Positions 1-27,556 of a DNA stretch of 27,556 bases are shown here, one piece after another. The DNA lies in contig CAYPKD010000004.1 in NCBI GenBank assembly GCA_964411255.1, positions 178,147 to 205,702 of the forward strand. Direction: 5' to 3'. A program made the position numbers and the translations under genes. Under the pieces are notes generated by a model. That model made no database searches, was not told the DNA's origin, and worked only from the letters and a program-made list of their open reading frames with translations. This DNA comes from an uncultured Gammaproteobacteria bacterium. GTDB lineage: Bacteria > Patescibacteriota > Patescibacteriia > UBA11705 > DATKZF01. Within the stretch, counting starts at the first letter, position 1. The number at the start of each line of letters is the position of its first letter.

Positions 1-921
1 AGCATAGCCATTTTTAACCATATATTCATTTACAAAATTCCCATTCACATAGATATATGCCAAATATCTACCTTCTTTATCCCTAACAGAAACATCCTGT
101 ACCAATTCAATCATCTTTCCTTCTACCAATTCTTTGTTCATCTTTGTCGCCTTTTGGCCAAAGCAATCATCATATGAAACTTCAGGCGCATCAATTCCAA
201 TATATCTGACAATTTTTCCGTTTTCCAATTCAATTGTATCACCGTCAATCACCCTTTTCACTCTTTGCTTTTTTATTAAACCTTCATCAATAGCTTCAAT
301 GACAGTACTTTCTGCCCCAATCCCCAAAGCCTTCATTATTTCATAAGCTACTTTTGGAGATGATAAATAGTATCGCTTTCCATTTTGCGGATTCACATAC
401 CAAGCCTCTCCTCTTTTTTCAACCTGAATAAGAATTTTACCTTTCGTATACCTGACTAACTCTTTATCAATAATTTTTTCATCAAATTTTTCTTTATGAA
501 AAAACGGACTGTGTTCGGTTGAAATCTCAGTGATATCATTATACCCGTCATCATCAGTATCTGCCTTATTTAAACTTGTACCAATAGCTGATTCAAGCAA
601 ATCTGGCAAACCATCTTTATCAACGTCAGATGCAGCATAATAATTTACAAATTCAAGACCAATGGGAATTTTATTAATATCATTATTGGTTATTCCAACG
701 CCAAGATCATTTACAATATTAAAAAATTGTATTCCATCCTTTAAGTAATATCTACGGCTATCTTTTGGGTTTATATACCAGGCTTCCCCGTTTTGCTCTA
801 CCTGAAGTAAAATCTTGCCTTTCAGGCTCTCAGGCGAAGGCACAGCCTTTGCTGGTTTTATTACATATAAACCAAGGCAAAATATAAGCAATATTGTTAT
901 TAAAAATATCTTTTTTTTCAT
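1..921 (-). CDS. Secreted thermonuclease (staphylococcal-nuclease/SNase fold). The N-terminus is complete (ATG at 919-921) and the C-terminus runs off the left edge of the window. It has a signal peptide, two roughly 60-aa repeats of the form KGKILxQVExxGEAWYxNP...RYYL, and two Asp-rich Ca-binding-like loops (DVDKDGLPD, DTDDDGYND).
   Basis: Own translation of the minus strand. MKKKIFLITILLIFCLGLYVIKPAKA is a signal-peptide-like start. The C-terminal part RVIDGDTIELENGKIVRYIGIDAPE...GRYLAYIYVNGNFVNEYMVKNGYA matches the SNase hallmark (VIDGDT...GIDAPE...GR.LAYV). The frame is continuous from position 921 to position 1 (307 codons). It is absent from the ORF track because it has no stop in the window. 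Confidence 0.8.
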   Translation of the reverse strand, partial: MKKKIFLITILLIFCLGLYVIKPAKAVPSPESLKGKILLQVEQNGEAWYINPKDSRRYYLKDGIQFFNIVNDLGVGITNNDINKIPIGLEFVNYYAASDVDKDGLPDLLESAIGTSLNKADTDDDGYNDITEISTEHSPFFHKEKFDEKIIDKELVRYTKGKILIQVEKRGEAWYVNPQNGKRYYLSSPKVAYEIMKALGIGAESTVIEAIDEGLIKKQRVKRVIDGDTIELENGKIVRYIGIDAPEVSYDDCFGQKATKMNKELVEGKMIELVQDVSVRDKEGRYLAYIYVNGNFVNEYMVKNGYA

Positions 922-1019
922 GCAGTTATTTCTTTTTTTTACTTTTATAATTCAATTGTGGATAACTATCTCTATTATATCAAAAAACCACTCTTTAGGG
1001 CAGTTTTTATTTATTTTAA

Positions 1020-1559
1020 TCACTTTTTCTTAATTTTTTTATAAATTAAATATCCAAGAGCAAACAATCCACCTGTTGCTAAACTGGCAAAGAAAAATGC
1101 GACTTTAAACGCTAATTCATCCATTTGCTTATCAACTTCTTGCCTTTGTTCTTTTTTCCTTAATTTATTAATGAAATAAATATTTAGAATTAATCCGTAT
1201 AATACATTTACTGATAATAAAACAATTCCAATTGCTGGCATAGCAATGAATAAAATAGCTCCGGCTATTGCCAACACGACCGTGCCAAACAAAATTAAAA
1301 AAAATGGTAAAACATATCTTTTGCCAACTTGTGCTTCATATGTAATTTTTCCAAATTCTTTTTGAGGCTCAACTATTGGAGCCTTCCCATATCTTGCCTC
1401 ATCAATACCTGAATATAAAATTATAATGCCAGTGAATAAAAAAGGACAAGCTACAGGACTAATTGCAGCTACTCCTGTAAAAATTGAAACTAAAACCACA
1501 GCTATACTAACAATTATAAATAAAATTCCTCCAATTTTCATTAAAGTTGGCCGCTTCAT
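1020..1559 (-). CDS. Small polytopic membrane protein, function unknown
   Basis: ORF of 179 aa with about four hydrophobic helices and a lysine-rich C-terminus. It lies 4 nt downstream of the preceding minus-strand gene. Confidence 0.5.
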   Translation of the reverse strand: MKRPTLMKIGGILFIIVSIAVVLVSIFTGVAAISPVACPFLFTGIIILYSGIDEARYGKAPIVEPQKEFGKITYEAQVGKRYVLPFFLILFGTVVLAIAGAILFIAMPAIGIVLLSVNVLYGLILNIYFINKLRKKEQRQEVDKQMDELAFKVAFFFASLATGGLFALGYLIYKKIKKK

Positions 1560-1563
1560 ATAT

Positions 1564-2790
1564 TTAAATGTCTCTTTTATAAATATTAAATTTTAATCCA
1601 TCTTCTGCTATAATCAAATCATAAAATTTAAATTTTAAATTTTTCAAAACCTGCATTGAAGCTTTATTTTCAACATTTCTGAGACAAACTGCACCCCATA
1701 TTTTAGTATATTTTGTATCAATTAAATCATTTATTAGCCTTTGGAAAAGAGTTTGTCCTATTCTTTGATTCTGATAATTTATATCAACTGCTATTTGCTC
1801 AGCATAAATCAAAGGCCTTTGCTGATCTAAAATATATTTAGTAATATCATCTGAAATATTTAGTTTTTCAATAAAATCATCTGTAAATGCGGATAAAAAT
1901 CCAATTACCTCACCTGCTTTTTCAGCAACATAAAAGTACGGATTATCTTTAATATATTCTTCGTATCTTCGCATTGGCGGTACTTCGAATTCAACAAATC
2001 CTTTTGCTTTTTGCGAAGAGCGTCTAATATTATAATCCATAGTCAATTGTCTAACAATTTCCGCATCTTTAATCTGTGCTTTTCTAATCAAAACATCAGG
2101 ATGGCTGTTCCATTTAAACTTATCCATTACTTTTATAACTCCATACATAAACGGTGTATCAATGGCTGCAATTATAACTTTTACCACCCATTGTCCTAAA
2201 ATCAAGGGCCAAATCGGAAAAATACCATAAAAAGCAATAACAACAAAAATTACTGAATCAAGCAACTGGCTGACAATAGTTGACGCATTATTTCTTAGCC
2301 AAAGATGTTTGCCCTTGGTTAATTTTTTCAAAAAATGAAATGCCCAGACATCATGATGCTGGCTGATTAAATAAGCTATAAATCCAGCAACTGCGATTCG
2401 AGGTGTTAAACTTAAAACTTCTTTAAATTTATCAGCCAATTCAATTGCATAAGGTGCAGGCTTCCAGTACATTGCAATATATAAGGATAAAATAAAAATT
2501 AAATTTGCATAAAATCCTGTCCAAACCGCACGCCGGGCTGCCCTTTTCCCCCATTTTTCAGATAAAATATCAGTGATTAAAAATGTCATGGAAAAGGCAA
2601 TCACGCCTGCAGGCACTGTAAATGGGCCAAAACTTACTATTTTAACGGCCAAAACATTAGCAATCACCACTAAAGCAGCCATAATAGCAATGGGATAAAA
2701 AACTCCGTATTTTTTTCCTAAAATACCTGCAAATGATGCAACCACTAAAGTTACAATAATCCAAATTAAAATCAATATTATTTCTGGCAT
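1564..2790 (-). CDS. Fusion protein: N-terminal YhhQ/DUF165 (VUT-family queuosine-precursor transporter-like) membrane domain plus C-terminal GNAT N-acetyltransferase domain
   Basis: The N-terminal 230 aa are polytopic, with the YhhQ-like signature FSMTFLITDILSEKWGK (compare the FPLTFLxTDxINE core of that family). The C-terminal 170 aa have the GNAT fold pattern (VIGFLSAFTDD...IAVDINYQNQRIGQTLFQRLI...), whose Q/RxxGxG/A acetyl-CoA motif is QRIGQTL. Confidence 0.7.
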   Translation of the reverse strand: MPEIILILIWIIVTLVVASFAGILGKKYGVFYPIAIMAALVVIANVLAVKIVSFGPFTVPAGVIAFSMTFLITDILSEKWGKRAARRAVWTGFYANLIFILSLYIAMYWKPAPYAIELADKFKEVLSLTPRIAVAGFIAYLISQHHDVWAFHFLKKLTKGKHLWLRNNASTIVSQLLDSVIFVVIAFYGIFPIWPLILGQWVVKVIIAAIDTPFMYGVIKVMDKFKWNSHPDVLIRKAQIKDAEIVRQLTMDYNIRRSSQKAKGFVEFEVPPMRRYEEYIKDNPYFYVAEKAGEVIGFLSAFTDDFIEKLNISDDITKYILDQQRPLIYAEQIAVDINYQNQRIGQTLFQRLINDLIDTKYTKIWGAVCLRNVENKASMQVLKNLKFKFYDLIIAEDGLKFNIYKRDI

Positions 2791-2993
2791 ATATTATTTA
2801 ATTTACCTTTCCAATCTTTTATATCCAATCTTTGAAAATTATCTCCATGCAATGCTTGCCCGGTTATTAATTTATAAATCAAATAAGGTGCTGCGCACTG
2901 CTCGCATTTATTATGACCGCCAAAAGAGCAATAACCCTGCTTTTCCCAAAGCGATAAACAAAATTTTAATTCATTTAATAATTTTTCCTGCAT
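2778..2993 (-). CDS. Cys-rich small protein of 71 aa, unknown function (4 Cys: Cx7CxxC plus one)
   Basis: The ORF overlaps the start of the downstream transporter gene by 13 nt, which suggests translational coupling. There is no recognisable family. It could be a spurious ORF. Confidence 0.35.
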   Translation of the reverse strand: MQEKLLNELKFCLSLWEKQGYCSFGGHNKCEQCAAPYLIYKLITGQALHGDNFQRLDIKDWKGKLNNICQK

Positions 2994-2995
2994 AT

Positions 2996-3424
2996 TTACT
3001 TTTTATTTTTTAAAATTTTAAAAGCTTTTTCAATTGCCTGAAATTCTGGCAATTTTTTATCATAATAATCAGCAAATTCATTTTTTGACAACCATTTATA
3101 CTGCTGAATTTCATCTTCTAATATTTTAATTTCCTGTTTTGGATCTTTCATCTTAGCAAAATATACTATTTCTACCCCTTCCCTTTCTTCGCTAAACATA
3201 AAAGATATAGTATAAAATGGATCTTCAACTATTATATCAATACCAAGTTCTTCCTTTACTTCTCTTTTTAATGCATCATAGCAATCTTCACCAAATTCTT
3301 TTCGGCCACCAACTAATTCCCATTTATTTGGCAGAAAATCTTTTTTATTTGATCTTTGGCAAGCTAAAAATTGATTCTTGTCATTGTAAATGAAAGCGAC
3401 TACGACTATTTCTCTTTTTTTCAT
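2996..3424 (-). CDS. NUDIX hydrolase
   Basis: The Nudix box GGRKEFGEDCYDALKREVKEELGI fits the pattern Gx5Ex7REUxEExGU. Confidence 0.8.
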   Translation of the reverse strand: MKKREIVVVAFIYNDKNQFLACQRSNKKDFLPNKWELVGGRKEFGEDCYDALKREVKEELGIDIIVEDPFYTISFMFSEEREGVEIVYFAKMKDPKQEIKILEDEIQQYKWLSKNEFADYYDKKLPEFQAIEKAFKILKNKK

Positions 3425-3843
3425 ACATTTTTTTCAATAAACGGTTTAATAATATTAATTATCTCATCAGCTCCATTACAAGGAAATGAAATTGGTTTGC
3501 CTTTTTTAAATTCTAATGTTACAAATTCAGAAGTCTGCCACATGCTCATTGGATATACTGCGCCTTTTCTTATACCTTTTAATTTTGAAATCGGAATTTT
3601 TCTAATAAAAGGGAAAAAACCAACCACTAATCTGTCTTGCCTTGAAAAATCCACCCAATATCCAAACAGCACGCCAAATAAAATCAAACCTATTGGTGCA
3701 AATATTACAATTATTATCCATTTCAATGGTCCCCAAACTAATTCTTCTGCTGGAATCCATATCCAAGTAATTATCCACCCAGTCCAAAGTAATAAATAAT
3801 AAATATAAGGTGATAGTTTTAAATTATAATGGTGTTTGAACAT
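3421..3843 (-). CDS. Membrane protein with a bacterial PH-like (bPH_2/YdbS-like) domain
   Basis: It has an N-terminal hydrophobic hairpin followed by a soluble segment of about 70 aa. The domain assignment is from memory of the YdbS-like architecture. Confidence 0.5.
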   Translation of the reverse strand: MFKHHYNLKLSPYIYYLLLWTGWIITWIWIPAEELVWGPLKWIIIVIFAPIGLILFGVLFGYWVDFSRQDRLVVGFFPFIRKIPISKLKGIRKGAVYPMSMWQTSEFVTLEFKKGKPISFPCNGADEIINIIKPFIEKNV

Positions 3844-3846
3844 ATC

Positions 3847-3875
3847 TTGACAAATAAAATATTTTTATATATAAT
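3847..3875 (+). promoter_or_regulatory. Perfect-consensus sigma70 promoter TTGACA-N17-TATAAT upstream of the 3925 CDS
   Basis: TTGACA is at 3847-3852, a 17-nt spacer follows, and TATAAT is at 3870-3875. The RBS AAAGGAGGAAAAAACAATG lies at 3909-3927. Confidence 0.6.
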
Positions 3876-3924
3876 ATAATGTCTCTAAAATTGGAAAAAT
3901 GAAGATATAAAGGAGGAAAAAACA

Positions 3925-4659
3925 ATGTATCGACTCATCCGCATAGCAGATAATTATGCAATGGTTATTGCTGTTACACCTGAAGACGCAAAACCAGAAG
4001 ATCAGGGTTCACGATTTTTCCTGTATAATGAATATATTGCTCAGCAAAAGAAAGTAGATCCAGATTTTGTTGAAGTAACAAAAAGTGTTGCTATACAATA
4101 CTTTGGTGGCATTGCTGATGGCCTTGGCTGGGGAAATCTACCCTCAAAAGCATTTAAAACTTTAGATGAAATTAAGGTTTGGAGACAAAAATCAGTAAAG
4201 GCTTGGACAGAAAAAAGACTAGCAGAGCAGGAAGCTCGGAAGAAAGAAAGACTAGTAGAACTGAAGGAGAAAAATGCCAGGTTTAAAATCATCCGCGTGG
4301 CAGAAGACTATTCAATGATTCTTGCAATTATACCTGAAGACGCAAAGCCAGATACTGAAGGCAGCCTTCTTTTTATGTATAATAAATGGAATGAATCGGC
4401 TGAGTCAAATGATTGCGATTTCGAAGACATAACAGAAAGTGGAGAAGGTTGGCTCCTCAGTAGATGGTTCCTTAGTAGTCATACTGATGATCTTGGCTGG
4501 GCAGATTTACCGTCTGAAACATTTGAAACTTTAAACGAGATCAAAGCTTGGAGAGAAAAAAGAATAGAAGAGGGTGAAATTAAGGATACAAAAGTTTGGC
4601 GAGACAAAGTGTTGACAGCAATGACGGATGACAAAATATTAACAACGGACGATATATAA
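3925..4659 (+). CDS. Internally duplicated protein of 244 aa (two repeats of about 121 aa), unknown function
   Basis: Repeat 1 (MYRLIRIADNYAMVIAVTPEDAKPEDQGS...LGWGNLPSKAFKTLDEIKVWRQK) and repeat 2 (RFKIIRVAEDYSMILAIIPEDAKPDTEGS...LGWADLPSETFETLNEIKAWREK) are clearly homologous. A strong SD and a consensus promoter precede it, and a terminator follows. Confidence 0.7.
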   Translation: MYRLIRIADNYAMVIAVTPEDAKPEDQGSRFFLYNEYIAQQKKVDPDFVEVTKSVAIQYFGGIADGLGWGNLPSKAFKTLDEIKVWRQKSVKAWTEKRLAEQEARKKERLVELKEKNARFKIIRVAEDYSMILAIIPEDAKPDTEGSLLFMYNKWNESAESNDCDFEDITESGEGWLLSRWFLSSHTDDLGWADLPSETFETLNEIKAWREKRIEEGEIKDTKVWRDKVLTAMTDDKILTTDDI

Positions 4660-4676
4660 TATCGTTCGTTTTTTAA
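4644..4676. terminator. Bidirectional intrinsic terminator shared by the convergent genes ending at 4659(+) and 4673(-)
   Basis: Hairpin AACGGACGATAT-ATA-ATATCGTTCGTT (12-bp stem with one G:U) followed by TTTTTT. The + gene stop codon lies in the loop. Confidence 0.6.
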
Positions 4677-4978
4677 ATTTGCCCAGTATGATTCCTATTT
4701 TTATTATTTTCAATAATTTTATTTAAAACTTCTTCACTTTCAACGCCAAACATTTCGCATAAACCCAAACAATATATTATTAAATCTCCAACTGCATCAA
4801 TCATTTCTTCTTTATTGCTAATTTCTTTTGCTATTTTTTTATCACTATTTTTAAATGCCTTTGCCAACTCGCCCAATTCTTCAGTCATTAAAATAATTTC
4901 TTTGCCAACATCAGTGATATTAAAACCTCGCTCAACTTTGTTTTGATATACTTGCTTTTGTAATTCATTTAAACTCAT
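4673..4978 (-). CDS. MazG-like all-alpha nucleoside triphosphate pyrophosphohydrolase (small, 101 aa)
   Basis: It shows the motifs TEELGELAKA and EEMIDAVGDLIIYCLGLC plus NNKNR, matching the EExGE ... D/ExxD pattern of MazG/HisE-type NTP-PPases. Confidence 0.65.
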   Translation of the reverse strand: MSLNELQKQVYQNKVERGFNITDVGKEIILMTEELGELAKAFKNSDKKIAKEISNKEEMIDAVGDLIIYCLGLCEMFGVESEEVLNKIIENNKNRNHTGQI

Positions 4979-4981
4979 ATT

Positions 4982-5236
4982 TTAATAAAAAATTATGTTA
5001 ATAAATATAAAAAATATACTTGAACCTAAAAAAACTCCAATCACATCCCAAAATAAATCTTTAAATGAAAATCCAAATCTATTTTTCCCAAAACCATCAT
5101 ACAATTCTCTAAAAATTCCAAATAAAATAAAAAATGGGCCAATAAAAACTGAACCCAAAATAGATATAATTAAATGTTCTAACTTATCTTTACCAAACCA
5201 TTCATCTTTTTTATTGTCAGCAAATTTAAATGCCAT
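4982..5236 (-). CDS. Small membrane protein of 84 aa, possibly a VanZ-like fragment
   Basis: It has a DKLEHLI motif and two hydrophobic helices. The assignment is weak. Confidence 0.4.
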   Translation of the reverse strand: MAFKFADNKKDEWFGKDKLEHLIISILGSVFIGPFFILFGIFRELYDGFGKNRFGFSFKDLFWDVIGVFLGSSIFFIFINIIFY

Positions 5237-5253
5237 TTTTTTATTTTTATTTG

Positions 5254-5288
5254 TTACAAGTTACAAGCTATAAGCTACAAGACTATAA
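5254..5288. repeat. Tandem heptamer repeat (T/C)TACAAG x4-5
   Basis: The sequence reads TTACAAG TTACAAG CTATAAG CTACAAG ACTATAA. It sits between the stop of the HD-GYP gene and the start of the 4982-5236 gene. Confidence 0.5.
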
Positions 5289-6368
5289 TTGATCAAAAAT
5301 TAGCCTGCTATTCCAATTCGAATCCTTTTTTTGAATAATTTCTAAACAAGCGTCAACCACATCCTCATCAAAAATCCAGCCTTTATTTCTTGAAATCTCT
5401 TCTATTGCTACTTCAATACCTTGGGCTGGCCGATAAGACCTTGGAAATGAAAATGCTTCCACCACATCAGCCACTGCTAATATTTTAGCTTCTAATAAAA
5501 TATCATCTTCTGTTAAACCTTGTGGGTATCCTGATCCATCCAGCCTTTCATGATGCTGATATACAATTTCAGCCACTGGCCATGGGAATTCAATCTTCTT
5601 TAATATATCATAACCTACTTTTGCATGAGTCCGGGCTAATTCTAATTCTAAATCTGTCAGCTCGTGCGGTTTGTTTAATATTGCTGAGGGTACAGCCATT
5701 TTTCCAATATCATGCAACAATGCTGCGATTCGCAAACCTGATATTTTGTCTTCATCCAATCCCATTTCAGCTGCAATTGCGCATGCTAATTTAGCCACAT
5801 TTTTTTGATGTCCGGCTGTAAACGGATCTCTCATTGCAATCGTTGATGCCAACACATCAACTGTCTGGTCGAACAATTCTTTCGTTTTCTTATTACTATC
5901 CTCTAATTTTTTTTCTGATTTTTTACTTGATGTTACATCCTGAATTAAAGTGACAAAATATCCTTTTTGAGGACTATAAACCGATATTTCCAGCCATTTA
6001 TCAACTCTTTCAAAATAATATTCAAATGAAACTTCCTGCTGAGTTGATGCTACTTGGCTATAAATATCAAAAATATCTTTTTGAAAAAAACGATAATCTG
6101 AAAATACTTCAGATACTTTTTTGCCCACTATTTCCTGATCGCTATAATTCGCTAGTTTTTTAAACGCATCATTTACTTCTAAATATGAAAAATCAACCGG
6201 TTCATCATTGTCATCATATATTATCTGACAATAAGCAAAAGCATTGGGTATGTTATGAAATAACATCCGATATCTATCATCTGAATTCTGGGATTGGCCT
6301 TCTTTTTTATCATTTTCTTCCATAATATATAAAAAAATATGAATCAATTTGGTATTATAATGTAGCAA
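5283..6368 (-). CDS. PAS-domain sensor fused to an HD-GYP phosphodiesterase domain (c-di-GMP PDE family)
   Basis: It has a PAS-like N-terminus and the HD-GYP motifs LLHDIGK and HHERLDGSGYP. Confidence 0.8.
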   Translation of the reverse strand: MLHYNTKLIHIFLYIMEENDKKEGQSQNSDDRYRMLFHNIPNAFAYCQIIYDDNDEPVDFSYLEVNDAFKKLANYSDQEIVGKKVSEVFSDYRFFQKDIFDIYSQVASTQQEVSFEYYFERVDKWLEISVYSPQKGYFVTLIQDVTSSKKSEKKLEDSNKKTKELFDQTVDVLASTIAMRDPFTAGHQKNVAKLACAIAAEMGLDEDKISGLRIAALLHDIGKMAVPSAILNKPHELTDLELELARTHAKVGYDILKKIEFPWPVAEIVYQHHERLDGSGYPQGLTEDDILLEAKILAVADVVEAFSFPRSYRPAQGIEVAIEEISRNKGWIFDEDVVDACLEIIQKKDSNWNSRLIFDQL

Positions 6369-6390
6369 AAATTATCAAATTTTACAAGCA

Positions 6391-7077
6391 CTAAAGCTTT
6401 TTCATTTCATAAATCTGATATTCATTATCAACAAAACTTTCTATTGCCAAAGGAGTTCTTATGCTCTTTATTAAAATTATTTCATATCCATATTGTCTTG
6501 CTATATCCTTAATAGCATCTAAATCAGCGAAATTCCCAGTACCTAAAAGCAATCGGCCATTTTTTTTCAAAAACTTTTCAGCGTCTTTGATATATTTTTC
6601 TAAACCCTGATAATTATAATCAAAACCTGCTTGCAGTAAAATCTCCTCATCAGGATTATCTCCTTTATTAAATGGGTGATTCCAGAAAATAAAATCAAAT
6701 TTCTCATCTCTGGGCAAAGGCTCATACATGTTGCCTTCATAAACTGGAATATCCAAATTCAATTTTTCAAAATTCAGTCTTGCATTTTGAACTGCAACCG
6801 GATTTATGTCTGTAGCTGAAACTTTTGCGCCTTTTAATGCAGCAAACACTGCAATAATTCCAATCCCAGTACCAATCTCTAACATTTTTTTATTGCCAAC
6901 AATTTTGGGCACTTCTTTTGCGAACCAAACGCTATCAGTAAAATATTTTGGTGAAAAAACATTTGGCAATATCGTAAACTCAATTCCTTCAACTTCAATA
7001 TTATAAGGTTTATCATGCTTTTTAATCTGCTCAAAAACCTCTCGCACCTCCTTTTCCCATTGCTGTTTTGTTACCAT
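6391..7077 (-). CDS. Class I SAM-dependent methyltransferase (MTS/HemK-PrmC-like small-domain MTase)
   Basis: The SAM-binding motif is LEIGTGIGIIAV, the acidic loop is SATDIN, and the catalytic motif FWNHPF resembles NPPY/DPPY. The start is placed at the Met at 7077, because the upstream Met at 7137 would overlap the preceding MazG gene by 59 nt. ATG 7077 is 1 nt from the MazG stop at 7079. Confidence 0.65.
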   Translation of the reverse strand: MVTKQQWEKEVREVFEQIKKHDKPYNIEVEGIEFTILPNVFSPKYFTDSVWFAKEVPKIVGNKKMLEIGTGIGIIAVFAALKGAKVSATDINPVAVQNARLNFEKLNLDIPVYEGNMYEPLPRDEKFDFIFWNHPFNKGDNPDEEILLQAGFDYNYQGLEKYIKDAEKFLKKNGRLLLGTGNFADLDAIKDIARQYGYEIILIKSIRTPLAIESFVDNEYQIYEMKKL

Positions 7078-7078
7078 A

Positions 7079-7396
7079 TTATAAATGCTTTTCATTAAGC
7101 TGTTCCCAATCCCAATTTCTGTCCTTATTAATCTCAATTTTATTCAAAATTTCCTTTTCCGCATCAACTTCAAAAACTCCGCATAAATGTAAAATACGAA
7201 TTAATGCATCAGCTAATTCTTCTTTAAATCCATGTGGGCCTTCAATTTGTTTTTTGCGATAAGCTTCATAAGCTTCAGCTATTTCAGTGTGAATCAAAGC
7301 AATCTTTTCCGGCACATTAACTTTATCTTTATCAGTTACCCAACCCTTTTCATCAGCCAGTTTTAAAATTTCTTCAGTTAATTTATTTATTTCCAT
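7079..7396 (-). CDS. MazG-like NTP pyrophosphohydrolase (105 aa)
   Basis: It has IALIHTEIAEAYEA and EELADALIRILHLC plus NKDR, the same architecture as the 4673 paralog. Confidence 0.65.
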   Translation of the reverse strand: MEINKLTEEILKLADEKGWVTDKDKVNVPEKIALIHTEIAEAYEAYRKKQIEGPHGFKEELADALIRILHLCGVFEVDAEKEILNKIEINKDRNWDWEQLNEKHL

Positions 7397-7397
7397 A

Positions 7398-7658
7398 TTA
7401 TTTAAAAGAAATTATTTGATAACCATATTTTTCAATATCTTCTTTAGACCAAAATTTCAAATCCTTTGTCTTCAAAACATAAGTAACTTGTTTTTCGATT
7501 TCTCTGCCTGTATATTCTTTTGTTTTTGGATCCCATTCTTTTAAAACCAAGTCATCGCCGGAATTGCATTCAAAGTCAGCTAATCGCAATTCAAATGTTT
7601 TATCACCATCAATAATTTTTTGAAAATATTTTGGCCAGACTTTTTTTTCAATATTCAT
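7398..7658 (-). CDS. ASCH/PUA-like small beta-barrel protein (DUF3850-like), 86 aa
   Basis: It contains the KTFELRLADFECNSGDDLVLKEW pattern typical of ASCH-like domains. This is weaker than the enzyme calls. Confidence 0.45.
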   Translation of the reverse strand: MNIEKKVWPKYFQKIIDGDKTFELRLADFECNSGDDLVLKEWDPKTKEYTGREIEKQVTYVLKTKDLKFWSKEDIEKYGYQIISFK

Positions 7659-7663
7659 ATAAA

Positions 7664-8074
7664 TTATTTAATTTTTTGGATATCCCCATTTAATATTATT
7701 GGCTTTGTATGTAAAATTTCCTGGGTATAACGTAACACCTGTTTTTCAGGTGGTGTATAAAGCAAAAATGTTTTTTTCTTCAAATAATATGCTAATCCAA
7801 TCTCAATTAAAGTTGCTCCACCAATATACCCTTTCATTCCATTCTTTGGATGATTCAATACTAAAAAAATATCGCTATCTTCCAGCTTCATCATTGAATC
7901 ACGCATAATATCCATAGATTCTGTATGATCAGGATCCATATTTAATTCTGGATTTTCCACGCATTGTTCTGTATCAGCAGGAACCAATACCTCAAATCCC
8001 ATTTCCTCTAATTTTTTCTGAGTCTCAAGCATCTCTTTTGCAAAATGCATTGAACCGCCAATATAAATTTTCAT
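7664..8074 (-). CDS. Protein of the nucleoside 2-deoxyribosyltransferase / DNPH1(Rcl)-like family (dNMP N-glycosidase-like)
   Basis: An N-terminal MKIYIGGSM resembles YxxGxxR/M. The core SDIFLVLNHPKNGMKGYIGGATLIEIGLAYYLKKKTFLL fits the (A/S)DxxVAxL...S.GTxxExGxA...GKPV pattern of that superfamily. Confidence 0.6.
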   Translation of the reverse strand: MKIYIGGSMHFAKEMLETQKKLEEMGFEVLVPADTEQCVENPELNMDPDHTESMDIMRDSMMKLEDSDIFLVLNHPKNGMKGYIGGATLIEIGLAYYLKKKTFLLYTPPEKQVLRYTQEILHTKPIILNGDIQKIK

Positions 8075-8075
8075 A

Positions 8076-8393
8076 TTAGTTTGTTTTATCTATCTTCGCT
8101 TCCAAATCATCCATCACTTGCCAAAATTTATTTTCCAAATCAACATCAGTTTTATTGGCTAAAACCATAACGCTCCACAATACATCAACCAATTCATGTT
8201 CCAGTGCCTCTTTCACGTCTTTATCAAGATTTCGATAATTACCACGGGCCATTAATATCTTTGATAAATCTCCCACATCTTTTACCATACCCATAAAAAC
8301 CTGGTCAGTTCCCCACTTTGTGGGTTCAATTTTTTCATATTTTGCTTTAATTTCAACAGCTCGTTCAGTCATTTTGTTAAAATCATTTTTCAA
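8076..8393 (-). CDS. MazG-like NTP pyrophosphohydrolase (105 aa), third paralog
   Basis: It has VKDVGDLSKILMA and EALEHELVDVLWSVMVLA, the two-helix MazG-like signature. Confidence 0.6.
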   Translation of the reverse strand: MKNDFNKMTERAVEIKAKYEKIEPTKWGTDQVFMGMVKDVGDLSKILMARGNYRNLDKDVKEALEHELVDVLWSVMVLANKTDVDLENKFWQVMDDLEAKIDKTN

Positions 8394-8406
8394 ATTTTTT
8401 ATTTAT

Positions 8407-8445
8407 CAGCGAATTTTTAACATCAATTGTTAGAAAAATTCGCTG
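8407..8445. repeat. 12-bp perfect inverted repeat CAGCGAATTTTT-N15-AAAAATTCGCTG with a palindromic loop, lying between two minus-strand genes
   Basis: The arms are at 8407-8418 and 8434-8445. The loop AACATCAATTGTTAG is itself palindromic, and no U-tract follows on either strand. Confidence 0.55.
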
Positions 8446-8449
8446 GAAT

Positions 8450-9142
8450 TTAATCGTGAACAACTTTATATTTTAAAACTAACACATTTCCCATTCTATT
8501 TATGTTAATCAATTCCACTTTTGGAGCTATGTCCGCTAAAAATCCCTCTCCATCACACAAAGTCGGGGCATTTCTACCTCCTAAAATCAAATCTCCTATT
8601 TTTAAGTTTATTTCATCAACCAAATTGTCTTTTAATAAGGAATAAATCAGTTCTCCTCCACCCTCAACCATTAATTCATCAACTCCAAGCTCCTTAATCT
8701 TTTCCAATGTTCTTTTCAGATCAACTCTATCTTTTCCCAATACAAAAATTTTGCATACTTTATCTAGCTCATTAATTTTTTCTTGTGGAGTTCTTTCTGT
8801 GGTAAAAATTATTTTTTCTCCATCTCCCCTGGTTAAAAAGTCTGAGTCTAATTTTAAATCGCTCACATCAGAAACAACAGCTATTTTCATCGGCTGCCTG
8901 CTTTTTCCTAGCTCCATACGCTTCTTTTGCCTCTCTTCTGTTTTTACATCTAAAGCTGAATCATCAAACAGCAAAGTTTTACCGCCAATCATTACTGCAT
9001 CAGCTCTTATTCTTCCATCATAAAGCATATCTCGATTATCATCGCTTGAGATTGGAGTACATGTTTTTTTATAATTTGAAATCTTGCCATCTAATGTCAT
9101 TCCAGTAACTAAAAATACAAATGGTCTTTTATTCTCATTCAT
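8450..9142 (-). CDS. RibD C-terminal-domain / dihydrofolate-reductase-like reductase (diaminohydroxyphosphoribosylaminopyrimidine reductase-like)
   Basis: The motifs FLVTGMTLDGKI, MIGGKTL and LMVEGGGELIYSLL are typical of the RibD_C/DHFR-like fold. Confidence 0.65.
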   Translation of the reverse strand: MNENKRPFVFLVTGMTLDGKISNYKKTCTPISSDDNRDMLYDGRIRADAVMIGGKTLLFDDSALDVKTEERQKKRMELGKSRQPMKIAVVSDVSDLKLDSDFLTRGDGEKIIFTTERTPQEKINELDKVCKIFVLGKDRVDLKRTLEKIKELGVDELMVEGGGELIYSLLKDNLVDEINLKIGDLILGGRNAPTLCDGEGFLADIAPKVELININRMGNVLVLKYKVVHD

Positions 9143-9144
9143 AA

Positions 9145-9633
9145 TTATACATTTAACTTTCTTAAAATCTCCTCAATCCATTTTTCTGCCATTTCTCTGG
9201 CAGCTTCCTGGCGCTTTATTGGTTCTTCAAATTCATGCATGTCAATAATTTCATTTTCTTTAACTGCTGTTTTCATATCTTCTAAAGTCTTTCCAGGACT
9301 TCCTGCATGACAATTAAAAAGCACGATTTTTTTATTTTTTAGCTTAACCATTTTAAAAAATGATCGCAAAGCTGGGGTATAAGTCCATGCCCAAACAGGC
9401 GTGCCAATGAAAATCAAATCGTAATCTTCTGGCTTTTTGTCAAAAGGCAAAAGATCAGGCATTTTCTTTGTTAATACTTGTTTGCCTCCCCAAAAATACT
9501 TTGAGAATTTTTTACTATCCAGTTGCTTGACCGGTTTTAATCGCAATTGATCAGCTCCTGTTTTTTCACTAATAATATCAGCAATAAATTTTGTACTGCC
9601 ATCAAGCGAGTAAAATATTACTAATTTTTTCAT
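9145..9633 (-). CDS. Flavodoxin-family protein
   Basis: A KKLVIFYSLDGSTK FMN-phosphate loop (T/SxTGxT-like) and LIFIGTPVWAW are present. Confidence 0.7.
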   Translation of the reverse strand: MKKLVIFYSLDGSTKFIADIISEKTGADQLRLKPVKQLDSKKFSKYFWGGKQVLTKKMPDLLPFDKKPEDYDLIFIGTPVWAWTYTPALRSFFKMVKLKNKKIVLFNCHAGSPGKTLEDMKTAVKENEIIDMHEFEEPIKRQEAAREMAEKWIEEILRKLNV

Positions 9634-9666
9634 ATTTTTTTACCTAGACTCTTTTGTGAGTGTAAT

Positions 9667-9792
9667 AAACAAAAAGTACAACGTCATTCCCACGAAAGCA
9701 GGAATCCAGGACTGATTGCTCTGGACACCTGCTTTCGCTAGTGTGACAAACAAAGAGTACAGCGTCATTCCTGCGAAGGCAGGAATCCAGGC
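9667..9792. repeat. Two direct copies of a 45-nt hairpin repeat, A1 at 9667-9711 and A2 at 9748-9792, with an inverted partial copy between them
   Basis: The repeat unit is AAACAAA(A/G)AGTACA(A/G)CGTCATTCC(C/T)(A/G)CGAA(A/G)GCAGGAATCCAGG. A2 contains a perfect 8-bp stem, ATTCCTGC-GAAG-GCAGGAAT. Confidence 0.7.
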
Positions 9793-10134
9793 TTAGCTTA
9801 ATTCATTATATAAATCAATCCAATTTGGATTGTCTTCTTCTATTAATTTTAACTTCCACTTCCTTTTCCACTTCTTTATACACTTTTCCCTCCAAATTGC
9901 ATCCTCAATACTATCATGCTCCTCCAAATAAACTAATGTATGTACTTTATATCTTTTTGTAAAGGATTCATTAATATCATCCTTATGTTCATAAACTCTT
10001 CTAGCAATATCATTTGTAACGCCAGTATATAAGGTTCCATTTCTCTTACTGGCCATTATATAAACATAGTAAGATTTCATATAAATTTCATGCCGATAAC
10101 TAATATGTGGATTCCTGCCTTCGCAGGAATGACG
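9763..10134. mobile_element. Putative miniature mobile unit: the GIY-YIG ORF bracketed by perfect 26-bp inverted repeats (9763-9788 and 10109-10134)
   Basis: CGTCATTCCTGCGAAGGCAGGAATCC at 9763-9788 is the exact reverse complement of GGATTCCTGCCTTCGCAGGAATGACG at 10109-10134. No target-site duplication could be identified by eye. Confidence 0.35.
9793..10080 (-). CDS. GIY-YIG nuclease-superfamily small protein (YhbQ/UPF0213-like), 95 aa
   Basis: YVYIMASKRNGTLYTGVTNDIARRVYEH matches the GIY-(x10)-YIG motif, with the conserved Arg and Glu. Confidence 0.8.
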   Translation of the reverse strand: MKSYYVYIMASKRNGTLYTGVTNDIARRVYEHKDDINESFTKRYKVHTLVYLEEHDSIEDAIWREKCIKKWKRKWKLKLIEEDNPNWIDLYNELS

Positions 10135-10245
10135 TAAACGGTATCGGCATTATGATGACTTTTCCTCAGGAATGACGAAAACCGTATCGGCATTATGATG
10201 ACTTTTTCTCGGGGATGACAAAAACAGAGTCGGCATTATAATTTA
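10088..10245. repeat. Repeat cluster downstream of the GIY-YIG gene: an inverted copy of the hairpin repeat (B1, 10109-10134) plus a 42-nt tandem direct repeat x2.6 (10136-10177, 10178-10219, partial 10220-10245)
   Basis: AAACGGTATCGGCATTATGATGACTTTTCCTCAGGAATGACG and AAAACCGTATCGGCATTATGATGACTTTTTCTCGGGGATGAC are followed by AAAAACAGAGTCGGCATTATAATTT. An inverted copy, CATGCCGATA, of the repeat core GTATCGGCATT lies at 10089-10098. Confidence 0.7.
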
Positions 10246-10667
10246 TCTCTAATTAATTCAGCCACTTCATGCAATTCCTTTTCAGGTGAAATTTCTCTTG
10301 ATCCTGGTCGATATAAAAATTTTCTTGGATCATATTGATGAATTCCCGTATCTTTTGGCTTTCTGGGAATTAAATGTAAATGAAAATGAGGAATAGACTG
10401 CCCAGCATCTTTGCCCTCATTCCAGGCGTGATTAAATCCAGTGACGCCAAACAATTCCATAAGCGCTGGTTTTAGTTCCTCAGCCAAATCCAGCACAGCC
10501 ATTATTTCATCTTCTGTCATCTTTTCAATTGCTTCTACCTGTCTTTTTGGCACAATTAAAATATGACCAGGCACAATCGGCATATTTGTCGGAAAAGCAT
10601 AAGCCAAATCATTTTCAATAATGATTCTGTTTTTTATATCTTCTAAGTCATTAAATGAAATTGGCAT
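10236..10667 (-). CDS. HIT-family (histidine triad) nucleotide hydrolase/transferase
   Basis: The histidine triad is HFHLHLIP (HxHxHxx), and the N-terminal core is GHILIVPKR. Confidence 0.8.
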   Translation of the reverse strand: MPISFNDLEDIKNRIIIENDLAYAFPTNMPIVPGHILIVPKRQVEAIEKMTEDEIMAVLDLAEELKPALMELFGVTGFNHAWNEGKDAGQSIPHFHLHLIPRKPKDTGIHQYDPRKFLYRPGSREISPEKELHEVAELIRDKL

Positions 10668-10669
10668 AT

Positions 10670-11044
10670 TTATCTATTACCTTGCATTACTCCAAAAACA
10701 TTCCCCTCTGGATCTTTACAATAAGCGTGAAACCCAATTCCTGGAATTTCCATTTTGTCTTGAATAATTTGGCCGCCATTTTCTTTCACTTTTTCCAAAC
10801 CCTGATCGATATCAGGCACATCAATAGTGCAGACATATGCAATTATTGATTCTCCGCTTATTGGCGTCACTCGTTCCTTAATTGCTCCGTCAATTCCAGG
10901 TTCATCTTTTAAACCAGTTTCAATCAACCAATAATTTATTGGGCCTTCCCATTTTTTAATTTTCCAAGCAAATGTTTTTGAATAAAATTCACCCAACTTG
11001 TCAGGGTCATCAGCGTGGATCTCAAAGTGTACTACTCTTGGCAT
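10670..11044 (-). CDS. VOC/glyoxalase-bleomycin-resistance-fold protein
   Basis: A VHFEIHADDPDKLGEFY start and a paired beta-alpha-beta-beta-beta module pattern are present, with GxxFxV at the C-terminal end. Confidence 0.7.
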   Translation of the reverse strand: MPRVVHFEIHADDPDKLGEFYSKTFAWKIKKWEGPINYWLIETGLKDEPGIDGAIKERVTPISGESIIAYVCTIDVPDIDQGLEKVKENGGQIIQDKMEIPGIGFHAYCKDPEGNVFGVMQGNR

Positions 11045-11061
11045 ATTTTTTATTTTATTTT

Positions 11062-11268
11062 TTATACCTTTTGTTTTGGCACTATAAAAATCAAATATAA
11101 ACTAACTACCCAAAGACCAAGGCTTATATAAAGCACAAAATTTGGCATTACATACCAATTTGAAAAATACGCAATTACTTTTGCTGCAATGCCCAGCAAT
11201 GATATAATTAATAAAATTTTTCCAGCTAAGTTGAAATTTACAGGCACTAAACCTGGAGGATATTTCAT
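11062..11268 (-). CDS. Possible small membrane protein (68 aa) starting at the internal Met of the track ORF 11062-11436
   Basis: The track ORF runs through the tRNA gene and so cannot be real upstream of about 11330. The C-terminal 68 codons (MKYPPGLVPVNF...) are hydrophobic and may be real. Confidence 0.3.
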   Translation of the reverse strand: MKYPPGLVPVNFNLAGKILLIISLLGIAAKVIAYFSNWYVMPNFVLYISLGLWVVSLYLIFIVPKQKV

Positions 11269-11331
11269 ACGATTTAATGGTTCAATCTTCGCAAAACCTT
11301 CTGGCCTGCCAGCCGAAGCTTCAGCGAAGGC

Positions 11332-11418
11332 TGGCGGAGAGGACAGGATTTGAACCTGCAAGTCCACAAGGGACGCACGCTTTCCAAGCGTGTGCCTTAC
11401 CATTCGGCGCACCTCTCC
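11332..11418 (-). tRNA. tRNA-Ser (anticodon GGA), class II with a long variable arm and an encoded 3' CCA
   Basis: The reverse complement reads GGAGAGG-TG-CGCC-GAATGGTAA-GGC-A-CACGC-TTGGAAA-GCGTG-CGTCCCTTGTGGACTTG-CAGGTTCAAATCCTG-TCCTCTCC-G-CCA. The anticodon loop is U33-GGA-A37, the D-stem is 3 bp and the variable arm is long (GTCC-CTTGT-GGAC), both typical of tRNA-Ser. Confidence 0.9.
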
Positions 11419-11510
11419 TCTTTCTCCTTCAACCACTCGCCTGCTCTGTACCGAACGCTAGTTCTGGTGCGGGGGCCATCTCTCCCTTAACGAACGAGTT
11501 TAATGAAAAT

Positions 11511-11564
11511 ACAATCTTGTACAATCTCGTAATCAGTATTATCTTGTATACAAATCTCGTAATC
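11511..11564. repeat. Imperfect tandem direct repeat of about 24 nt between the tRNA-Ser 5' flank and the PHP-gene promoter
   Basis: ACAATCTTGTACAATCTCGTAATC is at 11511-11534 and ATTATCTTGTATACAAATCTCGTAATC is at 11538-11564. Confidence 0.5.
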
Positions 11565-11608
11565 CTGTAACTAATTTATCAAATTTTCGCCAAAAAATCA
11601 ACTATTTC

Positions 11609-11637
11609 TTGACTTAAACTACCCATAATGTAAAATA
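11609..11637 (+). promoter_or_regulatory. Sigma70-like promoter TTGACT-N16-TAAAAT for the first PHP gene
   Basis: TTGACT is at 11609-11614 and TAAAAT at 11631-11636. The SD ACGGAGGTAAAAATG is at 11663-11678. Confidence 0.5.
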
Positions 11638-11675
11638 TTAAATCAATCTATTGTCCTTTACAAACGGAGGTAAAA

Positions 11676-12548
11676 ATGGCTCAAGTTGATATGCACATAC
11701 ATTCGCATTTTTCAGATGGATCAGATTCTCCTACTCAAATCGTTCAAAAAGCAAAATCACTTGGATTAAAAGCAATTTGTCTGACTGACCATGACAATTA
11801 TGAAGGCTTGCCAGAATTCGTTCAGGCTTGCAGGGAACATAATATGAATTTTCTTTGCGGTATTGAAATAATGACATTTTTTCAGGGAATAAAGATTGAA
11901 ATACTGGCTTATGGCATTGATTTGCCCAGAGATGAAAAGTTAAAAGACATACTTTCTAAAAATTGGAAAGCTCATAATTTAAAAGTTCAAAAAATGCTTA
12001 ATGGATATTCTGAACATGGAATTTTTACTGCCACAGTAAACGATATTAAAAGAGCAATGGATTATAAAGGACCGTTTGCCACCAAGGCTTGGCTACGGGA
12101 ATTTAGAGTTCAGGAATTTGATGTTGAGAAAAAGCAAGCCAAACAAGAAACTGCCAAAAATGGTGTGGCTTATGCGCCATACGATCAAGATAAATTCATT
12201 ACTCCAGAAGAAGTGTTTGATTTTGTTCATGCGCTCGGCTGGAGAGCAGTTTTAGCTCATGGCGGAGTTATCAGCAAAGAAATACCTGAGTTTCAAAAGT
12301 GGACAGATTTTATTAAACTTCTTGTTTTGCAATTAAAACCGCTTGGTTTATTCGGAGTTGAAGCATATCACTACCGAAATGAAAAACAATATACTGAATT
12401 TCTTGTTCAAATGGCCCGAGAGCATGGCTTGGCAATAACTGGCGGATCTGATTATCATGGCAGATTTCAATCAAGGCAAATCGGGCAATTTGCAATCAGT
12501 TATGAAAATTTTTTGCAATTTAAAGAGCTAATAAACATAACCGCGTAA
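11676..12548 (+). CDS. PHP-domain phosphoesterase (TrpH/YciV-like; 3',5'-nucleoside bisphosphate phosphatase / RNase AM family), paralog 1
   Basis: The N-terminus MHIHSHFSDGSDSPTQIVQKAKSLGLKAICLTDHDN carries the PHP motif I HxH and motif II DHD. Later metal-ligand histidines are LAHGG and GGSDYHG. Confidence 0.8.
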   Translation: MAQVDMHIHSHFSDGSDSPTQIVQKAKSLGLKAICLTDHDNYEGLPEFVQACREHNMNFLCGIEIMTFFQGIKIEILAYGIDLPRDEKLKDILSKNWKAHNLKVQKMLNGYSEHGIFTATVNDIKRAMDYKGPFATKAWLREFRVQEFDVEKKQAKQETAKNGVAYAPYDQDKFITPEEVFDFVHALGWRAVLAHGGVISKEIPEFQKWTDFIKLLVLQLKPLGLFGVEAYHYRNEKQYTEFLVQMAREHGLAITGGSDYHGRFQSRQIGQFAISYENFLQFKELINITA

Positions 12549-12563
12549 TTCGTGGTTTTTTTT
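12539..12563 (+). terminator. Intrinsic terminator after PHP paralog 1
   Basis: The hairpin AACCGCG-TAATT-CGTGGTT (7 bp including one G:U) overlaps the stop codon and is followed by TTTTTTTT. Confidence 0.6.
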
Positions 12564-12570
12564 AATATTC

Positions 12571-12599
12571 TTGACTTTTTCCCTATAAAAGCCTAAACT
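12571..12599 (+). promoter_or_regulatory. Candidate promoter for PHP paralog 2: TTGACT at 12571-12576, weak -10 TAAACT at 12594-12599 after a 17-nt spacer
   Basis: Same -35 hexamer as the paralog 1 promoter. The -10 is imperfect. The SD AACAGGGGGAAAAAATG is at 12623-12639. Confidence 0.4.
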
Positions 12600-12636
12600 T
12601 TTATAACATATATGTTCTTTCAAACAGGGGGAAAAA

Positions 12637-13530
12637 ATGCCTTTTGAAGCTGATATGCATAGCCATTCATACTATTCTGATGGTTATAATTCTCCAGCTG
12701 AATTAGTCAAAACAGCAAAATCCCAAGGGTTAAAGGCAATTTGTCTGACAGATCATGATAATTTTAACGGCATACATGAATTTATCAGAGCCTGCAAATT
12801 AGCACGACTTGATTTCATCCATGCAATTGAGCTGACAACTACCTATAAAGGTGTAATCGTTCATATATTAGGCTATGGATTAGATCTGAATAATCACACT
12901 CTTAATAAAGTGGTCTTTTCTCAATGGTATGTTCATAACCTCAGAATGACTCAAATATTGAGAAAATATAGAAAAAAAAAGGTTATGGATGTTTCATTGG
13001 ATAATTTAAAAAGGTCAGTCCAATGCAAAGGCCCTTGTATGTTTGACACTTGGCTAATAGATTTTCGCATGAGAATGGCTGAAATTTCTTTTGAACAAGC
13101 AAAAAATGAAATTAGCGGTAATGGATTTGTTAATACTGAATATGATAGTGAATTATTACTCACTGCCCCTCAGGCAGTAGATCTAATTGATAATGCTGGA
13201 GGATTAGCAGTGATTGCTCATCCTGGTGAAATAAGAAGAAGGCTTGAAAACAGAGGGATTCACGTAAATTGGAATAATTTCATTCAATTATGTATTTCCA
13301 TTCTTGAAAACCAGGGTTTAGCTGGAATAGAAGTGTCTCATCCCAGAAATGATGATGAACAAACTGAATTTTTAACCCATCTGGCAGATCAACGAGGATT
13401 AATAAAATTTGGCGGGTCTGATTATCATGGAAAATTTAAATCATATCTTCCTGGTCAATGCGGCATTAGTTATAAAGCTTTTCAGCAGATTAAAGCCAAA
13501 ATTATTAAAAAAAGACCGCGAAAATCGTGA
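12637..13530 (+). CDS. PHP-domain phosphoesterase (TrpH/YciV-like), paralog 2
   Basis: MHSHSYYSDGYNSPAELVKTAKSQGLKAICLTDHDN is collinear with paralog 1, as are IAHPGE and GGSDYHG. Paralog 2 has a basic C-terminal tail, KKRPRKS. Confidence 0.8.
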   Translation: MPFEADMHSHSYYSDGYNSPAELVKTAKSQGLKAICLTDHDNFNGIHEFIRACKLARLDFIHAIELTTTYKGVIVHILGYGLDLNNHTLNKVVFSQWYVHNLRMTQILRKYRKKKVMDVSLDNLKRSVQCKGPCMFDTWLIDFRMRMAEISFEQAKNEISGNGFVNTEYDSELLLTAPQAVDLIDNAGGLAVIAHPGEIRRRLENRGIHVNWNNFIQLCISILENQGLAGIEVSHPRNDDEQTEFLTHLADQRGLIKFGGSDYHGKFKSYLPGQCGISYKAFQQIKAKIIKKRPRKS

Positions 13531-13540
13531 GTCTTTTTTA
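13507..13540 (+). terminator. Intrinsic terminator after PHP paralog 2, sharing the CCGCG-AA-TCGTG core of the first terminator
   Basis: The stem is AAAAAGAC-CGCGAAAATCGTGA-GTCTTTTT, with the stop codon inside and TTTTTT after it. Confidence 0.6.
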
Positions 13541-13545
13541 ATTTA

Positions 13546-13574
13546 TTGACAAAATATTTAAAACGTGATAATAT
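13546..13574 (+). promoter_or_regulatory. Sigma70-like promoter TTGACA-N17-TAATAT for the zinc-finger mini-gene
   Basis: TTGACA is at 13546-13551 and TAATAT at 13569-13574. The SD GGGAAAGGGAAAATATG precedes the start at 13610. Confidence 0.55.
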
Positions 13575-13609
13575 CGTATTTATTGCTTTTCATTAGGGAA
13601 AGGGAAAAT

Positions 13610-13822
13610 ATGACAGATGTTCTGTTTGAGGTTTGTCCCAAATGTAAAGGCAAAAGGGGAAAAACCAAAAAAATTTCATGCGAAAACTGTAAAGGTAAAG
13701 GAAAAACAAAAAGAAACAAAGGAGAAATCATTTGTTTTCCCTGCAAAGGTTCAGGGAAAATATCAATATATATTGCCTGCAACAGATGTCATGGATTTGG
13801 ATTTGTTTGTGAATTTTTCTAA
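13610..13822 (+). CDS. Stand-alone DnaJ-type cysteine-rich zinc-finger mini-protein (four CxxCxGxG motifs), 70 aa
   Basis: Translation from the internal ATG at 13610 (the one with an SD) gives MTDVLFEVCPKCKGKRGK...CENCKGKGK...CFPCKGSGK...CNRCHGFGF. The track ORF starts 15 codons earlier, at a Met with no SD. Confidence 0.6.
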   Translation: MTDVLFEVCPKCKGKRGKTKKISCENCKGKGKTKRNKGEIICFPCKGSGKISIYIACNRCHGFGFVCEFF

Positions 13823-13830
13823 TATAAAAA

Positions 13831-13868
13831 CCAGCTTAAATCAAAGCTGGCTTTATTTTGTTTTTTTA
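13831..13868. terminator. Bidirectional intrinsic terminator between the zinc-finger gene (+) and the convergent membrane-protein gene (-)
   Basis: The stem CCAGCTT-AAATCA-AAGCTGG is flanked by an A-run upstream and TTTATTTTGTTTTTTT downstream. Confidence 0.6.
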
Positions 13869-15317
13869 ATCTAAATCATAATCATATTGAGCCCAGAACT
13901 TATACTTTGACAGAGTAGAGCTTTGCCATTCTTTGTTCATATAAATTGATTTGTGATTCAACCATGCAGTATAATCATATCTTATCTTTGAATCATCAAT
14001 ATCTTTTAATCTTTCCATTTGATTAAATATATCCACAGACAGTCTGCTTAAATATCTCGTATCTAGTTCCTTATCCTGACCAGCTAAATAGCGGTCAATA
14101 TTTACCTTGGCAATCTTTGCCTGCATATTTATACCAGTCATATACATTAAATATACGATAGAAACAATCAAGCCGATTTTAACAAATAATCTATAATGTT
14201 TTCTGAAAATCACGATTATAAGCAAGGCTAATAATATTAATCCAATATAAATAATAAAATGCCAGACCAAAAATCTTAATTGAGTTAAGCCATATGCCTG
14301 TTCATACAAAAACATTCTCTTTAATGCTGATGCTGTAATAATCAATGTTTGAAAAACAAAAAGACTGGTTAAAATCTTTCCTAAGTCGATTTTTTTTGAT
14401 TTGTTGATTCTGTACATTACATAACTAATAATCAAAACAAGGAAAGTAATGGCGCACATTTGATAAAATCCTTTATGCACATAATCTGCATAGGATATAT
14501 CATATTTTTTTATTACCTCATGTCCTCCAAAAAGAAACATTATTTGAATGCTAATAAACAATAAGAAGAATGCATTTAAAACTCCTAACACAATATTGCT
14601 TATTAAATAGTCTTTTTTCTTTTCTTCAGCCTTTGCCTCAATAGGCTTCTCATCTTCTTTTTTCTTTTTAAATCTTTTTTGTAAAAGATACGCATAAAAA
14701 ACTCCGCTAAAAAAGATGAACAAAGCTATTGTTCTCACAACTCTCCAAACATTATGAGAGTCAACATCAAAATCAAAAAAATCAGTCATCCACTTTTCAA
14801 AAATCATGTCAGCAGCGGCAAAAAGGCTGCCAAAAATTAAAACCAGCGGAATAACGATTGCCAGAGCAATTACAACCTTACTTCCCTTCTTAAATCCAAA
14901 CTTACCAATACCTGAGAATGATGAAAACATTTTGGAAAAGAATCTTCCAATAAACATTAATAATGAAAACGGAAATATTCTCTTCACCTTTCTGATCGGC
15001 ATTTCATCAACTCCAAACCAGAATAAGAAAAGAATTAATAAAAAGATTGCTGCTAAAGGCGCAACAACATGCACAAAAGTGTTTTGGTAAATTGCCACTG
15101 AGCCAGCATACCATAAGATTGGAATGCAAAATAAAAGCGACCATGCGTTTGCTAATTTTTTAATAAAAACAAGCCGCAAAATAACTGCTAAAATCAGCAG
15201 TCCTAGGATAAAGACACTAAAATTAATGCCTAAATTTGTTGAGGGGAAAAGCCAGTCATACAAAATGGCAAAAATAACTGCCATCAGTAAAACAATTAAT
15301 TTTTGTTTCCTGGCCAT
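13866..15317 (-). CDS. Large polytopic membrane protein (about 12 TM, 483 aa) with a roughly 80-aa soluble C-terminal domain, function unknown
   Basis: It is hydrophobic throughout, with a Lys-rich cytoplasmic loop KKRFKKKKEDEKPIEAKAEEKKK. I recognise no catalytic motif. Confidence 0.55.
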   Translation of the reverse strand: MARKQKLIVLLMAVIFAILYDWLFPSTNLGINFSVFILGLLILAVILRLVFIKKLANAWSLLFCIPILWYAGSVAIYQNTFVHVVAPLAAIFLLILFLFWFGVDEMPIRKVKRIFPFSLLMFIGRFFSKMFSSFSGIGKFGFKKGSKVVIALAIVIPLVLIFGSLFAAADMIFEKWMTDFFDFDVDSHNVWRVVRTIALFIFFSGVFYAYLLQKRFKKKKEDEKPIEAKAEEKKKDYLISNIVLGVLNAFFLLFISIQIMFLFGGHEVIKKYDISYADYVHKGFYQMCAITFLVLIISYVMYRINKSKKIDLGKILTSLFVFQTLIITASALKRMFLYEQAYGLTQLRFLVWHFIIYIGLILLALLIIVIFRKHYRLFVKIGLIVSIVYLMYMTGINMQAKIAKVNIDRYLAGQDKELDTRYLSRLSVDIFNQMERLKDIDDSKIRYDYTAWLNHKSIYMNKEWQSSTLSKYKFWAQYDYDLD

Positions 15318-15404
15318 ACTATTTAGGTTAATAATAAGTAAATAAACTTTACCATAAATACGTTAAAAAATAAAGTCCCACCAACGATGCTAACGGTTTA
15401 TATC

Positions 15405-15745
15405 TTGCCAGTTTCTCGCGAGAAACTGGACGAGTTCTGTAGTTTTTTATCAACGCTTCTACTGGTTTATAGCATCGGGGTCTGGGGGGCTCATTGCCCA
15501 TGGTAAGATATAAAAACGTAATTATCGCTTCGCATTTGAGCCCCCCAGAGCTTTTTGCTTACTTTTTGGTTACAAAAAGTAAGTCGGCGCCTGCCCTGAG
15601 CGAAGTCGAAGGGTAAGCCGAAATTGGAAAGAGTTATCGCAATCCCAAAAAAGCTGCGTTATAAAACAAGGTAAACAGCTGTCAGCCAAAATCTCAGTGA
15701 ATAATAGCACATCCCAGCTGACGCCGGATTTTTTTCTTTAAATCA
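15405..15745. ncRNA. Candidate structured non-coding RNA or long structured leader. It has several long perfect stems and I could not assign it to a known family.
   Basis: Stem S0 is CCAGTTTCTCG/CGAGAAACTGG (15409-15430, 11 bp). Stem S1 is TCTGGGGGGCTCA at 15481-15493 paired with TGAGCCCCCCAGA at 15537-15549 (13 bp, enclosing 43 nt). Stem S2 is CTTACTTTTT-GGTTAC-AAAAAGTAAG (15558-15583, 10 bp). Local GC is elevated and there is no ORF longer than 40 aa. I did not recognise the conserved tmRNA, RNase P, SRP or 6S blocks. Confidence 0.3.
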
Positions 15746-15773
15746 AAAAAGACGCTTTCAAAGCGCCTTTTTA
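15744..15773. terminator. Bidirectional intrinsic terminator (A-run, hairpin, T-run) downstream of the DsbA-like gene and at the end of the structured region
   Basis: The sequence is CAAAAAA-GACGCTTTCAAAGCGCC-TTTTT, with a 5-7-bp stem. Confidence 0.55.
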
Positions 15774-15788
15774 TATATAAAATAATTT

Positions 15789-16493
15789 TTATTTATCCAA
15801 TGCTGCATCAATTTCACTCTTAAATTGTTCATATGGCAATGCACCACTAAGTAACTTCCCGTTTATAAATGTTCCTGGCGTACCGCTGATCCCTGCTTTT
15901 TGAGCTCCAAGCATATCATTTGCAATTTTTTGAGCCATATCACCGTTATCTAAACAACTATTGAATTCACCTGTGTTTAAGCCCAAACCAGCTGCTGCTT
16001 TTTTAAATTCATCATTGCCTAAACCACCGCCTTCATTTAAGTCGAAAAGTTTATCATGCATTTCCCAGAACTTACCCTGCAAACCTGCACATTCAGCTGC
16101 TTCAGCAGCTTTTTGCGCATTTTCATGAAATGACAATGGGAAATTTCTGAAAACAATTGCCACCTTATCTCCGTACTCTTTAGCTATCTGCTGCATTGTG
16201 GCTGTATGTCTAAAACAATATGGGCATTCATAATCAGAATATTCAATAATTTGAACTTTTGCATTTTTACTTCCTTTCACATATTCACTATCACTAATTG
16301 ACTGAACTGGCTCTGCCTGAGGCTGTTCTGGCTGCTCAGCCTGTTGTTGTGGCTGCGCCTGGACTTTTTCAGCCAAATTAACTGATTCACTTTGGCCTAG
16401 AACAAATACTAATAGCCCAATAAAACATAAAACGCTGACTACAGCTAAGCCAACGAAAAAGCCGAGCCAAAAGTTTGATTTATTTTTTTCCAT
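15789..16493 (-). CDS. Membrane-anchored DsbA-family thiol:disulfide oxidoreductase (thioredoxin fold, CPYC active site)
   Basis: It has an N-terminal TM helix, a Gln/Pro/Glu-rich linker (QAQPQQQAEQPEQPQAEP), then YECPYCFRH and the usual DsbA helical insertion. Confidence 0.8.
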   Translation of the reverse strand: MEKNKSNFWLGFFVGLAVVSVLCFIGLLVFVLGQSESVNLAEKVQAQPQQQAEQPEQPQAEPVQSISDSEYVKGSKNAKVQIIEYSDYECPYCFRHTATMQQIAKEYGDKVAIVFRNFPLSFHENAQKAAEAAECAGLQGKFWEMHDKLFDLNEGGGLGNDEFKKAAAGLGLNTGEFNSCLDNGDMAQKIANDMLGAQKAGISGTPGTFINGKLLSGALPYEQFKSEIDAALDK

Positions 16494-16628
16494 AAATTAT
16501 TAAGTTAATTATCAATGAATATATGTTAGCAAAAAATACATTACTTGACAAGTTATTCATGATCATTGGTTTTTGGTTTTAGCTGCCAGTATAGTATGCC
16601 TGTCTAAACCGGCTGCCAGGCCCAATAC

Positions 16629-18128
16629 CTAATGACCAATTTTAAATATCTCAACTTTATTTGTTGCCATTACACCAAGCTTTATCCGATCATCAGATGA
16701 AGCATAAAGAGTAAATAATTTCTCACCTTTCTTTATCCTTTGACCAAAAAACGCATGCAAATGAACTCCCGCAAGCTTATCGCTTGGCGCACCAAGGTTC
16801 ATGCAAATTTCTTTAATTGCCTTGTTGTCAACAAAATTAATTTTACCCGTTTTTTTAGCATGAATTTCATATCTTTTAGCGCCAGAAGTGAAATCTTCTG
16901 AATGCTGGTCAGCTTTTCCGCCTTGCGCGATTACAATTTCATTCATTTTATCCCAGGCAGCGCCTGAAGTTAATTGCCGCATGGCAATTTTTCTGCCCTG
17001 ACCTTTTTTTGCAAACCCTTTTAATTCTAATAATTCACCTGCTAGTTTTACTGATTTTCTTTCTAAATCAAGCGGACGAAGCTCATGCCTTTGCAAAACT
17101 CTGAATACATCCCGAGCTTCCAGCGCTGGGCCAATTCCTCTGCCCAGCGGCTCTACGGCCTTTGTTTTCACTGCTTTTACCTTCATACCAAACCTTTTTC
17201 CCAAAGCAATGAATTTCTTCTCGATCATATTTGCTTTTGCCATATCAGGCACTTTGGTTGTCGGTCCGACCGGAATGTCAATAATTAAATAATCAACACC
17301 GGTCGCCACTTTTTTAGCTAAAATACTAACAATCATTTTATCATACGGCTCAAGAGCCAATGGTTTTGAAACTTTTATAATCTTATCATCAGCTGGAGCA
17401 AGGCTTAGTCCCCCGCCCCAAACCAGACAGCCATGTGTCTTTTTTACAATTTTTTTAATCTCATCCATTGAAAATGATACTGGGCAAATTACTTCCATTG
17501 TGTCTGCTGTACCTGCCGGAGATGTAATTGCTCTGGATGAAGTCTTTGGGATATATAGCCCGAGCGAAGCGATAATTGGAATAATTAACGGCGTAATTCT
17601 ATTACCTGACAGGCCGCCGACTGAATGCTTATCTACAGCTTTAACATTCAGGTTCATTTTCTCACCAGTTTCAGCCATTGCTTTTGCCACGTAATAGAGC
17701 TCGTCAAGCGAATAATCTTTTACAAAACTGGAGGCAGCATAATAAGTGGTTTCAACCGAACCTAGCACTCCGTCAACAATATCTTTAATAACCGCATAAA
17801 TTTCTTTGTATGTTACTGGTTTTCCCATTAACTTTTTATTTATTGTCTGAATAGAAAGTGGCCGGCTCATAATGCTGGCTTCAACAATATCGCCTGATTC
17901 TACTTGCACTTTTTTCCATACTTCCTTGAACAAGCCTAATTCTCCAGGTCGAACCTTTGTATTTGTCGTATCAGCGGTAACGATCGCTTTTTTATTTTTA
18001 CTCCAAATCAAATTCAACCTGTCTCCAGGATAAATTCCATAGCTTTCCGCTTCATCTTCATTTAAAACAGCGATCATTTTATCGCCTGTTGAAAAATCCA
18101 ATTTTTTGCATTTTAAATAAAACGCCAT
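16629..18128 (-). CDS. AMP phosphorylase (thymidine-phosphorylase family II enzyme with an N-terminal extension)
   Basis: At 499 aa it is longer than a classical TP. It has glycosyltransferase-family-3 core motifs (SVGGLSGNRITP, TSSRAITSPAGTADT) and a C-terminal alpha/beta domain, and it sits next to RuBisCO and the R15P isomerase. Confidence 0.8.
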   Translation of the reverse strand: MAFYLKCKKLDFSTGDKMIAVLNEDEAESYGIYPGDRLNLIWSKNKKAIVTADTTNTKVRPGELGLFKEVWKKVQVESGDIVEASIMSRPLSIQTINKKLMGKPVTYKEIYAVIKDIVDGVLGSVETTYYAASSFVKDYSLDELYYVAKAMAETGEKMNLNVKAVDKHSVGGLSGNRITPLIIPIIASLGLYIPKTSSRAITSPAGTADTMEVICPVSFSMDEIKKIVKKTHGCLVWGGGLSLAPADDKIIKVSKPLALEPYDKMIVSILAKKVATGVDYLIIDIPVGPTTKVPDMAKANMIEKKFIALGKRFGMKVKAVKTKAVEPLGRGIGPALEARDVFRVLQRHELRPLDLERKSVKLAGELLELKGFAKKGQGRKIAMRQLTSGAAWDKMNEIVIAQGGKADQHSEDFTSGAKRYEIHAKKTGKINFVDNKAIKEICMNLGAPSDKLAGVHLHAFFGQRIKKGEKLFTLYASSDDRIKLGVMATNKVEIFKIGH

Positions 18129-18140
18129 ATAGTATTTATA

Positions 18141-19406
18141 TTATTTTTTCCAAAACTGTAAAGCCCTTGCCAATTCTTCATGATCTTCTGAATATTCTTT
18201 TAATTTTACTCCACGCTCAATGGCTTGCACTGCCTGGCGGCAAGCCCTGGCGCCGGCAACTGAACCGTCTGGATGGCCGTGAATACCAGCGCCAAAATTG
18301 GCGATTAGATTTATTCCGAGTATTTCAACCAATTTAGGCAAAAGCCCTGGATGCAAACCACCAGAAGCAATTGGCAAAACCGGTTTAATTTTACTCCAAT
18401 CCTCTTTGACAATATTGTGGCTTTTCCAGTCTTCCTTCATCAATTGATTTACTGTTAAAACATCTTCCCGATCGCCCTCCATTTTACCAACTACTGTTCC
18501 AGTATGCAATTGGTCAACTCCGGCCAGTCTGGCTAATTTTGCAATAACCAGCATACTCATCCCATGTTTTTTATTTCTGGTAAATAATGCGTGTCCTGCC
18601 CGGTGGCCATGAATTATTAATCCTAAATTTTTCTTTCGTAAATATTGTACATTATCTAAACCAGTTGAAACGATATCAACCATCACGCATTTTCCACCCA
18701 ATTTTTTCACTAATTTTGCCCGTTCAAGCATTTGTTCAGGCGGTGCAGTAATATTACAGGCATATACTTTTTTCTGTTTTGTTTCTTTTTCAACTTTTTT
18801 CTTCCAATACAAAACCTTTTTCACTCTGTCTGCAAAACGGTTAAAGCTCATGTTAGTTAAATTCTCATCGTCTTTAACCAAATCAATGCCATTCAGCCAT
18901 ACAGCAGCTGACAATTTTGCCTGCTGGGCCGCAGTTAAACCTACTTTTGGTTTTATAATACTTCCTAAAATCACTCTGCCTTTTATTTTTAAAATCTTTC
19001 GGATGCCGTCAATGCCAAATGCCGGCCCCTTAAAACTGGCGCTGTATTTCACTGGAAATTCAATATCTTCCCATCTTAAATTTTTTATTAACTTCATACC
19101 GTAAATATTGCCTCCAATGCTTGATAAAAGTTGAGGAATACTGCCCCTTTCAAATAAATCTAAAGGATAAGCAACTTTTATTATCTTTTTCTTTTCATTT
19201 GCAAAAAAGACTCTGGCCTTTAATTTTTCTGCTAATTTGGGGTTCAGTGTCTGTAATTCTGTCCATGATCCAATAGAACTCTCCCCAGCAACTGCATCAG
19301 CTGCTTCCTGAAAGCTGACTCCTCTTGGCTCAACATAAAAAGTAGCGATAATTTCCTTATCCTTTTTTGGCTTGTATCCAATTTCAACAAATTTTACTAC
19401 TGACAT
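18141..19406 (-). CDS. rbcL: RuBisCO large subunit, short form II/III-like (421 aa)
   Basis: The motifs GIDLVKDDENL (GxDFxKDDE), IIKPKVGL (KPKLGL), IHGHRAGHA (HxHRAxH) and ASGGLHPG are present. No small subunit is present. Confidence 0.85.
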   Translation of the reverse strand: MSVVKFVEIGYKPKKDKEIIATFYVEPRGVSFQEAADAVAGESSIGSWTELQTLNPKLAEKLKARVFFANEKKKIIKVAYPLDLFERGSIPQLLSSIGGNIYGMKLIKNLRWEDIEFPVKYSASFKGPAFGIDGIRKILKIKGRVILGSIIKPKVGLTAAQQAKLSAAVWLNGIDLVKDDENLTNMSFNRFADRVKKVLYWKKKVEKETKQKKVYACNITAPPEQMLERAKLVKKLGGKCVMVDIVSTGLDNVQYLRKKNLGLIIHGHRAGHALFTRNKKHGMSMLVIAKLARLAGVDQLHTGTVVGKMEGDREDVLTVNQLMKEDWKSHNIVKEDWSKIKPVLPIASGGLHPGLLPKLVEILGINLIANFGAGIHGHPDGSVAGARACRQAVQAIERGVKLKEYSEDHEELARALQFWKK

Positions 19407-19410
19407 AACA

Positions 19411-19502
19411 TTGATAGTTACGAAGTTATGATGTTATGAAGTTACGTTGTTATTTAAAATATATATAACGTCGTAACTTAGTAACCTCGTAACATCATAA
19501 CG
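19411..19502. repeat. Imperfect palindrome of about 90 bp built from heptamer units (AGTTAYG on the left, CGTAACT-type on the right) around an AT-rich centre, lying between the HAD-like gene stop and the RuBisCO start
   Basis: The sequence is TTGATAGTTACGAAGTTATGATGTTATGAAGTTACGTTGTTAT-TTAAAATATATAT-AACGTCGTAACTTAGTAACCTCGTAACATCATAACG. Confidence 0.6.
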
Positions 19503-19914
19503 ATTTTATTAGTTTTACAATTTTTTCAATATCATCTAAGGCGAAGTCAACTTCATCTGTTTCATTATTTTTACTAAACAAAACTGTTTTAATTCCTACT
19601 TGTTTTGCTGGAAGCAAATTGCTAATAAGATCATCAATCATTAAACATTCTTCTGGTTTTATATTCAAATCATTTATAAATTTTTGATATGTATTTGCAT
19701 CTGTTTTACTTTGGCCTGATTCAGCGCAGGCAATGATAGGATCAAGCCCTAACTGATTTCCAATCTCTTTCACTGTGTTTGGAGATAAATTACTAATGGT
19801 TGCATTAATAATCCCTTTTGCTTTTAACTGTTCAACAATATCCTTGGCTTTAGGGTCAATCTGGCCATTTTTATAAACCACGCCATATAAATCCCAAATA
19901 ATTGCTTTAATCAT
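19495..19914 (-). CDS. Small HAD-like hydrolase domain protein (139 aa; a possible phosphatase)
   Basis: IIWDLYGVV sits at the motif-I position (DxDGx-like, with the second Asp replaced), and MIDDLISNL sits at the motif-IV position. It is short for a HAD enzyme, so the assignment is tentative. Confidence 0.45.
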   Translation of the reverse strand: MIKAIIWDLYGVVYKNGQIDPKAKDIVEQLKAKGIINATISNLSPNTVKEIGNQLGLDPIIACAESGQSKTDANTYQKFINDLNIKPEECLMIDDLISNLLPAKQVGIKTVLFSKNNETDEVDFALDDIEKIVKLIKSL

Positions 19915-20851
19915 ATTTTTTTTTCAAAAACTTATACTTCTTTGTCGTTTTCTTTGAAATATATTTTGGTTTTAATATTCCCAATTCTGTAATAAAACCT
20001 GTGATAAACCTGGCAGGAATAATATCAAATGCATAATTTATAATTTCCAATCCCTTTGGCGCTCTGGACCAAATTTCATTTGCTTTTCTTTGTTCAATTT
20101 CTAAATTTTTCAAATGTTTAGTTTCAATATCAAGCTTTAATGCCTGAGTTGCTATATATACTGGAATTTTTGCTTCACGCGCTGCTAAGGCCAGGCCTAA
20201 AGATCCTATCTTATTAACTGCATCACCGTCCAAAGTAATTGCATCACAGCCTAAAATTAATAAATCCATATCATATCCTTTGCTATACTGGCTGACAAAA
20301 AACGGACCTGCGCTGTCAACCACTTGGGTATTTTTAATATTCATTTTTAATAATTCTTTTGAAGTCGTTCTGCCCTGAAATAATGGCCTGGTTTCATTAT
20401 TAAAAACATGGATTTTTTTTCTTTTCTTTTTGGCCGCTTCTAATATACTTATTGCGGTAGAGGAATGACAATGAGTAAAGATATTATCATTATTACTAAT
20501 CAATTTCTCACCATAATCTTTAATAATTCTTTTATTTGTCATTATTTCAAATAAAAAACTGTCAATTCCTCTTTTTATTAAAACTCTTAACTTTTTTATA
20601 TCTAAATCCTGATTTTTATCTAAATGATATGAAACAAATCGTACAGCATTTTCTGCCATTGGCTCTGTTTCTCTGGCCCTGCTCAAGTAATATCCAATTT
20701 TTTTCACTCTGCTGATTAATTGACGGGGAGTTTTCAGCCTTTTCTCCTGAGAAACTTTTTTTAAGGTATTTAAAACAGCTTCAGCTATATTGGTTGCCCC
20801 CTGAATTTCAATGTTAACGATTTTTTTATAAATTTGGTCGATGTAATTCAT
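19907..20851 (-). CDS. Ribose-1,5-bisphosphate isomerase (eIF-2B alpha/beta/delta-like e2b2 family)
   Basis: An e2b2/MtnA-fold signature (GATNIAEAVL ... ILGCDAITLDGDAVNKIGS) is present. Its stop overlaps the HAD-like start by 8 nt. Confidence 0.75.
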   Translation of the reverse strand: MNYIDQIYKKIVNIEIQGATNIAEAVLNTLKKVSQEKRLKTPRQLISRVKKIGYYLSRARETEPMAENAVRFVSYHLDKNQDLDIKKLRVLIKRGIDSFLFEIMTNKRIIKDYGEKLISNNDNIFTHCHSSTAISILEAAKKKRKKIHVFNNETRPLFQGRTTSKELLKMNIKNTQVVDSAGPFFVSQYSKGYDMDLLILGCDAITLDGDAVNKIGSLGLALAAREAKIPVYIATQALKLDIETKHLKNLEIEQRKANEIWSRAPKGLEIINYAFDIIPARFITGFITELGILKPKYISKKTTKKYKFLKKKYD

Positions 20852-20901
20852 AAAACTGAAAACAAAATATACATATTTTATAATTTTTACCTACTTTTAT
20901 A

Positions 20902-22326
20902 TTATAAATAAAATTCTTCTCCCATTTTTGGCACTTCAACTTTGCCAGTAAACTTATTAATATTATACAAATTATCTCTCATCACTAGACTTTCAGTTTC
21001 TTCCCCATGCACACAAAATACTTTTCTCAGGCCTTTCAAATTTCGCGCGAATTCTAAAAGTTCAGGCTTGTCAGCATGGGCGGAAAAAGAATTTAGCACA
21101 ACAACATCAGCTCTAACCGCATATTTTTGCCCAAAAATAGTCACATTTCTTTCTTTTTCCACAATTGCTCTGCCTAAAGTTCCACGCGCCATATACCCAA
21201 TTACCAGAATCAAATTCTTTGGATTTGAAATATTAAACTTCAAATGATGCTGAATTCGCCCAGCCTGGCACATACCAGAAGCTGAAATAATAATACAAGA
21301 TTTTTTATACGAATTTAATTTCTGTGATTCTTTTCTGCTTATAATATAATGCAAACCTTCAAAATAAAACGGGCTTTGCCTTTTTTTTAAAAATTCTACA
21401 GCAGCTTCCTTGTCATATGCTTCTGGATGTCTGACAAAAACTTTTGAAATTCGAGTGGATAACGGGCTATCTACAAATATTTCAATTTTTGGAATTTTCT
21501 TTTGTTCATACAATGAATGCAAAATATAAACCACTTCCTGTGTTCTTTCCAGAGAAAATCCTGGCACAATAATTTTACCGCCTCTGTTTACAACGTCATT
21601 AATAATCCATTTTAACTCTTGCTTGGCCTGACCGATTGATTCATGCAAATGGCTGGCATAAGTGGTCTCAGTAATTAACACATCTGCTCGATCAACTTTT
21701 GCCGGATCATTTAGAATTGGCATTCCGCGCCGGCCTAAATCTCCAGTAAAGACCACTCTTAGCTCCTTGCTGCCTTCTTTCATATCTGCAATGATCATTG
21801 CTGAGCCTAAAACGTGCCCAGCTTCTACTAATCTTGCTTTGCAGCCTGGAATAACCTGAAATTCAGTATTATAACGATGAGTTGTCATTAATTTCAAAGT
21901 TCTTCGAACGTCATCTTCATCATATAATGGCTCAACCTTTTTTTTCTGATGTTTCCAAATATGTTCAGCATCCTGCTTTTGTATTTTAGCAGAATCTAAA
22001 AGTAAAAGTTCAAGCAGCTCTTTAGTTATTTGCGTACAATGAATAGCGCCTTTAAAACCGCTGCGAACAAGACGAGGAATATTTCCAGCATGGTCAATGT
22101 GAGCATGACTTAAAACCATAGCTTTCACTTCTCTTGGATCAAATAAAAAACTGCGATTCTTCTTTTCTGCTTCCCCCCTTTTTCCTCCTTGAAAAAGTCC
22201 GTAATCAAATAGAATCTTTTTGCCATTTATTTCAAATAAATGCCGTGAGCCAGTCACTTCCCGGCTAGCGCCGCATGGTTTGTAAAGCATTTTTTTGTTT
22301 TTATTTCTTACTTTATTATAACACAA
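20902..22326 (-). CDS. Metallo-beta-lactamase / beta-CASP family ribonuclease (CPSF-/RNase J-like, with an RMMBL C-terminal motif)
   Basis: It has the HxHxDH motif LSHAHIDHAGNIP, a beta-CASP region, and the C-terminal GHADKPELLEF...VHGEE motif. Confidence 0.75.
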   Translation of the reverse strand: MCYNKVRNKNKKMLYKPCGASREVTGSRHLFEINGKKILFDYGLFQGGKRGEAEKKNRSFLFDPREVKAMVLSHAHIDHAGNIPRLVRSGFKGAIHCTQITKELLELLLLDSAKIQKQDAEHIWKHQKKKVEPLYDEDDVRRTLKLMTTHRYNTEFQVIPGCKARLVEAGHVLGSAMIIADMKEGSKELRVVFTGDLGRRGMPILNDPAKVDRADVLITETTYASHLHESIGQAKQELKWIINDVVNRGGKIIVPGFSLERTQEVVYILHSLYEQKKIPKIEIFVDSPLSTRISKVFVRHPEAYDKEAAVEFLKKRQSPFYFEGLHYIISRKESQKLNSYKKSCIIISASGMCQAGRIQHHLKFNISNPKNLILVIGYMARGTLGRAIVEKERNVTIFGQKYAVRADVVVLNSFSAHADKPELLEFARNLKGLRKVFCVHGEETESLVMRDNLYNINKFTGKVEVPKMGEEFYL

Positions 22327-22352
22327 TTTTAATTAGCAGTCGTGTTGATATT

Positions 22353-23795
22353 TTAGTTAAAATAACACAAAATTCCCTGAACAGAATGCCAAATATTTGT
22401 ATAAATTGCTAAAAGCAGCAGCAAAACTATAAAAATCAGTAATGGCCAGGATACTTTGCCTTTTGTAAATTCAACATGCTTTTTTTGAGCTAAAATTCCT
22501 TTTTGCTCTGCATTTAGGCCATTCAATGCTGCTAAAATTATGAAAAATAATATTAAACTGATTGAAAAATCAAAATTAAAGTTCATCCAGATAAAATATG
22601 CTGCTAAACTTGAAAATATTGCTAAAATTTCAATACTTTTATTTTTTAATCCCTGCCAGATTAAATGTAAAATTTTAACCCATATAAACAAATAAATTAT
22701 TAAGCCAATAAAACCAGTGTTTATAAGTACATCTAAAAACACATTATGCACCCGGTCAGAAATTCGGTCATCAATTGCCATTTCCTGCTCAGAAATTTGC
22801 CTTTCCGTGGACAAATACATGTAAGTTTCAGGGCCATAACCTAAAATCGGCCTTTGCAGGATTTTTGACCAGGCAAATTTATAATCCTGCATTCGAGTAT
22901 AGCCTGTACTCTGGCTAAATCCTTCGCTTGTTCTGGTTTTTATCAGTCCTTTATAAAAACCAACAACAATAACTATCAATACTACAAAAATTATTAAATG
23001 TTTATAATATTCTTTTTTCTTTGGAAAAAATATTATCAAGCAAATAATAAAAACAAGCATTGAGCCTGCAAATGCCAGCCAGGCGCTTCTGGTTAAAGTT
23101 AAAATTAAAGAAACAACCTGTAAAATAATTATGAAAAAAAACAGCACTTGCCAAACATTTTTTTTGCTTTTCCAGGCTAATAAAAATGTAAAAATTATTA
23201 TCATTGATAAAAACAAGCCTAAATAATTTGGATGGCCTAAAGTAGAAAATGATCGGCTAAAAACTTTATCAGCTGAAGCATAAAATGTATGCAAAGTTGG
23301 AAAATCAATTCCAAAGCTTTGCAAAATCGCATAGAGACAAACTGGTACTGACACAAAAGCTAAAATCTTTATTATTTTATAAAATTTGCTTTTTGAAATT
23401 AAATCCTTAATTAAAAAAAATAATAAAATTCCATGGCCGATTGTGAATAACCCCATCAATCTGTCATCCAGCCCTAATATACTTTCTGAAAAATGAGTGG
23501 AAAAGAACGAAGCTAATGAATACACCAGTACATATAAAATTAATAAAAATTCTAAGGAAAAAAAATTGTATTTTTTTAGTTCATTATAAATTTTAACTAA
23601 AACCTGTTTTAAATTTTTACATCTTACCAGCCAAATTATAAAAATTATTTCCACGAAAAAACGAAAAATTGTAATACTGTCAAGTTCATAGGGCATGCAT
23701 GACCATAAATTAAAAAACAGCGGCGTAATAATTAATATTGCCAATAAGATTTTAAAAGCAAGGTATTCAAATGTTTGACTGCAAATACTTTTCAT
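22353..23795 (-). CDS. O-antigen ligase / Wzy_C-like polytopic membrane protein (possible O-oligosaccharyltransferase or polymerase)
   Basis: It has about 10 TM helices and a periplasmic-loop signature LTRSAWLAFAGSMLVF (the R...SxxA pattern of WaaL/PglL/Wzy_C). Confidence 0.55.
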   Translation of the reverse strand: MKSICSQTFEYLAFKILLAILIITPLFFNLWSCMPYELDSITIFRFFVEIIFIIWLVRCKNLKQVLVKIYNELKKYNFFSLEFLLILYVLVYSLASFFSTHFSESILGLDDRLMGLFTIGHGILLFFLIKDLISKSKFYKIIKILAFVSVPVCLYAILQSFGIDFPTLHTFYASADKVFSRSFSTLGHPNYLGLFLSMIIIFTFLLAWKSKKNVWQVLFFFIIILQVVSLILTLTRSAWLAFAGSMLVFIICLIIFFPKKKEYYKHLIIFVVLIVIVVGFYKGLIKTRTSEGFSQSTGYTRMQDYKFAWSKILQRPILGYGPETYMYLSTERQISEQEMAIDDRISDRVHNVFLDVLINTGFIGLIIYLFIWVKILHLIWQGLKNKSIEILAIFSSLAAYFIWMNFNFDFSISLILFFIILAALNGLNAEQKGILAQKKHVEFTKGKVSWPLLIFIVLLLLLAIYTNIWHSVQGILCYFN

Positions 23796-23863
23796 AATTA
23801 CAACAAAAGCTTAACAGCCTTGCTTTTTCTGGCTATCAAGCTTTTTTTGAAAATTTATCAATA

Positions 23864-24136
23864 CTATTTCAAGTCTATACCTTCCCGTAATTCCAAATCT
23901 GCAGGGCCTGGCTTTACATTAGCCGGCAATTCTGGAATTTCCTTTTGTTTCAGCGGCGGATATGTCCGAATTTGCTTTTTCGGTATGGTCTTGAAGATAA
24001 AAGGATAGCCAAAGCCATAGCCTTTGCTTCTACCCACTGCGCTTAAAATACCAAAAGCCGCTGCTGCCACAGCTACAATAGCCACTGCAGTTACAACCTT
24101 TTGCTTAGTCGTAGTTTGAGTCTTTACATTTGCCAT
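23864..24136 (-). CDS. Small single-TM protein, paralog P2 (90 aa), with an Ala-rich TM helix and a Pro-rich C-terminal tail
   Basis: MANVKTQTTTKQKVVTAVAIVAVAAAAFGILSAVGRSKGYGFGYPF is 80% identical to P1 over the N-terminus and TM helix. The tail is divergent and Pro-rich. Confidence 0.6.
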   Translation of the reverse strand: MANVKTQTTTKQKVVTAVAIVAVAAAAFGILSAVGRSKGYGFGYPFIFKTIPKKQIRTYPPLKQKEIPELPANVKPGPADLELREGIDLK

Positions 24137-24171
24137 AATATTTGAATTTAATGTTAAATCTTGTATAAAAT

Positions 24172-24414
24172 CTACCTCAAGCCCTCATATTTTTGATGAG
24201 GCGGTACAAATTTGAAATCTGGGGCTGTCTTTTTTGGATTAATTGGAATTTCAGGATATGTTTTTTTCTGAATCACAAAAGGCCAGCCAAATCCATATCC
24301 TCTGCTTTTACCCACAGCAGTTAAAATCCCAAATGCTGCAGCTGCCACTGCTACAATGGCAATTGCTGTTATAACTTTTTGTTTGGTTGTGGTTTGCGTT
24401 TTTAATTTAGCCAT
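24172..24414 (-). CDS. Small single-TM protein, paralog P1 (80 aa)
   Basis: MAKLKTQTTTKQKVITAIAIVAVAAAAFGILTAVGKSRGYGFGWPF is followed by TYPEIPINPKKTAPDFKFVPPHQKY. Confidence 0.6.
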   Translation of the reverse strand: MAKLKTQTTTKQKVITAIAIVAVAAAAFGILTAVGKSRGYGFGWPFVIQKKTYPEIPINPKKTAPDFKFVPPHQKYEGLR

Positions 24415-24451
24415 AGTATTTTAGTTTAGGGTTAAAATTATTGTTTAAAAA

Positions 24452-24655
24452 CTACAAAGAAATGTCGTATTTCAAATGCGGAGGCACAATTTTCAACTCT
24501 GGCGCAGTCTTTTTTGGATTAATCGGAATTTCAGGATATGTTCTTTTCATTATTATAAAAGGTCGACTGAACGCCTGCGCCCAGTTATTGCCTGCCGCAG
24601 CCAAAACTCCCAGCACTGACGCAAATATGGCAATAATGGTAAAAACCAAAATCAT
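24452..24655 (-). CDS. Small single-TM protein, paralog P3 (67 aa from the internal ATG). The ancestral start codon appears to have mutated, ATG to ATA.
   Basis: The C-terminal tail TYPEIPINPKKTAPELKIVPPHLKY is nearly identical to P1 at the DNA level. Upstream, the in-frame translation IKSKNKTTIKQK is homologous to P1 and P2 MAKLKTQTTTKQK, but it has no ATG, GTG or TTG, and an in-frame TAA lies further upstream. Confidence 0.5.
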   Translation of the reverse strand: MILVFTIIAIFASVLGVLAAAGNNWAQAFSRPFIIMKRTYPEIPINPKKTAPELKIVPPHLKYDISL

Positions 24656-24782
24656 TTTCTGTTTGATAGTTGTTTTATTTTTAGATTTTATTATATTTTC
24701 TTTATTATTTAATTCTTTACTTTAATTTAAAATTATTTTTTTCTACCAATCAACTGATCTACCGATCTACCAACCTACCAAT

Positions 24783-25955
24783 TTAATCAATTTTATCAAA
24801 TGGAACATTTGTCCATTCTGAAATAATCTTTTTTATATCAAATGCAATCACTTCTGGTCTTTCACCATGCATTTTATCCATTTTATGTTCTTTTTCTGCT
24901 TCTTCTACTTTACTGGCTACTTTTACAATTTTTTTTCTAACTTTTTCTAATTTTTCTTTGTCCCTTTCTCTTTTTTGTTCATTTTTTAATTTATTAAGTT
25001 CGCTTAACAAATCTTTTATCTTATCTGGCGCTGCATCAACTCTTTGCCGAACCTGTGATGAAGCTTTTCCTATTAATTCAATTGCACTGTGCGGCTGCGC
25101 ATATGCCTTTAGACTTTTAGCAGCGCTTGCTTCGTCAATAACATCTATTGCTTTATCAGGCAACATTCTTTTTTTAATATATTTTTCTGATAAATTTACT
25201 GCAGCGTCAATCGCCTCATCGCTAATTTTTACTTGATGATAATCTTCATACGTTTTTTTTAGACCTTTCAAAATTTCAATGGTCATCTCAATTGTCGGCT
25301 CTTCAACTTCAATTGGCTGAAATCTGCGTTCCAAGGCTTCATCCGGCTTAATATATTTTTCAAATTCTTTGGTTGTAGTTGCACCAATTGCATGAAGCTC
25401 ACCCCTGGCCAAAGCTGGCTTTAATACGTCAGAAATATTTACAGCCCCTTCTGTACCTTTTGTCTGAACCAGCATATGTACTTCGTCAATAAATAAAATA
25501 ATATCATCCTTAGACTCAATAATTTCATTCACCAAACTTCGAATACGCTGTTCAAACTCACCCCTGTACTTTGTACCAGAAATCATGTCAGCCAAATTTA
25601 GTGATAATATCTTTTTATCTTTCAAAAGATCTGGCACATTGCCAGTTATAATTTTTAAAGCCAGTCCCTCGATCACAGCTGTTTTACCAACACCTGCATC
25701 ACCGATTAAAACCGGATTGTTCTTTGTTTTTCTGGATAAAATCTGAATTACTCTGTCTGTTTCTTTATCTCTTCCAATTATTGGCGTTAATTCCCCGTTC
25801 TTTGCTTTTTCTGTCAGATCTTCTGTAAATAAATTTAAAGTTGATTTTTTTGATAATAATTTTCTACCAAAAAGCTTGTCCCGATAATACCATAAAATAA
25901 AAATCAAGATGAGAAATGCCAGAATATATTGCCAATTATTTAGTAGAAAATTCAT
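24783..25955 (-). CDS. Membrane-anchored AAA+ ATPase made of a single ClpA/ClpB-type D1 module plus a coiled-coil (M-domain-like) segment. It has no N-domain and no D2.
   Basis: An N-terminal TM helix (NWQYILAFLILIFILWYY) is followed by Walker A GDAGVGKTA, Walker B IILFIDEVH, sensor-1 IGATTT, the Arg finger ALERRFQ, and the Clp D1 landmarks LIGDAGVGKTAVIEGLA and LDKAIDVIDEA. It ends at ISEWTNVPFDKID, exactly where D2 would begin (compare VSRWTGIPV), and a stop codon follows. Confidence 0.7.
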   Translation of the reverse strand: MNFLLNNWQYILAFLILIFILWYYRDKLFGRKLLSKKSTLNLFTEDLTEKAKNGELTPIIGRDKETDRVIQILSRKTKNNPVLIGDAGVGKTAVIEGLALKIITGNVPDLLKDKKILSLNLADMISGTKYRGEFEQRIRSLVNEIIESKDDIILFIDEVHMLVQTKGTEGAVNISDVLKPALARGELHAIGATTTKEFEKYIKPDEALERRFQPIEVEEPTIEMTIEILKGLKKTYEDYHQVKISDEAIDAAVNLSEKYIKKRMLPDKAIDVIDEASAAKSLKAYAQPHSAIELIGKASSQVRQRVDAAPDKIKDLLSELNKLKNEQKRERDKEKLEKVRKKIVKVASKVEEAEKEHKMDKMHGERPEVIAFDIKKIISEWTNVPFDKID

Positions 25956-26010
25956 ACTTTAATTATAACATACTTCAAAATTATGATTTGTATGATATTA
26001 ACAGCTAAAA

Positions 26011-26706
26011 TTATGTAAATTTTTTAATATCTTGTTCATTCAAATGCTTAAATTCCCCAACTTTTAAATTTCCTAATTTTAGTTTATTAATTCTAATTCT
26101 GTGCAATTTTTTTACTTCAAAACCTAGTCTTTCGCACATTCTGCGAATTTGCCTCTTTTTCCCTTCTCTTAATATAATATTAAATTTTCTTATACCAAGC
26201 TGCTGAACTTTTGCTGGCAAAGTCTTTCCTTCTTCAATAACCACTCCTTTTTGCATTTTTTCAATAAATTCTTTGGTAATTTCTTTATTTATCTCAACTT
26301 CATATTCTTTTTCCTTTTCATATCGAGGATGAGTTAATTTCAATGCTAAATCTCCGTCATTTGTTAAAATTAAAAGTCCGCTTGAATTTTTATCAAGCCG
26401 ACCGACAGGAAAAATTCTTTGCTTTTCTTTTACTAAATCAAGCACAATTTTGCCTTTTTCTTTACCTTTTTTCACTGTGGATAAGTATCCAACTGGCTTA
26501 TTTAGCATAATATAAATCTTTTCTTTTTTAGGTTTAACAATTTTGCCATTAAATTCAATCTTGTCTTTAAAATCAATCTTTGTTCCAAGCTCTCGCACAA
26601 CATTGCCATTAACTTTAACTTTTCCTTGCAAAATAAACTTCTCGGCTCTACGCCGAGATGCTATACCGCAGTCTGCTAAATATTTTTGTAAACGAATTTT
26701 TTCCAT
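26011..26706 (-). CDS. RsuA/RluB-family pseudouridine synthase with an N-terminal S4 RNA-binding domain
   Basis: The S4 domain is RLQKYLADCGIASRRRAEKFILQGKVKVNG, and the catalytic motif GRLDKNSSGLLILTNDG carries the Asp. Confidence 0.8.
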   Translation of the reverse strand: MEKIRLQKYLADCGIASRRRAEKFILQGKVKVNGNVVRELGTKIDFKDKIEFNGKIVKPKKEKIYIMLNKPVGYLSTVKKGKEKGKIVLDLVKEKQRIFPVGRLDKNSSGLLILTNDGDLALKLTHPRYEKEKEYEVEINKEITKEFIEKMQKGVVIEEGKTLPAKVQQLGIRKFNIILREGKKRQIRRMCERLGFEVKKLHRIRINKLKLGNLKVGEFKHLNEQDIKKFT

Positions 26707-26731
26707 ATTGTGTAATCTTTAAGATTCAGGA

Positions 26732-27556
26732 TCAAACCCTAACAATCCTTTTTACATAATTATCACCTTCTTGGGCAATAATATAAGCAGTGTTACCTTC
26801 TAAATGCTCAAAGTGATAAATTTTATCACATTCTTCACTGACTTTTTCTCCTTTTTCATTCACTATAAACCATTTGCCGTCTTTTTGTGCTGCAAAAGCA
26901 ATTTTACCTCCAATATCTTGCGGGGCACCAACCTTATCATAATCCTGCCCGACTTTTTCTCCTTTTTCATTTACTATAAATGCCTTGCCATCTTTTTGTG
27001 CTCCAAAAGCAATCCTACCTCTAATATCTTGTGGAACCGAAACATTATCATAATCCTGCCCGACTTTTTCTCCTTTTTCATTTACTGTAAACCATTTATC
27101 ATCTTTTTTTGCTGCAAAAACAATCCTGCCTCCTATATCATGTGGCCTCCAAACATGATCATAATCCTGCCCGACTTTTTCTCCTTTTTCATTTATTATA
27201 AACCATTTTTCATCTTTTTTTGCTCTAAAAACAATTTTACCACCAATATCTTGTAGGTCATAAACCTCATCATAATCCTGCCCAACTTTTTCTCCTTTTT
27301 CATTTACTACAAACCATTCGGTGCCATTATGTGCTACAAAAACAATCCTACCTCCAATATCTTGCGGTTCATCAACCTGATCATAAACCTGCCCAACTTT
27401 TTCTCCTTTTTCATTTACTATAAAATATTTTCCATCTTTTTTTGCTCTAAAAGCAATTTTGCCTCCAATATCTTGCGGATCCCAAACATTATCATAATCC
27501 TGCCCGACTTTTTCTCCTTTTTCATTTACTGTAAACCATTTATCATCTTTTTTTGC
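26732..27556 (-). CDS. C-terminal part of a repeat protein made of 37-aa WG-like (here KWF) beta-repeats. The N-terminus lies beyond the right edge.
   Basis: Own translation of the minus strand gives repeats of the form ...AKKDDKWFTVNEKGEKVGQDYDNVWDPQDIGGKIAFR AKKDGKYFIVNEKGEKVGQVYDQVDEPQDIGGRIVFV..., and the reading ends in ...YVKRIVRV-stop, with the TGA being the reverse complement of 26732-26734. The frame is open to the window end. The + strand track ORF 26804-27256 is the antisense shadow of this gene. Confidence 0.7.
   Translation of the reverse strand, partial: AKKDDKWFTVNEKGEKVGQDYDNVWDPQDIGGKIAFRAKKDGKYFIVNEKGEKVGQVYDQVDEPQDIGGRIVFVAHNGTEWFVVNEKGEKVGQDYDEVYDLQDIGGKIVFRAKKDEKWFIINEKGEKVGQDYDHVWRPHDIGGRIVFAAKKDDKWFTVNEKGEKVGQDYDNVSVPQDIRGRIAFGAQKDGKAFIVNEKGEKVGQDYDKVGAPQDIGGKIAFAAQKDGKWFIVNEKGEKVSEECDKIYHFEHLEGNTAYIIAQEGDNYVKRIVRV
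26834..27556. repeat. 111-bp tandem DNA repeats (at least 6.5 copies) that encode the 37-aa protein repeats
   Basis: The anchor CTGCCC(G/A)ACTTTTTCTCC recurs at 26945, 27056, 27167, 27278, 27389 and 27500, an exact 111-nt spacing. Confidence 0.8.

Follow-up and report, generated by a model that had tools for sequence, protein, structure and literature searches.

The archaeal prototype of the AMP (pentose bisphosphate) pathway is that of Thermococcus kodakarensis. In CPR (Patescibacteria) and DPANN genomes the pathway is encoded by a Form III-c cluster of ribose-1,5-bisphosphate (R15P) isomerase (e2b2), RuBisCO (rbcL) and AMP phosphorylase (deoA). Their consecutive order e2b2-rbcL-deoA has already been published (Jaffe et al. 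2019, PMC6389311), and so has the idea that the ribose comes from outside the cell (Wrighton et al. 2016, PMC5113843). More broadly, reliance of CPR bacteria on external ribose and nucleotides is a published hypothesis (PMC5113843, PMC7304191), and nucleotide synthesis is reported to be frequently missing from these bacteria (PMC7304191).

We analysed a window, the whole stretch of DNA considered here, of 27,556 nucleotides from an uncultivated Patescibacteria (CPR) bacterium with a small genome, whose RuBisCO relatives carry the names Form III-c, Patescibacteria, Falkowbacteria or Kuenenbacteria. Positions are those of the window, and features lie on the minus strand unless stated. A first-pass annotation had read its first 21 kb as a region concentrating the use of external nucleic acids. 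Every item on its gene list (an SNase-type nuclease, three MazG-like proteins, NUDIX, HIT and NDT/DNPH1-fold proteins, RibD_C and the AMP shunt) was recovered by profile and structure searches, almost all on the minus strand in the open reading frame calls. Absent from that list are two PHP (TrpH/RNase AM-like) phosphoesterases, a beta-CASP RNase, a GIY-YIG nuclease and a queuosine-precursor transporter. From direct observation of which genes are present, which catalytic residues are conserved and which neighbourhoods recur, we read the window, with a probability of about 0.7, as ordinary Patescibacteria chromosome carrying two unrelated nucleotide-metabolism modules and scattered single genes.

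An AMP-shunt cassette on a conserved backbone

The AMP-to-3-phosphoglycerate shunt is complete and intact, as annotated. The deoA-type AMP (NMP) phosphorylase (16629–18128) carries an N-terminal extension of about 90 amino acids; it scores 525 against a cut-off of 535 for NCBIfam AMP_phos and passes the PRK04350 subfamily. The large subunit of type III (Form III-c) RuBisCO (18141–19406) exceeds its NCBIfam cut-off (rubisco_III, 518 versus 497), and its catalytic residues are invariant in an alignment with 23 relatives. The R15P isomerase of the e2b2/IF-2B family (19907–20851; Pfam IF-2B, 2.3e-59) contains the Cys and Asp motifs THCHS and GCDA, and its top NCBIfam family is ribulose_e2b2 (TIGR00511; 202 versus a cut-off of 314). 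The isomerase and the phosphorylase both score under their NCBIfam equivalog cut-offs.

Enzyme activities, substrate flow and secretion, here and below, are predictions from sequence. The first module (16629–20851) is the RuBisCO cassette already described for Form III-c in CPR genomes and should work as in Thermococcus: the phosphorylase would turn AMP or another NMP plus phosphate into free base and ribose-1,5-bisphosphate, the isomerase would convert the latter into ribulose-1,5-bisphosphate, and RuBisCO would combine this with CO2 and water to give two molecules of 3-phosphoglycerate, feeding lower glycolysis. That RuBisCO instead serves a Calvin-type CO2-fixing cycle is very improbable. 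Some Form III-c CPR bacteria (Gottesmanbacteria, Peregrinibacteria) do encode PRK (PMC6389311), but here R15P isomerase and AMP phosphorylase directly flank RuBisCO, no prk lies within the approximately 46 kb examined of the 364-kb source contig, and the nearest relatives are Falkowbacteria/Kuenenbacteria-like rather than members of the PRK-bearing groups.

Three further genes lie at the site of the cassette. A beta-CASP RNase of the TTHA0252 type (20902–22326; Pfam Beta-Casp and RMMBL; PDB TTHA0252, 1e-77), beyond the coordinates covered by the first-pass annotation, is encoded ahead of e2b2 in the same direction, with 50 bp between the two. A small capless HAD hydrolase (19495–19914; Pfam and NCBIfam), whose alignment shows a residue other than Asp at position +2 from the nucleophile Asp, overlaps e2b2 by 8 bp. 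A DsbA-like thioredoxin (15789–16493; Pfam) follows deoA in near relatives and is kept also where the shunt is absent. In the near relatives L169 and L170 the shared backbone runs DUF8128-TrwB-DUF2207-RluB-bCASP-e2b2-HAD-rbcL-deoA-DsbA, and in L171 and L174 the shunt is present after beta-CASP. Two other genomes have no e2b2, rbcL or deoA at this site: L172 reads bCASP-HAD-DsbA, with a HAD homologue between the two backbone genes, and L173 reads bCASP-DsbA-DUF4153. The three shunt genes behave as a present/absent cassette between beta-CASP RNase and DsbA on a conserved backbone.

This arrangement bears on whether the beta-CASP RNase could be the first step of an RNA-catabolic operon, bCASP-e2b2-HAD-rbcL-deoA, that takes RNA through 5'-NMPs to 3-phosphoglycerate. 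Its placement 50 bp before e2b2 is suggestive, its closest solved relative is indeed an RNase (TTHA0252), and 7 of the 31 RuBisCO loci that extend far enough carry a same-strand beta-CASP gene at most 2 kb ahead of e2b2, a placement seen also in L007, L018, L022, L169, L170, L171 and L174. However, about three quarters of the loci with enough flank have no beta-CASP gene within that distance, the orthologue keeps its backbone position in L172 and L173 without any shunt gene, and the family is large and widespread (at least 7987 matches at E<=1e-40), as expected of a housekeeping RNase. We regard such an operon as quite improbable; the shunt cassette is flanked by DsbA and a beta-CASP RNase of housekeeping type, and the backbone around it occurs both in genomes that have the cassette and in genomes that do not.

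Nucleotide hydrolases and single genes

Five of the seven hydrolase-type genes fall in one co-directional run at 4673–10667. Because genes from 1020 to 11044 are almost all co-directional with short gaps, co-transcription of parts of this array is possible. The three annotated MazG-like NTP pyrophosphatases were confirmed by different routes. The first (4673–4978) exceeds the Pfam cut-offs of both PRA-PH (31.1 bits) and MazG-like (27.9 bits) and has a PHROG MazG-like match. The second (7079–7396), with no match in the Pfam search, was assigned from PHROG (pyrophosphatase, 2.8e-21) and PDB (pyrophosphatase 4qgp, 3e-4; DCTPP1, 0.098). The third (8076–8393), the weakest assignment, falls below the Pfam MazG cut-off (20.0 bits versus 22) and matches MazG-like structures in PDB (2q73, 9e-4; 2q73/2q5z, about 1e-3). 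The MutT/NudI-like NUDIX hydrolase (2996–3424; Pfam NUDIX, 3.2e-19) has an intact Nudix box, GRKEFGEDCYDALKREVKEELG, and reached no NCBIfam equivalog. The array also holds a PAS plus HD-GYP (HD_5) signalling phosphodiesterase (5283–6368; Pfam HD_5, 1.7e-37, and PAS; NCBIfam c-di-GMP phosphodiesterase-like, 136 bits), which is no scavenging enzyme, a HemK/MTS-type SAM methyltransferase (6391–7077; Pfam MTS, 5.4e-16; NCBIfam PRK14968-like) whose gene abuts the second MazG-like gene, and a small DUF3850/ASCH (PUA-like) protein (7398–7658; Pfam DUF3850, 2.2e-19; PHROG 'RNA-binding protein', 7.7e-19).

The NDT/DNPH1/BcmB-fold protein (7664–8074; Pfam Nuc_deoxyrib_tr, 33.9 bits versus a cut-off of 28.8) has an AF2 model of pLDDT 96 and a Glu91 that is invariant across its family, within a G-x-T-x-x-E-x-G-x-A motif; it probably acts as an N-glycosidase or transferase on nucleotides or nucleosides. 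It belongs to a distinct family of 136–141 amino acids found in Patescibacteria and Woesearchaeota. Among 80 loci of its homologues, genes at most 1 kb away include NUDIX (18 loci), Maf (14) and a second NDT paralogue (11); where both sides are flanked, an NTP-pyrophosphatase or HD-type neighbour occurs in 16 of 36 loci. Genes for dCTP and dCMP deaminases, a YfbR-like nucleotidase, PNP and adenosine deaminase also occur nearby. The gene run fits this separate pattern, in which NDT-like homologues often stand beside NUDIX or Maf pyrophosphatases. The second module (about 4673–8393, plus the separate NUDIX gene) would be a series of co-directional house-cleaning genes specific to the lineage. 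Its MazG-like and NUDIX pyrophosphatases would convert non-canonical or surplus (d)NTPs to (d)NMP and PPi, after which the NDT/DNPH1-fold enzyme would cleave (d)NMP or nucleoside, releasing base and sugar(-phosphate).

Placing the RibD-type reductase under nucleotide breakdown did not hold. The gene (8450–9142; Pfam RibD_C, 4.3e-42; TIGR00227 domain passed; archaeal reductase equivalog 173.5 versus a cut-off of 186.45) encodes a riboflavin-type pyrimidine reductase and lies 3 bp from a flavodoxin gene (9145–9633; Pfam Flavodoxin_4); the pair would belong to flavin metabolism.

The annotated SNase-type nuclease with signal peptide and Ca-binding-like loops is borne out as a putative secreted enzyme (1–921; Pfam SNase, 1.8e-14). 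Its C-terminus is cut by the window edge, and on the source contig the full protein has 342 amino acids (Pfam SNase, 7.5e-21). The signal-peptide-like N-terminus (844–921) consists of MKKK, 17 hydrophobic residues and PAKA|V, and the SNase domain lies at 1–210. Two acidic DxDxDGxxDxxE motifs (residues 99–110 and 121–132; 526–561 and 592–627) are pattern matches with no Pfam hit, and two GEAWY-containing repeats are also present. An alignment with staphylococcal nuclease shows its D21, R35, D40, E43 and R87 to be conserved.

The remaining genes stand singly. Two tandem PHP-domain phosphoesterases, paralogues of the TrpH/YciV type, lie on the plus strand (11676–13530, as 11676–12548 and 12637–13530; Pfam PHP). 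Proteins of that type include RNase AM, a 5'-3' exoribonuclease, and a pAp phosphatase; the pair matches PDB 3e0f (7.5e-21), 2yb1 and 7ug9 ('5'-3' exoribonuclease'), with best NCBIfam matches of 98–109 bits versus a cut-off of 400. A HIT-family nucleotide hydrolase or phosphoramidase (10236–10667; Pfam HIT, 3.7e-23) carries the motif HFHLHLI, and a stand-alone GIY-YIG nuclease (9763–10134, gene 9793–10080; Pfam GIY-YIG, 2.2e-16) is bracketed by perfect 27-nt inverted repeats. SNase, the PHP pair, HIT and GIY-YIG would be compatible with nucleic-acid turnover while linked to neither module. A Vut_1/YhhQ-type queuosine-precursor transporter fused to a GNAT acetyltransferase (1564–2790; Pfam Vut_1, 2.8e-56, and Acetyltransf_1; NCBIfam TIGR00697, 182 bits versus a cut-off of 51) is, as a preQ-type transporter, a further salvage gene.

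Gene linkage across related loci

To assess linkage we compared about 90 related loci. In 80 loci around RuBisCO relatives, R15P isomerase was found in 46, AMP phosphorylase in 43, beta-CASP in 12, DsbA in 7 and HAD in 2. The other theme genes were near RuBisCO in none of the 80, in tblastn and phmmer surveys that may overlook very divergent small MazG-like proteins. PHP, HIT, RibD_C, flavodoxin and GIY-YIG genes, all at most 10 kb from RuBisCO in the window, likewise recurred in 0 of 80. Even L169 and L170, whose RuBisCO is 78–80% identical, have no SNase, MazG, NUDIX, NDT, HIT, PHP or RibD_C homologue within 10 kb. Since only the three-gene shunt is kept together in relatives, the nucleic-acid-eating region is a local coincidence on top of a known idea.

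Gene density tells a narrower story. SNase, MazG, NUDIX, HIT and NDT-type genes account for 7 of the 33 non-shunt window genes and 0 of 48 genes from the source-contig flanks and two close relatives (Fisher p = 0.0012, for categories chosen post hoc), and on the contig the theme ends at the window edges. The window does hold a local excess of nucleotide hydrolases, though one defined post hoc, and because their density exceeds that of flanks and relatives a weak regional bias toward them is conceivable.

A dedicated, integrated 21-kb scavenging locus, in which a nuclease works outside the cell, hydrolases trim its products and the ribose is consumed through the AMP shunt, nevertheless seems distinctly unlikely. 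Linkage holds for e2b2-rbcL-deoA only, across the 80 RuBisCO loci and in the relatives at 78–80% identity. The products of SNase carry 3'-phosphates; a 5'-NMP phosphorylase does not use such molecules, and they would not feed the shunt directly. The window encodes no nucleoside or nucleotide transporter, no kinase of that kind and no 3'-nucleotidase. RibD_C is biosynthetic, MazG, NUDIX and HIT proteins are classically sanitising rather than bulk catabolic enzymes, and neither a riboswitch nor a shared RNA element turned up. In favour of such a locus are the presence of all components, the additional RNA- or oligonucleotide-degrading genes (two PHP and beta-CASP RNase), the local enrichment and the reported gaps in CPR nucleotide synthesis (PMC7304191). 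Of the scavenging proposal, the complete and intact shunt, the CPR host and further nucleic-acid-degrading genes stand; the region as a functional unit, concentrating that function, is not supported.

It is also unlikely that the left part (about 1–13.8 kb) is a variable or horizontally acquired island of phage-type auxiliary nucleotide-metabolism genes with no designed relation to the shunt. It lies beside a tRNA-Ser(GGA) gene (11332–11418; ARAGORN, Rfam tRNA) and is not syntenic with near relatives, which carry HD, Bact_hydrolase, RecQ and BipA after DUF4153; the inverted repeats around the GIY-YIG gene point the same way. The second MazG-like protein, DUF3850, NUDIX and NDT match PHROG families, the first two also many phage records at 35–50% identity. 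Yet there is no integrase, phage structural gene or att-like repeat of the tRNA, PADLOC returned generic domain hits only, and base composition is like that of the rest of the window. A search of viral contigs gave no member of the NDT family, and the homologues found are cellular (Patescibacteria, Woesearchaeota).

Relation to described systems

Several parts of the window have described counterparts. The SNase shares with staphylococcal (micrococcal) nuclease its domain, Ca-site and catalytic residues and N-terminal signal peptide, and differs in an N-terminal extension of about 210 amino acids, the two GEAWY repeats, the two acidic DxDxDG motifs and a T41 to Ala change. The PHP pair has TrpH/YciV proteins (RNase AM; Cv1693 3',5'-nucleoside bisphosphate phosphatase) as its full-length best PDB and NCBIfam matches, but scores far under equivalog level; its two members are tandem paralogues that have diverged and are encoded on the opposite strand. 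The beta-CASP RNase has the MBL, beta-CASP and RMMBL architecture of Thermus thermophilus TTHA0252, without KH domains; unlike that protein it comes from a CPR clade, and its adjacency to the shunt is positional, not universal.

The NDT-like protein adjoins all-alpha NTP pyrophosphatases, a setting comparable to that of DNPH1 and DCTPP1 in animals. Fold and invariant Glu are common to it, DNPH1 (Rcl), the BcmB-MilB CMP N-glycosidases and the nucleoside 2-deoxyribosyltransferases, and Foldseek placed BcmB, NDTs and DNPH1 as its best PDB folds; however, it has no match to solved NDT or DNPH1 sequences, TM-scores reach only 0.5–0.64 and its family is separate.

The shunt cassette has its counterpart in the CPR/DPANN Form III-c AMP pathway cluster, which encodes the three enzymes consecutively in this order too. 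The cassette differs in the small capless HAD gene between e2b2 and rbcL in this sub-lineage, and in its fixed backbone site between beta-CASP RNase and DsbA, a site that is empty in related genomes. Both features are minor variations on the CPR Form III-c cluster.

Gene content of the window

We mapped the genes of the 27.6-kb window by Pfam and NCBIfam scans of its proteins. The DNA has about 33% G+C and encodes one tRNA-Ser and about 36 genes, which lie on the minus strand nearly throughout. At the left end are an SNase nuclease (1-921, incomplete at the window edge), a membrane protein and a Vut_1/YhhQ-type queuosine-precursor transporter with a GNAT acetyltransferase domain fused at its C-terminus (1564-2790). 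There follow a NUDIX protein (2996-3424), two unknown proteins, MazG-like 1 (4673-4978), a PAS-HD-GYP protein (5283-6368), a HemK-type methyltransferase, MazG-like 2 (7079-7396), a DUF3850/ASCH protein, the NDT-like protein (7664-8074), MazG-like 3 (8076-8393), a RibD_C protein (8450-9142), a flavodoxin, a stand-alone GIY-YIG nuclease (9793-10080), a HIT protein (10236-10667), a glyoxalase and the tRNA-Ser. Beyond the tRNA, two plus-strand PHP phosphoesterases (11676-13530), a small zinc-finger protein, DUF4153 and DsbA precede AMP phosphorylase (deoA, 16629-18128), RuBisCO (rbcL, 18141-19406), a small HAD hydrolase (19495-19914), R15P isomerase (e2b2, 19907-20851) and a beta-CASP RNase (20902-22326). 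The right end holds a Wzy-like ligase, two small paralogous membrane proteins (23864-24136 and 24172-24414), a short membrane-anchored ClpB-like ATPase (24783-25955), an RluB-type pseudouridine synthase and a 37-residue-repeat protein (26743-27556) that exits the window. An Rfam gathering scan, covering riboswitches such as preQ1 before Vut_1, returned the tRNA as its sole match and no shared RNA element, and consensus searches for promoters and terminators over 13.8-24.2 kb were uninformative, the DNA being AT-rich.

A 244-aa protein encoded on the plus strand (3925-4659) splits the otherwise minus-strand array on the left; it contains an internal duplication, visible in the DNA as a 96-nt repeat (3903-3998 and 4257-4352, 75% identical), and has no match in the two libraries scanned, Pfam and PHROGs. 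The PAS-HD-GYP protein, which resembles c-di-GMP phosphodiesterases, is encoded midway along the putative house-cleaning array; c-di-GMP-type signalling appears unexpected for so reduced a genome. The ClpB-like protein (390 aa) is hydrophobic near its N-terminus and, of the ClpB/ClpA architecture, has only the first nucleotide-binding domain with its lid; homologues are found no more than 10 kb from RuBisCO in six further CPR loci (L010, L015, L017, L020, L025 and L045 of the comparison loci fetched around RuBisCO relatives). The adjacent membrane paralogues (90 and 80 aa) have a common N-terminus, MAxxKTQTTTKQKV.TA.AIVAVAAAAFGIL, and the pair is kept beside the Wzy-like gene in L010. In the partial gene at the right edge, 111-nt units are repeated in tandem, each giving 37 residues of the form WF.VNEKGEKVGQDYD...PQDIGGKI.F.A.KD.K, and Pfam gives nothing significant for the protein; two large proteins with such repeats (532 and 503 aa) are encoded on the source contig.

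Gene neighbourhoods and the scavenging theme

The first-pass annotation had read the left 21 kb as an integrated region for nucleic-acid scavenging and nucleotide breakdown. All genes that it named were found in the window on Pfam, NCBIfam, PHROG, PDB or motif evidence, and its AMP-to-3-PGA shunt was borne out. Its list lacked several relevant genes, namely the two PHP genes, the beta-CASP RNase, the GIY-YIG nuclease and the preQ-type transporter, and it placed in the theme the RibD_C protein, for which the adjacent flavodoxin points toward flavin metabolism. Its interpretation is supported in part; comparison with related loci makes the integrated 21-kb region unlikely, as follows.

We scanned genome contigs with a RuBisCO alignment and searched the resulting 80 loci around RuBisCO relatives, 10 kb to each side, with all window proteins. 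Homologues of R15P isomerase were found in 46 loci and of AMP phosphorylase in 43; beta-CASP RNase followed in 12, DsbA in 7 and HAD in 2. PHP, HIT, RibD_C, flavodoxin, GIY-YIG, glyoxalase and DUF4153 homologues were found in none of the 80, and in the window all seven lie within 10 kb of RuBisCO. The two nearest relatives (RuBisCO 78-80% identical) have a common backbone, DUF8128-TrwB-DUF2207-RluB-bCASP-e2b2-HAD-rbcL-deoA-DsbA, followed beyond DsbA by HD, Bact_hydrolase, RecQ and BipA. In neither did a sensitive search detect a homologue of SNase, MazG, NUDIX, NDT, HIT, PHP or RibD_C. Non-shunt theme genes thus accompany RuBisCO in 0/80 loci and in neither close relative, which is not the pattern of an integrated cluster. 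In the part of the source contig that we read (about 46 kb), too, the theme ends at the window edges, giving way on one flank to CDP-alcohol phosphatidyltransferase, cupredoxin, DnaG and RpoD and on the other to DUF2207, a TrwB-like ATPase and DUF8128. Theme hydrolases make up 7 of 33 non-shunt genes in the window versus 0 of 48 in comparison regions (Fisher p about 0.001, with categories picked post hoc). On the synteny evidence, an integrated nucleic-acid scavenging locus is unlikely; judged by these neighbourhoods, the wider theme comes from a juxtaposition of genes specific to this lineage. The lesson is a negative one: a functional theme drawn from one genome dissolves once neighbourhoods are compared.

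The nucleases of the window bear on the same question. The SNase (342 aa at full length on the source contig; Pfam 75 bits) keeps the catalytic and Ca residues D21, R35, D40, E43 and R87 when aligned to thermonuclease (staphylococcal nuclease), has two DxDxDGxxDxxE motifs and begins with a sequence that, judged by eye only, is signal-peptide-like. Staphylococcal-type nucleases yield 3'-phosphates, and AMP phosphorylase acts on 5'-NMPs; an external SNase would consequently require a 3'-nucleotidase, a nucleoside transporter and kinases in order to feed the shunt. No 3'-nucleotidase, nucleoside transporter or nucleoside kinase is among the window genes. The best solved relatives of the PHP pair are pAp phosphatase and the 5'-3' exoribonuclease RNase AM, and together with the beta-CASP RNase these enzymes could be a source of intracellular 5'-NMPs, which would be RNA turnover, not feeding. 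The PHP genes are tandem, diverged TrpH/RNase AM-like paralogues (74% DNA identity over their first 136 nt) on the strand opposite to nearly all other genes.

The left half of the window, beside the tRNA-Ser, may possibly be a variable or acquired island: it is not syntenic, several of its genes match phage protein families, and perfect 27-nt inverted repeats frame the GIY-YIG gene. Against this, an integrase, an att repeat and a phage structural gene are all absent; an att-like repeat of the tRNA-Ser was looked for and none was found. We dropped the idea of a defence island, as PADLOC, run on nine proteins of the 2996-10080 array and on the beta-CASP RNase, ten in all, matched only generic domains (NUDIX to PDC-S07, the methyltransferase to mad2 and HD to Cas3-HD), and these generic matches likewise speak against an acquired island.

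The GIY-YIG gene itself looks like part of a small mobile or REP-like cassette. Its inverted repeats (9763-9789 and 10108-10134; CGTCATTCCTGCGAAGGCAGGAATCCA) each form a hairpin in themselves. Within the surrounding region (9651-10252), a degenerate second copy of the left repeat lies at 9681-9708, and a tandem array of three 43-nt units (10124-10252) occupies the right side. A homologue of the gene is found at another place (15486-15737) in L170, one of the two near relatives.

A putative nucleotide house-cleaning array

The left half contains a compact run, MazG3-NDT-DUF3850-MazG2-methyltransferase, with gaps of 1-5 bp. A family match and acidic EExxE/D metal motifs were found for all three MazG-like genes. 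MazG-like 1 clears its Pfam cut-offs. For MazG-like 2, which Pfam does not recognize, the matches are a PHROG pyrophosphatase (2.8e-21) and PDB 4qgp (3e-4). MazG-like 3, the weakest of the three, has a sub-threshold Pfam match and hits PDB MazG-like proteins at about 1e-3. The NUDIX protein has an intact Nudix box (GX5EX7REUXEEXGU) and reaches no equivalog, and the HIT protein (Pfam 82 bits) has an intact histidine triad HxHxHxx (HFHLHLI at residue 94).

The NDT-like protein scores above its Pfam cut-off, and Foldseek searches with its predicted model (pLDDT 96) gave as best matches the CMP N-glycosidase BcmB, several NDTs and DNPH1. E91, which lies in the expected motif at the position of the catalytic Glu nucleophile, is invariant across 23 homologues. 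Our search gave more than 190 family members, 136-141 aa in length; they belong to Patescibacteria and to Woesearchaeota, a DPANN lineage. A phage origin of the gene is unsupported, as a family search of viral contigs found nothing.

We examined 80 metagenomic loci around family members and classed 134 NDT neighbours by BLAST clustering with Pfam on cluster representatives. The exact neighbours seen in the window are not kept in these loci; the neighbour class is. Within 1 kb, a NUDIX gene was present in 18 of the 80 loci, Maf in 14 and a second NDT-like paralogue in 11, and an NTP-pyrophosphatase or HD-type neighbour was found at 16 of the 36 loci that have both flanks. Single cases included dCTP and dCMP deaminases, a YfbR-like 5'-deoxynucleotidase, PNP and adenosine deaminase. 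These neighbourhoods suggest that the substrates of the NDT-like proteins are nucleotides and support a function in sanitizing or interconverting the nucleotide pool, likely with pyrophosphatase action first and N-glycosidic cleavage second. This function is related to bulk nucleic-acid catabolism yet separate from it.

At about three chances in ten, we consider it possible that this 136-141-aa NDT/DNPH1-fold family and the neighbouring NUDIX, Maf or MazG-like NTP pyrophosphatases form a dedicated two-step pathway alongside the RuBisCO shunt. The pyrophosphatase would act first, converting non-canonical or surplus (d)NTPs to (d)NMPs, and N-glycosidic cleavage would then release the free base and (deoxy)ribose-5-phosphate. 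If true, this would give ultra-small symbionts living on salvaged nucleotides a second nucleotide-to-pentose entry as well as pool sanitation. Only one lead from the window is new, and modestly so: in CPR and DPANN genomes, genes of the NDT-fold family repeatedly lie beside NTP-pyrophosphatase genes, which is relevant to the upkeep of a clean pool of salvaged nucleotides in these symbionts.

The AMP shunt cassette and its backbone

The RuBisCO scores 518.1 bits against the type III equivalog TIGR03326 (cut-off 497.45), with MtnW models far under their cut-offs. The active-site motifs KPK, KDDE (carbamylated Lys), HRAxH, GK, SGG and GGG are all present, and K152, K154, K178, D180, E181, H268, R269, H272, H301, K308, S348, G350, G372 and G374 are invariant across 23 relatives. 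An identical RuBisCO is encoded on the source contig, a JGI metagenome contig of 364,661 bp. We read taxonomy from how relatives of the RuBisCO and of the RNase are named. The RuBisCO relatives bear the annotations Patescibacteria, Falkowbacteria, Kuenenbacteria and 'Form III-c'; the closest named ones (61-70% identity) carry the source label 'RuBisCO long chain, Form III-c', so that the clade assignment is one by name. None of the species representatives of the genome collection exceeds 71% identity.

AMP phosphorylase, whose gene lies 12 bp after rbcL, scores 525.2 against TIGR03327 (cut-off 535) and passes the PRK04350 subfamily (530 versus 434) and the archaeal-type model (514 versus 435). 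It has an N-terminal extension, with the core Pfam domains of the thymidine-phosphorylase core starting from residue 94. The top family of R15P isomerase is TIGR00511, at 202 bits below the cut-off of 314, and only the eIF-2B_rel subfamily passes, so that profile scores did not separate the protein from MtnA and aIF-2B at equivalog level. The THCHS and GCDA motifs (catalytic Cys and Asp) are present; because these residues are common to MtnA, the assignment is carried by gene context. Both enzymes have the right families as best matches and directly adjoin RuBisCO, and these neighbours make a Calvin-type role of the RuBisCO very unlikely.

The beta-CASP RNase (best solved relative TTHA0252, 1e-77) lies 50 bp upstream of e2b2, just outside the 21 kb of the first-pass annotation, and the HAD gene overlaps e2b2 by 8 bp. 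Because of this proximity we asked whether both belong to the pathway, using the contexts of five RNase homologues (50-60% identity). The order bCASP-e2b2-(HAD or Cu-oxidase_4 protein)-rbcL-deoA was present in two of the five. The other three comprised bCASP-HAD-DsbA without shunt genes, with HAD and DsbA homologous to those of the window (L172), bCASP-DsbA-DUF4153 without shunt genes (L173), and bCASP-ThyX-DHFR. Functional membership of the RNase and HAD in the shunt operon is weakened by the occurrence of bCASP-HAD-DsbA and bCASP-DsbA without e2b2, rbcL and deoA. Since RNase contexts exist without the shunt and the RNase family is very large and reaches beyond CPR, we read beta-CASP and DsbA as backbone genes; HAD is probably one too.

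Additional genes occur in shunt operons of other CPR. In L174, a shunt-bearing RNase context, e2b2 and rbcL are separated by the gene of a Cu-oxidase_4 (YfiH-type) protein (7456-8349; precomputed Pfam), and L010 has a 282-aa ORF there (8391-9239). In two further RuBisCO loci an ORF of about 305 aa, ribose-phosphate pyrophosphokinase-like by eye only, lies upstream of deoA (L018 6369-7286; L029 12997-13911).

The HAD proteins lack a cap and are 137-148 aa long (window 19495-19914; L172 6415-6828; in the near relatives, L169 9511-9939 and L170 9273-9719). The window protein retains the nucleophile Asp, Lys70 and the DD motif; across these proteins the residue two positions past the nucleophile is Y, I, L or M, not Asp. 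A HAD RuBP phosphatase is known from the haloarchaeal pentose bisphosphate pathway (PMC9700705); nothing shows the identity of that enzyme with the HAD of the window.

The conserved feature of the window is the already known Form III-c AMP-shunt cassette. Jaffe et al. (2019) described Form III-c RuBisCO and consecutive e2b2-rbcL-deoA genes in CPR, and assigned the enzyme to the CO2-incorporating AMP pathway (PMC6389311). The dependence of RuBisCO-bearing CPR on external ribose is an idea of Wrighton et al. (2016; PMC5113843), and nucleotide synthesis is reported to be often absent from CPR bacteria (PMC7304191). The window reveals no new system; it is a clear-cut and complete instance of the nucleotide-salvage operon with Form III-c RuBisCO known from CPR. 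At the fixed site between beta-CASP and DsbA, e2b2-rbcL-deoA is present in the window (15789-22326) versus absent in L172 (5001-7646) and L173 (5001-8929), which suggests that the whole cassette has been gained or lost at one backbone site in related Patescibacteria. This agrees with the view of Jaffe et al. that lateral transfer shaped the distribution of RuBisCO (PMC6389311).

Follow-up and report, generated by a model that had tools for sequence, protein, structure and literature searches.

The window analysed here, that is, the whole stretch of 27,556 nucleotides, encodes a 408-aa protein in which a YhhQ/QPTR-type transporter is fused in frame to a GNAT acetyltransferase, forming a new domain architecture assembled from known families. 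This fusion is a genuine gene, kept by selection. We propose, with a probability of roughly 0.45, that the protein is a precursor importer which also anchors an acetyltransferase at the cytoplasmic face of the membrane, the two activities being co-localised and not chemically coupled. The parts of the gene are the following.

1564..2790, minus strand: whole fusion ORF, 408 aa plus the stop codon (TAA, 1564-1566), from the ORF list and the exact protein P0001.
2113..2790, minus strand: transporter half, aa 1-226, a YhhQ/QPTR (Vut_1, COG1738) membrane domain, from Pfam, NCBIfam and AlphaFold.
2092..2112, minus strand: junction and linker, aa 227-233 (WNSHPDV), between the end of stand-alone transporters (~225-226) and residue 234, to which residue 2 of the GNAT relatives aligns.
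1567..2091, minus strand: GNAT acetyltransferase half, aa 234-408, from PF00583, AlphaFold, Foldseek and a dN/dS of 0.11.
1756..1773, minus strand: putative acetyl-CoA pyrophosphate-binding loop, Q-N-Q-R-I-G, aa 340-345, from reading of the sequence.
1675..1683, minus strand: L370-R371-N372 at the end of strand beta5, in place of H-x-P, from column statistics.

The ORF begins with ATG and is single and uninterrupted, as the first-pass annotation had described it; the strand was the sole omission from that description. The exact protein is recorded in 11 contigs, and at the nucleotide level the copies from JGI 3300029258 (on a 364-kb contig), JGI 3300018080 and ENA ERZ27256796 show 0 differences from the window. 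A second allele (P0278, carried among others by contig L008) differs from the window at 140 nucleotides, has 92% amino acid identity to it and is likewise an unbroken 408-aa ORF in three further assemblies. It is extremely improbable that an artefact of assembly or sequencing has united two separate genes, given that the identical sequence was recovered from independent assemblies of differing samples and pipelines, that the diverged 92% allele shares the continuous frame, and that a stop at the junction occurs in none of seven contigs (0/7). Nothing was found that speaks for such an artefact: indels are confined to one contig (L006) and lie within the GNAT half, away from the junction. The earlier statement that no frameshift or stop separates the domains around position 2100 thus holds in all contigs compared, and in practice neither misassembly nor a spurious frameshift need be considered further. 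In the transporter half, the Nei-Gojobori dN/dS is 0.062 between the window and the 92% allele (L008) and 0.084 between the window and L006; in the GNAT half, the corresponding values are 0.108 and 0.106. On the basis of these low ratios, strong purifying selection is shown to have acted on both halves during the fused state. Chance is a wholly inadequate explanation for an ORF of 1227 nt in DNA of 30% GC whose halves both have a dN/dS of about 0.1.

The N-terminal 226 residues belong to the YhhQ/QPTR family, whose members import 7-deazaguanines; they are unremarkable within it and look no different from their stand-alone orthologues. The proposal that they form a complete DUF165/VUT-type membrane domain alignable to YhhQ-type profiles is corroborated by PF02592 (Vut_1; aa 60-217, E 2.8e-56, 190.5 bits against a cutoff of 27.2, profile positions 1-151 of 152) and by TIGR00697, 'queuosine precursor transporter' (182.3 bits against 50.95, model positions 10-200 of 201), with FSMTFLITDILSE lying at aa 66-78. 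The E. coli-type equivalog model NF008406 reaches 52 bits on this half, far under its cutoff of 252. Among 67 sequences including the window protein, 32 columns are invariant and 46 near-invariant; all 32 are kept in the fusion, and the transporter half shows no lineage-specific change in this comparison. This half is therefore a full-length, high-scoring match to the family (COG1738, PF02592, TIGR00697; VUT in TCDB), from which the fusion differs in that known members are stand-alone proteins of ~220-240 aa, whereas here an enzyme domain is added at the C-terminus. Hydropathy and the AlphaFold helices indicate 6-7 membrane helices; E. coli YhhQ has six. The full-length AlphaFold model has a pLDDT of ~95 over the transporter half and low confidence over the GNAT half, so that the packing of the two domains is not informative in it. 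The PDB search returned no relative of the transporter half, and structure comparison of its predicted fold revealed a weak resemblance to ECF S-components, which fits the VUT classification of TCDB as cited in PMC5372724. A role in preQ0 salvage towards archaeosine has been put forward for archaeal YhhQ homologues (PMC5372724), and in archaea the imported cargo is presumably this base.

The two halves are joined in an economical manner. The shortest stand-alone homologues of the transporter end at about residue 225-226, after an MDK-x-K motif, and others add a short K/R-rich tail; in the fusion the linker WNSHPDV takes the place of this tail and runs straight into strand beta1 of the GNAT fold. 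The GNAT relatives, of 170-190 aa, align from their own residue 2-3 at fusion residue 234 to their last residues at the fusion C-terminus, so that a complete GNAT gene is joined from its very beginning, by a linker of just ~7 residues. Three lineages, down to 73% identity, have this junction unbroken. The idea that the GNAT is translated separately, from a start within the ORF, was considered and rejected: the sole candidate at its N-terminus, the TTG that the window and L008 have as codon 234, is TTA in L006, and since no internal start is conserved, the GNAT can be made only as part of the fusion. Its position at the cytoplasmic face, where acetyl-CoA is available, is expected, as had been anticipated, because experiments have placed the C-terminus of E. 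coli YhhQ in the cytoplasm (PMC5372724), the tails of the stand-alone homologues are K/R-rich, and the K/R-rich loops of the transporter half (aa 23-33, 77-88 and 144-169) fit the positive-inside pattern.

The C-terminal half has the complete GNAT fold that had been claimed for it. PF00583 (Acetyltransf_1) matches aa 266-370 with an E of 5.9e-10 and 39.9 bits (cutoff 20.7), and the AlphaFold model of this half, built from an alignment of 68 sequences (pLDDT 94.9, pTM 0.90), presents the canonical order beta1-alpha1-alpha2-beta2-beta4-alpha3-beta5-alpha4-beta6-beta7. Foldseek assigns a probability of 1.0 to ArsN/PAT and Ard1/Naa60 GNATs, the nearest solved structures being of the ArsN/phosphinothricin type, archaeal Ard1, human Naa60 and Naa10/50 (TM-score 0.66-0.69, identity 14-18%). 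The specific NCBIfam models (RimI, ArsN1, PaiA) all remain far under their cutoffs on this half: for the RimI/Ard1 type, 20.3 bits against 86.4 for TIGR01575 and 19.8 against 173 for NF007025; for the ArsN/PAT type, 18.9 against 210 for NF040504. Naa60/NatF and archaeal Ard1 are thus among the closest solved structures, but at this low identity and with RimI/NAT models at 20 versus 86 bits. The ArsN/PAT enzymes (YncA-type) are the top structural and profile matches and have the N-x-x-S-I-x-L...GF motif in common with the fused domain, but relative to them the region around H-x-P constitutes a 3-residue insertion.

An exhaustive HMMER search with the GNAT half against 1.84 billion representatives yielded 193 relatives, nearly all stand-alone proteins of 170-190 aa, in a library clustered at 50% identity in which the query's own cluster is hidden and further fusions may be too. 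The best relative has an E of 2.6e-32; identities are 30-41%, and the alignment spans positions 10-184 of the query and residues 2-177 of the relatives. A word-indexed search with the GNAT half alone matches nothing, the query itself included, and with the family profile it gives 29 matches. The few relatives that bear an organism name include an unclassified 'archaeon' MAG and a Pacearchaeota MAG, the rest being unnamed or generic. The neighbourhoods of the stand-alone relatives are mutually unrelated, and the transporter is absent from them. Within the same subfamily, one protein (P0241) carries an N-terminal Lit-like domain (PF07314) and three (P0269, P0270 and P0292) carry a C-terminal 8xMP domain (PF24838). 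The fused domain is thus a divergent offshoot of an uncharacterised GNAT subfamily, partly DPANN, and lacks one of the motifs that define this subfamily.

The QRIGQTL motif cited by the first-pass annotation for acetyl-CoA binding is present at aa 342-348 and lies in the right place, after strand beta4, but the loop is non-canonical: Q-N-Q-R-I-G agrees with Q/R-x-x-G-x-G/A at positions 1 and 6 and has R, not G, at position 4. That column, R343 in the window, is G in 49 of 67 relatives, and the loop of L006 is canonical (Q-N-R-G-I-G). The H-x-P motif of the relatives (H in 53/65, P in 64/65) is replaced by L370 and N372 in the window and by I and D in L006. Other conserved glycines have been replaced along with that of R343, at K386 and N402 (G119, G162 and G178 of the relatives in GNAT-half numbering). 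The family-conserved positions R236, D242, G264, G297, F298, Y329, N375 and Y404 are kept. In comparison with the stand-alone ~177-aa GNATs (for example P0121-P0127), the fused copy is therefore alike end to end at 30-41% identity and shares the R, D, GF, Y, N and terminal Y, but it lacks H-x-P, several conserved glycines and a start codon of its own. These column comparisons suggest that the acceptor site changed once the domains had been joined; the derived residues (L370 for H, N372 for P, R343 and N402 for G) could reflect either a new acceptor linked to transport or a loss of catalysis.

The surroundings of the gene are informative as to its origin. It is the fourth member of a string of five genes on the minus strand, in the order 140-aa gene, NUDIX, 71-aa ORF, fusion, 179-aa gene, with overlaps or gaps of at most 13 nt.

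3421..3843, minus strand: 140-aa hydrophobic protein without a family, first of the string, with a 4-nt overlap with the NUDIX gene.
2996..3424, minus strand: NUDIX hydrolase, a conserved upstream neighbour (PF00293, E 3e-19).
2778..2993, minus strand: 71-aa Cys-containing ORF upstream of the fusion, overlapping its start by 13 nt, from the ORF list.
1020..1559, minus strand: 179-aa membrane protein without a Pfam family, 4 nt downstream of the fusion, a conserved syntenic neighbour.

The 71-aa ORF is missing from the contigs of the 92% allele. In a syntenic relative (L004/L005) the order is NUDIX, small ORFs, a 228-aa transporter, a 181-aa protein and SNase, the NUDIX gene lying upstream of the stand-alone transporter there too and the GNAT being absent; in L007 a 236-aa transporter is followed directly by the orthologue of the 179-aa gene of the window. 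That this orthologue directly follows the stand-alone transporter in L004, L005 and L007 points to a recent and local origin of the fusion. None of the ORFs of the 27-kb window is a tgt, arcS or que gene, and an Rfam search found no riboswitch in it. With a GC content of 28-40%, the trio of AMP phosphorylase, form III RuBisCO and R15P isomerase, a gene for a beta-CASP nuclease and numerous genes for nucleotide house-cleaning, the window looks like part of a DPANN (Woesearchaeota/Nanoarchaeota-like) archaeal chromosome, judging from the names of related proteins and the gene content.

The domain combination, with which the first-pass annotation professed no acquaintance, is indeed rare and restricted to one narrow lineage among the homologues and genomes searched. 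Among the best 120 transporter homologues, P0001 alone has both domains, and the closest other transporters (79-85% identity, 228-250 aa) are stand-alone. A scan of one genome per species gave 80 loci with related transporters (best identity 68%), labelled as Woesearchaeota, Nanoarchaeota or CPR bacteria; a GNAT of the subfamily occurs within 4 kb of the transporter in 0/80 of these species-representative loci, with no match past about residue 290. A scan of metagenome DNA with the GNAT half found the L008 contig again and nothing else. A full-text literature search combining PF02592 with acetyltransferase returned nothing, nor did one combining DPANN, archaeosine and preQ0, and the two papers on the transporter family, PMC5372724 and PMC11130926, do not mention a GNAT fusion.

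Such a narrow distribution raises the question of whether the fusion is a transient accident, in which a GNAT landed downstream of the transporter, its start and the stop of the transporter were lost, and the product, conferring no benefit, is heading for loss. The disappearance of conserved family motifs and the promiscuity of GNAT as a domain would agree with such a course, as would the state of L006. This 1.7-kb contig matches the fusion over its whole length (408 residues) in a single frame, with 73% identity and the same junction, and its transporter is intact; its GNAT half has deletions of 2 nt and 1 nt, 50 nt apart, which lead to a TGA at codon 251. In the corrected frame, the shifted stretch still gives the conserved peptide (13/16 aa), so that the lesion must either have arisen very recently or be a mistake in the contig. 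Recoding of this stop codon was also considered and rejected, the TGA lying within the segment shifted by the two deletions. Against a transient accident, the GNAT-half dN/dS of 0.11 spans both dS 0.44 and a dS of about 1.9, which amounts to long-term constraint while fused, and the junction has been conserved across the three lineages. We consider this course distinctly unlikely.

A more probable hypothesis, albeit a somewhat unlikely one in our judgement, is that acetylation is coupled to import: the GNAT would acetylate the incoming molecule and thereby either trap it in the cell or detoxify, at the gate, a wrong or toxic analogue that bears an amine, such as preQ1 with its aminomethyl group or an antimetabolite of the deazapurine type. 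The linker of ~7 residues would set the GNAT at the cytoplasmic mouth of the transporter, the acceptor-side residues seem to have been remodelled under continuing purifying selection, and the closest solved GNATs include the small-molecule detoxifiers ArsN and PAT. It is also consistent with this hypothesis that YhhQ-type transporters carry both preQ0 and preQ1 (PMC5372724) and that, in the QPTR-TGT fusions, the fused enzyme consumes the cargo (PMC11130926). In its most specific form, which we regard as unlikely, the hypothesis would involve vectorial acetylation of a 7-deazaguanine-type cargo as it leaves the transporter (e.g. preQ1 to N-acetyl-preQ1) or of a toxic analogue. If true, this would create a metabolic trap or detoxifying gate, and DPANN archaea would then possess a new acetylated deazapurine, as a metabolite or as the precursor of a tRNA/DNA base.

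The first-pass annotation had suggested that acetylation takes place at the cytoplasmic face, on the substrate brought in or on the transporter, and the comparative data leave this suggestion unsupported. GNAT and transporter are brought together in one narrow lineage only; they co-occur in none of the 80 other genomes, and the unrelated neighbourhoods of the stand-alone GNAT relatives do not pair them either. The same GNAT subfamily is joined to two unrelated membrane modules, and in L006 the GNAT half is interrupted while the transporter remains whole. In addition, the precursor used by archaea, preQ0, lacks an aliphatic amine that could be acetylated, and we know of no acetylated 7-deazaguanine.

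The GNAT could instead be regulatory, sensing acetyl-CoA or acetylating lysines in the loops of the transporter, which would tie uptake to the metabolic state, perhaps with catalysis lost. The loss of the near-invariant H-x-P, the G-to-R change in the CoA loop, the lysine/arginine-rich cytoplasmic loops at aa 77-88 and 144-169 and the tight tether would all suit such a role. We nevertheless hold it to be quite improbable: most of the family-conserved residues are kept, Y329, N375 and Y404 included, which points to a working enzyme; L006 retains the canonical CoA loop; and the transporter half bears no lineage-specific change. To our knowledge there is no precedent for a regulatory GNAT domain in the YhhQ/QPTR family.

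We therefore favour an importer that doubles as a membrane anchor, with transport and acetylation sharing a place and not a substrate, because the GNAT subfamily is recurrently fused to unrelated membrane partners (Lit-like, 8xMP), the association with this transporter was found nowhere else among the loci examined, the transporter half is unchanged, preQ0 offers no acetylatable aliphatic amine, and the GNAT is apparently dispensable in L006. It can be hypothesised that a GNAT of ~175 aa was recruited from a small, uncharacterised stand-alone family with some DPANN members and came to lie between the gene of the transporter and that of the 179-aa protein downstream, and that read-through was then fixed in one narrow lineage. 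The short cytoplasmic tail of the transporter would have been exchanged for the ~7-residue linker and a whole GNAT, which would lie on the cytoplasmic face against the last transmembrane helix. The transporter would continue to import its precursor while serving as the anchor, and the tethered GNAT may N-acetylate, using acetyl-CoA, an amine at the inner surface of the membrane; a protein N-terminus, a lysine or a small amine are candidates, and preQ0 is improbable.

Gene fusions are among the main tools for assigning functions in queuosine and archaeosine salvage, and QPTR-TGT fusions, for instance, have served to find transporters. In these bacterial fusions, the same transporter family is joined to a cytoplasmic enzyme, tRNA-guanine transglycosylase (Epigenomes 2024, PMC11130926); there the link is obvious, since TGT consumes the imported base, whereas GNAT has no known role in deazaguanine metabolism. 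The present fusion is a clean Rosetta-stone case, the inference from which is limited by its restricted distribution and missing comparative support. If transporter and GNAT were functionally coupled, it would point to a new acetylation step for imported deazapurines or, alternatively, to a new way in which host-dependent DPANN archaea gate or trap the substrates that they salvage. Although real and selected, the fusion is lineage-restricted, and neither partner ought to be annotated from it without caution. The repeated tethering of this GNAT subfamily to membrane proteins is a better-supported lead, and one that concerns the site of action of the enzyme.

Arrangements of this kind have parallels elsewhere. 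MprF, which combines a flippase with a GNAT-fold lysyl-PG synthase, and HGSNAT are bifunctional proteins with membrane and acyltransferase domains, and they resemble the fusion in setting a permease-like membrane module beside an acyl-transfer module at the membrane face; they differ in that there is no sequence relationship and that nothing in the data on the fusion equates the acetylated molecule with the cargo. Naa60 provides a parallel to the tethering proposed here, being a membrane-anchored GNAT on the cytosolic face, although its anchor consists of amphipathic helices, unlike the transporter that would hold the GNAT in the fusion.

The GNAT half of the fusion belongs to a subfamily of which some members in other metagenomes are likewise joined to membrane modules, an N-terminal Lit-like domain in P0241 (PF07314, lipoprotein intramolecular transacylase) and a C-terminal 8xMP domain in P0269, P0270 and P0292 (PF24838). 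These architectures suggest that the membrane is the site of action of the subfamily, and the Lit-GNAT pairing might be linked to the N-terminal modification of lipoproteins. A copy of the entire fusion, 73% identical, is found on the 1.7-kb contig L006 (positions 100-1323). At the N-terminus of its GNAT half, two deletions of 2 nt and 1 nt, separated by 50 nt, create an in-frame TGA at codon 251, and the remainder of the copy is conserved, with a dN/dS of ~0.1. Either the GNAT half underwent pseudogenisation very recently, or the deletions are errors in the contig.

The transporter is always immediately followed by the gene of a membrane protein, which may be its functional partner:

1020-1559, minus strand: 179-aa multi-pass membrane protein without a Pfam family

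Its orthologues in L004-L007, the contigs carrying either a relative of the fusion or a stand-alone transporter, are 47-66% identical. Two further ORFs lie near the fusion:

2778-2993, minus strand: 71-aa Cys-containing ORF, overlapping the start of the fusion by 13 nt
3925-4659, plus strand (opposite to the fusion): 244-aa ORF consisting of two internal repeats

Both are present in L001 and L002, the contigs of the window lineage, and missing in L008-L010, which carry the 92%-identical allele; they are thus strain-level insertions or deletions of genes directly adjoining the fusion.

Genes for nucleotide house-cleaning and salvage are unusually dense around the transporter in the window:

2996-3424, 4673-4978, 7664-8074, 8076-8393 and 10236-10667: NUDIX, two MazG-like proteins, nucleoside 2-deoxyribosyltransferase and HIT

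The NUDIX gene is a conserved neighbour, being also located upstream of the transporter in the relative L004. At 16629-20851, on the minus strand, AMP phosphorylase (Glycos_transf_3 and PYNP_C), form III RuBisCO and ribose-1,5-bisphosphate isomerase (IF-2B family) are encoded next to one another. They constitute the archaeal AMP/nucleotide salvage pathway, which is typical of DPANN and other archaea.

Elsewhere, the window contains:

11332-11418, minus strand: tRNA-Ser(GGA)
11676-12548 and 12637-13530, plus strand: PHP-domain proteins (290 and 297 aa), a pair of paralogues encoded in tandem

Since the tRNA falls within the mechanically called ORF 11062-11436, the latter is almost certainly spurious.

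Follow-up and report, generated by a model that had tools for sequence, protein, structure and literature searches.

A one-off five-gene assembly in a Patescibacteria-type bacterium and the recurrent placement of NTP pyrophosphatases upstream of NDT-like genes

Five small genes follow one another on the minus strand of a 27,556-nucleotide stretch of DNA from an uncultured bacterium (hereafter the window), and code for two MazG-like proteins, a protein of the nucleoside deoxyribosyltransferase (NDT) superfamily, an ASCH protein and a SAM-dependent methyltransferase (MTase). CPR bacteria and DPANN archaea are not known to synthesise nucleotides, and they live on scavenged nucleic acids, including modified or damaged bases. 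The compact arrangement raises the question of whether the five genes constitute a dedicated module for non-canonical nucleotides, as proposed in the first-pass annotation of this DNA, or a local grouping of enzymes with a looser relation to each other.

Gene layout and surroundings

The features considered here are listed in Table 1. The co-directional layout of the five genes (8393-6391), with gaps of 1, 5, 1 and 1 nt, was borne out by the open reading frames and their junctions, which read TAA-t-ATG for MazG1/NDT-like, ASCH/MazG2 and MazG2/MTase, and TAA-tttat-ATG for NDT-like/ASCH. The TTG start of MazG1 is backed by homologues opening with MK.(D/S)F at the same position, while the JGI call places an alternative start of the MTase at an ATG at position 7095, giving a 17-nt overlap with MazG2. 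The 20 kb around the operon contain 23 junctions between same-strand genes, of which 12 are no longer than 5 nt or overlap, and a run of four such tight junctions is not above chance in this genome (P 0.34-0.59). As tight packing is usual in this genome, co-translation of the five genes is plausible, yet the spacing is no evidence for a common pathway.

Table 1 Features of the operon and of its surroundings (positions within the window).
Feature	Position	Strand	Description
Flavodoxin	9633-9145	minus	directly upstream context
RibD_C-type reductase	9142-8450	minus	hairpin between reductase and MazG1
Hairpin/palindrome	8407..8445	minus	12-bp perfect stem, 15-nt loop with CAATTG
MazG1	8393-8076	minus	all-alpha MazG-like NTP pyrophosphohydrolase, 105 aa, TTG start
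NDT-like gene	8074-7664	minus	NDT-superfamily protein, 136 aa
ASCH gene	7658-7398	minus	ASCH/DUF3850 PUA-like protein, 86 aa
MazG2	7396-7079	minus	all-alpha MazG-like NTP pyrophosphohydrolase, 105 aa
MTase	7077-6391	minus	class I SAM-dependent MTase, MTS/HemK-like type, 228 aa
MazG3 (third MazG-like gene)	4978-4673	minus	house-cleaning island context
MutT-like NUDIX	3424-2996	minus	house-cleaning island context

The hairpin forms the 5' boundary of the operon and lies between the stop codon of the reductase gene and the start of MazG1. It has a minimum free energy of -15.9 kcal/mol (z -4.8) and is not followed by a U-tract. In a relative (L132/L133), a homologous hairpin with a compensatory change in the stem closely precedes the MazG2 orthologue. 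A scan for promoter and terminator consensus sequences gave a result no better than shuffled sequence, and the only Rfam match at the gathering threshold was a tRNA-Ser, with no riboswitch found upstream of the operon.

The window also codes for a HIT protein, an SNase nuclease, AMP phosphorylase, R15P isomerase and RuBisCO, and three MazG genes, one NUDIX, one HIT protein, the NDT-like gene and the ASCH gene are found within 8 kb. The nucleotide-processing theme first recognised in the operon itself fits these surroundings, namely MazG3, the NUDIX, the HIT protein, the nuclease and the AMP phosphorylase/RuBisCO pathway. A GIY-YIG gene lies near the operon. A Vut_1-GNAT fusion is encoded 3.6 kb downstream of the MTase, on the same strand.

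Assignment of the five proteins

The fold and family assignments of the first-pass annotation hold for all five proteins. MazG1 scores 20 bits against PF03819, under the gathering score of 22, and its PDB matches are the integron MazG 2Q73 (9e-4) and YpjD. Its metal-ligand motifs, D39-V-G-D42 (with a conservative Asp for Glu) and E67-L-V-D70, are kept in 28 homologues, the family pattern being D39-x-G-D/E and H66-E67-x-x-D70. MazG2 has no match in Pfam; it matches PHROG pyrophosphatase families at 3e-21 and the PDB entry 4QGP at 3e-4, its closest entries being 4QGP, DCTPP1 and MazZ. The motifs E38-I-A-E41 and E59-E60-L-A-D63 are invariant or nearly so in its 24 homologues. Judging from these motifs, which are of the E-x-x-E ... 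E-x-x-D type and lie on two helices, MazG1 and MazG2 are both MazG-type NTP pyrophosphatases with the metal-binding residues intact. An integron-cassette origin, which the resemblance of MazG1 to integron MazG had suggested, was rejected because attC-like repeats are absent between the genes.

The NDT-like protein matches PF05014 with 33.9 bits (gathering score 28.8, E 3.7e-8). Since a PDB sequence search with the NDT profile gave a single, marginal NDT match (E 0.97), a fold search was required, in which the modelled structure is predicted to adopt the flavodoxin-like three-layer fold common to NDTs, with DNPH1 among its structural matches. The catalytic Glu nucleophile, whose presence the first-pass annotation had left as a question, is found at E91 in a G-x-x-x-E-x-G loop and is kept in at least 90% of the 34 family members (one has Asp), and the sugar-binding D68 is almost invariant; in the alignment with the Trypanosoma brucei NDT (2A0K), the two residues correspond to its Glu and Asp. 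The family is chromosomal, widespread in CPR and DPANN, and has characteristics of its own: an MxFAKEM motif and an inserted helical segment spanning residues 35-66. The identity to type I/II nucleoside 2'-deoxyribosyltransferases (PF05014; Lactobacillus, Desulfotalea, Trypanosoma) is 15-25%, and the Tyr with which strand 1 begins in these enzymes is not kept. MilB, BlsM and BcmB are CMP (hydroxymethyl-CMP) N-glycosidases from nucleoside-antibiotic pathways; in contrast, no antibiotic biosynthetic genes are found near the NDT-like gene, which belongs to a separate CPR/DPANN family. The 5'-phosphate site of DNPH1, made up of the loop GSIRGG and the Ser residues in the loop SLGVGYE, is matched in part at the sequence level: the family consensus CGSM resembles CGS of DNPH1, the RGG is absent, and Gly replaces Ser before the Glu loop. 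We regard the protein as a candidate for either a (d)NMP N-glycosidase or a nucleoside deoxyribosyltransferase.

The ASCH protein matches PF12961 (DUF3850) with 69.8 bits (gathering score 22.9, 2e-19) and PF04266 (ASCH) with 26.8 bits (gathering score 21.2). The catalytic octapeptide of such proteins has been defined as GxKxx(E/T)xR, with a catalytic Lys and Glu or Thr (bioRxiv 10.64898/2026.02.27.708502). The octapeptide found here, G18-D-K20-T-F-E23-L-R25, is invariant in three close homologues and is of the full GxKxxExR ("GKER") type, with both catalytic Lys and Glu. ASCH proteins of GKER type deacetylate ac4C, and a role in nucleoside/nucleotide salvage has been proposed for EOLA1 (PMC6972931; bioRxiv 10.64898/2026.02.27.708502; 10.64898/2026.08.01.741249). 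Like the ac4C amidohydrolases YqfB, TthASCH and EOLA1, the operon protein is a small stand-alone ASCH barrel with GxKxxExR, but in contrast to them it falls in the DUF3850 branch, which is found mainly with phages and in which fusion to ParB-like domains is frequent (bioRxiv 10.1101/2025.10.10.680097). The protein is more readily taken for a possible N4-acylcytosine amidohydrolase than for the passive "reader" suggested at first.

The MTase matches PF05175 (MTS) at 4e-16, and its motif IV reads FWNHPF in all 34 homologues, i.e. NHPF and not NPPY. In the search against NCBIfam equivalogs every cut-off was missed: the scores are 61 bits for TIGR03534 (PrmC/HemK, the release-factor glutamine methyltransferase; cut-off 199.1), 67.5 bits for TIGR00537 (archaeal HemK-related; cut-off 87) and 39.7 bits for NF007023 (RsmC, of the RsmC/RsmD type of rRNA m2G methyltransferases; cut-off 295). 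The closest structures are GenN, Asc-Orf2, PrmC, N6AMT1 and RsmC, and include small-molecule N-methyltransferases. The amino-group methyltransferases of HemK/PrmC, N6AMT1, RsmC and GenN type are the best matches in both sequence and structure, and have in common with the MTase the class I Rossmann fold, a motif IV of (N/D)PP(Y/F) type following strand 4 and an N-terminal motif resembling GVFSP, but carry NPPY where the MTase has the invariant N-H-P-F. The first-pass annotation had reckoned with a clear PrmC or RsmC orthologue as a sign of fortuitous co-location; scores this far under the cut-offs, together with the NHPF motif, instead indicate an N-methyltransferase which is orthologous to neither.

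Conservation of the set and of its parts

The census covered 80 NDT-anchored loci from species-level CPR and DPANN genomes, 44 MTase-anchored loci and 45 viral loci. Neither the five-gene set nor any three of its families were found together in any of them, and the complete combination is present in this genome only. Near the NDT family, a MazG gene occurs in 3 of the 80 species, an ASCH gene in 2 and the MTase in none; the first two counts are close to the background level over roughly 0.9 Mb of sequence from CPR and DPANN, and HMMs of the MazG1 and MazG2 families brought no further MazG genes to light at the NDT-anchored or MTase-anchored loci. In the literature, no description was found of the combination of MazG, NDT and ASCH, nor of NUDIX with NDT in CPR.

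Relatives at 60-88% identity have differing subsets of the five genes. One locus (L132) contains the unit hairpin-MazG2-MTase, without MazG1, NDT and ASCH. Another (L131) has the order flavodoxin-ATP-grasp-MTase-NUDIX-MazG3, in which the flavodoxin orthologue is upstream of the MTase, and the orthologues of the NUDIX and MazG3 of the window come directly after it. The MTase is part of a syntenic backbone (flavodoxin ... MTase ... MazG3) which exists without MazG1, NDT and ASCH. The NDT-like gene stands alone in L129, while L046 has the order NDT-NDT-NUDIX-GIY-YIG-ASCH, and MazG-NUDIX-NDT arrays are found in L074 and L081.

Taken together, the five genes are a local assembly peculiar to this genome and not a conserved dedicated machine. 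A five-part system for making, sanitising or recognising one modified nucleotide, with the ASCH protein as reader and the MTase as modifier, would agree with the tight spacing, with an MTase which is not PrmC or RsmC, and with a domain make-up resembling that of nucleotide-modification cassettes. We consider it very improbable, given that neither the set nor any triple is conserved across the three groups of loci, that close relatives carry different subsets, and that base-modifying enzyme, glycosyltransferase, kinase and polymerase partners are all absent. The first-pass annotation had itself tied its proposal to conservation of the neighbourhood, and by this criterion of its own the five-component reading is already largely refuted. 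What stands of the proposed non-canonical-nucleotide module is the nucleotide theme, the protein families, the Glu nucleophile and an MTase other than PrmC or RsmC; the set as a unit is not conserved, and relatives split it.

Insertion of a mobile-element or phage cassette (for DNA hypermodification, anti-defence or defence) between backbone genes would account for the presence or absence of MazG1-NDT-ASCH relative to L132, and is in line with the PHROG family matches of four of the five proteins, the GIY-YIG gene nearby and the similarity of MazG1 to integron-cassette MazG. We nevertheless find it the least credible of the explanations. The G+C content of the block equals that of its flanks, neither an integrase nor flanking direct repeats nor attC-like sites between the genes are present, and both the NDT family and the MTase family are chromosomal, with a wide distribution in CPR and DPANN. 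When MazG2 and ASCH were used as single queries against viral contigs, no relatives turned up; alignment-based scans yielded the 45 viral loci, and since none of them combines the families, the idea of a phage module was dropped. In PADLOC, the only match was that of the generic MTase domain to mad2 (5e-22), with no other MADS component present.

The pairing of the NDT family with NUDIX genes, on the other hand, does recur. Within 1.5 kb of an NDT-family gene, the density of NUDIX genes is 12 times that further out (16 vs 4, p 3e-7, in the 80 CPR/DPANN species-level genomes), and NUDIX is the commonest Pfam family among the 140 immediate neighbours of NDT-family genes (16). In at least 8 species, a MutT/NudG/NudI-like NUDIX gene lies directly upstream of the NDT-like gene, within 15 nt or overlapping it; in the window, this slot is occupied by MazG1. 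The sole coupling that recurs in evolution is that of the NDT-like gene with an NTP pyrophosphatase gene next to it on the upstream side.

This recurrence, which is seen in both CPR and DPANN and lies far over the local background, weighs against purely fortuitous packing, according to which independent housekeeping enzymes became adjacent through genome streamlining and have no common pathway. So do the unusual richness of the region in nucleotide-acting genes within 8 kb and the conservation of the hairpin-MazG2-MTase unit in a relative. On the other hand, fortuitous packing agrees with the frequency of tight junctions in this genome, with the restriction of the set to a single genome and with the MTase having unrelated neighbours in 16 other loci, so that we regard it as doubtful but still a serious contender. 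The explanation which we prefer, with about as much confidence as reserve, is that the host, a nucleotide-scavenging CPR bacterium, has a lineage-specific operon situated in an island of small genes for nucleotide house-cleaning and salvage whose content is fluid. Clean-up or recycling of unusual nucleotides is the most likely role of the five genes in this ultra-small bacterium of CPR/Patescibacteria type.

A possible two-step route and the place of the methyltransferase

For such a lineage-specific operon, a core consisting of an NTP pyrophosphatase followed by an NMP N-glycosidase is plausible. The fact that the genomic partner of the NDT-like protein is an NTP pyrophosphatase points to phosphorylated substrates. 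MazG1 and/or MazG2 would hydrolyse (d)NTPs that are non-canonical or in surplus, yielding (d)NMP and PPi, and the NDT-like enzyme would then act on the (d)NMP in the manner of DNPH1, MilB and BcmB, breaking its N-glycosidic bond and releasing the base and (deoxy)ribose 5-phosphate. The latter may enter the pentose/RuBisCO route encoded 9 kb away. The ASCH protein might deacylate cytosine nucleosides or nucleotides at N4 (or bind modified bases), making them available for salvage, and the MTase would be a syntenic neighbour acting on some amine, not an obligate partner.

In mammals, DCTPP1, an all-alpha MazG-type dNTP pyrophosphatase, is the partner of DNPH1 in sanitation of the nucleotide pool. 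DNPH1 (Rcl) is the 2'-deoxynucleoside 5'-phosphate N-hydrolase of this system (PMC10603095). The operon likewise combines an all-alpha NTP pyrophosphatase with an NDT-fold enzyme bearing a Glu nucleophile, and the two proposed steps, (d)NTP to (d)NMP and (d)NMP to base and (deoxy)ribose 5-phosphate, would by analogy match those of the mammalian pair. The identity to the mammalian proteins is however very low (14-18%), the genes are operonic here while the mammalian ones are unlinked, and the usual partner of the NDT-like family is a NUDIX and not a MazG protein.

While the locus defines no new conserved system, the CPR/DPANN branch of the NDT superfamily, with its genomic coupling to (d)NTP pyrophosphatases, is a candidate for a microbial equivalent of sanitation by DCTPP1 and DNPH1. 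A more far-reaching proposal, which we put forward as speculative, is that this CPR/DPANN-restricted family and its upstream (d)NTP pyrophosphatase (usually a MutT-like NUDIX, here MazG) make up an undescribed two-step route from scavenged or non-canonical (d)NTPs to base and (deoxy)ribose 5-phosphate, which would keep the pool clean and at the same time supply nucleotide sugar to the AMP-phosphorylase/RuBisCO carbon pathway in these ultra-small symbionts, with the ASCH N4-deacylase recruited in this genome for modified cytidines of host RNA. If the NMP-glycosidase reading is true, pool sanitation would be joined to the nucleotide-sugar carbon pathway.

For the MTase taken alone, a functional link to the salvage of 7-deazaguanines (preQ0/preQ1/queuine) instead of to the MazG and NDT genes seems improbable. 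The link comes from two independent loci only, both with the sister subfamily lacking the His, and neighbours are unrelated at most MTase loci; moreover, the MTase of the nearest relatives is found beside MazG2, or beside NUDIX and MazG3. In its favour, the FWN[VT]PF sister subfamily directly adjoins a Vut_1/YhhQ-type transporter gene in L095 and is part of a Vut_1-QueF-MTase-Vut_1 cluster in L100/L101, and the Vut_1-GNAT fusion of the window and the small-molecule enzymes among the closest structures of the MTase would be in agreement with it. Like the NDT family, the MTase family is chromosomal and widespread in CPR and DPANN, and the locus also points to an uncharacterised N-methyltransferase family with an invariant NHPF motif.

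Layout and conservation of the five genes

Five ORFs follow one another on the minus strand from 8393 to 6391, and their stop/start junctions (in order TAA-t-ATG, TAA-tttat-ATG, TAA-t-ATG and TAA-t-ATG) confirm both the tight packing and the spacers of 1, 5, 1 and 1 nt given in the first-pass annotation. The TTG start of MazG1 is supported by its homologues, which begin at the equivalent position, and the ATG of the methyltransferase (MTase) at 7077 matches the N-termini of most of its homologues; the JGI call for this gene uses an ATG further upstream, overlapping MazG2. The genes are probably co-transcribed. Their tight spacing is nothing special in this genome: 12 of the 23 same-strand junctions nearby are of 5 nt or less, and the chance of a four-junction run is P 0.34–0.59. 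Their G+C content (0.30–0.33) does not differ from that of the flanks.

The five genes form a thematically coherent group whose products probably serve nucleotide house-cleaning and salvage, and to this extent the nucleotide-processing module proposed earlier stands; its conservation as a dedicated five-gene unit was not borne out. Among 80 species-level loci anchored on NDT-family genes, searches with the window proteins and family HMMs found MazG-like genes within 8 kb in three, ASCH genes in two and the MTase in none. No NDT, MazG or ASCH was found in 44 MTase-anchored metagenome loci, and the ASCH and MazG2 families were never combined in 45 viral loci anchored on either. Close relatives divide the set into different subsets. 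In the relatives L132 and L133, a MazG2 orthologue (88% identity) and then the MTase (72%) come directly after the end of a HIT-like gene and a hairpin; in L131 the MTase (73%) follows flavodoxin and ATP-grasp genes and precedes a NUDIX and an orthologue of MazG3; and in L129 the closest NDT (68%) stands alone, with a membrane-protein gene on one side and a hydrolase-like ORF on the other. The order NDT-NDT-NUDIX-GIY-YIG-ASCH occurs in L046. Rather than a conserved system of five components, the set is a lineage-specific patchwork within a fluid island. Neither a known defence system (PADLOC) nor an RNA family (Rfam) accounts for the locus.

The NDT-like protein and NTP pyrophosphatases

The NDT-like protein scores above the PF05014 gathering score and belongs to a compact family (131–145 aa) with members in Patescibacteria, Woesearchaeota, Aenigmatarchaeota and Nanoarchaeia, characterized by the motifs CGSMxFAKEM, D68, N74 and GGxxLxE91xG. 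The Glu nucleophile is present, E91 aligning with the catalytic Glu of T. brucei NDT and D68 with its catalytic Asp. The fold is compatible with transferase or NMP-hydrolase chemistry and does not choose between them.

The most useful lead from the locus is the pair formed by an NTP pyrophosphatase and the NDT-like protein. NUDIX was the top family (n = 16) in a Pfam census of 140 immediate neighbours of NDT-family genes, followed by HAD, HD and Maf, and at distances up to 1.5 kb from the NDT-family gene it was 12 times as dense as in the remoter parts of the same loci (16 vs 4, binomial p = 3e-7). In CPR and DPANN, eight or more species have a small MutT/NudG/NudI-like NUDIX immediately upstream (≤15 nt or overlapping); loci with a MutT-like NUDIX directly upstream are L013, L016, L043, L045, L057, L074, L078 and L081, the NDT gene generally lying at about 8001. 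MazG1 fills exactly this slot in the window, and the order MazG-NUDIX-NDT is found in two loci. NUDIX and MazG enzymes have in common the conversion of (d)NTP to (d)NMP and PPi. Because these recurrent partners make (d)NMP, the conserved pairing suggests that the substrate of the NDT-like enzyme would be the monophosphate product of the pyrophosphatase, as DNPH1, MilB and BcmB also act on monophosphates. NDT paralogues are found in tandem in L015, L043, L046 and L057.

MazG1 falls slightly below the Pfam MazG threshold; its PDB matches are integron MazG (2Q73) and YpjD, and D-x-G-D/E and H-E-x-x-D are kept in it and in its approximately 300 representative homologues. MazG2, with no match in Pfam, matches PHROG pyrophosphatase families (3e-21) and, in the PDB, 4QGP, DCTPP1 and MazZ, its E-x-x-E and E-E-x-x-D motifs being intact. 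One MazG1 homologue of 229 aa (P0361) has two tandem MazG1-like domains.

The ASCH protein, the MTase and the upstream hairpin

The ASCH protein belongs to DUF3850 (2e-19) and has a complete GxKxxExR octapeptide, the motif in which the catalytic Lys and Glu of ASCH ac4C amidohydrolases lie (2026 preprints; bioRxiv 10.64898/2026.02.27.708502). A role in nucleotide salvage has been proposed for EOLA1 (2026 preprints; bioRxiv 10.64898/2026.02.27.708502; 10.64898/2026.08.01.741249).

The MTase, which carries an MTS domain and is part of the syntenic backbone, misses all NCBIfam equivalog cut-offs (PrmC 61 vs 199, RsmC 40 vs 295, archaeal HemK-related 67.5 vs 87) and is not an orthologue of PrmC or RsmC, identities considered in the first-pass annotation. 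Its nearest structures are GenN, a carbamoyl N-methyltransferase, PrmC, N6AMT1 and RsmC, and the FWNHPF motif is invariant across its CPR/DPANN family. The domain also matches PADLOC mad2 of the MADS system (5e-22); PADLOC found no other MADS component in the window. A sister subfamily (FWN[VT]PF) adjoins a Vut_1/YhhQ-type transporter in L095 (386–1826) and lies in a Vut_1-QueF-MTase-Vut_1 cluster in L100 (6038–9216), of which L101 is a duplicate; together with the Vut_1-GNAT fusion in the window, these neighbourhoods possibly point to 7-deazaguanine (preQ) salvage.

Between RibD_C and MazG1 there is a stable hairpin (z −4.8; arms CAGCGAATTTTT...AAAAATTCGCTG, loop containing CAATTG). L132 has its homologue (86–126) ahead of MazG2. 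In both of these related genomes the hairpin sits directly 5' of the leading MazG gene, and the two stems differ by a compensatory change (A-T to G-C), which suggests a conserved 5' element. Of the two lineages, only one has MazG1-NDT-ASCH downstream of it; L132 lacks these genes. The hairpin has no U-tract and might act as an atypical terminator, as an operator or as a structured part of the 5' UTR.

Genomic surroundings

The source genome is of CPR/Patescibacteria type, and the window sequence is also found in a JGI metagenome, on a contig of 364 kb, and in three other assemblies. Within 8 kb on the same strand, HIT hydrolase, GIY-YIG protein, flavodoxin and RibD_C reductase genes lie upstream of the five genes, and HD-GYP protein, MazG3, MutT-like NUDIX, Vut_1-GNAT fusion and SNase nuclease genes downstream.

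Coordinates of features in the window
Feature	Position	Remarks
Vut_1-GNAT fusion	1564-2790	3.6 kb downstream of MTase
MazG3	4978-4673	third MazG-like gene
MTase	7077-6391	minus strand
MazG2	7396-7079	minus strand
ASCH	7658-7398	minus strand
NDT-like	8074-7664	minus strand
MazG1	8393-8076	minus strand
Hairpin	8407-8445	
RibD_C reductase	9142-8450	
124-aa ORF	11062-11436	overlaps tRNA; probably spurious
tRNA-Ser(GGA)	11332-11418	minus strand
Two PHP-domain proteins	11676-13530	plus strand; 290 and 297 aa
Intergenic region	15318-15788	470 nt, G+C-richer
Perfect 13-bp inverted repeat	15481-15549	TCTGGGGGGCTCA / TGAGCCCCCCAGA; arms 43 nt apart
AMP-phosphorylase-like	16629-18128	
Form II/III RuBisCO	18141-19406	
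Imperfect inverted repeat	19414-19504	43 nt; GTTAYGA-like units
HAD hydrolase		in the array with RuBisCO
Ribose-1,5-bisphosphate isomerase	19907-20851	

The RuBisCO, AMP-phosphorylase-like, HAD hydrolase and isomerase genes form one co-directional array (16629–20851), a nucleotide-sugar catabolic pathway typical of CPR and DPANN; the imperfect repeat lies between its RuBisCO and HAD genes. The intergenic region holding the 13-bp repeat has no Rfam match. The two neighbouring PHP-domain proteins are paralogous and run against the surrounding array.

Follow-up and report, generated by a model that had tools for sequence, protein, structure and literature searches.

The stretch of DNA analysed here over its full 27,556 nucleotides (the window) very probably carries an ssnA gene together with its cognate recognition hairpins, that is, an Ssn/SRM system of the kind described by Chenal et al. 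(Nat Commun 2025, PMC11893778). Features that mark such a system, among them a single-domain protein of ~90–100 aa and NTS/SRM hairpins flanking its gene, are present. The window is an additional Ssn/SRM example from a Patescibacteria genome, one more enzyme/motif pair from a candidate-phyla-radiation bacterium, and not a new kind of element. An initial annotation of the locus had suggested that a self-mobile mini-element encoding a nuclease would be novel; the association between nuclease and repeats was described and biochemically tested in 2025 (PMC11893778).

In the published system, the NTS (Neisseria Transformation Sequence) is defined as CGTCATTCCCGCGMAVGCGGGAATCYRG, and NTS-like ‘Ssn-related motifs’ (SRMs) flank homologues of ssnA, which encodes a 94-aa single-domain GIY-YIG protein (CDD cd10448); an SRM lies nearby in 71% of ssnA homologues and on both sides in 42% (PMC11893778). 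Purified SsnA bound the hairpin only as single-stranded DNA (ssDNA) and cut it a few nucleotides upstream, was inactive on the reverse strand, duplex DNA and RNA, and no longer cut when Y6, Y17 or E64 of the N. meningitidis protein was mutated (PMC11893778). Cleavage depends most on the three bases before the palindrome, and binding most on the C after it (PMC11893778). N. meningitidis SsnA (NMV_0044/NMB0047) lowers transformation by NTS-carrying DNA, and Ssn cleavage activity has been shown for the Neisseria and Wolbachia proteins (PMC11893778). The features of the window locus that correspond to this system, and those that surround them, are the following.

9651–9791, no strand assigned: direct repeat of 81 nt, two units (9651–9710 and 9732–9791), repeat family D2, 83% identity.
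9682–9709, plus strand: degenerate SRM copy with three mismatches (9682–9707) and a disrupted stem; pairs with 9721–9737 to give a longer stem.
9721–9748, minus strand: degenerate SRM of a second type, TGTCACACTAGCGAAAGCAGGTGTCCAG, found with a relaxed SRM pattern.
9763–9790, plus strand: downstream SRM/NTS hairpin, CGTCATTCCTGCGAAGGCAGGAATCCAG, forward on the strand opposite ssnA and starting 3 nt past the stop codon.
9793–10080, minus strand: putative ssnA homologue, a 288-bp ORF for a predicted 95-aa Ssn-family GIY-YIG nuclease (ORF list and Pfam).
10090–10150, minus strand: outer 9-bp stem, ATGCCGATA / TATCGGCAT, around the upstream SRM (arms 10142–10150 and 10090–10098).
10107–10134, minus strand: upstream SRM/NTS hairpin, CGTCATTCCTGCGAAGGCAGGAATCCAC, forward on the ssnA coding strand and ending 26 nt before the ATG.
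10124–10252, minus strand: tandem array with a 43-nt period, 2.7–3 units and 87% matches, on the 5' (cleavage) side of the upstream SRM.

The ssnA product matched Pfam family PF01541 (GIY-YIG) over residues 4–77 with an E value of 2e-16, and no other domain, including any accessory DNA-binding domain, was detected with Pfam. In an alignment with 16 homologues from other phyla, to which the window protein is 63–88% identical, Y18, R28, H32 and E65 were invariant and Y7 nearly so. The spacing of Y7, Y18 and E65 is that of Y6, Y17 and E64 of N. meningitidis SsnA, an equivalence by position and not by direct alignment. As far as sequence can speak to structure, the Pfam match and the conserved residues settle the GIY-YIG fold. 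The nearest named homologue, from Bipolaricaulota, is 76% identical, and proteins of Bipolaricaulota, Deltaproteobacteria, Omnitrophica, Nitrospirae, Dehalococcoidia and Amoebophilus span 63–76% identity. A search of the PDB found no close relative; the best matches were UPF0213 proteins (26 bits, E ~1e-4). The description ‘YhbQ-like’ given earlier is a loose label at a UPF0213 match of only 26 bits. Searches of NCBIfam, PADLOC and PHROGs gave no meaningful match, and readings of ssnA as part of a defence system or as a phage gene were therefore dropped. A palindrome inside the ORF (9816–9832) was flagged as terminator-like; it encodes the conserved NPNWID motif and is probably a coding coincidence.

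A small GIY-YIG protein could also be a free-standing homing endonuclease of the phage Seg or I-TevI type, cutting duplex DNA at a cognate site. Two weak matches point in this direction: TIGR01453, a group I intron endonuclease model with a cut-off of 56 bits, scored 18, and a PHROG family of homing endonucleases matched at E 0.005. All matches, however, fall far below the curated cut-offs. The product is, moreover, a catalytic domain of 95 aa alone, lacking a DNA-binding domain, and no intron, phage context, prophage or recombinase was found among the window genes. We therefore regard a homing endonuclease as extremely unlikely.

The Ssn/SRM assignment rests also on the hairpins. A perfect inverted repeat had been reported to bracket the GIY-YIG ORF, and this was confirmed: its arms are 100% complementary over 27 nt (9763–9789 and 10108–10134), or over 28 nt when the next base is included (9763–9790 and 10107–10134). 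Each arm had also been proposed to be a hairpin in itself, and as ssDNA both perfect arms indeed form hairpins with a stem of 8 bp and a GAAG loop, at energies of −7.7 to −9.1 kcal/mol and z scores of −3 to −3.9; folded as DNA, the upstream SRM gave −7.7 kcal/mol and z −3.9. The outer stem around the upstream SRM brings stability to −14.5 kcal/mol (z −4.5), a value equalled in none of 200 shuffles, and an analogous GCCAAC...GTTGGC stem encloses the SRM at two further loci, L127 and L128. The 26-mer CGTCATTCCTGCGAAGGCAGGAATCC has three matches in the window at up to three mismatches, all at the ssnA locus, compared with none in 100 shuffles.

Of its 28 positions, the downstream motif shares 26 with the NTS consensus. 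It departs from it by C10 to T and G19 to A, which together make up one stem pair, changed from C:G to T:A, so that the hairpin is preserved; the upstream SRM differs from the consensus at one compensatory stem pair and at the last base. The GTC ahead of the palindrome and the C that immediately follows it, both reported to be critical, are kept. Owing to the T:A pair, the published degenerate SRM pattern (HGTCWY...RNCYNB) has no match in the window. Relaxing the pattern at both stem-pair positions recovered the motifs at 9763 (plus) and 10107 (minus) and the degenerate second-type copy at 9721 (minus). Neither the 26-mer at up to three mismatches nor the relaxed pattern found SRM copies beyond the ssnA locus in the 27.5 kb. 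In Rfam, the tRNA alone scored above threshold in the window, and an assignment of the hairpins to the Francisella FtrB RNA family was rejected (22 bits against a cut-off of 66).

The left flank contains the degenerate direct copy (9682–9707) and the inverted fragment (9721–9737, complementary to 9693–9709) that had been noticed earlier, and both lie within the 81-nt direct repeat, each unit of which comprises one SRM of each type in opposite orientations. On its own, the degenerate copy gave no fold as ssDNA; it pairs instead with the adjoining inverted fragment. Downstream of ssnA, the first hairpin type is joined by the second, GTCWCACCYGCG..CGCRGGTGTCCA, not only in the window but also in the related loci L163 and L164 and in one distant genome. 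Copies of the second type read CACACCTGCGAAGGCAGGTGTCCAG in L163 and L164 and GTCTCACCCGCGAACGCGGGTGTCCAC in L166 and L168, and well-preserved versions follow ssnA in relatives.

Further copies of the repeat were looked for, as had been proposed with the initial annotation. An exact search with one genome per species found the 26-mer in at least 120 loci from many phyla, with Nitrospirota, Alpha-, Gamma- and Deltaproteobacteria, Dehalococcoidia, Bacteroidota, Patescibacteria, Peregrinibacteria, Cloacimonadota, Zixibacteria and Sulfurovum among the hosts listed. A GIY-YIG gene was present within the stretch retrieved at 6 of the 120 loci listed; the motif mostly occurs without the gene. A common gene-less layout among the loci listed is an SRM, a spacer of 30–75 nt and an inverted SRM, and inverted half-sites near these loci were found 38 times downstream and 5 times upstream.

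The association was then examined from the side of the gene, at 38 independent loci encoding homologues on contigs classed as viral. An SRM lay within 250 nt of the gene in 15 of the 38, and on both sides in 11. SRMs occurred at 2.2 per kb up to a distance of 250 nt from the gene and at 0.035 per kb beyond, a difference of ~60-fold. Where an upstream SRM was present, the nearest one read forward relative to the coding strand in 13 of 14 loci; downstream, the nearest was inverted in 10 of 12. The closest homologues share this design. L163, whose protein is 88% identical, has 43-nt half-site units, a forward NTS, ssnA, two inverted NTS copies and the second hairpin type; the inverted copies lie 81 nt apart, as in the 81-nt repeat spacing of the window. 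The order in L164 (81% protein identity) is tRNA-Ser, HIT gene remnant, SRM, ssnA and then more SRMs. In L165 (76%, Bipolaricaulota), canonical GTCATTCCCGCGAAAGCGGGAAT copies are arranged forward, inverted and forward around the gene among unrelated neighbours. Given these layouts in the relatives and at the 38 loci, the perfect inverted repeat of the window is the standard arrangement of the family, with the cleavage sides facing outward.

On the right flank, a tandem array whose unit ends echo the terminus of the inverted repeat was present as annotated; its period is 43 nt, however, and not 42. Units 1 and 2 begin with CAGGAATGACG, identical to the outermost 11 nt of the right arm. Each unit consists of ~32 nt of flank and the 5' half of the SRM, CGTCATTCCTG, and is thus a half-site lacking the 3' part of the motif; the last unit overlaps the end of the HIT gene. 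The array is kept in L163, and the HIT-proximal unit is kept in L127, which lacks ssnA. Half-only 5' copies are found elsewhere on the same side: relative to full motifs at the 26-mer loci (at least 120), 32 lay upstream, on the cleavage side, and 5 downstream, counts that are not independent since many come from related Dehalococcoidia.

On the ssnA strand each 43-nt unit also contains a sigma-70-like TYGTCA-N18-CATAAT. We considered whether the hairpins serve this operon as ordinary cis-regulatory elements, be it as promoter, attenuator or terminator structures, and are functionally unconnected with the nuclease. The position of the upstream SRM within the likely 5' leader of ssnA would suit such a role, as would the finding that an SRM and leader precede the flavodoxin gene in ssnA-less relatives. 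The promoter-like hexamers are plausible, but in this AT-rich DNA their count is not above that of shuffles (7 compared with 3.6 ± 1.9). No T-run follows the hairpins, which are therefore not intrinsic terminators. A purely regulatory role also fits poorly with an exact 26-mer shared across phyla and enriched ~60-fold beside ssnA homologues, and with the direct and specific recognition of the hairpin by the protein that has been published (PMC11893778). We judge it very improbable, and recognition hairpins of the Ssn protein remain the favoured interpretation.

The genes around ssnA are ordinary cellular genes on the same strand, encoding RibD_C, flavodoxin, HIT and glyoxalase proteins (Pfam). 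The tRNA-Ser gene remarked on earlier, tRNA-Ser(gga), does lie 1.2 kb off, at 11332–11418. With no integrase present and two ordinary genes in between, its proximity looks incidental; it was rejected as an integration site, the adjacency being shared with the relative L164. The host lineage is Patescibacteria: a housekeeping beta-CASP protein encoded in the window is 75% identical to a protein of a ‘Patescibacteria group bacterium’, ~58% identical to those of Falkowbacteria and Kuenenbacteria, and ~50% identical to those outside Patescibacteria. Set against these values, the high cross-phylum identity of the ssnA product (63–76%) points to strong constraint, horizontal transfer, or both.

Variability of the locus was apparent from a relative, L127, in which the glyoxalase, HIT, flavodoxin and RibD_C proteins are 81–88% identical to those of the window and ssnA is absent. 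Here the HIT–flavodoxin distance is 195 bp, and the spacer keeps the half-site next to HIT, two SRMs of a different sub-variant (one inverted, one forward) and the sequence of the pre-ssnA leader, while the flavodoxin ATG occupies the position of the ssnA ATG in the window. Comparison of the two spacers indicates that the window differs from L127 by the ssnA ORF and the 3' SRM array, ~447 bp. L127 offers an ‘empty’ site of the kind that had been proposed as a check, and one in which SRM hairpins are kept. The initial annotation had also allowed for a fixed regulatory hairpin, with the repeat found nowhere else and orthologous loci invariant; what we found is a motif at 120 or more loci and a locus that varies in L127. 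The edges of the indel share a microhomology, ATATGAAA, at the two start codons and do not coincide with the predicted SRM cut sites. As L164, too, has ssnA at this tRNA-Ser/HIT locus, loss of the gene from the lineage of L127 is at least as likely as gain in the window lineage.

A second comparison came from GCA_023150995.1, which has two ssnA copies 31 kb apart, with different neighbours and four residues different. Nucleotide homology between them is 88% over ~436 nt and has both of its limits in the flanking SRMs, which is consistent with duplication of the cassette as a whole, although not a recent one, as the copies are only 88% identical. Taken together, these comparisons show a locus that varies and a cassette that behaves as one unit. 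Strain variability could not be judged from metagenomes: the window is contained in JGI contig Ga0309772_1000015 (364,661 bp), and all five metagenome contigs with this ssnA, this one included, are 100% identical to the window and thus uninformative on the point.

These observations bear on whether the SRM–ssnA–SRM cassette might be an autonomous mobile element, in which the GIY-YIG protein would be a transposase or nickase specific for hairpins in ssDNA and SRM pairs lacking the gene would be non-autonomous, MITE-like derivatives. The published work likened NTS–ssnA–NTS to an insertion sequence, to IS200/IS605 and to REP-associated transposases (RAYTs), and raised mobility of ssnA as a hypothesis without demonstrating it (PMC11893778). 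On both strands the cleavage side points away from the gene, as would be expected of element ends, and the exact 26-mer recurs in at least 120 loci of many phyla, often as gene-less inverted pairs. The cross-phylum identity of ssnA (63–76%, compared with ~50% for the housekeeping protein outside Patescibacteria), its absence from the HIT–flavodoxin interval of L127, and the GCA_023150995.1 copies, whose surroundings differ and whose homology ends at SRMs, are all compatible with movement. However, the indel is bounded by ATATGAAA, and the upstream SRM and leader stay in the ‘empty’ site, so that there was no clean hairpin-to-hairpin excision. Presence of ssnA at the same tRNA-Ser/HIT locus in the 81% relative favours ancestral presence followed by loss, the five ssnA contigs are identical to the window, the window has a single gene copy and no dispersed SRMs within its 27.5 kb, and the GCA_023150995.1 copies are no more than 88% identical. 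Moreover, no strand transfer is known for a nickase of 95 aa, and cleavage is the only activity of this kind reported for Ssn (PMC11893778). An autonomous mobile element thus seems unlikely. The suggestion in the initial annotation of a REP/MITE-like element with a nuclease gene is borne out in that repeats and gene are linked, the hairpins matter and the layout resembles an insertion sequence, but the indel edges are not at the hairpins. A related scenario, in which cassettes move via ssDNA intermediates, half-site arrays are repair scars of repeated nicking and the window copy is resident and possibly decaying, is likewise one to which we give little credence.

Under the Ssn/SRM interpretation, the protein encoded here is predicted to bind the CGTCATTCCTGCGAAGGCAGGAATCC hairpin in single-stranded DNA only, such as might arise during uptake, replication, repair or transcription, and to nick the hairpin strand at a distance of a few nucleotides on the 5' side of the motif. 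It would not act on the reverse strand, on duplex DNA or on RNA. Since each perfect copy lies on a different strand and points its 5' side away from the gene, the nicks would fall just outside the gene, at ~9755–9762 on the plus strand and ~10135–10142 on the minus strand. The degenerate copies, the second hairpin type and the half-site units would be the usual clutter of an SRM cluster, inherited with the locus. By analogy with the Neisseria and Wolbachia Ssn proteins, we infer that the ssnA product would have the same activity, on incoming or otherwise exposed ssDNA.

The T:A variant of the SRM is common, with exact matches at no fewer than 120 loci, and escapes the published search pattern; published SRM counts may for this reason be underestimates. 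As Ssn proteins are the only known site-specific endonucleases that act on ssDNA only, each enzyme/motif pair is a candidate tool. Presence and absence of ssnA between the window and L127, together with the paired copies in GCA_023150995.1, make mobility of the cassette an easier question to test, without answering it; if the cassette were mobile, the gene-less SRM pairs found across phyla would be non-autonomous derivatives.

Several known systems share features with the locus. UPF0213/YhbQ proteins (PDB 1zg2, 1ywl) are likewise small stand-alone GIY-YIG domains of ~100 aa, but they are distant in sequence (26 bits, E ~1e-4) and have no known SRM association, and Ssn is defined by a different CDD family, cd10448 (PMC11893778). 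The dRS3 repeats and NIMEs of Neisseria have the same core palindrome, ATTCC(C/T)-N8-(G/A)GGAAT, and as paired repeats flank short variable segments; dRS3, however, is defined in Neisseria only and is an integration target of filamentous prophage, whereas the window has no prophage or recombinase. REP/BIMEs with RAYTs and the IS200/IS605 family (HUH TnpA) resemble the locus in having a small gene between hairpin repeats that are recognized as single-stranded DNA, and in the dispersal of gene-less repeat pairs in genomes. Their HUH enzymes, in contrast, are unrelated in fold and chemistry to the GIY-YIG protein of Ssn, which has no known strand transfer. The closest counterpart is the Ssn/SRM system of Neisseria itself. 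The window differs from it in its host, a member of the Patescibacteria (CPR) and not of the Pseudomonadati, in the T:A in place of C:G stem pair that the published pattern misses, and in motif number, with locus-associated copies only in 27.5 kb compared with hundreds of copies in pathogenic Neisseria. Common to both are a single-domain GIY-YIG protein of ~94–95 aa, a 28-nt oriented hairpin with 5' CGTCAT and 3' ATCCAG flanks and a GAAG-type loop, and an arrangement in which the motif lies on both sides of the gene, with cleavage sides outward and extra copies clustered nearby.

The two ssnA paralogues of GCA_023150995.1 (contig JAKLJV010000001.1) differ at four residues and lie 31 kb apart in opposite orientations, each with its own gene neighbours. 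Homology between them extends as far as the flanking Ssn-related motifs (SRMs), which form its limits, and a third copy of the upstream flank was found without the gene.

L166:2845-3365, ssnA paralogue
L168:2845-3390, ssnA paralogue
L166:287-405, upstream flank of ssnA, gene-less

Homologues of ssnA were also encoded on 38 IMG/VR contigs classed as viral (L171-L208), many of them with SRM flanks.

Pairs of SRMs enclosing no gene were frequent among the listed genome loci with the exact 26-mer (at least 120), with 30-75 nucleotides of spacer between a forward SRM and the inverted SRM that follows it. Inverted partners were located downstream of the exact 26-mer in 38 cases versus 5 upstream, among the matches listed (L001-L120). 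A miniature inverted-repeat element is laid out in this way; the following loci are examples.

L013:3394, gene-less SRM pair
L076:3612, gene-less SRM pair
L119:6912-7008, gene-less SRM pair

In Dehalococcoidia and others (L035, L039, L083, L089, L111, L116 and L120), the full motif was directly preceded by tandem arrays of its 5' half, with a unit of CGTCATTCCTGC plus about 5 nucleotides and a period of about 17. Half-only sites among the matches listed numbered 32 upstream and 5 downstream of the full motif; since the loci are related, these counts are not independent. Nicking and repair may have left the arrays as a footprint; alternatively, they may have arisen by slippage.

Within the ssnA open reading frame (ORF) of the window, the sequence coding for the conserved NPNWID motif is a perfect 7-bp palindrome, CAATCCAAATTGGATTG (9816-9832), which was marked as resembling a terminator on either strand. 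The ssnA loci of two relatives (L163 and L164) retain the palindrome with small changes.

Other genes in the window were as follows.

11062-11436 (-), 124-aa ORF overlapping the tRNA-Ser gene
11676-13530 (+), two adjacent PHP-domain paralogues of 290 and 297 aa
16629-20851, IF-2B-like isomerase, HAD hydrolase, RuBisCO large subunit and Glycos_transf_3 (AMP phosphorylase-like) protein

The 5' part of the 124-aa ORF is probably spurious; a shorter gene, of 68 aa, was called there in the source contig and one of 113 aa in two other contigs. The cluster at 16629-20851 makes up the RuBisCO pathway of nucleotide salvage, which candidate-phyla-radiation bacteria typically carry.

In Rfam, both hairpins at the window's ssnA locus matched the Francisella sRNA FtrB at 22 bits, below the threshold of 66.

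9743-9806 (+), hairpin
10060-10150 (-), hairpin

The probable reading of these sub-threshold matches is that FtrB itself contains an SRM-like hairpin.

Follow-up and report, generated by a model that had tools for sequence, protein, structure and literature searches.

MITEs and modular repeats such as the Correia/NEMIS elements of Neisseria, RUP and BOX of pneumococcus, and ERIC are non-coding, intergenic and strongly self-complementary units of 100-400 nt. BOX elements are modular mosaics, and close strains differ in whether they carry a given repeat of this sort; a MITE, by definition, has terminal inverted repeats and a target duplication of fixed length. The PATEs, which derive from IS200/IS605, lack terminal inverted repeats, have subterminal hairpins at either end, insert 3' of a fixed tetra- or pentanucleotide, and depend for transposition on hairpins in single-strand DNA. 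Rickettsia palindromic elements (RPE) are 100-150 nt long, belong to one genus, and also occur in frame inside protein-coding genes. Many classes of REP have a conserved 5' GTAG. REP/BIME elements and REPINs are short extragenic palindromes, mobilised by RAYT, in enterobacteria and pseudomonads (PMC2817692, PMC3116915, PMC3337134).

A literature search for MITEs in Patescibacteria returned nothing relevant, and such repeat families seem not to have been described in these bacteria. Here we examine a 471-nt interval (15318-15788) in a stretch of 27,556 nucleotides, hereafter the window, from a genome of the Patescibacteria (CPR) with a GC content of ~33%, and conclude that the interval probably holds a mosaic insertion built of interspersed hairpin repeats, non-autonomous and similar to REP/BIME, REPIN or MITE elements.

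The genes around the interval are read from the minus strand, in the order IF-2B-family protein, HAD hydrolase, RuBisCO large-subunit homologue, thymidine/AMP-phosphorylase-like protein, DsbA-like thioredoxin (15789-16493), the 471-nt interval, and DUF4153 membrane protein (13866-15317). The identical sequence, insertion included, is found in JGI contigs Ga0180433_10005500 and Ga0309772_1000015 (364,661 nt) and in ENA and Logan assemblies, and the window strain has the insertion, with no difference in sequence, in several independent assemblies. From the source genome we compared ~47 kb, made up of the window and ~9 kb on each side that was reached via the proteins at the window edges. The features on which the argument turns are the following, with positions counted in the window:

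15346-15356, minus strand: promoter-like box of the extended -10 type, TATGGTAAAGT, for the DUF4153 gene, whose ATG is ~30 nt downstream
~15375-15739, strandless: lineage-specific insertion of ~365 nt, absent from relatives with the same gene order
15378-15396, minus strand: terminator-like hairpin and T run at the promoter-proximal end of the insertion (consensus match alone)
15408-15429, strandless: perfect 22-nt palindrome CCAGTTTCTCG/CGAGAAACTGG, from the inverted-repeat scan, in a part of the insertion that is absent from copy 2
15471-15634, plus strand: core of the dispersed repeat, three hairpins and then the tail ATTGGAAAG, with a second copy (copy 2) in the same genome
15481-15549, plus strand: hairpin 1, a perfect 13-bp G/C-rich helix of TCTGGGGGGCTCA (15481-15493) with TGAGCCCCCCAGA (15537-15549), closing 43 nt
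15558-15583, plus strand: hairpin 2, a perfect 11-bp stem (15558-15568 with 15573-15583) and a 4-nt loop, from the inverted-repeat scan
15584-15621, plus strand: hairpin 3, a 5-bp host stem TCGGC/GCCGA with a 24-nt module at its tip
15590-15613, plus strand: the 24-nt module CCTGCCCTGAGC-GAA-GTCGAAGGG at the tip of hairpin 3, also found across phyla
15635-15739, strandless: right-hand part of the insertion, absent from copy 2 (further stems predicted from folds)
15745-15772, minus strand: intrinsic terminator of the DsbA-like gene, with A run, hairpin and T run, terminator-like on both strands

A preliminary description of this DNA had named four structures in the interval, and all are present within 1 nt of the coordinates that it gave. 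The 13-bp helix closing a 43-nt loop at 15481-15549 is perfect, as stated there, and the bidirectional terminator is the hairpin with A run and T run at 15745-15772; the 11-bp palindrome without a loop exists and is perfect, but lies at 15408-15429 and not at 15409-15430, and the hairpin at 15558-15583 has a perfect stem of 11 bp where 10 had been counted. It had also called the interval gene-free and elevated in GC, which agrees with the lack of any ORF of more than 50 aa and with a GC content that rises from 0.33 in the window as a whole to 0.44 in 15400-15699 and to 0.48 in the core. By shuffle tests the stems are no product of chance: three perfect inverted repeats of at least 11 bp occurred in 0 of 2000 shuffles of the 471 nt, even one such repeat occurred in just 1% of them, and the fold of the interval gave z scores against dinucleotide shuffles of -5.2 (plus strand) and -5.0 (minus strand). 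In the right-hand part, at 15635-15739, two or three more stems closed by CGGCG/CGCCG are predicted, followed by a T run on the plus strand.

The same description had taken the stems for a candidate structured RNA, and the covariance-model scan that it proposed, together with ARAGORN, gave nothing over them. At gathering score no Rfam family matches the interval, and when the threshold was relaxed to E values up to 10 over 15200-15900 there was still no match over the stems, the sub-threshold matches being terminator look-alikes (15737-15815) and noise; ARAGORN found no tmRNA. RNase P RNA, tmRNA, SRP RNA, 6S RNA and the other Rfam families were rejected on the absence of both a gathering-score match and an ARAGORN call. 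The sole Rfam match of the window at gathering score is a tRNA at 11335-11418. Six-frame translation of the insertion, with the module masked, found no relative among 5.8 billion proteins; since this search was empty, the insertion is neither a recognisable pseudogene nor, through other copies, a source of spurious ORFs. Comparison of the insertion by blastn with phage and plasmid records gave no match.

That ~15375-15739 is an insertion, and a lineage-specific one, follows from the comparison with relatives, for which we fetched the contigs carrying DUF4153 homologues and aligned the spacers between the DsbA-like gene and the DUF4153 gene. Three relatives keep the synteny of RuBisCO, phosphorylase, DsbA-like and DUF4153 genes, with DUF4153 proteins that are 93% (L008/L100/L101), 61% (L009/L010) and 59% (L011/L012) identical to that of the window, and in these the spacer measures 95 nt (in L008), 108 nt and 102 nt, respectively, with the insertion absent from every one. 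The spacers of 95-108 nt keep just the terminator and the -10 box, and it is for this reason that the ~365 nt between terminator and promoter are to be read as an insertion. Remoter DUF4153 orthologues have upstream spacers of 150, 131 and 22 nt and no such element, and a protein-guided scan over metagenome contigs yielded nothing beyond the 93% relative, again free of the insertion. One gain on the branch to the window explains this with far greater parsimony than several exact losses would, and the insertion arose after the split from the relative with the 93% identical DUF4153 protein. The preliminary description had thought the element might be lineage-specific, which the relatives' spacers bear out; it had further proposed that a homologous region either unstructured or absent in relatives would speak against an RNA, and this is what we found in part, the spacers of 95-108 nt persisting without the structured portion.

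Both flanks of the insertion have counterparts in the relatives. At 15745-15772 the 3' end of the DsbA-like gene carries a G+C-rich hairpin and, behind it, a U run, as in an intrinsic terminator, and the relatives have a terminator hairpin at the same place after the stop codon of the DsbA-like gene, with a stem sequence that is different in each genome. On the other side, downstream of the insertion and ~30-45 nt before the ATG, a TATG(G/A)TAA block is common to all four aligned spacers, and we infer that it is the extended -10 promoter of the DUF4153 gene. Because the flanks are A/T runs, the boundaries of the insertion are uncertain by ~5 nt. At the empty site of L008 the two junction sequences, TTTGATTT.. 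and TTTATTTT.., have one common counterpart, TTTGATTTTT, in low-complexity A/T sequence, and a target duplication of ~8-15 nt (TTTGATTT.. / TTTATTTT..) at the insertion is possible. No terminal inverted repeats were found: neither the ends of the insertion nor those of the core are complementary, and the inverted-repeat scan yielded no terminal pair. The 93% relative has what amounts to a reciprocal insertion, with a RuBisCO/phosphorylase spacer of 115 nt vs 12 nt in the window.

The second line of evidence is that the core occurs twice. Copy 2 lies at 16382-16558 of contig L102, the minus strand of which corresponds to the plus orientation of the window, and matches 15471-15634 with 84% identity over 165 nt (E 3e-39). 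It is situated ~20 kb from copy 1 on a contig of 364 kb that carries both, where two small ORFs enclose the 400-nt spacer that holds it, and with respect to the chromosome and to their flanking genes the two copies point the same way. The unit that they have in common extends from AGCA(T/C)C-GGGGTCTGGGGGG to ATTGGAAAG and has all three core hairpins inside; the left flanks of the two cores are alike (AGCATC vs AGCACC), and the outer ~100 nt on each side of the insertion (~200 nt in total, palindrome included) have no second copy. The core thus recurs at an unrelated locus of its genome, as interspersed repeats in general do, and it is this recurrence of the 165-base core that makes dispersed hairpin-repeat DNA the most likely identity of the interval. 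A single-copy RNA gene does not fit a core that is dispersed in this way.

In all, there are two core copies in ~47 kb of genome. The window has no second copy inside it, a covariance model built from the two copies found no third in 131 kb of collected sequence, core patterns had no match in IMG/VR, and exact 20-mers of the G-rich arm were absent from genome_contigs and metagenome_contigs, which are collections without the source genome. The palindrome at 15408-15429 likewise had no further copy in the 131 kb of collected sequence or in IMG/VR. Logan contigs (k = 31) from three assemblies break off at 15474 or begin at 15494, and a further contig terminates within copy 2; these breaks, with their 21-nt overlap, would be as expected from an exact repeat of ~39 nt in further copies, or alternatively might reflect a loss of coverage at the G-rich hairpin.

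Between the two copies the hairpins have been kept. Over 37 proposed pairs in the two sequences, pairing is retained in 72 of 74 cells, and the disruptions are confined to hairpin 1, of whose 13 pairs copy 2 retains 10 contiguous and one isolated; in the loop of this hairpin the first half has diverged in copy 2 and the second half, GCTTCGCATTTG, is conserved. The preliminary description had asked whether compensatory changes would be found, and they are, in two stems and between two core copies of the same genome: the outer pair of hairpin 2, C15558-G15583, has become G-C in copy 2, and the host-stem pair C15585-G15620 of hairpin 3 has become T-A, each by a double change. Hairpin 3 has two more changes, one from G.T to G-C and one from C-G to T.G, with which pairing persists on the plus strand only. 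Changed columns were fewer among paired positions (8/74) than among unpaired ones (19/81; Fisher p = 0.055); a shuffle control was uninformative, as 129 of 500 shuffles reached the observed value. Because two stems were kept by compensatory changes in copy 2, formation of the hairpins seems to matter, a conclusion that with two sequences is suggestive.

Such a pattern bears directly on the rival that survives best, namely that the 165-nt three-hairpin unit is a lineage-specific, multi-copy structured RNA whose hairpins are selected at the RNA level, whether as a small RNA or, within read-through or 3'-UTR transcripts, as an element acting in cis, for example a stabiliser or a protein-binding platform. 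We regard this as unlikely, but as deserving more weight than any of the other alternatives. It keeps that weight because two compensatory double changes and two wobble-compatible ones, the latter specific to a strand, are what such an RNA would show, although compensatory changes fit a function in RNA and a function in DNA equally. The wobble pairs favour the plus strand, on which hairpin 3 is 3-4 kcal/mol more stable than on the minus strand in both copies; the core of the window, folded alone, has a z score of -4.8 vs shuffles; and the like orientation of the two copies relative to neighbouring genes would also suit an RNA. The favoured plus strand is, however, antisense to all neighbouring genes, copy 2 alone folds no better than its shuffles (z = -1.2), the unit has no Rfam match and is absent from close relatives, and perfect, bulge-free stems suit young DNA palindromes better than old RNAs. 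On reading the two sequences we found no promoter or terminator common to the boundaries of both cores, and in copy 2 a terminator-like hairpin adjoins the core on the gene-sense strand; two cores without common transcription signals argue against a self-contained small-RNA gene, though not decisively.

The reading as dispersed hairpin-repeat DNA accommodates these observations as follows. The interval consists of three successive parts: the DsbA-like gene's terminator, a recent insertion of ~365 nt, and the short promoter region of the DUF4153 gene. The 165-nt core would be a member of a dispersed family of non-coding repeats, one hairpin of which holds a nested module found across phyla. Copying would be carried out by a hairpin-recognising enzyme encoded elsewhere, probably acting on single-stranded or cruciform DNA, and the hairpins would be the part that needs conservation, presumably since this trans-acting enzyme recognises them. 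The slot between terminator and promoter would have been a harmless place to land. No transposase was seen in the sequence examined. We assign the insertion to a general kind of repeat and to no named family because it has no terminal inverted repeats of the MITE type and because REP elements are recognised by tens to hundreds of copies per genome and by a RAYT gene flanked by the repeats, whereas the comparison covered ~47 kb of genome.

An improbable alternative is that the palindrome and the other inverted repeats are sites for dimeric proteins that control the DUF4153 gene or the DsbA-like gene. The loopless, perfect palindrome at 15408-15429 has the typical form of an operator and lies ~70 nt upstream of the -10 box, but relatives have the same gene pair without any part of the insertion, no regulator gene is nearby, and the palindrome is not repeated elsewhere in the sequence examined.

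Still less probable is that the DUF4153 gene has here a riboswitch or other long, structured 5' leader, which had been offered in the preliminary description for the gene at 13866-15317 and for which the position upstream of that gene, the common strand and the high degree of structure would speak. The orthologues' upstream spacers of 22-150 nt lack the element, the extended -10 box that the relatives share is nearer to the ATG than the insertion is, the insertion ends, immediately upstream of this box, in a hairpin that resembles a terminator, and no riboswitch family matches. We accordingly rejected the riboswitch or 5' leader class, whose members lie between promoter and start codon and are conserved upstream of orthologous genes. 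Least credible of all is a divergent housekeeping RNA gene (RNase P RNA, tmRNA, SRP RNA or 6S RNA) or a degraded remnant of a protein gene or prophage. The ~360 nt and raised GC do resemble RNase P RNA or tmRNA, but no covariance-model match over the stems appeared at E values up to 10, ARAGORN called no tmRNA, such an RNA would be neither missing from the spacer of the 93% relative nor partly duplicated, and the six-frame, phage and plasmid searches for a remnant were empty.

The module at the tip of hairpin 3 has a distribution of its own. With its centre left free (CCTGCCCTGAGC-NNN-GTCGAAGGG) it has 37 exact matches in IMG/VR contigs, where by a rough estimate far less than one would be expected by chance, and a 28-nt form, in which two further bases at either end are fixed, is matched 50 times in GTDB species genomes, including Acidobacteriota, Chloroflexota, Planctomycetota, Nitrospirota, Verrucomicrobiota and Omnitrophota, as well as one cyanobacterium, a Flavobacterium isolate and several classes of Patescibacteria. 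All 21 fixed positions are identical from Acidobacteriota to Patescibacteria and the Flavobacterium isolate, and the three central bases are free to vary. The module can be read as a small hairpin in which CCCU would pair with AGGG, followed by tandem G.A pairs and by G-C and C-G pairs, with the variable bases at the position of the loop. Searches of the literature with the module sequence and its translations gave no match.

The places in which the module is found are varied. The 93% relative has the same module in its RuBisCO/phosphorylase spacer, beside a perfect 12-bp inverted repeat. In Acidobacteriota the module is an insertion of 24-25 nt in the terminal UUAC loop of some Acido-Lenti-1 copies (Rfam), with uninterrupted copies of that RNA a few hundred bases from interrupted ones, and the module-bearing acidobacterial loci do match RF01687. 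At three loci (L065, L074 and L090) it lies inside the loop of another copy of the module, and at four others (L052, L061, L081 and L088), which represent four lineages, it lies at the same place in sequence that, with frame and homology judged by eye, seems to be coding and homologous.

Three candidate rules or partners for the module were rejected. It does not always cap a hairpin, as a flanking stem of at least 5 bp was present in ~8-10 of 87 copies, where a control led us to expect ~2. Insertion 3' of TTAC, as for IS608, fits the Acido-Lenti-1 hosts and the window and fails in the unbiased IMG/VR set. The small GIY-YIG nuclease of the window (9793-10080) was considered as a linked gene, and tblastn gave one weak match in the 87 module-bearing loci (753 kb); its best homologues include no paralogue from this genome.

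Tentatively, and with no great confidence, we suggest that the module may act as an ultra-small unit of insertion, either spreading among bacterial phyla or arising in them repeatedly, that lands in hairpin loops; its landing sites would then tend to be the repeat core, Acido-Lenti-1 RNA, its own copies and homologous protein-coding genes. Were this so, it would imply an undescribed and widespread machinery that writes a fixed short sequence into DNA, and the 165-nt core would be one lineage-specific carrier. The nested module is for us the part of the locus most worth following up.

For annotation, the case indicates that GC-rich, stem-dense islands in the AT-rich genomes of Patescibacteria should not be taken for RNA genes by default. 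Families of repeats like this one are predictable breakpoints for short-read assemblies, and such repeats mark recent genome change in organisms whose genomes are tiny.

Set against the systems described at the outset, the locus resembles each in some respects. The apparent in-frame presence of the module inside coding sequence at four loci recalls RPE, from which the module differs in being 24 nt long and in crossing phyla. Acido-Lenti-1 RNA (RF01687; PMC2864571) has the module in the terminal UUAC loop of some acidobacterial copies, and the host hairpin of the window, with the module subtracted, reads stem-UUAC-stem on the minus strand; the window has no RF01687 match at E values up to 10, and the nested module is all that the two have in common. 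Like the MITEs and modular repeats, the insertion is non-coding, intergenic, strongly self-complementary, a mosaic, and present in one strain and missing from its relatives, and it differs from MITEs in having no terminal inverted repeats and a target duplication that is ambiguous within A/T runs.

With REP/BIME elements the insertion has in common the arrangement in mosaic clusters behind the 3' ends of genes, and a non-coding, non-autonomous character with hairpins that are maintained. The 5' GTAG is absent from the core, the unit is longer (165 nt, with three different hairpins), two copies were found, the host is a member of the Patescibacteria with ~33% GC, and no gene for a RAYT (a Y1 HUH transposase) is among the Pfam-annotated genes of the ~47 kb. 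The likeness to REPINs is in hairpin 1, where, as in those elements, two inverted arms surround a less conserved spacer: both copies are intergenic, and the arms are conserved and the first half of the 43-nt spacer has diverged. In the case of the PATEs, two copies give too few sites for a cleavage or target motif and no TnpA or TnpB gene was seen in the sequence examined, but the core resembles these elements in its hairpins near both ends and its lack of terminal inverted repeats, and a dependence on hairpins in single-stranded DNA like theirs would explain why the hairpins are conserved.

The 24-nt sequence at the tip of the third hairpin of the insertion's core, hereafter the module, recurs at loci far removed from this genome:

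15590-15613: the module, CCTGCCCTGAGC-NNN-GTCGAAGGG, found also at the fetched loci L013-L099

All 21 of its 21 fixed positions are invariant among contigs and genomes from many bacterial phyla. It has 37 matches in IMG/VR, and the 28-nt form, which carries two more fixed bases on each side, has 50 in GTDB; a literature search for the module returned no match. Its settings include both intergenic and coding-looking sequence, and at three loci (L018, L040 and L047) it lies in tandem half-site arrays.

The relative whose DUF4153 protein is 93% identical carries a separate insertion (L008 405-519) in the spacer between its RuBisCO and phosphorylase genes, which measures 115 nt there as against 12 nt in the window, and this insertion is composed of the module and an inverted repeat whose 12-bp arms match perfectly (ATACTAATGATA/TATCATTAGTAT). 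Units resembling it are present in the genome of the 61% relative, at the module-bearing loci L057 and L082.

Contigs of the Logan assemblies (k = 31) from three sequencing runs end at identical bases within the copies of the core repeat (15474 and 15494 in the window; 16466 in the second copy, on contig L102 of the same genome), while assemblies with larger k pass through these positions. The breaks reflect either further near-identical copies or a loss of coverage at the G-rich hairpin. Within the insertion, 14 nt of its unshared left part (15397-15410) are 93% complementary to 15501-15514 in the loop of hairpin 1 (15481-15549), a pairing that interleaves with the hairpin in the manner of a pseudoknot or an alternative fold. 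This loop segment is without conservation in the second copy, and the complementarity may be a chance match (p about 0.05, by a rough estimate).

Elsewhere in the window, repeats surround a small nuclease gene:

9793-10080, minus strand: GIY-YIG nuclease gene (95 aa), within 9651-10252
10124-10252: three 43-nt tandem repeats, also flanking this gene

Copies of the hairpin ACGTCATTCC(T/C)(G/A)CGAA(G/A)GCAGGAATCCAGG border the gene on both sides in inverted orientation. Bipolaricaulota, Deltaproteobacteria, Nitrospirae and Omnitrophica have homologues of its product (65-76% identity), and a large share of these homologues lie on contigs of <1 kb, as if flanking repeats broke the assemblies.

Two PHP-domain paralogues stand side by side at 11676-13530, their gene starts 74% identical over 136 nt; given that the 93% relative has one such gene (L008 4790-5695) as opposed to two, the duplication is recent. 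At the right end of the window, 111-nt repeats follow one another in a long tandem array (26782-27525) that continues in contig L104 (7148-9867). Each unit comprises 37 codons, with 76-81% identity to a reference copy, and in L104 the array overlaps two genes called on what is the minus strand of the window, at 6869-8467 and 8464-9975 of L104, neither of which has a Pfam match. To the right of the insertion lies a gene cluster:

16629-20851: genes for an IF-2B-family protein, a HAD hydrolase, a RuBisCO large-subunit homologue and a thymidine/AMP-phosphorylase-like protein

A cluster of this composition typifies the archaeal/CPR route of AMP salvage, in which the IF-2B-family protein is the candidate for ribose-1,5-bisphosphate isomerase. 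An imperfect inverted repeat (19425-19501; 28-nt arms, 82% complementary, 21 nt apart) sits directly upstream of the RuBisCO gene start.

At four loci (L052, L061, L081 and L088), from Victivallales, Kiritimatiellia, Lentisphaerae and Planctomycetota genomes, the module occupies an identical position within what, judged by eye, resembles homologous coding sequence, and the DNA around it has diverged. There it appears to be in frame and to encode the peptide ..YPST(x)LRAGG...

In Acidobacteriota the module interrupts a known structured RNA, Acido-Lenti-1 RNA (RF01687), where it adds 24-25 nt to the terminal UUAC loop, and copies of this RNA without it lie close by:

L050 3589-3658: Acido-Lenti-1 RNA interrupted by the module
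L059 1152-1220: the same
L083 7690-7759: the same
L089 7190-7259: the same
L059 1368-1413: Acido-Lenti-1 RNA without the module
L059 1939-1984: Acido-Lenti-1 RNA without the module

Follow-up and report, generated by a model that had tools for sequence, protein, structure and literature searches.

A predicted membrane-anchored, single-ring ClpC-like ATPase linked to proteins with a shared N-terminal module in Patescibacteria

Described systems closest to the locus

Class I Clp/Hsp100 ATPases (ClpC of S. aureus and B. subtilis, ClpC1 of M. tuberculosis) share with the AAA+ protein described here the D1 ring, the AAA_lid_9 domain, an M-domain-like coiled coil and the Walker A/B, pore-loop (KYRGE), sensor-1 and Arg-finger motifs. 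Our protein differs in having a TM helix in place of the Clp_N repeat domain, in lacking D2, D2-small and the ClpP-docking loop, and in forming a separate clade. FtsH is a bacterial AAA+ hexamer that is anchored through its N-terminus and dislocates membrane proteins from their cytoplasmic tails. Like the protein studied here it is a bacterial ring with an N-terminal membrane anchor, but it differs by its two TM helices, its periplasmic domain and the M41 protease fused to it. Relatives carry a separate gene for a normal FtsH, in locus L003 for instance three genes upstream. ClpV/TssH of type VI secretion is likewise a Clp/Hsp100 ATPase dedicated to one co-encoded client through an N-terminal peptide, but it is a soluble protein that retains both N-domain and D2 and takes apart a sheath in the cytoplasm. 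In function, the mechanism proposed below comes closest to that of the eukaryotic membrane-protein extraction AAA ATPase Msp1/ATAD1 (PMC9273213), a single ring with one N-terminal TM helix, a cytosolic catalytic domain and a pore entrance near the bilayer, which pulls bitopic proteins out by their cytosolic end. As a member of the classical AAA clade, Msp1 lies outside the Clp/Hsp100 clade, so the likeness is convergent. It acts on mislocalised C-tail-anchored proteins, whereas the putative substrates here are N-tail proteins that are encoded together with the ATPase and carry a dedicated, conserved tag. The literature searched contained no bacterial counterpart of Msp1/ATAD1.

Two further classes of system resemble the genes that accompany the ATPase. 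In the pilE/comP-pglL and pilA-tfpO/pilO pairs, as here, a Wzy_C-family gene whose product has an Arg/Arg/His triad is directly preceded, in the same orientation, by the gene of a small N-in bitopic protein; 21/31 pglL homologs adjoin genes for pilins, the presumed acceptors (PMC3643930). The small proteins described here differ from these pilins in having neither a class III (G|FxxxE) signal nor a pilin fold signature. The stretch analysed carries no type IV pilus genes, glycan biosynthesis genes are absent nearby, and the hosts, ultra-small bacteria of the Patescibacteria (CPR), are thought to be monoderm and to lack LPS. The second class comprises sorting signals. The LPXTG/sortase, PEP-CTERM/exosortase and PGF-CTERM/archaeosortase systems also place a short module on unrelated passengers encoded beside one machine gene, with the same tripartite build of outer signature motif, TM helix and basic cytoplasmic tail, and SipW-cognate and KxYKxGKxW signal peptides likewise combine a short conserved module with dedicated co-encoded machinery. 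Our module is, however, N-terminal and reverses the order of the C-terminal signals, and its partner is an ATPase rather than a transpeptidase or peptidase, any processing of the module being putative. No published description of the arrangement was found in the literature searched, in keeping with the original prediction, which did not know it as a described system.

The locus and its D1-only ATPase

The window, by which we mean the whole 27,556-nt stretch analysed (contig CAYPKD010000004.1, GCA_964411255.1, positions 178,147 to 205,702, forward strand), carries the five ORFs on its minus strand in the order AAA+, s1, s2, s3 and Wzy_C. The intervening gaps of 127, 37, 35 and 68 bp agree with the five same-strand genes and gaps of 35-127 bp first described. 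The features, in window coordinates, are:

24783..25955, minus strand: AAA+ ATPase, D1-only, membrane-anchored, ClpC-like, 390 aa (domain matches, alignment, AF2, Foldseek)
25872..25952, minus strand: predicted N-terminal TM helix of the AAA+ protein, codons 2-28 (AF2 helix, family charge bias)
24452..24694, minus strand: s1, small protein, 67 aa from the first ATG (24452-24655) (ORF, L090 ortholog, omega)
24172..24414, minus strand: s2, small protein, 80 aa (ORF, mosaic comparison, N-terminal-module HMM)
23864..24136, minus strand: s3, small protein, 90 aa (ORF, omega, N-terminal-module HMM)
23805..23845, minus strand: 15-bp hairpin followed by UUUUGUUG, candidate terminator/attenuator (folding energy, L090 conservation)
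22353..23795, minus strand: Wzy_C-family polytopic membrane enzyme, 480 aa (PF04932, invariant Arg/Arg/His)

The hairpin with its UUUUGUUG ends 9 nt ahead of the Wzy_C start codon and was not among the elements listed by a pattern scan of the window. Its folding energy was -22.3 kcal/mol (z -4.1; 0/200 shuffles folded equally well), and both stem arms are identical in the related locus L090, where changes are found in the loop and flanks only. Lying between the small-protein genes and Wzy_C, it is a candidate intrinsic terminator, attenuator or RNA-stabilising element.

Pfam matches to the AAA+ protein were AAA (PF00004) and AAA_lid_9 (PF17871); there was no match to Clp_N, AAA_2, ClpB_D2-small or a protease domain. 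The NCBIfam ClpB, ClpA and ClpV models cover it through their D1 stretch only, ClpV/TssH being the second-best match, and the score against ClpB (model positions 152-404 of 853) fell far under the equivalog cut-off (381 vs 1232 bits). The protein aligned to residues 161-491 of S. aureus ClpC (E 9e-93). Its AF2 model (mean pLDDT 87) comprises a helix at residues 2-28 (pLDDT 89-95), a low-confidence linker (31-35) and helices at 291-361, and Foldseek returned NBD1 of ClpC and ClpB as the top folds, the best matches being ClpC chains (40-58% identity). These profile matches and the AF2 helix bear out the reading of a TM helix that replaces the Clp N-domain in a protein without D2. In a 42-member family alignment the Walker A (G85-T92), pore-loop (K129-Y130-R131-G132), Walker B (I153-E158), sensor-1 (G191-T194) and Arg-finger (R210-R211) residues were invariant or nearly so; all but the pore loop had already been described as intact. 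Judged from its sequence, the protein is a bona fide single-ring ClpC derivative, with D1, an M-domain and catalytically intact motifs. It ends at the D1/D2 junction and has no N-domain; since the D2 ring and D2-small domain are missing, it also has no ClpP-docking loop.

Across 115 family members the mean net charge was -0.64 before the N-terminal helix and +2.61 over the 15 residues after it, and 110/115 were more positive after the helix than before. A strict hydrophobicity cut-off was passed by 97/115, the remainder mostly having a weaker hydrophobic N-terminal segment. This pattern predicts a single N-out/C-in helix, an orientation that would put the ring in the cytoplasm and turn its N-terminal face, where substrates enter, to the membrane.

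The best matches to the AAA+ protein were 340-400 aa proteins of Falkowbacteria, Magasanikbacteria, Uhrbacteria, Parcubacteria and Doudnabacteria. Among the best 120, 117 were shorter than 460 aa, and these retained Walker A (116/117), the pore loop and Walker B (each 117/117). All 25 short proteins in which a W(T/S)x(I/V)P motif was located stop 4-11 residues past it. In the tree, the D1-only sequences (38/38) grouped in a single clade that contained no full-length ClpC, and they constitute a monophyletic Patescibacteria family of their own. Neither the window nor any of 22 further D1-only loci contained a D2-like frame.

An N-terminal module on proteins encoded beside the ATPase

Proteins encoded beside the ATPase share an N-terminal module that consists of a Thr/Lys-rich tail (TKxKV, ending [ST][KR][VI]), a hydrophobic membrane helix of ~16-22 residues and the motif G[YF]GFG[WYF]. 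In every case the module stands at the N-terminus, ahead of unrelated passengers, from ~35-residue Pro/Thr/Lys tails up to 700-residue ectodomains (CARDB, DUF11, Cys-rich), a range that implies an N-in/C-out topology. Other secreted proteins of the D1-only loci have ordinary signal peptides. No Pfam or NCBIfam model matches the module, which is a previously undescribed tag on surface proteins.

Within the window, s2 consists of a MAKLKTQTTTKQKV tail, a 22-residue helix, GYGFGWPF and a Pro/Lys/Thr-rich tail, in that order; s3 has this same module, here with GYGFGYPF, ahead of a Pro-rich tail of 55 residues; and s1 has a TYPEIPINPKKTAP tail, with NNWAQAFSRPF in place of GYGFG. GYGFG(W/Y)PF and TYPEIPINPKKTAP had both been ascribed to all three small proteins, but the former is confined to s2 and s3 and the latter to s1 and s2. 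The window has ATA at 24694-24692, where the s1 ortholog in L090 (441-683; 80 aa, beginning MAKLKTKTTIKQKV) has ATG; the first ATG of s1 is codon 14 (24655), and translation from there would give a protein lacking the Thr/Lys tail. s2 has a mosaic make-up, its nt 1-135 resembling s3 (76-80% identity) and nt 135-225 resembling s1 (81-88%), and is missing from L090, a close relative. Both s2 and s3 carry positive charges on either side of the helix, so their topology rests on the ectodomain types of their homologs. Relative to L090, omega was 0.21 for s1 (dS 0.73) and 0.019 for s3 (dS 1.17); all four amino-acid changes in s3 fall within its first 18 residues, and its Pro-rich tail is 100% conserved while synonymous sites are saturating. 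The small ORFs are therefore under strong purifying selection, more than chance would give.

A module protein was encoded nearby in 17/20 loci ascertained through the AAA+ gene, directly adjacent in 14 and 2-4 genes downstream in L006, L007 and L088; L008, L086 and L089 had no clear client nearby. Conversely, a D1-only AAA+ gene lay immediately upstream in all three loci found via the small proteins (L090, L092, L093). Where module-protein genes accompany the AAA+ gene, they number one to three. We also built a module HMM from 11 sequences, largely library matches of unknown context (three were s2 and s3 of the window and P0123 of L093), and ran it on 38,844 candidate N-termini from loci sampled at ~12 kb each. 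All 25 matches (E <= 0.5), including s2 (80.6 bits) and s3 (83.8 bits), fell within the 268 kb of D1-only loci, and 24 were AAA+-neighbouring genes; none fell in 799 kb of full-length-ClpC control loci, which come from other phyla. The adjacency was kept across lineages in which the AAA+ protein is only 43-55% identical and the remaining flanking genes are entirely different. The conserved unit is the AAA+ protein with its module proteins and not the five-gene set, a wider core than was first thought. This phylum-wide linkage supports the suggestion that the ATPase has the small proteins as its clients; mini-proteins would fill that role in the window's subclade, but elsewhere the putative clients are large, adhesin-like surface proteins.

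The Wzy_C protein, the proposed mechanism and its alternatives

The last gene product matches PF04932 (83.7 bits, cut-off 31.7), with ~12 hydrophobic segments and a large loop (~285-349) carrying conserved catalytic residues. R236, R301 and H350 are invariant across six orthologs, and by motif position we equate them with the catalytic triads R215/R288/H338 of E. coli WaaL and R224/R298/H349 of PglL (PMC3643930), in line with the WaaL/PglL/Wzy_C-type protein originally proposed. The AAA+/mini-protein/Wzy_C trio recurs in six loci, which fall into four groups by their flanking genes. The neighbourhood is conserved in relatives to that extent, but Wzy_C is limited to one AAA+ subclade of the tree; 16 further D1-only loci lack it, and one more (L092) stops short of that position.

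In Clp rings the N-domain caps the substrate-entry face, and with a membrane anchor in its place the mouth of the pore would therefore face the membrane, as it does in FtsH and Msp1/ATAD1. The ring may then engage and thread the unstructured Thr/Lys-rich cytoplasmic tail of co-encoded clients and so work as a dislocase or remodeller specific to them. This could serve turnover, anchor removal after ectodomain shedding, or cleavage by a protease of the S2P type; in two lineages (L098 and L006) a gene for an M50 intramembrane protease abuts the AAA+ gene. On this reading the ring would grip and pull the tails with Msp1/FtsH-like geometry, where both the direction of threading and the orientation towards the membrane are carried over from other Clp/AAA+ machines. 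The large, probably disulfide-rich client ectodomains speak against extraction. In the window's subclade, Wzy_C would most likely O-glycosylate the Pro/Thr-rich mini-protein tails, transferring an undecaprenyl-linked glycan to Thr, with the conserved (K/R)TYP motif as candidate acceptor site; the products would be membrane-anchored glycopeptides, paralleling the pilin-PglL/TfpO gene pairs. Counting against glycosylation, the tails have few Ser/Thr, none of them C-terminal as in TfpO substrates, and Wzy_C enzymes also include polymerases and ligases.

Small residues come after the hydrophobic segment (AVG|K in the window, LAA|Y in the AYGFGF subtype, whose hydrophobic stretch is only ~14-17 residues), and the segment could be a cleavable signal peptide rather than a stable anchor. 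The module would then be a specialised secretion signal akin to YSIRK, KxYKxGKxW (accessory Sec) and SipW-cognate signal peptides; its n-region is conserved, and its conserved motif would form the start of the mature protein. The AAA+ protein would serve as a dedicated targeting or holding factor, or clear cleaved signal peptides from the membrane, and the cell would release the mini-proteins as basic, Pro-rich peptides of 35-55 residues that may be glycosylated. The passengers are of kinds usual in secreted or surface proteins, the conserved n-region motif beside a dedicated ATPase resembles accessory-Sec logic, and the abutting M50 genes also fit. We nevertheless regard this as unlikely: no NCBIfam signal-peptide model matches, the uncharged segment of the window subtype is of TM length (22 residues), other subtypes reach ~26 uncharged residues once YGFG is counted, and the threading direction of an N-terminally anchored Clp ring would lead off the membrane, fitting clearance but not Sec delivery.

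Less probable still is a glycopolymer system, in which Wzy_C would be a surface-polysaccharide polymerase or ligase, the mini-proteins Wzz/PCP-like partners of the co-polymerase or chain-length type instead of substrates, and the AAA+ protein a cytoplasmic ATPase regulator, as CpsC/CpsD in Gram-positive Wzy-dependent pathways. Most D1-only loci have module proteins and no Wzy_C, so the AAA+-module link cannot depend on Wzy_C, and in other lineages the module bears large adhesin-like domains. Pfam and NCBIfam gave no homology to PCP/Wzz or BY-kinases, and no glycosyltransferase or flippase genes were found near the module in the window. In favour of this reading are the tight three-gene linkage in four contexts, the polymerases in the Wzy_C family, a weak match to TIGR04370 (oligosaccharide repeat unit polymerase; E 8.6e-5), a GtrA-family gene adjoining the trio in L099, and the full conservation of the s3 ectodomain, which suggests a specific protein contact.

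We consider it very unlikely that there is no dedicated system, the D1-only protein being a streamlined general membrane-proximal chaperone and its neighbours uncoupled, inherited synteny. CPR genomes are reduced and long-range syntenic, the window, L090 and L001 share flanking pseudouridine synthase, beta-CASP RNase and IF-2B-family genes, and three loci have no obvious client; yet the adjacency outlasts both AAA+ divergence and complete exchange of the flanks, module genes hardly occur outside the AAA+ neighbourhood in the ~12-kb loci sampled, and the reverse search reached AAA+ genes in 3/3 cases. An artefact (truncated or frameshifted ClpC, misassembly, non-coding small ORFs), favoured by the unusual AAA+ length and nothing else, is refuted with near certainty by that length being the family norm, the common D1/D2-junction end of those proteins in which the motif was located, the monophyly, the lack of D2-like sequence across 23 loci and omega values of 0.019-0.21.

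The original interpretation is thus partly supported, and none of the three findings named as fatal to it emerged: the neighbourhood recurs in relatives, no separate D2-containing frame was found, and the small ORFs are under purifying selection. With the D1-only AAA+ gene adjoining module genes and Wzy_C ending the operon, the locus looks like an uncharacterised envelope system and not an annotation artefact. Taken as a whole, it is best explained, tentatively and at somewhat short of even chances, as a conserved envelope module of Patescibacteria in which a ring would pull on its clients and Wzy_C would glycosylate them.

Gene layout and domain structure of the ATPase

The window's ORFs placed the five genes of the original prediction on the minus strand, separated by intergenic gaps of 127, 37, 35 and 68 bp:

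24783-25955, minus strand, ORF for the AAA+ ATPase
24452-24655 (from the first ATG) or to 24694, minus strand, ORF for the small protein s1
24172-24414, minus strand, ORF for the small protein s2
23864-24136, minus strand, ORF for the small protein s3
22353-23795, minus strand, ORF for the Wzy_C membrane protein, 480 aa

The G+C content of the window is ~32%. Between s3 and the Wzy_C gene lies a hairpin (23805-23845) with a 15-bp stem and a U-rich tail (dG -22.3 kcal/mol, z -4.1), and its stem is unaltered in L090, a metagenomic contig orthologous to the five-gene cluster. Promoter-like matches (29 observed versus 20.2 +/- 5.1 expected) were too slightly enriched to interpret, and the sole match in an Rfam scan of 22000-26200 was a sub-threshold snoRNA, consistent with chance. 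A plus-strand ORF overlapping s1 (24441-24725) was dismissed as spurious, since it is the minus-strand frame that is under selection.

The only Pfam domains in the ATPase were AAA and AAA_lid_9. The D1 module of class I Clp proteins was present (Walker A/B, sensor-1, Arg finger, pore-loop Tyr and AAA_lid_9), and across the family no or almost no variation was seen in Walker A or B, sensor-1, the Arg finger or the pore loop (KYRGE). Matches to the NCBIfam ClpB, ClpV and ClpA models were confined to their D1 stretch and scored far below the equivalog cut-offs (380.8/1232.1, 351.9/884.95 and 346.8/993.15, respectively). In comparison with solved structures, the protein aligned to residues 161-491 of Staphylococcus aureus and Bacillus subtilis ClpC, a stretch that runs from D1 through the M-domain to the final strand and helix of the D1 small domain, with its C-terminus (...WTNVPFDKID) aligned to ClpC residue 491. 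Pfam returned neither a second AAA+ module (AAA_2, PF07724; ClpB_D2-small, PF10431) nor a Clp_N repeat domain (PF02861), and residues 2-28 are instead modelled as one hydrophobic helix. The AlphaFold2 model (42-member alignment, mean pLDDT 87) consists of this helix, a linker modelled with low confidence (31-35), the D1 fold, a long helical hairpin (291-361) and a closing element (368-382). Residues of the hairpin region align through the ClpC M-domain, so that the M-domain coiled coil is present within the D1 small domain, which resumes at 368-382. Foldseek ranked ClpC first and ClpB NBD1 next. Two parts of the original prediction, a transmembrane helix in place of the Clp N-domain and the lack of a D2 ring, were thus upheld. 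The charge past the N-terminal helix was more positive than that before it in 110/115 family members (mean +2.61 versus -0.64), which predicts an N-out/C-in topology.

Among the best 120 database matches to the ATPase, 117 were <460 aa, and the closest relatives were all Patescibacteria. A neighbour-joining tree built on the D1 core grouped all 38 of the D1-only proteins sampled into one clade that contained no full-length ClpC; its neighbours in the tree are full-length ClpC proteins, including two from contigs with a Saccharibacteria label (L010, L016). Given the short length across the family and the single clade, the D1-only architecture is, as judged from these sequences, an old, stable invention rather than a truncated form. 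The possibility of a split ClpC, its D2 encoded by another gene, was ruled out, as tblastn found no D2-like sequence either in the window or at 22 further D1-only loci. Public annotations name the ATPase 'ATP-dependent Clp protease ATP-binding subunit' or 'AAA family ATPase'.

Elsewhere in the window, the minus strand carries a CPR/archaeal AMP-salvage-type cluster (16629-20851), which speaks for Patescibacteria as the origin of the window. Its genes encode an AMP/pyrimidine-nucleoside-phosphorylase-like protein (16629-18128), a RuBisCO large subunit of form II/III type (18141-19406), a small HAD hydrolase (19495-19914) and, at 19907-20851, a member of the IF-2B family that is probably a ribose-1,5-bisphosphate isomerase. 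Tandem paralogous PHP-domain proteins of 290 and 297 aa (11676-12548 and 12637-13530) are encoded on the plus strand, opposite to nearly all else. A minus-strand gene running off the window end (26732-27556) encodes a protein of tandem 37-residue repeats (consensus ~KKDGKWFIVNEKGEKVGQDYDxVxxPQDIGGKIAF), coded by 6.5 copies of a 111-bp unit with 82% identity; the plus-strand ORF at 26804-27256 mirrors it and is probably spurious. A 124-aa minus-strand ORF (11062-11436) overlaps tRNA-Ser(GGA) (11332-11418) and is probably not a gene.

An N-terminal module linked to the ATPase

We compared 23 distinct D1-only loci, covering ~6 kb on each side of the AAA+ gene. A shared N-terminal module, in which a Thr/Lys-rich tail with [ST][KR][VI] at its end is followed by a hydrophobic helix and an (A/S)YGFG[F/I/Y] motif, was found in a neighbouring protein in 17/20 loci retrieved through the AAA+ protein, the other three having no clear client nearby. 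The window's group carries the motif variant G(K/N)(S/A)(R/Q/M)G[YF]GFG[WY]P. Genes for the module proteins mostly lay directly downstream of the AAA+ gene; some were directly upstream, and a few were separated from it by a distance of two to four genes. What follows the module varied, and included 35-60-residue Pro/Thr/Lys tails, Cys-rich repeats, CARDB/DUF11 domains and 700-residue unassigned ectodomains. Such ectodomain-type passengers imply that the clients are oriented N-in/C-out.

The association also held in reverse. A metagenome scan with small-protein patterns yielded three confirmed loci (L090, L092 and L093), and all three, found by small-protein sequence alone, had a D1-only AAA+ gene directly upstream. 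A module HMM, built mostly from library sequences of unspecified genomic context, gave 25 candidates (E <= 0.5) in 268 kb of D1-only loci versus none in 799 kb of ClpC control loci, the controls being genome-contig scan matches from phyla other than Patescibacteria, mostly full-length ClpC of Chloroflexota (72/80). AAA+ neighbours accounted for 24/25 of these candidates, and an ad hoc rule for the module gave 21 hits in D1-only loci versus 0 in controls.

Neither Pfam nor NCBIfam has a model for the module. In an exhaustive search of a representative library it always occupied residues 1-50, in proteins of 80-467 aa; with just 12 significant matches, the module being short, this search says little about family abundance. 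When a 5.8-billion-protein collection was queried with an 80-aa small protein, only the protein itself and a paralog were returned, and a 13-sequence N-terminal profile added merely two more small proteins, because so short a module cannot reach significant E-values in a database of this size. The small proteins are unnamed in public annotation.

An alternative to the client-tag reading is that the module may be a cleavable signal peptide of a specialised type, which the ATPase would clear or escort. Specialised signal peptides considered were YSIRK, KxYKxGKxW, SipW-cognate and Tat; the three small proteins had no match at E <= 0.01 in NCBIfam, including its signal-peptide models, and eight module-bearing homologs gave zero matches to the signal-peptide models at E <= 0.1. 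Other secreted proteins at D1-only loci bear ordinary signal peptides. The proposal that the small proteins are type IV pilins was ruled out, as s1-s3 lack the class III signal motif (G|F(M)xxxE) and have no Pfam or NCBIfam match to N_methyl or pilin models. Pilins have a short basic leader and a long N-terminal helix that runs on into the globular domain; here the helix-breaking GYGFGWP comes after the helix.

Several further genes lie near the D1-only AAA+ gene in particular loci. M50/site-2-protease-like genes with HExxH (213-223 aa) abut it in two loci from unrelated lineages (L098, 4345-4986; L006, 7303-7974), and the M50 protease may act as a partner that cleaves N-in bitopic clients within the membrane. 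In a Magasanikbacteria relative (L003, 910-13173), genes for module-like proteins (574 and 712 aa) flank the AAA+ gene on both sides. An FtsH gene lies on one side of the AAA+ gene and a PilB-type T2SSE ATPase gene on the other, and genes for two polytopic membrane proteins intervene; no such type IV pilus gene link was seen in the other loci. Two Uhrbacteria-like loci (L007, 5114-5937; L012, 990-1808) have conserved 80-aa and 190-aa membrane proteins directly upstream of the AAA+ gene, after ruvB, which could be lineage-specific extra partners. Two minus-strand genes of the window are found ~6-8 kb from the five-gene cluster, one for a polytopic membrane protein with DUF4153 (13866-15317) and the other for a DsbA-like protein with a thioredoxin fold (15789-16493). 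A disulfide oxidoreductase acting outside the cytoplasm could bear on the Cys-rich ectodomains of module proteins in relatives.

The small proteins and the Wzy_C enzyme

The small ORFs showed purifying selection. Using Nei-Gojobori estimates from one ortholog pair (window versus L090), omega was 0.019 for s3 (dS 1.17) and 0.21 for s1 (dS 0.73), compared with 0.128 for Wzy_C, 0.098 for the AAA+ C-terminus and 0.022 for the neighbouring beta-CASP RNase. The 55-residue Pro-rich tail of s3 was identical between the two. s2 is missing from L090 and is a mosaic, s3-like in its 5' part and s1-like in its 3' part. At the s1 start site (24692-24694) the window has ATA and the L090 ortholog ATG, while the 13 codons upstream of the first ATG of s1 are still open and Lys-rich. 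Translation of s1 therefore begins either at codon 14, with loss of the tail, or at a non-canonical start, and the ATA could represent a recent start loss, a tail-less isoform or a non-canonical start. An artefactual origin of the cluster, whether by truncation or misassembly or through noncoding ORFs, was excluded.

The membrane protein scored above the gathering threshold of the Wzy_C profile (PF04932, 83.7 bits versus a gathering threshold of 31.7, profile positions 2-149 of 149). The protein has ~12 hydrophobic segments and a large loop at ~285-349 housing catalytic residues. R236, R301 and H350 were invariant across six Wzy_C orthologs and can be equated, by motif position, with the WaaL/PglL catalytic triad (R215, R288 and H338 in Escherichia coli WaaL; PMC3643930). 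A WaaL O-antigen ligase would act on lipid A-core in a diderm with LPS; the RfaL model (NF012031) gave 28.2 against 277. The feature shared with PglL-type protein O-oligosaccharyltransferases is adjacency of the gene to that of a candidate acceptor.

A Wzy_C gene directly followed the small gene(s) in the window, L090, L001/L002, L095, L098 and L099, and none was within reach in 16 other D1-only loci; one further locus (L092) ends before this can be decided. The AAA+ proteins of L001 (P0001), L095 (P0007) and L099 (P0010) formed one subclade with that of the window, in a tree that did not include L098 (P0008) or L090. Flanking genes of these trio loci fell into four different arrangements. CPR bacteria are generally considered monoderm-like and without LPS. 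In the window's subclade, Wzy_C would O-glycosylate the mini-proteins. We favour O-glycosylation by analogy, because of three parallels with the pairing of pilin and PglL/TfpO genes (PMC3643930): a catalytically intact Wzy_C is encoded beside, and in the same orientation as, small acceptor-like genes, the tails are extended and Pro/Thr/Lys-rich, and the hairpin could let the small genes outexpress the enzyme. The trio could, alternatively, be a glycopolymer polymerase (Wzy_C) with a co-polymerase and an ATPase regulator, or the linkage could be synteny without function.

A candidate client-specific dislocase and its significance

In ClpC and ClpB structures, the N-domain of the Clp/Hsp100 hexamer sits on the substrate-entry face of D1. 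With the membrane anchor of the D1-only ATPase only ~10-15 residues from D1, the pore entrance would be set against the inner face of the membrane. Clients would expose their unstructured 10-25-residue Thr/Lys-rich N-terminal tail on the cytoplasmic side, where, on the most economical view, the ring would bind and thread it, acting as a client-specific dislocase or remodeller. In ClpA and ClpC the ClpP-docking loop is carried by the D2 module; having neither D2 nor this loop, the ring could not feed ClpP in the canonical way, and its product would be released or passed to a different protease. In some lineages a step of intramembrane proteolysis is suggested by the M50 gene that is occasionally found next door.

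Measured against class I Clp proteins, the ATPase keeps D1 and the M-domain but lacks three defining features: the N-domain, D2 and an equivalog-level score. Like Msp1/ATAD1, it is predicted to have one N-terminal transmembrane anchor and a single AAA ring in the cytosol. However, Msp1 belongs to the classical AAA clade, whereas the D1-only ATPase is closest to Clp/Hsp100 D1 in sequence and fold, so the likeness to Msp1 is one of analogy only. FtsH has a fused C-terminal M41 zinc protease, whereas the D1-only ATPase has no Peptidase_M41 match; the membrane-facing pore geometry suggested here would be the same as that of FtsH and Msp1/ATAD1. To our knowledge, Msp1 and FtsH-type AAA proteins are the only ones described so far as a single ring that has no protease partner and whose pore faces the membrane. 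The proposed tag, with its cytoplasmic tail, transmembrane helix and outer GYGFG, would be the mirror image of LPXTG/PEP-CTERM-type signals.

We found no description of a D1-only membrane-anchored Clp protein or of the N-terminal module in the literature, whose coverage here was incomplete, so that this absence is not proof. The locus draws on known kinds, namely the Clp ATPase, the Wzy_C enzyme and the logic of membrane-anchored AAA+ dislocases, and the pair of ATPase and tag may realistically prove to be a new system for sorting or dislocation. The whole reading, in which a tripartite N-terminal tag is pulled by an anchored single-ring Clp ATPase and Wzy_C makes glycopeptides in one subclade, is offered tentatively, as possible rather than probable. 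The components are small, and heterologous hosts would be suitable for testing them.

CPR/Patescibacteria make up a large part of bacterial diversity and live attached to other cells and, as far as we know, almost nothing is established about how they build and renew their surface. If true, a lone membrane-anchored ClpC D1 ring tied to tagged surface proteins would widen the known roles of Clp/Hsp100 proteins, provide the first bacterial Msp1-like client-specific dislocase, and offer a new N-terminal tag for sorting or recognition, by which CPR surface proteomes could be searched and annotated. The Wzy_C subclade would, in turn, supply a concrete candidate for the O-glycosylation of proteins or the anchoring of glycoconjugates in bacteria regarded as LPS-free, and membrane-anchored glycopeptides would be a protein-anchored counterpart of lipoteichoic acid or LPS where both are missing.

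What the first reader, a model, noticed from the sequence alone, without database searches (positions are those of the whole stretch)
23864..24700. Three tandem paralogs of an Ala-rich mini-TM protein, and the third has lost its ATG start (ATG to ATA) while keeping a near-identical tail
P1 and P2 share MA(K/N)(L/V)KTQTTTKQKV followed by the TM helix. In P3 the homologous upstream codons (ATA AAA TCT AAA AAT AAA ACA ACT ATC AAA CAG AAA) are still in frame but have no canonical start. The first ATG sits at the beginning of the TM helix. The 3' 100 nt of P1 and P3 are almost identical at the DNA level, which points to recent duplication or gene conversion. This looks like a paralog family under turnover, which is typical of surface-exposed or phase-variable proteins.
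Basis: seen in the sequence. Interest (0 to 1): 0.5.

Follow-up and report, generated by a model that had tools for sequence, protein, structure and literature searches.

The report
Small membrane-protein trio beside glycan ligase
Three neighbouring genes for tiny single-helix membrane proteins are real and conserved in a small group of Patescibacteria, always between a membrane-tethered AAA ATPase gene and an O-antigen-ligase-like gene; one copy has lost its original start codon and gained a new ATG 13 codons downstream.

Summary
Three minus-strand paralogs exist: A (24452-24655, or to 24694), B (24172-24414) and C (23864-24136). They are real genes. Remote relatives share an unannotated N-terminal module (KQKV, a TM helix, then GKxRGFGFGYPF). 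Every informative locus has the order AAA ATPase, 1-3 family members, Wzy_C gene. A sister species (L097) has the A ortholog with an intact ATG and MAKLKTKTTIKQKV, so ATG to ATA is a real, lineage-specific loss. Five assemblies are identical, so it is not a sequencing error. The new ATG (24655) replaces the family-invariant Val of KQKV. The body of A is still under purifying selection (omega 0.19). The shared tail links A with the middle copy B, at 90% over 48 nt, not about 100 nt. Copy number is 3 here and 2 in the sister species, whose second gene is a B-head/C-tail fusion, which points to recombination between paralogs. Selection is strongly purifying (0 nonsynonymous against 23 synonymous changes for C), and nothing supports phase variation. 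Function is inferred only: bitopic partners or acceptors of the adjacent Wzy_C enzyme. Their tails carry a significantly enriched K/R-Thr motif.

The parts
24452..24655 (-). Copy A as called from the first ATG (67 aa): MILVFTIIAIFASVLGVLAAAGNNWAQAFSRPF... The family motif is degenerate and the tail is TYPEIPINPKKTAPELKIVPPHLKYDISL.
   Evidence: ORF. JGI gene callers call it at 67 aa, and three other assemblies do not call it at all. Omega against ortholog A' is 0.185 over codons 14-80.
24656..24694 (-). Former N-terminal 13 codons of A, still in frame (IIKSKNKTTIKQK). ATA at 24694-24692 is the position of the ancestral ATG. All 8 A-lineage substitutions fall in codons 1-6 and none in codons 7-13.
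   Evidence: Alignment with A' (L097:441-683, ATG GCT AAA TTA AAA ACG...) and with B.
24172..24414 (-). Copy B (80 aa): canonical module with an A-like tail.
   Evidence: 93 bits against the module profile. Its head has 0 nonsynonymous and 12 synonymous differences from the head of L097 C'.
23864..24136 (-). Copy C (90 aa): canonical module with its own Pro/Lys-rich tail. It lies directly upstream of the Wzy_C gene.
   Evidence: Codons 32-90 have 0 nonsynonymous and 23 synonymous differences from L097 C'.
24497..24544 (-). 48-nt patch of the A tail that is 89.6% identical to B (24217-24264). This is more similar than A is to its ortholog A' (79%), so it is a candidate short gene-conversion tract.
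24783..25955 (-). Upstream neighbour: N-terminally membrane-tethered ClpB/ClpA D1-like AAA+ ATPase (390 aa). It is the conserved first gene of the cassette.
   Evidence: Pfam AAA and AAA_lid_9. NCBIfam ClpB partial match. Synteny.
22353..23795 (-). Downstream neighbour: Wzy_C (O-antigen-ligase-like) polytopic membrane protein (480 aa). It is the conserved last gene of the cassette.
   Evidence: PF04932 at 83.7 bits against a cut-off of 31.7. R236..L240, R288, R301 and H350..G361 are invariant in six orthologs. Synteny.
24742..24782 (-). 8-nt tandem repeat (TTGGTAGA, about 5 copies) in the AAA-A spacer, partly kept in the sister species. It may be a regulatory element; its role was not tested.

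Best explanation
A, B and C are three paralogous genes for very small single-pass membrane proteins. Each has a Lys/Thr-rich N-terminal tail ending in KQKV, one TM helix, a juxtamembrane motif G(K/R)xxG(F/Y)GFG(Y/W)PF, and then a short disordered Pro/Lys/Thr-rich tail. They belong to a rare, unannotated family confined to one clade of Patescibacteria. There the family always occupies the slot between a membrane-tethered ClpB-D1-like AAA+ ATPase gene and a Wzy_C (O-antigen-ligase / O-oligosaccharyltransferase superfamily) gene.

Shown:
- The family and its synteny are conserved.
- B and C are under very strong purifying selection.
- Copy A lost its ancestral ATG (now ATA at 24694-24692) in the window lineage only.
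- In the same lineage the invariant Val14 codon became ATG (24655).
- The body of A continues to evolve under purifying selection, at the same rate as its intact ortholog.
- Copy number differs between sister species (3 against 2) through recombination between paralogs.

Inferred:
- A is now translated mainly from the new ATG, giving a 67-aa form that lacks the conserved cytoplasmic tail. A small share may still start at the near-cognate ATA.
- The proteins sit N-in/C-out.
- They act with the adjacent Wzy_C enzyme, most likely as membrane-anchored acceptors or partners, with the recurrent (K/R)-Thr sites in their tails as candidate modification sites. This is analogous to pilin genes that sit directly upstream of tfpO/pilO/tfpM.

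Confidence by step: real family and cassette 0.95; lineage-specific start loss 0.95; ATG-24655 as the main start 0.6; Wzy_C partner or acceptor role 0.3.
For: Family:
- An exhaustive HMM search finds relatives P0004-P0012 that share the module while their tails differ.
- A profile search finds 10 proteins in 5.8 billion.
- No Pfam or NCBIfam model matches.

Synteny:
- The order AAA, 1-3 members, Wzy_C holds in every locus with enough flank: L086, L089, L092, L093, L094, L097, L100, L101.
- Spacers in relatives are only 3-12 nt.
- More distant Patescibacteria with the AAA gene but no adjacent Wzy_C also lack the family.

Selection:
- C against C', codons 32-90: 0 nonsynonymous, 23 synonymous.
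- B against the C' head: 0 nonsynonymous, 12 synonymous.
- A against A', codons 14-80: omega 0.185.
- The neighbouring Wzy_C gene has omega 0.13 and dS 0.87.

Start loss:
- A' in L097 reads ATG GCT AAA TTA AAA ACG ... GTA, where A reads ATA ATA AAA TCT AAA AAT ... ATG.
- Polarised with B, 8 of 9 differences in codons 1-13 are A-derived and all lie in codons 1-6. In codons 14-80 the derived amino-acid changes are symmetric, 6 in A and 6 in A' (read).
- Five identical assemblies exclude a sequencing error.
- The genome rarely uses Shine-Dalgarno sequences, so an A-rich leader followed by ATG is the normal start context here.
- ATA initiates at only about 0.02-3% of AUG in E. coli (bioRxiv 10.1101/063800).

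Topology and shape:
- AlphaFold predicts one helix at residues 10-37 and a disordered remainder.
- Long relatives carry Cys-rich domains with sub-threshold hits to the acidic double-disulfide repeat model. That implies an extracytoplasmic C-terminus.

Link to Wzy_C:
- The Wzy_C orthologs keep invariant Arg and His positions.
- Wzy_C O-OTases are usually encoded next to their small N-terminally anchored acceptor (PMC3643930: 21 of 31; PMC9829042).
- (K/R)-Thr is enriched in the tails: 30 observed against 13.2 +/- 3.1 expected, with 0 of 5000 shuffles reaching 30. K/R-Ser is not enriched and Thr-K/R is depleted.
Against: - There is no experimental or expression data, so the start site of A is undetermined.
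- Codons 7-13 upstream of the new ATG have no A-lineage change and keep every Lys. This fits continued translation from ATA as well as it fits a constrained leader.
- The functional link to Wzy_C rests on gene order and analogy only. No glycan-synthesis genes are nearby in the window.
- The window copies have no Cys loop and no C-terminal Ser/Thr, unlike TfpO/TfpM substrates.
- Charged residues flank the helix on both sides, so the topology of the short members is not settled by sequence.
- The direction of the copy-number change (3 to 2 or 2 to 3) rests on about 23 synonymous sites.
- The A-B conversion patch is 5 differences against 10, which is not significant on its own.
Confidence: 0.6

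Rival explanations
1. Copy A is still translated from the near-cognate ATA (24694 or 24691). It would give the full 79-80-aa protein with its Lys-rich tail, at a much lower level. On this reading, ATG to ATA is a way of turning down expression rather than a change of protein form. It is not exclusive with use of the downstream ATG.
For: - The 13 upstream codons remain in frame.
- All five Lys residues and the KTTIKQK stretch are unchanged, and there is no A-lineage change in codons 7-13. All 8 changes fall in 18 of the 39 sites, which has p about 0.002 under uniform drift (my arithmetic).
- ATG to ATA start mutations tune expression in Listeria rsbW (PMC13068326).
- ATA supports about 1-2% initiation in E. 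coli.
Against: - Four of the first six codons changed in A, whereas A' and B are identical at all 18 of these nucleotides. That suggests relaxed constraint on the extreme N-terminus.
- A canonical ATG was created by two substitutions at an otherwise invariant Val codon.
- AT-biased mutation alone would tend to preserve AAA codons.
- The conserved 21 nt could equally be a translation-initiation region for the new ATG.
Confidence: 0.25
2. Copy A is a decaying pseudogene in the window species, and the remaining open frame is a leftover.
For: - The ancestral start is lost.
- The conserved GYGFGWPF motif is degenerate, and A scores 33 bits against the module profile.
- Three of five gene callers do not call it.
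Against: - The motif degeneration is shared with the intact ortholog A' (ENWAQAFSRPF), so it predates the start loss.
- The ORF has no stop or frameshift.
- Omega is 0.185 overall and 0.07 in the tail.
- Derived amino-acid changes in codons 14-80 are symmetric between A and A' (6 each, read).
- A new in-frame ATG sits exactly at the helix start.
Confidence: 0.12
3. One reading: a recently duplicated, fast-turnover family of surface-exposed or phase-variable proteins.
For: - Copy number varies among relatives (1, 2 or 3).
- The genes show a mosaic recombination history.
- The tails are probably extracytoplasmic.
Against: - Paralog divergence is old (dS of 1 or more).
- Orthologs show extreme purifying selection rather than diversification.
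- No repeat tracts lie in the coding regions or at the starts.
- Five assemblies are identical.
Confidence: 0.08
4. The N-terminal module is a cleaved Sec-type signal peptide. The products would then be small secreted Pro/Lys-rich peptides starting near GK(S/A)RG(F/Y)GFG..., for example signalling or antimicrobial peptides, rather than membrane-anchored partners of Wzy_C.
For: - The layout is a positively charged n-region, a hydrophobic core, then small residues at -3 and -1 (A/S/T-x-G35) before the motif, in nearly all members.
- The mature parts are cationic and disordered.
Against: - The hydrophobic stretch is about 21 residues and the predicted helix runs from 10 to 37. From general knowledge this is long for a signal peptide, though possible in monoderms.
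- Ordinary signal peptides are not conserved across proteins with unrelated mature parts, yet KQKV and the helix are.
- No cleavage predictor was available.
Confidence: 0.2

Closest known systems
Pilin genes paired with Wzy_C-type O-oligosaccharyltransferase genes (pilA-tfpO/pilO, pilin-tfpM, comP-pglL)
   Same: A small protein with an N-terminal hydrophobic anchor and an extracytoplasmic remainder is encoded directly upstream of, and on the same strand as, a Wzy_C-domain membrane enzyme (PMC3643930, PMC9829042). Several remote family members end in a disulfide-type Cys loop followed by KKT(E), which resembles the disulfide loop and terminal Ser/Thr of TfpO/TfpM substrates.
   Different: These are not pilins. 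There is no G/F-T-L-I-E class III signal, no Glu5 and no pilin domain. The window copies have no Cys and no C-terminal Ser/Thr. An AAA+ ATPase gene is part of the cassette. Glycosylation is not demonstrated.
Tripartite sorting signals (LPXTG/sortase, PEP-CTERM/exosortase, PGF-CTERM/archaeosortase)
   Same: A short conserved motif lies at the outer membrane face, next to a TM helix, next to a basic cluster on the cytoplasmic side. This unit is attached to unrelated passenger regions of very different length.
   Different: Here the unit is N-terminal and in mirror order (basic tail, helix, motif). No sortase-like gene is nearby. The partial hit of the Wzy_C neighbour to the exosortase-associated ligase model TIGR03097 is far below its cut-off (30.7 against 188 bits).
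Start-codon down-tuning by ATG to ATA/ATT (for example Listeria rsbW)
   Same: It is the same single-base change at an initiation codon, fixed in a lineage (PMC13068326).
   Different: Here a new canonical ATG arose 13 codons downstream, so the likely result is an N-terminally truncated protein rather than only less protein.
Tandem gene families reshaped by unequal crossing-over and gene conversion
   Same: Copy number is 3 against 2 in sister species. The two-copy species carries a head/tail fusion of two of the three genes. A and B share a short patch more similar than A is to its own ortholog.
   Different: The copies are old and each is under strong purifying selection. This is not a rapidly diversifying contingency family.

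Membership tests
Type IV pilin / class III signal peptide proteins | Leader ending in Gly, followed by (F/M)-T-L-x-E and a hydrophobic helix; N_methyl (PF07963) match | tested here: not met
   No Pfam match for A, B, C or nine relatives at E up to 1. The sequences read MAKLKTQTTTKQKV-ITAIAIV..., with no G-F-T-L-I-E and no Glu at +5.
Any curated protein family (Pfam-A, NCBIfam) | Score above the curated cut-off for the module or the whole protein | tested here: not met
   No hits above threshold. The only source-given name is 'hypothetical protein'.
Wzy_C / O-antigen ligase superfamily (the neighbouring gene, not the trio) | PF04932 above the gathering score; conserved Arg and His of the periplasmic loops | tested here: met
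   83.7 bits against 31.7, covering profile positions 2-149 of 149. R236-x3-L240, R288, R301 and H350-x10-G361 are invariant in six orthologs. Matching these to the R-X3-L and H-X10-G ligase motifs is from my own recollection.
Substrate of a Wzy_C O-oligosaccharyltransferase | Glycan attached to Ser/Thr of the protein, dependent on the adjacent enzyme | not testable with these tools
   Only indirect support exists: conserved adjacency and enriched K/R-Thr sites in the tails.
Phase-variable (contingency) locus | Simple-sequence tract or invertible element in or before the gene, with length or orientation variants between samples | tested here: not met
   TRF finds no tract in the ORFs or at the starts, only an 8-nt repeat 50-90 nt upstream of A. 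There are no inverted repeats. Five assemblies are identical.
Pseudogene (copy A) | Disrupted frame or no usable start, with relaxed selection | tested here: not met
   The frame is intact with ATG at codon 14. Omega is 0.185. Derived changes are symmetric against the intact ortholog. Only the ancestral start is lost.
Cleaved Sec signal peptide | n-h-c regions with small residues at -3 and -1, and removal by signal peptidase I | tested here: inconclusive
   A/S/T-x-G precedes the motif in most members. However, the hydrophobic stretch is about 21 residues and the predicted helix is 28 residues. No predictor or experiment was available.
Acidic double-disulfide repeat proteins (NF033662), long relatives only | Score above the 41-bit cut-off | tested here: not met
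   P0006, P0010 and P0011 score 25.6-28.1 bits, which is sub-threshold. The window copies have no Cys.

The most novel reading that the evidence does not exclude
The KQKV, TM helix and GxxRG(F/Y)GFG(Y/W)PF module may be a dedicated N-terminal anchoring and recognition signal. On this reading it presents K/R-Thr-rich extracytoplasmic tails, or in relatives whole Cys-rich domains, to the adjacent Wzy_C enzyme. The conserved cytoplasmic tail would be handled by the membrane-tethered AAA+ ATPase. That would make this a non-pilin protein-glycosylation or surface-attachment cassette specific to a Patescibacteria clade. In the window species the start-codon shift would strip copy A of the cytoplasmic tail. 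The positive-inside rule then predicts an altered or inverted topology, which could make A a regulator or decoy.
Probability: 0.2. Interest if true: 0.65.

Novelty: new variant of a known kind. Interest (0 to 1): 0.4.

Why it matters
Patescibacteria (CPR) have tiny genomes and depend on cell-surface contact with hosts, yet their envelope biology is almost unknown. This locus defines an unannotated small-protein family locked into a three-part cassette with an AAA+ ATPase and a Wzy_C enzyme. It therefore gives a concrete, testable candidate for how these cells decorate or build their surface. The start-codon shift is a clean natural example of N-terminal remodelling of a small membrane protein, with an intact ortholog available for comparison. 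The locus also shows that gene callers treat such genes inconsistently: copy A is missing from three of five public annotations. The evolutionary phenomena themselves (start-codon shift, unequal crossing-over) are well known.

Tried and rejected
- The word-indexed protein search with B found only B and C. The exhaustive HMM search was needed to find relatives.
- P0003 (3816 aa, E 4e-21) was rejected. It is the sum of 12 weak matches of 3-13 bits to a repeat in an unrelated giant protein.
- L103 and L104 from the metagenome scan were rejected as chance matches of the 9-residue pattern in high-GC, unrelated DNA.
- 80 genome loci fetched through the AAA protein gave no family member. Among the closest Patescibacteria loci (L006-L016) there was also no adjacent Wzy_C.
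- A Shine-Dalgarno analysis to pick the start of A was uninformative. Only about 3 of 35 genes have a GGAGG-like site, and B and C have none.
- The promoter/terminator scan was at chance level: 4 promoter-like sites found against 4.8 expected. One -10-like site ending at 24704 would place a transcript start next to the ATA, but I give it no weight.
- Rfam found nothing credible in 23700-24900.
- The PDB sequence search with the Wzy_C protein gave no hit.
- AlphaFold gave only a TM helix and a disordered tail, so I did not run a fold search.
- Literature searches for a described Patescibacteria Wzy_C/small-protein system found nothing relevant.
- An alternative genetic code was considered and dropped, because all neighbouring genes are long intact ORFs under table 11.
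Full report
**Naming.** I name the copies in transcription order on the minus strand.
- A runs from 24694 (ATA) or 24655 (ATG) to 24452.
- B is 24414-24172 (80 aa, MAKLK...).
- C is 24136-23864 (90 aa, MANVK...).

**1. The observation.**
- A profile of the three copies hits only these three places in the 27.5-kb window, with E 1e-38 to 1e-49.
- B and C share MA(K/N)(L/V)KTQTTTKQKV, an Ala-rich helix, and G(K/R)S(R/K)GYGFG(W/Y)PF.
- In A the codons upstream of the first ATG are in frame and homologous (IIKSKNKTTIKQK), with no ATG/GTG/TTG. An in-frame TAA lies 8 codons further up.
- Five assemblies from JGI, ENA and Logan are 100% identical over 23800-24800. The ATA is therefore not a sequencing error.

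Two details of the finding need correction.
- The ancestral ATG aligns with the first ATA (24694-24692).
- The shared tail links A to the middle copy B. Identity is 89.6% over 48 nt, but only 76% over the last 93 nt.

**2. The genes are real and belong to a rare, unannotated family.**
- The word-indexed search found only B and C.
- The exhaustive HMM search found true relatives of 81-260 aa, P0004-P0012. One hit, P0003, is a repeat artefact.
- All true relatives share an N-terminal module: a Lys/Thr-rich tail ending in invariant K-Q-K-V, a helix of about 21 residues, and (I/M)G(K/R)(A/S)xG(F/Y)GFG(Y/W)P(F/V).
- After the module the sequences diverge. Some have short Pro/Lys/Thr tails. Some have a ...MLPAY...C-x14-C...KKTE tail. 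Others carry domains of about 150 aa that are Cys-rich and score below threshold against the acidic double-disulfide repeat model.
- No Pfam or NCBIfam model covers the module.
- A profile search of 5.8 billion clustered proteins returns only 10 members.
- AlphaFold with the family alignment gives one helix (residues 10-37) and a disordered remainder, with pLDDT 61.

**3. Conserved cassette.**
- In every locus with enough flank, the family sits between a membrane-tethered ClpB-D1-like AAA+ gene and a Wzy_C gene, usually followed by RNase J.
- This holds for the window, L097, L086, L089, L092, L093, L094, L100 and L101.
- Copy number is 1 in L086, 2 in L089 and L100 (one long and one short member), and 3 in the window.
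- Spacers in relatives are only 3-12 nt, which fits co-transcription.
- More distant Patescibacteria keep the AAA gene at 45-49% identity but have no adjacent Wzy_C. They also lack the family.
- The Wzy_C protein scores 83.7 bits against a cut-off of 31.7.
- It keeps invariant R236-x3-L240, R288, R301 and H350-x10-G361 across six orthologs. The link to published ligase motifs is from memory. PMC3643930 notes two Arg and one His as the functionally important Wzy_C residues.

**4. The sister species settles the history.**
- L097 (JGI Ga0180437_10013574) comes from a sister species. Its Wzy_C is 81% identical in protein, with dS about 0.87, and the AAA tail gives dS about 0.96.
- It has two genes in the slot.
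- A' (L097:441-683) is the ortholog of A. It has an intact start: ATG GCT AAA TTA AAA ACG AAA ACA ACT ATC AAG CAG AAA GTA, which reads MAKLKTKTTIKQKV.
- A therefore lost the ATG in its own lineage. The new ATG at 24655 replaces the otherwise invariant Val14 (GTA to ATG, two substitutions, possibly through GTG).
- Polarised with B, 8 of the 9 differences in codons 1-13 arose in A and all lie in codons 1-6. The first 18 nt of A' and B are identical. Codons 7-13 show no change in A. If changes were spread evenly over the 39 sites, this has p about 0.002 (my arithmetic).
- In codons 14-80, omega for A against A' is 0.185, and 0.07 in the tail.
- Derived amino-acid changes in codons 14-80 are symmetric: 6 in A, 6 in A' and 4 unresolved (read). 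The body of A therefore shows no sign of decay.
- The degenerate motif (NNWAQAFSRPF in A, ENWAQAFSRPF in A') is shared by both species, so it predates the start loss.
- Only these two species have an A-type copy in the databases.

**5. Copy-number change and mosaicism.**
- The second gene of L097, C', equals B in codons 1-31 (0 nonsynonymous and 12 synonymous differences, 87% nt identity). It equals C in codons 32-90 (0 nonsynonymous and 23 synonymous differences).
- Its head is only 80% identical to the head of C. The spacer before it matches the window's A-B spacer.
- The simplest reading is a three-copy ancestor, with a B/C fusion by unequal crossing-over in the L097 lineage.
- The reverse (duplication in the window lineage) is less likely, because the B and C heads are at least as diverged (pS 0.65) as B and C' (pS 0.51). 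That comparison rests on about 23 synonymous sites.
- Within the window, the A-B tail patch (43 of 48 identical) is closer than A is to A' (38 of 48). Identity then drops to about 62%. This suggests a short conversion tract but is not significant on its own.
- C' occurs in two independent assemblies, so a chimeric assembly is unlikely.

**6. Where does A start?**
- The genome hardly uses Shine-Dalgarno sites. Only about 3 of 35 genes have one, and B and C have none. An RBS therefore cannot decide the question.
- For ATG-24655:
  - It is a canonical codon created at an invariant position.
  - The first six codons have drifted towards AT.
  - ATA supports only about 0.02-3% of AUG initiation in E. 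coli.
- For ATA:
  - The frame is retained.
  - All Lys residues and KTTIKQK are preserved.
  - ATG to ATA is a documented way to lower expression.
- I favour ATG-24655 as the main start (about 0.6), with possible minor ATA initiation.
- The 67-aa form would lack the conserved cytoplasmic tail. It would have positive charges only after the helix (R44, K50, R51), so the positive-inside rule predicts altered topology. This last point is inference.

**7. Function (inferred).**
- Cys-rich passenger domains in long relatives imply N-in/C-out topology.
- Wzy_C enzymes include WaaL ligases and the O-oligosaccharyltransferases PglL, TfpO/PilO, TfpM and PglS. The latter are typically encoded next to their small, N-terminally anchored acceptor (PMC3643930: 21 of 31 next to pilin genes; PMC9829042: pilin immediately upstream of tfpM).
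- The trio are not pilins (no class III signal).
- Their tails show a directional K/R-Thr motif.
  - In a less redundant set, 30 cases are observed against 13.2 +/- 3.1 expected, and 0 of 5000 shuffles reach 30.
  - K/R-Ser is not enriched, and Thr-K/R is depleted (5 against 13.2).
  - In A, B, C and A', every tail Thr follows K or R.
- I therefore propose that they are membrane-anchored partners or acceptors of the Wzy_C enzyme (about 0.3).
- The main alternative is that the module is a cleaved signal peptide and the products are secreted peptides (about 0.2).
- No glycan-synthesis genes are nearby in the window, which neither helps nor excludes this proposal.

**8. Verdict.**
- The finding is real and its core claim, a lost ATG in one of three paralogs, is correct.
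These are old copies under strong constraint, in a conserved cassette, with occasional recombination between them.
- The evolutionary phenomena are ordinary.
- The protein family and the AAA/small-protein/Wzy_C cassette appear undescribed and are moderately interesting for CPR envelope biology.

Noticed in passing
window 24742-24782 (minus strand), and L097:362-395: An 8-nt tandem repeat (TTGGTAGA, about 5 copies; GGTAG-N3-GGTAG is expected 0.2 times by chance) starts right after the AAA stop codon, in the spacer before copy A. Two GGTAG units and one GATAG unit are kept in the sister species. It may be a protein-binding or regulatory element.
   Followed up: partly
window 16629-20851 (minus strand): A cluster of an AMP-phosphorylase-like gene (Glycos_transf_3/PYNP_C), the RuBisCO large subunit, a HAD hydrolase and an IF-2B-family (ribose-1,5-bisphosphate isomerase-like) gene. 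From general knowledge this is the nucleotide-salvage RuBisCO pathway known from CPR bacteria and archaea.
   Followed up: no
Tails of A, B and C (window 23864-24560) and of relatives P0004-P0017: Thr residues in the tails are preferentially preceded by Lys or Arg (KKT, KT, RT), often with Pro within 1-3 residues. The reverse order is depleted. This could be a modification or recognition sequon.
   Followed up: partly
L097:719-991: The sister species carries a single gene that is a B-head (codons 1-31) joined to a C-body (codons 32-90), in place of the separate B and C genes. This is a natural fusion and deletion between tandem paralogs.
   Followed up: yes
window 11676-12548 and 12637-13530 (plus strand): Two tandem PHP-domain paralogs. 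Both have strong GGAGG-type ribosome-binding sites, unlike almost all other genes in the window, which have none.
   Followed up: no
L093:226-1179; L089:4207-4989; L100:2980-3678: In remoter relatives, the first position after the AAA gene holds a longer bitopic protein. In L089 and L100 it carries the module plus a Cys-rich domain. In L093 it has a similar MQTVSKTG... start and helix but lacks KQKV and the GFGFG motif. The first slot therefore seems to be the variable one, as copy A is here.
   Followed up: partly
L003, L004, L005 (same sequence as window 24452-24655): Copy A is not called as a gene in three of the five public assemblies that carry an identical sequence. Small genes with shifted starts are annotated inconsistently.
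   Followed up: yes
window 24783-25955 (minus strand): The AAA+ protein is a ClpB/ClpA first nucleotide-binding domain only, with an N-terminal TM helix and a coiled-coil C-terminus. It has no N-domain and no second ATPase ring. It is widespread in Patescibacteria and similar to Chloroflexota ClpB segments.
   Followed up: partly

Follow-up and report, generated by a model that had tools for sequence, protein, structure and literature searches.

The minus-strand gene at positions 24783..25955 of the window (the whole stretch of 27,556 nucleotides analysed here) encodes a TM-anchored Clp/Hsp100-type AAA+ ATPase of 390 residues that contains a D1 module only. On balance, the protein is likely to be an active, membrane-tethered single-ring motor made from the D1 and middle (M) module of a ClpC-like Hsp100, working as a hexameric unfoldase or dislocase. 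The ClpA/B/C-type Hsp100/Clp unfoldases are defined by two stacked rings, and the natural single-ring relatives known to us (ClpX, HslU and human CLPB/Skd3) are all of the D2 type. The present protein belongs to a widespread and conserved natural D1-only family with a predicted membrane tether. If it is active, D1 could serve as a stand-alone motor, and bacteria would own an Msp1-like extractor of membrane proteins without a protease.

The assignment follows from the open reading frame list, Pfam, the alignment to ClpC, an AlphaFold2 (AF2) model and a Foldseek search. The gene starts with an ATG and ends with the stop codon at 24783-24785; its strand had been left unstated in the original prediction. 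Pfam places the AAA domain at residues 82-213 and AAA_lid_9 at residues 222-289. No Clp_N, AAA_2 (PF07724), ClpB_D2-small (PF10431) or Peptidase_M41 domain was detected by Pfam in the 390-residue protein, and no Pfam model matched its N-terminal 60 or C-terminal 36 residues. The NCBIfam models for ClpB, ClpA and ClpV are matched over their D1 parts only. The ClpB profile is covered at positions 152-404 of 853 with 381 bits (cutoff: 1232), and the ClpA and TssH models give 347 and 352 bits (cutoffs: 993 and 885), all below the cutoffs of the full-length families. The PADLOC defence-system models returned weak, generic AAA matches only. In a phmmer search against the PDB, residues 38-389 align to residues 160/161-491 of the 810-818 residues of ClpC from S. 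aureus and B. subtilis (E 9e-93). The match to ClpC 161-491 scores 315 bits and covers D1, the M-domain and the WTGIP segment. Every one of the 45 PDB matches with E<=1e-10 is a Clp/Hsp100 protein, and the best Foldseek matches of the AF2 model (pLDDT 90.5) are ClpC structures.

The D1 module carries the typical motor elements, all encoded on the minus strand. The Walker A motif or P-loop (G85-D-A-G-V-G-K-T92, positions 25680..25703) was read directly from the sequence; G85 and G88-T92 are invariant in 70 homologues. Pore loop 1 (G127-T-K-Y-R-G-E-F-E135, positions 25551..25577) contains Tyr130 and aligns with GTKYRGEFE of ClpC. The pore-loop tyrosine had been noticed from the outset, and G127-G132 as well as E135 proved to be invariant in the same 70 sequences. 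This is also the case for I153, F155, D157 and E158 of Walker B (I153-L-F-I-D157-E158, positions 25482..25499) and for the arginine fingers R210-R211 (ERRFQ, positions 25323..25328). The latter are presumably trans-acting residues of the neighboring subunit, as known for the D1 of ClpB/ClpC. The D1 small (lid) subdomain (AAA_lid_9, residues 221-290, positions 25086..25295) includes the LPDKAID motif (265-271), of which L265-A269 and D271 are invariant. Upstream of the gene, putative promoter-like elements (TTTACA-16-TATCAT at 26019-25992, within 25962..26019 of the minus strand) were picked up by a consensus scan and by reading the sequence, with TGTTATAAT ending 6 nt ahead of the ATG; overall, the scan gave no more sites than in shuffles. 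Four GGTAG repeats follow the stop codon: they form no stable fold (z=0.33) and are not kept in the homologous locus L005.

The lid is followed by the M region (residues 291-365, positions 24861..25085), a ClpC-type single coiled-coil hairpin that aligns to the ClpC M-domain and is modelled by AF2 as helices 311-329 and 333-364. The C-terminal return segment (residues 366-390, PEVIAFDIKKIISEWTNVPFDKID, positions 24786..24860) forms a strand (368-369) and a helix (371-382) that closes the D1 lid in the AF2 model (pLDDT 96-98). In the PDB alignment, the query end ...IISEWTNVPFDKI falls onto ...VIAGWTGIPLTKI of ClpC. As this alignment reaches residue 389 of 390, the protein ends one residue past the last aligned residue before D2. 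The original prediction had described the protein as collinear with ClpB/ClpC D1 and the start of the coiled coil, and as terminating at the D1/D2 junction with the motif that opens D2. The collinearity with D1 and the end point (ClpC 491) are borne out, but the M hairpin is present in full, not only its start. The terminal W-motif more plausibly completes the D1 small subdomain behind the M-domain insertion than opens D2: family members that have lost the M region still carry it, and the rigid body formed by D1-small and M in 6emw_D reaches query residue 385.

The same boundary has been approached in the laboratory. Engineered ClpC(1-485) in complex with MecA (PDB 3PXG, aligned to query 37-369) and ClpB NBD1-M (PDB 4HSE, aligned to query 39-368) have nearly the same C-terminal boundary. 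However, both are soluble laboratory truncations, 3PXG with its N-domain, whereas the present protein is natural, conserved and predicted to be membrane-anchored. With ClpC of B. subtilis and S. aureus it has in common the Walker motifs, the arginine fingers, the KYRGEFE pore loop, the single coiled-coil M-domain and WTGIP. It differs from ClpC in lacking Clp_N (replaced by a TM helix), D2, ClpB_D2-small and the (I/V)G(F/L) loop for ClpP docking. Within the class I Clp/Hsp100 proteins (ClpA/ClpB/ClpC), it thus has the D1 module, but neither the D2 and Clp_N domains nor a full-length score. The short M-domain inserted in the D1 small subdomain, as in the ClpC subfamily, is present here, but varies in length and is missing in some members of the D1-only family.

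More than 100 homologues of 340-400 residues with the common anchor helix and end point were found in Patescibacteria, namely in Falkow-, Magasanik-, Uhr-, Doudna- and Parcubacteria; they are 45-55% identical. Walker A, Walker B, R210/R211, GTKYRG and LPDKAID are invariant across 70 sequences with a mean identity of about 47%, which points to purifying selection on an active motor. At the C-terminus, conservation reaches at least 90% for P367, V369 and W381 across the 70 homologues, and the proteins typically end 9 residues past the conserved Trp, whatever the length of the M-domain. The M region itself is the least conserved part: the spacing between E275 and W381 ranges from 31 to 114 residues, and the C-terminal W segment is retained even in members without an M region. 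When a neighbor-joining tree is rooted with ClpB-like D1s, the 78 D1-only sequences all fall into a single clade; on this phylogeny, the family has a single old origin. Its D1 core is about 55% identical to ClpC-like and ClpB-like D1s, which are 62% identical to each other. Upon clustering at 50%, the family makes up about ten clusters amid ordinary Clp proteins, and no informative domain fusions were seen among the clustered representatives. The top multi-stretch matches, P0241 and P0242, are duplicated or chimeric sequences. A full-text literature search returned nothing on a TM-anchored D1-only family.

From these features a mechanism can be proposed. The single N-terminal helix would span the membrane, leaving the N-terminus on the outer side and the remainder of the protein in the cytoplasm, and a linker of about 15 residues would hold the D1 ring beneath the membrane. 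In ClpB and ClpC, the Clp N-domain sits on the substrate-entry face of D1. As the anchor takes its place on this face, the pore entrance should face the bilayer. We infer a ring of six subunits, indirectly supported by the invariant trans-acting arginine fingers and pore loop. Powered by ATP hydrolysis, its Tyr130 pore loops would take hold of a tail exposed in the cytosol. The polypeptide would then be pulled out of, or away from, the membrane and be released into the cytoplasm. Docking of ClpP is not expected, as the loop needed for it is part of the missing D2. In this respect the protein would behave like Msp1/ATAD1, or like an FtsH deprived of its protease. The likely clients or partners would be the single-pass surface proteins encoded alongside, which are predicted to carry their T/K-rich N-terminal tails in the cytoplasm beside the TM helix.

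Such a design resembles several known membrane AAA proteins. Msp1 has been described as a membrane-anchored AAA+ protein that extracts membrane proteins (PMC12793716), and in YME1L the TM anchor was reported to drive hexamerisation (PMC5095350). FtsH, in turn, is a membrane-anchored AAA+ protein acting on membrane proteins (PMC7949044). The match in design is with Msp1/ATAD1, in which a single N-terminal TM anchor is combined with a single AAA ring that has an aromatic pore loop and turns its entry face to the membrane (anchor and orientation being predictions here). However, the eukaryotic Msp1 is not a close sequence relative, and the functional likeness is one of analogy only. FtsH and YME1L are likewise membrane-anchored AAA rings, of the classic type, that act on membrane proteins; the D1-only protein lacks the M41 protease, has one TM helix instead of two and stems from another AAA lineage. 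Human CLPB/Skd3 is a natural single-ring Hsp100 derivative tied to a membrane-bounded compartment. It keeps a D2-type ring together with ankyrin repeats, whereas the present protein keeps a D1-type ring, i.e. the converse truncation.

As a point against the threading motor, D2 is usually the stronger of the two motors in Hsp100s with two rings, and ClpC by itself assembles only with an adaptor (MecA); a D1 on its own may therefore be a weak threader. Alternatively, the protein could have a non-threading role as a membrane tether or regulator, either co-assembling with or recruiting full-length ClpB/ClpC, or acting as an ATP-binding switch or scaffold for the neighboring surface proteins. Full-length ClpB-like proteins are indeed encoded in some Patescibacteria (L016, L020, L022), and the M-domain, a known protein-docking site in ClpB/ClpC, would suit a tether or regulator. 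We nevertheless consider this role unlikely. A scaffold would have no need for the invariance seen at the pore-loop Tyr and its flanks, and the M region shows the lowest conservation of all parts and has been lost from some members.

Another possibility is a split two-ring Clp, for which a second gene at another place in the genome supplies the D2, perhaps with ClpP docking. The D2 half would assemble non-covalently under the D1 ring, resulting in a membrane-bound ClpC-like machine. The entire D1 lid is kept, down to the stretch that in ClpC passes into D2, and the NBD1 and NBD2 of Thermus ClpB, expressed separately, can reportedly reconstitute activity (Beinker et al. 2005), which fits such an arrangement. 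Split genes, however, normally remain adjacent, and no adjacent D2 was found. The gap between the gene and the next ATG-started ORF (at 24655) is only 127 bp, and a tblastn search with the ClpC D2 (E<=10) gave nothing in this gap or in the rest of the 27.5-kb window, the genes of which include no clpP or D2. The same search revealed no D2 remnant in 203 kb flanking 19 homologous D1-only genes. When the ClpC D2 was used as query against the protein database, fragments of ordinary ClpC from other phyla were retrieved, none of them named Patescibacteria. The exchange of the N-domain for a TM helix and the monophyly of the family speak for redesign of the protein and against a recent split, making a split machine quite improbable.

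Residues 1-39, a TM helix and linker, take the place of the Clp_N domain, in line with the replacement put forward in the original prediction: there is no Clp_N match, and the N-terminal hydrophobic helix is conserved. The core of the anchor helix comprises codons 8-24 (WQYILAFLILIFILWYY, positions 25884..25934 of the minus strand) and is followed by RDKLFGRKLLSKK; it was delimited by hydropathy, flanking charge and the AF2 model, in which residues 2-28 are helical. Over residues 3-21 the Kyte-Doolittle value averages 2.0, with no positive charge before and a net charge of +4 after them. Nearly all of 120 homologues show the same pattern: a 19-mer with a Kyte-Doolittle value of about 2 and a net positive charge on its C-terminal side only. 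From the positive-inside rule, an N-out/C-in anchor with a cytoplasmic AAA domain is predicted. A hydrophobic stretch at the very N-terminus could also suggest a cleaved Sec signal peptide and export of the ATPase. This is highly improbable, as there is no basic n-region upstream of the hydrophobic core, the core of 17-19 residues exceeds a typical signal-peptide h-region, the Arg/Lys cluster after it places the C-terminus inside, an AXA-type cleavage site is absent and an exported ATPase would find no ATP outside the cell.

The short length alone could speak for a truncated pseudogene or an assembly artefact of a normal clpC, but the chance of this is practically negligible given the identical protein on 10 contigs (JGI, ENA and Logan assemblies), the more than 100 homologues with common ends, the invariant catalytic residues and the lack of a D2 remnant downstream. 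The evidence supports an intact and conserved gene that is single-ring by design. The original reading of the locus therefore holds in this respect: there is no downstream room for a D2, the frameshifted D2 remnant that was named as the sign of a pseudogene was not found, the signal-peptide objection fails on the charge pattern, and homologues with the same truncation point do occur in other genomes, with no D2 at 19 loci.

The conserved neighboring genes, passed over in the original prediction, are probably the most informative clue to function. Single-pass proteins with a common signature, i.e. a T/K-rich cytosolic tail followed by a TM helix and an (A)YGFG motif, adjoin the D1-only gene in about 14 of 19 loci. 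The window contains three genes of this signature family directly downstream, all on the minus strand. According to the ORF list, the gene at 24172..24414 encodes a bitopic protein of 80 residues with a T/K-rich tail (MAKLKTQTTTKQK), a TM helix and GYGFGWPF; it is a candidate client or partner, since the signature is enriched next to D1-only genes. A paralogue of 90 residues (23864..24136), recognised from the ORF list and the comparison of N-termini, has the same layout with GYGFGYPF. The third paralogue (24452..24697) is degenerate: it matches the HMM of the signature family with E=0.0012 and has an ATG-started ORF of 67 residues at 24452-24655. Its in-frame upstream codons read ..KSKNKTTIKQK with no canonical start there, and GYGFG has been lost. 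The small genes are followed by a polytopic membrane protein of the Wzy_C/O-antigen-ligase-like type (22353..23795, minus strand), an order common to the window, L005 and L097.

Genes of the tail-TM-(A)YGF(G) type directly adjoin the AAA+ gene in the window and in L005, L015, L017, L018, L092, L093 and L094, and lie within about 1.3 kb of it in L012 and L013. L011 and L014 are without a convincing signature neighbor, and L008, L009, L010, L019 and L021 fit loosely only. The link surfaced only when the N-termini of unannotated neighbors were compared. It was evaluated by distance, as a test of adjacency among greedily called ORFs is underpowered and confounded by spurious ORFs. In a scan with the signature defined a priori, 14 ORFs fell within 3 kb of the D1-only gene and 1 beyond, where 58% were expected to be near (P=0.0035); single-pass anchored proteins are common in the genomes concerned and many of the loci are related, so these statistics are not fully independent, and 3 of the 14 ORFs that the automatic scoring placed near the gene seem to be spurious. 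The signature occurs at a rate of 1.45 per 10 kb near D1-only genes versus 0.30 per 10 kb at the ClpC loci of Chloroflexota, of which 560 kb were scanned. In the reverse direction, a contig retrieved via the small-protein profile begins within a D1-only gene, of which it has the 3' end, and continues with two signature genes. A search of 5.8 billion proteins with this profile, which is short, yielded only 2 new members. The signature has no model in Pfam or NCBIfam, and the Pfam context of the homologous loci includes no annotated partner gene that is kept across the classes.

The signature proteins are therefore candidate clients or partners of the D1-only ATPase. More tentatively, the two together may form an undescribed system specific to Patescibacteria, in which a novel class of N-terminal signal anchors has a bacterial dislocase of its own that resembles Msp1; this is possible rather than likely. 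Such a dislocase would grip the cytosolic tails and thereby extract, recycle or remodel surface proteins or the remnants of their anchors. The surface proteins concerned would include adhesin-like CARDB/DUF11 proteins, Cys-rich proteins and tiny, possibly glycosylated ones. In Falkowbacteria, the system may be coupled to the Wzy_C-type enzyme encoded next door. The retention of the gene in reduced Patescibacteria genomes of about 1 Mb suggests an important role in the cell envelope, the interface by which Patescibacteria episymbionts attach to their hosts. The linked genes with their common unannotated anchor signature offer specific candidates for the substrates, so that the hypothesis can be put to a direct test. 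In L093, an FtsH gene is located two genes upstream of the D1-only homologue.

On the minus strand, an ORF at 24783..25955 with an ATG start codes for a product of 390 aa. Judged from its sequence, this protein is a derivative of the first AAA ring (D1) of the Clp/Hsp100 proteins, with ClpC as the nearest relative. Pfam recognizes an AAA domain (residues 82-213) and AAA_lid_9 (222-289) in the protein, and no match to Clp_N, AAA_2 or ClpB_D2-small. The NCBIfam models for ClpB, ClpA, TssH, ClpG and ClpK were matched in their D1 portions alone, far under the full-length cutoffs. In a phmmer comparison with PDB chains, ClpC ranked top (S. aureus 6em9/6em8 and B. subtilis 3j3s, 305-315 bits), followed by ClpC1 and ClpB (285-298 bits) and ClpA (242 bits). 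Residues 38-389 align with ClpC 161-491, the tail ...IISEWTNVPFDKI being placed on ClpC ...VIAGWTGIPLTKI, and the protein stops one residue further. The collinearity with Clp D1 up to the junction with the second ring (D2), claimed in the original prediction, is thus borne out. In an AlphaFold2 model based on 70 homologues (mean pLDDT 90.5), a helix at residues 2-28 opens the chain and a weakly ordered linker (about 29-38) joins it to the large and lid subdomains of D1; a helical hairpin (311-329 and 333-364) comes next, and then a short strand (368-369) with a helix (371-382), both at pLDDT 96-98. A Foldseek search of the PDB matched the model best to ClpC structures, over about 355 aligned columns. 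Class I Clp proteins are distinguished by a D2, an N-domain, ClpP docking and scores above the full-length cutoffs, whereas the window protein has none of these.

A homologous-protein search returned a large set of relatives (340-400 aa, 45-55% identical), named as Falkowbacteria, Magasanikbacteria, Uhrbacteria, Doudnabacteria, Parcubacteria or Patescibacteria group and annotated as 'ATP-dependent Clp protease ATP-binding subunit' or 'AAA family ATPase'. Nearly all carry a hydrophobic 19-mer at residues ~3-25 (Kyte-Doolittle ~2) and end a few residues past a (V/I)xxW motif; the same truncation point therefore does occur in other genomes. In an alignment of 70 sequences (mean column identity 47%), Walker A (G85, G88-T92), the pore loop (G127-G132 and E135), Walker B (D157, E158), the Arg fingers (R210, R211) and LPDKA-D (265-271) are invariant, and W381 is at least 90% conserved. 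The majority-residue frequency is 0.63-0.73 in D1, 0.50 in the C-terminal return, 0.30 in the anchor, where the hydrophobic character is retained, and 0.29 in the middle coiled-coil (M) region. The alignment shows a conserved D1 ring subunit that, as far as its motifs indicate, is catalytically complete and has the anticipated pore-loop Tyr. Overall, the protein is probably an active membrane-tethered translocase. A role as a tether or regulator that does not thread substrates is unlikely, as the pore loop is invariant.

The distance from E275 to W381 varies in classes of 31 up to 114 residues, so the M hairpin is dispensable in some members. The terminal segment and the end point (9 residues past the Trp in most) are retained across these classes, also where the hairpin is lost, and the motif can for that reason be read as the final piece of the D1 lid. 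The rigid body 6emw_D, made up of D1-small and M by its depositors, likewise reaches residue 385 of the window protein. The original prediction had correctly let the protein terminate at this motif, but had taken it for the one that normally opens D2.

With a ClpC D2 as tblastn query (residues 341-670 of the database protein P0113), no match was obtained downstream of the gene or elsewhere in the 27.5-kb window, even at E<=10, and the 203 kb that surround 19 D1-only genes likewise yielded no D2. The distance to the next downstream ATG ORF is 127 bp, as had been given. Both D2 and the ClpP-docking element are absent from the protein. A split Clp with its D2 encoded in trans is slightly less probable still than a non-threading role.

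In the N-terminal segment a hydrophobic core of 17-19 residues is followed by RDKLFGRKLLSKK, and no basic n-region precedes it. Members of the family have a net charge of about 0 or below ahead of the helix and of +2 to +5 behind it. By the established positive-inside rule, this pattern points to a conserved, predicted N-out/C-in anchor. The missing basic n-region, the core length and the positive charge after the helix rule against a cleaved signal peptide. A secreted protein is very improbable, as it would be an exported ATPase without ATP. The proposed replacement of the N-domain by a hydrophobic helix agrees with both the missing Clp_N match and the modelled helix.

The exact window protein occurs on 10 contigs (JGI, ENA and Logan assemblies), the window itself falling within a 364-kb JGI contig. 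Together with the many homologues and the lack of a D2 remnant downstream, this upholds an intact single-ring design and leaves a pseudogene or artefact with next to no probability. When one genome per GTDB species was scanned, genes for a TM helix plus D1 alone were confined to Patescibacteria-labelled records, with the exception of L012, a locus labelled Gammaproteobacteria. The many Chloroflexota matches are ordinary N+D1+D2 ClpC, and full ClpB-like genes lie at L016 and L022 (labelled Saccharibacteria) and L020 (labelled only 'bacterium'). In a neighbor-joining tree built from D1 cores, with the root placed on ClpB-like sequences, all 78 D1-only sequences group in one clade; this is a distance method, and the sampling is limited. 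No description of the family was found in the literature searched; as most subscription-journal papers lay outside its scope, this does not prove absence.

In ClpB and ClpC the N-domain caps the D1 entry. As the anchor takes its place, the entry face of the ring would be directed toward the membrane. Six subunits would form this ring, since Arg fingers act in trans and a TM anchor drives hexamerization of YME1L (PMC5095350). The ring could then grip cytosolic tails and dislocate membrane-embedded segments, much as described for Msp1 (PMC12793716) or FtsH (PMC7949044). Other proteases would then deal with the chains or anchor remnants set free. The protein resembles Msp1/ATAD1 and FtsH in design, not in lineage; human CLPB/Skd3, a D2-only protein, is its converse.

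Of all the findings, the association with neighboring genes most merits follow-up. The D1-only gene adjoins genes for bitopic proteins with a T/K-rich cytosolic tail of 10-35 residues (e.g. MAKLKTQTTTKQK, MKTITKTK.., MPTKK.., MTKTTTQTTTATK), a single A/V/I/G-rich TM helix and often (A/G)YGFG(F/W/Y) at the outer helix end. Such tails would be plausible handles for the ring, and the neighbors may, tentatively, be its dedicated clients or partners. In the window, three tandem paralogues with GYGFG(W/Y)PF lie at 23864-24697 (minus): signature genes at 23864-24136 and 24172-24414, and a degenerate copy nearest the AAA+ gene (24452-24697) that lost the canonical start and GYGFG motif. The signature recurs beside D1-only genes in many Patescibacteria: at the loci L005 (9238-9939 and 9955-10305), L015 (two copies), L017, L018 and L094, directly upstream at L092 (18-bp gap), on both sides at L093 (6-17-bp gaps) and one gene further away at L012 and L013. 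Looser fits are seen at L008, L019 and L021 (CARDB/DUF11 proteins), L009 and L010. The ectodomains range from ~40 to ~650 residues and contain no Pfam domain, an acidic double-disulfide repeat, or CARDB+DUF11. Neither Pfam nor NCBIfam has a model for the N-terminus. L093 (Magasanikbacteria) also has an FtsH gene (1-1838) two genes upstream and a PilB/T2SSE-type ATPase gene (10495-11173) downstream, on the strand that carries the D1-only gene and its two flanking tail-TM genes.

When the 3182 ORFs of all loci were searched with an HMM of the four Falkowbacteria N-termini, its best non-self matches were all genes downstream of D1-only genes. With a feature-based signature fixed beforehand, 14 ORFs were found up to 3 kb from the AAA+ gene, a zone that makes up 58% of the searched sequence, versus 1 beyond (binomial P=0.0035). 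Per 10 kb, the rates are 1.45 near, 0.14 far and, for Chloroflexota ClpC loci (560 kb), 0.30. Some three near ORFs and the lone far ORF seem spurious, which brings the real contrast to about 11 versus 0. The A3 profile of signature N-termini retrieved two new small proteins. The contig of P0390 opens with the 3' end of a D1-only gene (...IVAEWSGRAEV..., then stop) followed by two signature genes, and that of P0391, cut 47 bp upstream, has the small-gene to Wzy_C order of the window.

By Pfam labels, no neighbor is conserved across classes in the homologous loci compared. The minus-strand order in the window is a repeat protein, an RsuA/RluB/RluF-type pseudouridine synthase, the AAA+ gene, the three small genes, a Wzy_C-like gene, a beta-CASP nuclease, ribose-1,5-bisphosphate isomerase, a HAD-family gene, form II/III-type RuBisCO, AMP phosphorylase, a DsbA-like gene and DUF4153. 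The Wzy_C/O-antigen-ligase-like polytopic membrane protein (22353-23795, minus) also follows small anchored proteins at L005 and L097. Since its family includes protein O-oligosaccharyltransferases and some small proteins have Thr/Ser/Asn-rich ectodomains, it might glycosylate them. The repeat protein is large, lies upstream of the pseudouridine synthase gene and has no Pfam match; its C-terminus is built of 37-aa repeats (..KDGKWFIVNEKGEKVGQDYDxVxxPQDIGGKIxFxA..), coded by a 111-bp tandem repeat (26840-27556 and past the window end, minus; at least 6.5 copies, 82% match).

Just past the AAA+ stop codon, the pentamer GGTAG occurs four times in 35 nt (24745-24779, minus; attGGTAGgttGGTAGatcGGTAGatcagttgattGGTAG). 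The pattern GGTAGNNNGGTAG is found only there within the window (2 matches versus 0.21 expected); the repeats show no stable RNA fold (z=0.33) and are not conserved in the orthologous spacer of L005. An extended -10-like element, TGTTATAAT (25962-25970, minus), ends 6 nt before the AAA+ start codon, upstream of which there is no obvious Shine-Dalgarno sequence, so a leaderless or near-leaderless transcript is possible; the element may also be a chance occurrence in AT-rich DNA.

The beta-CASP/MBL nuclease (20902-22326, minus) best matches the NCBIfam model for type VII CRISPR-associated Cas14 (403 bits, cutoff 800), followed by archaeal aCPSF1 (280 bits), and neither a CRISPR array nor further cas genes were noticed near it. 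The segment 16629-20851 (minus) contains the full AMP/nucleoside salvage cluster that is typical of CPR bacteria: AMP phosphorylase-like (16629-18128), RuBisCO large subunit (18141-19406), HAD hydrolase (19495-19914) and the IF-2B-family isomerase (19907-20851). The remaining genes are ordinary small-genome housekeeping, and two tandem paralogous genes on the plus strand (11676-12548 and 12637-13530) encode proteins of ~290 aa whose only match is an N-terminal PHP domain.
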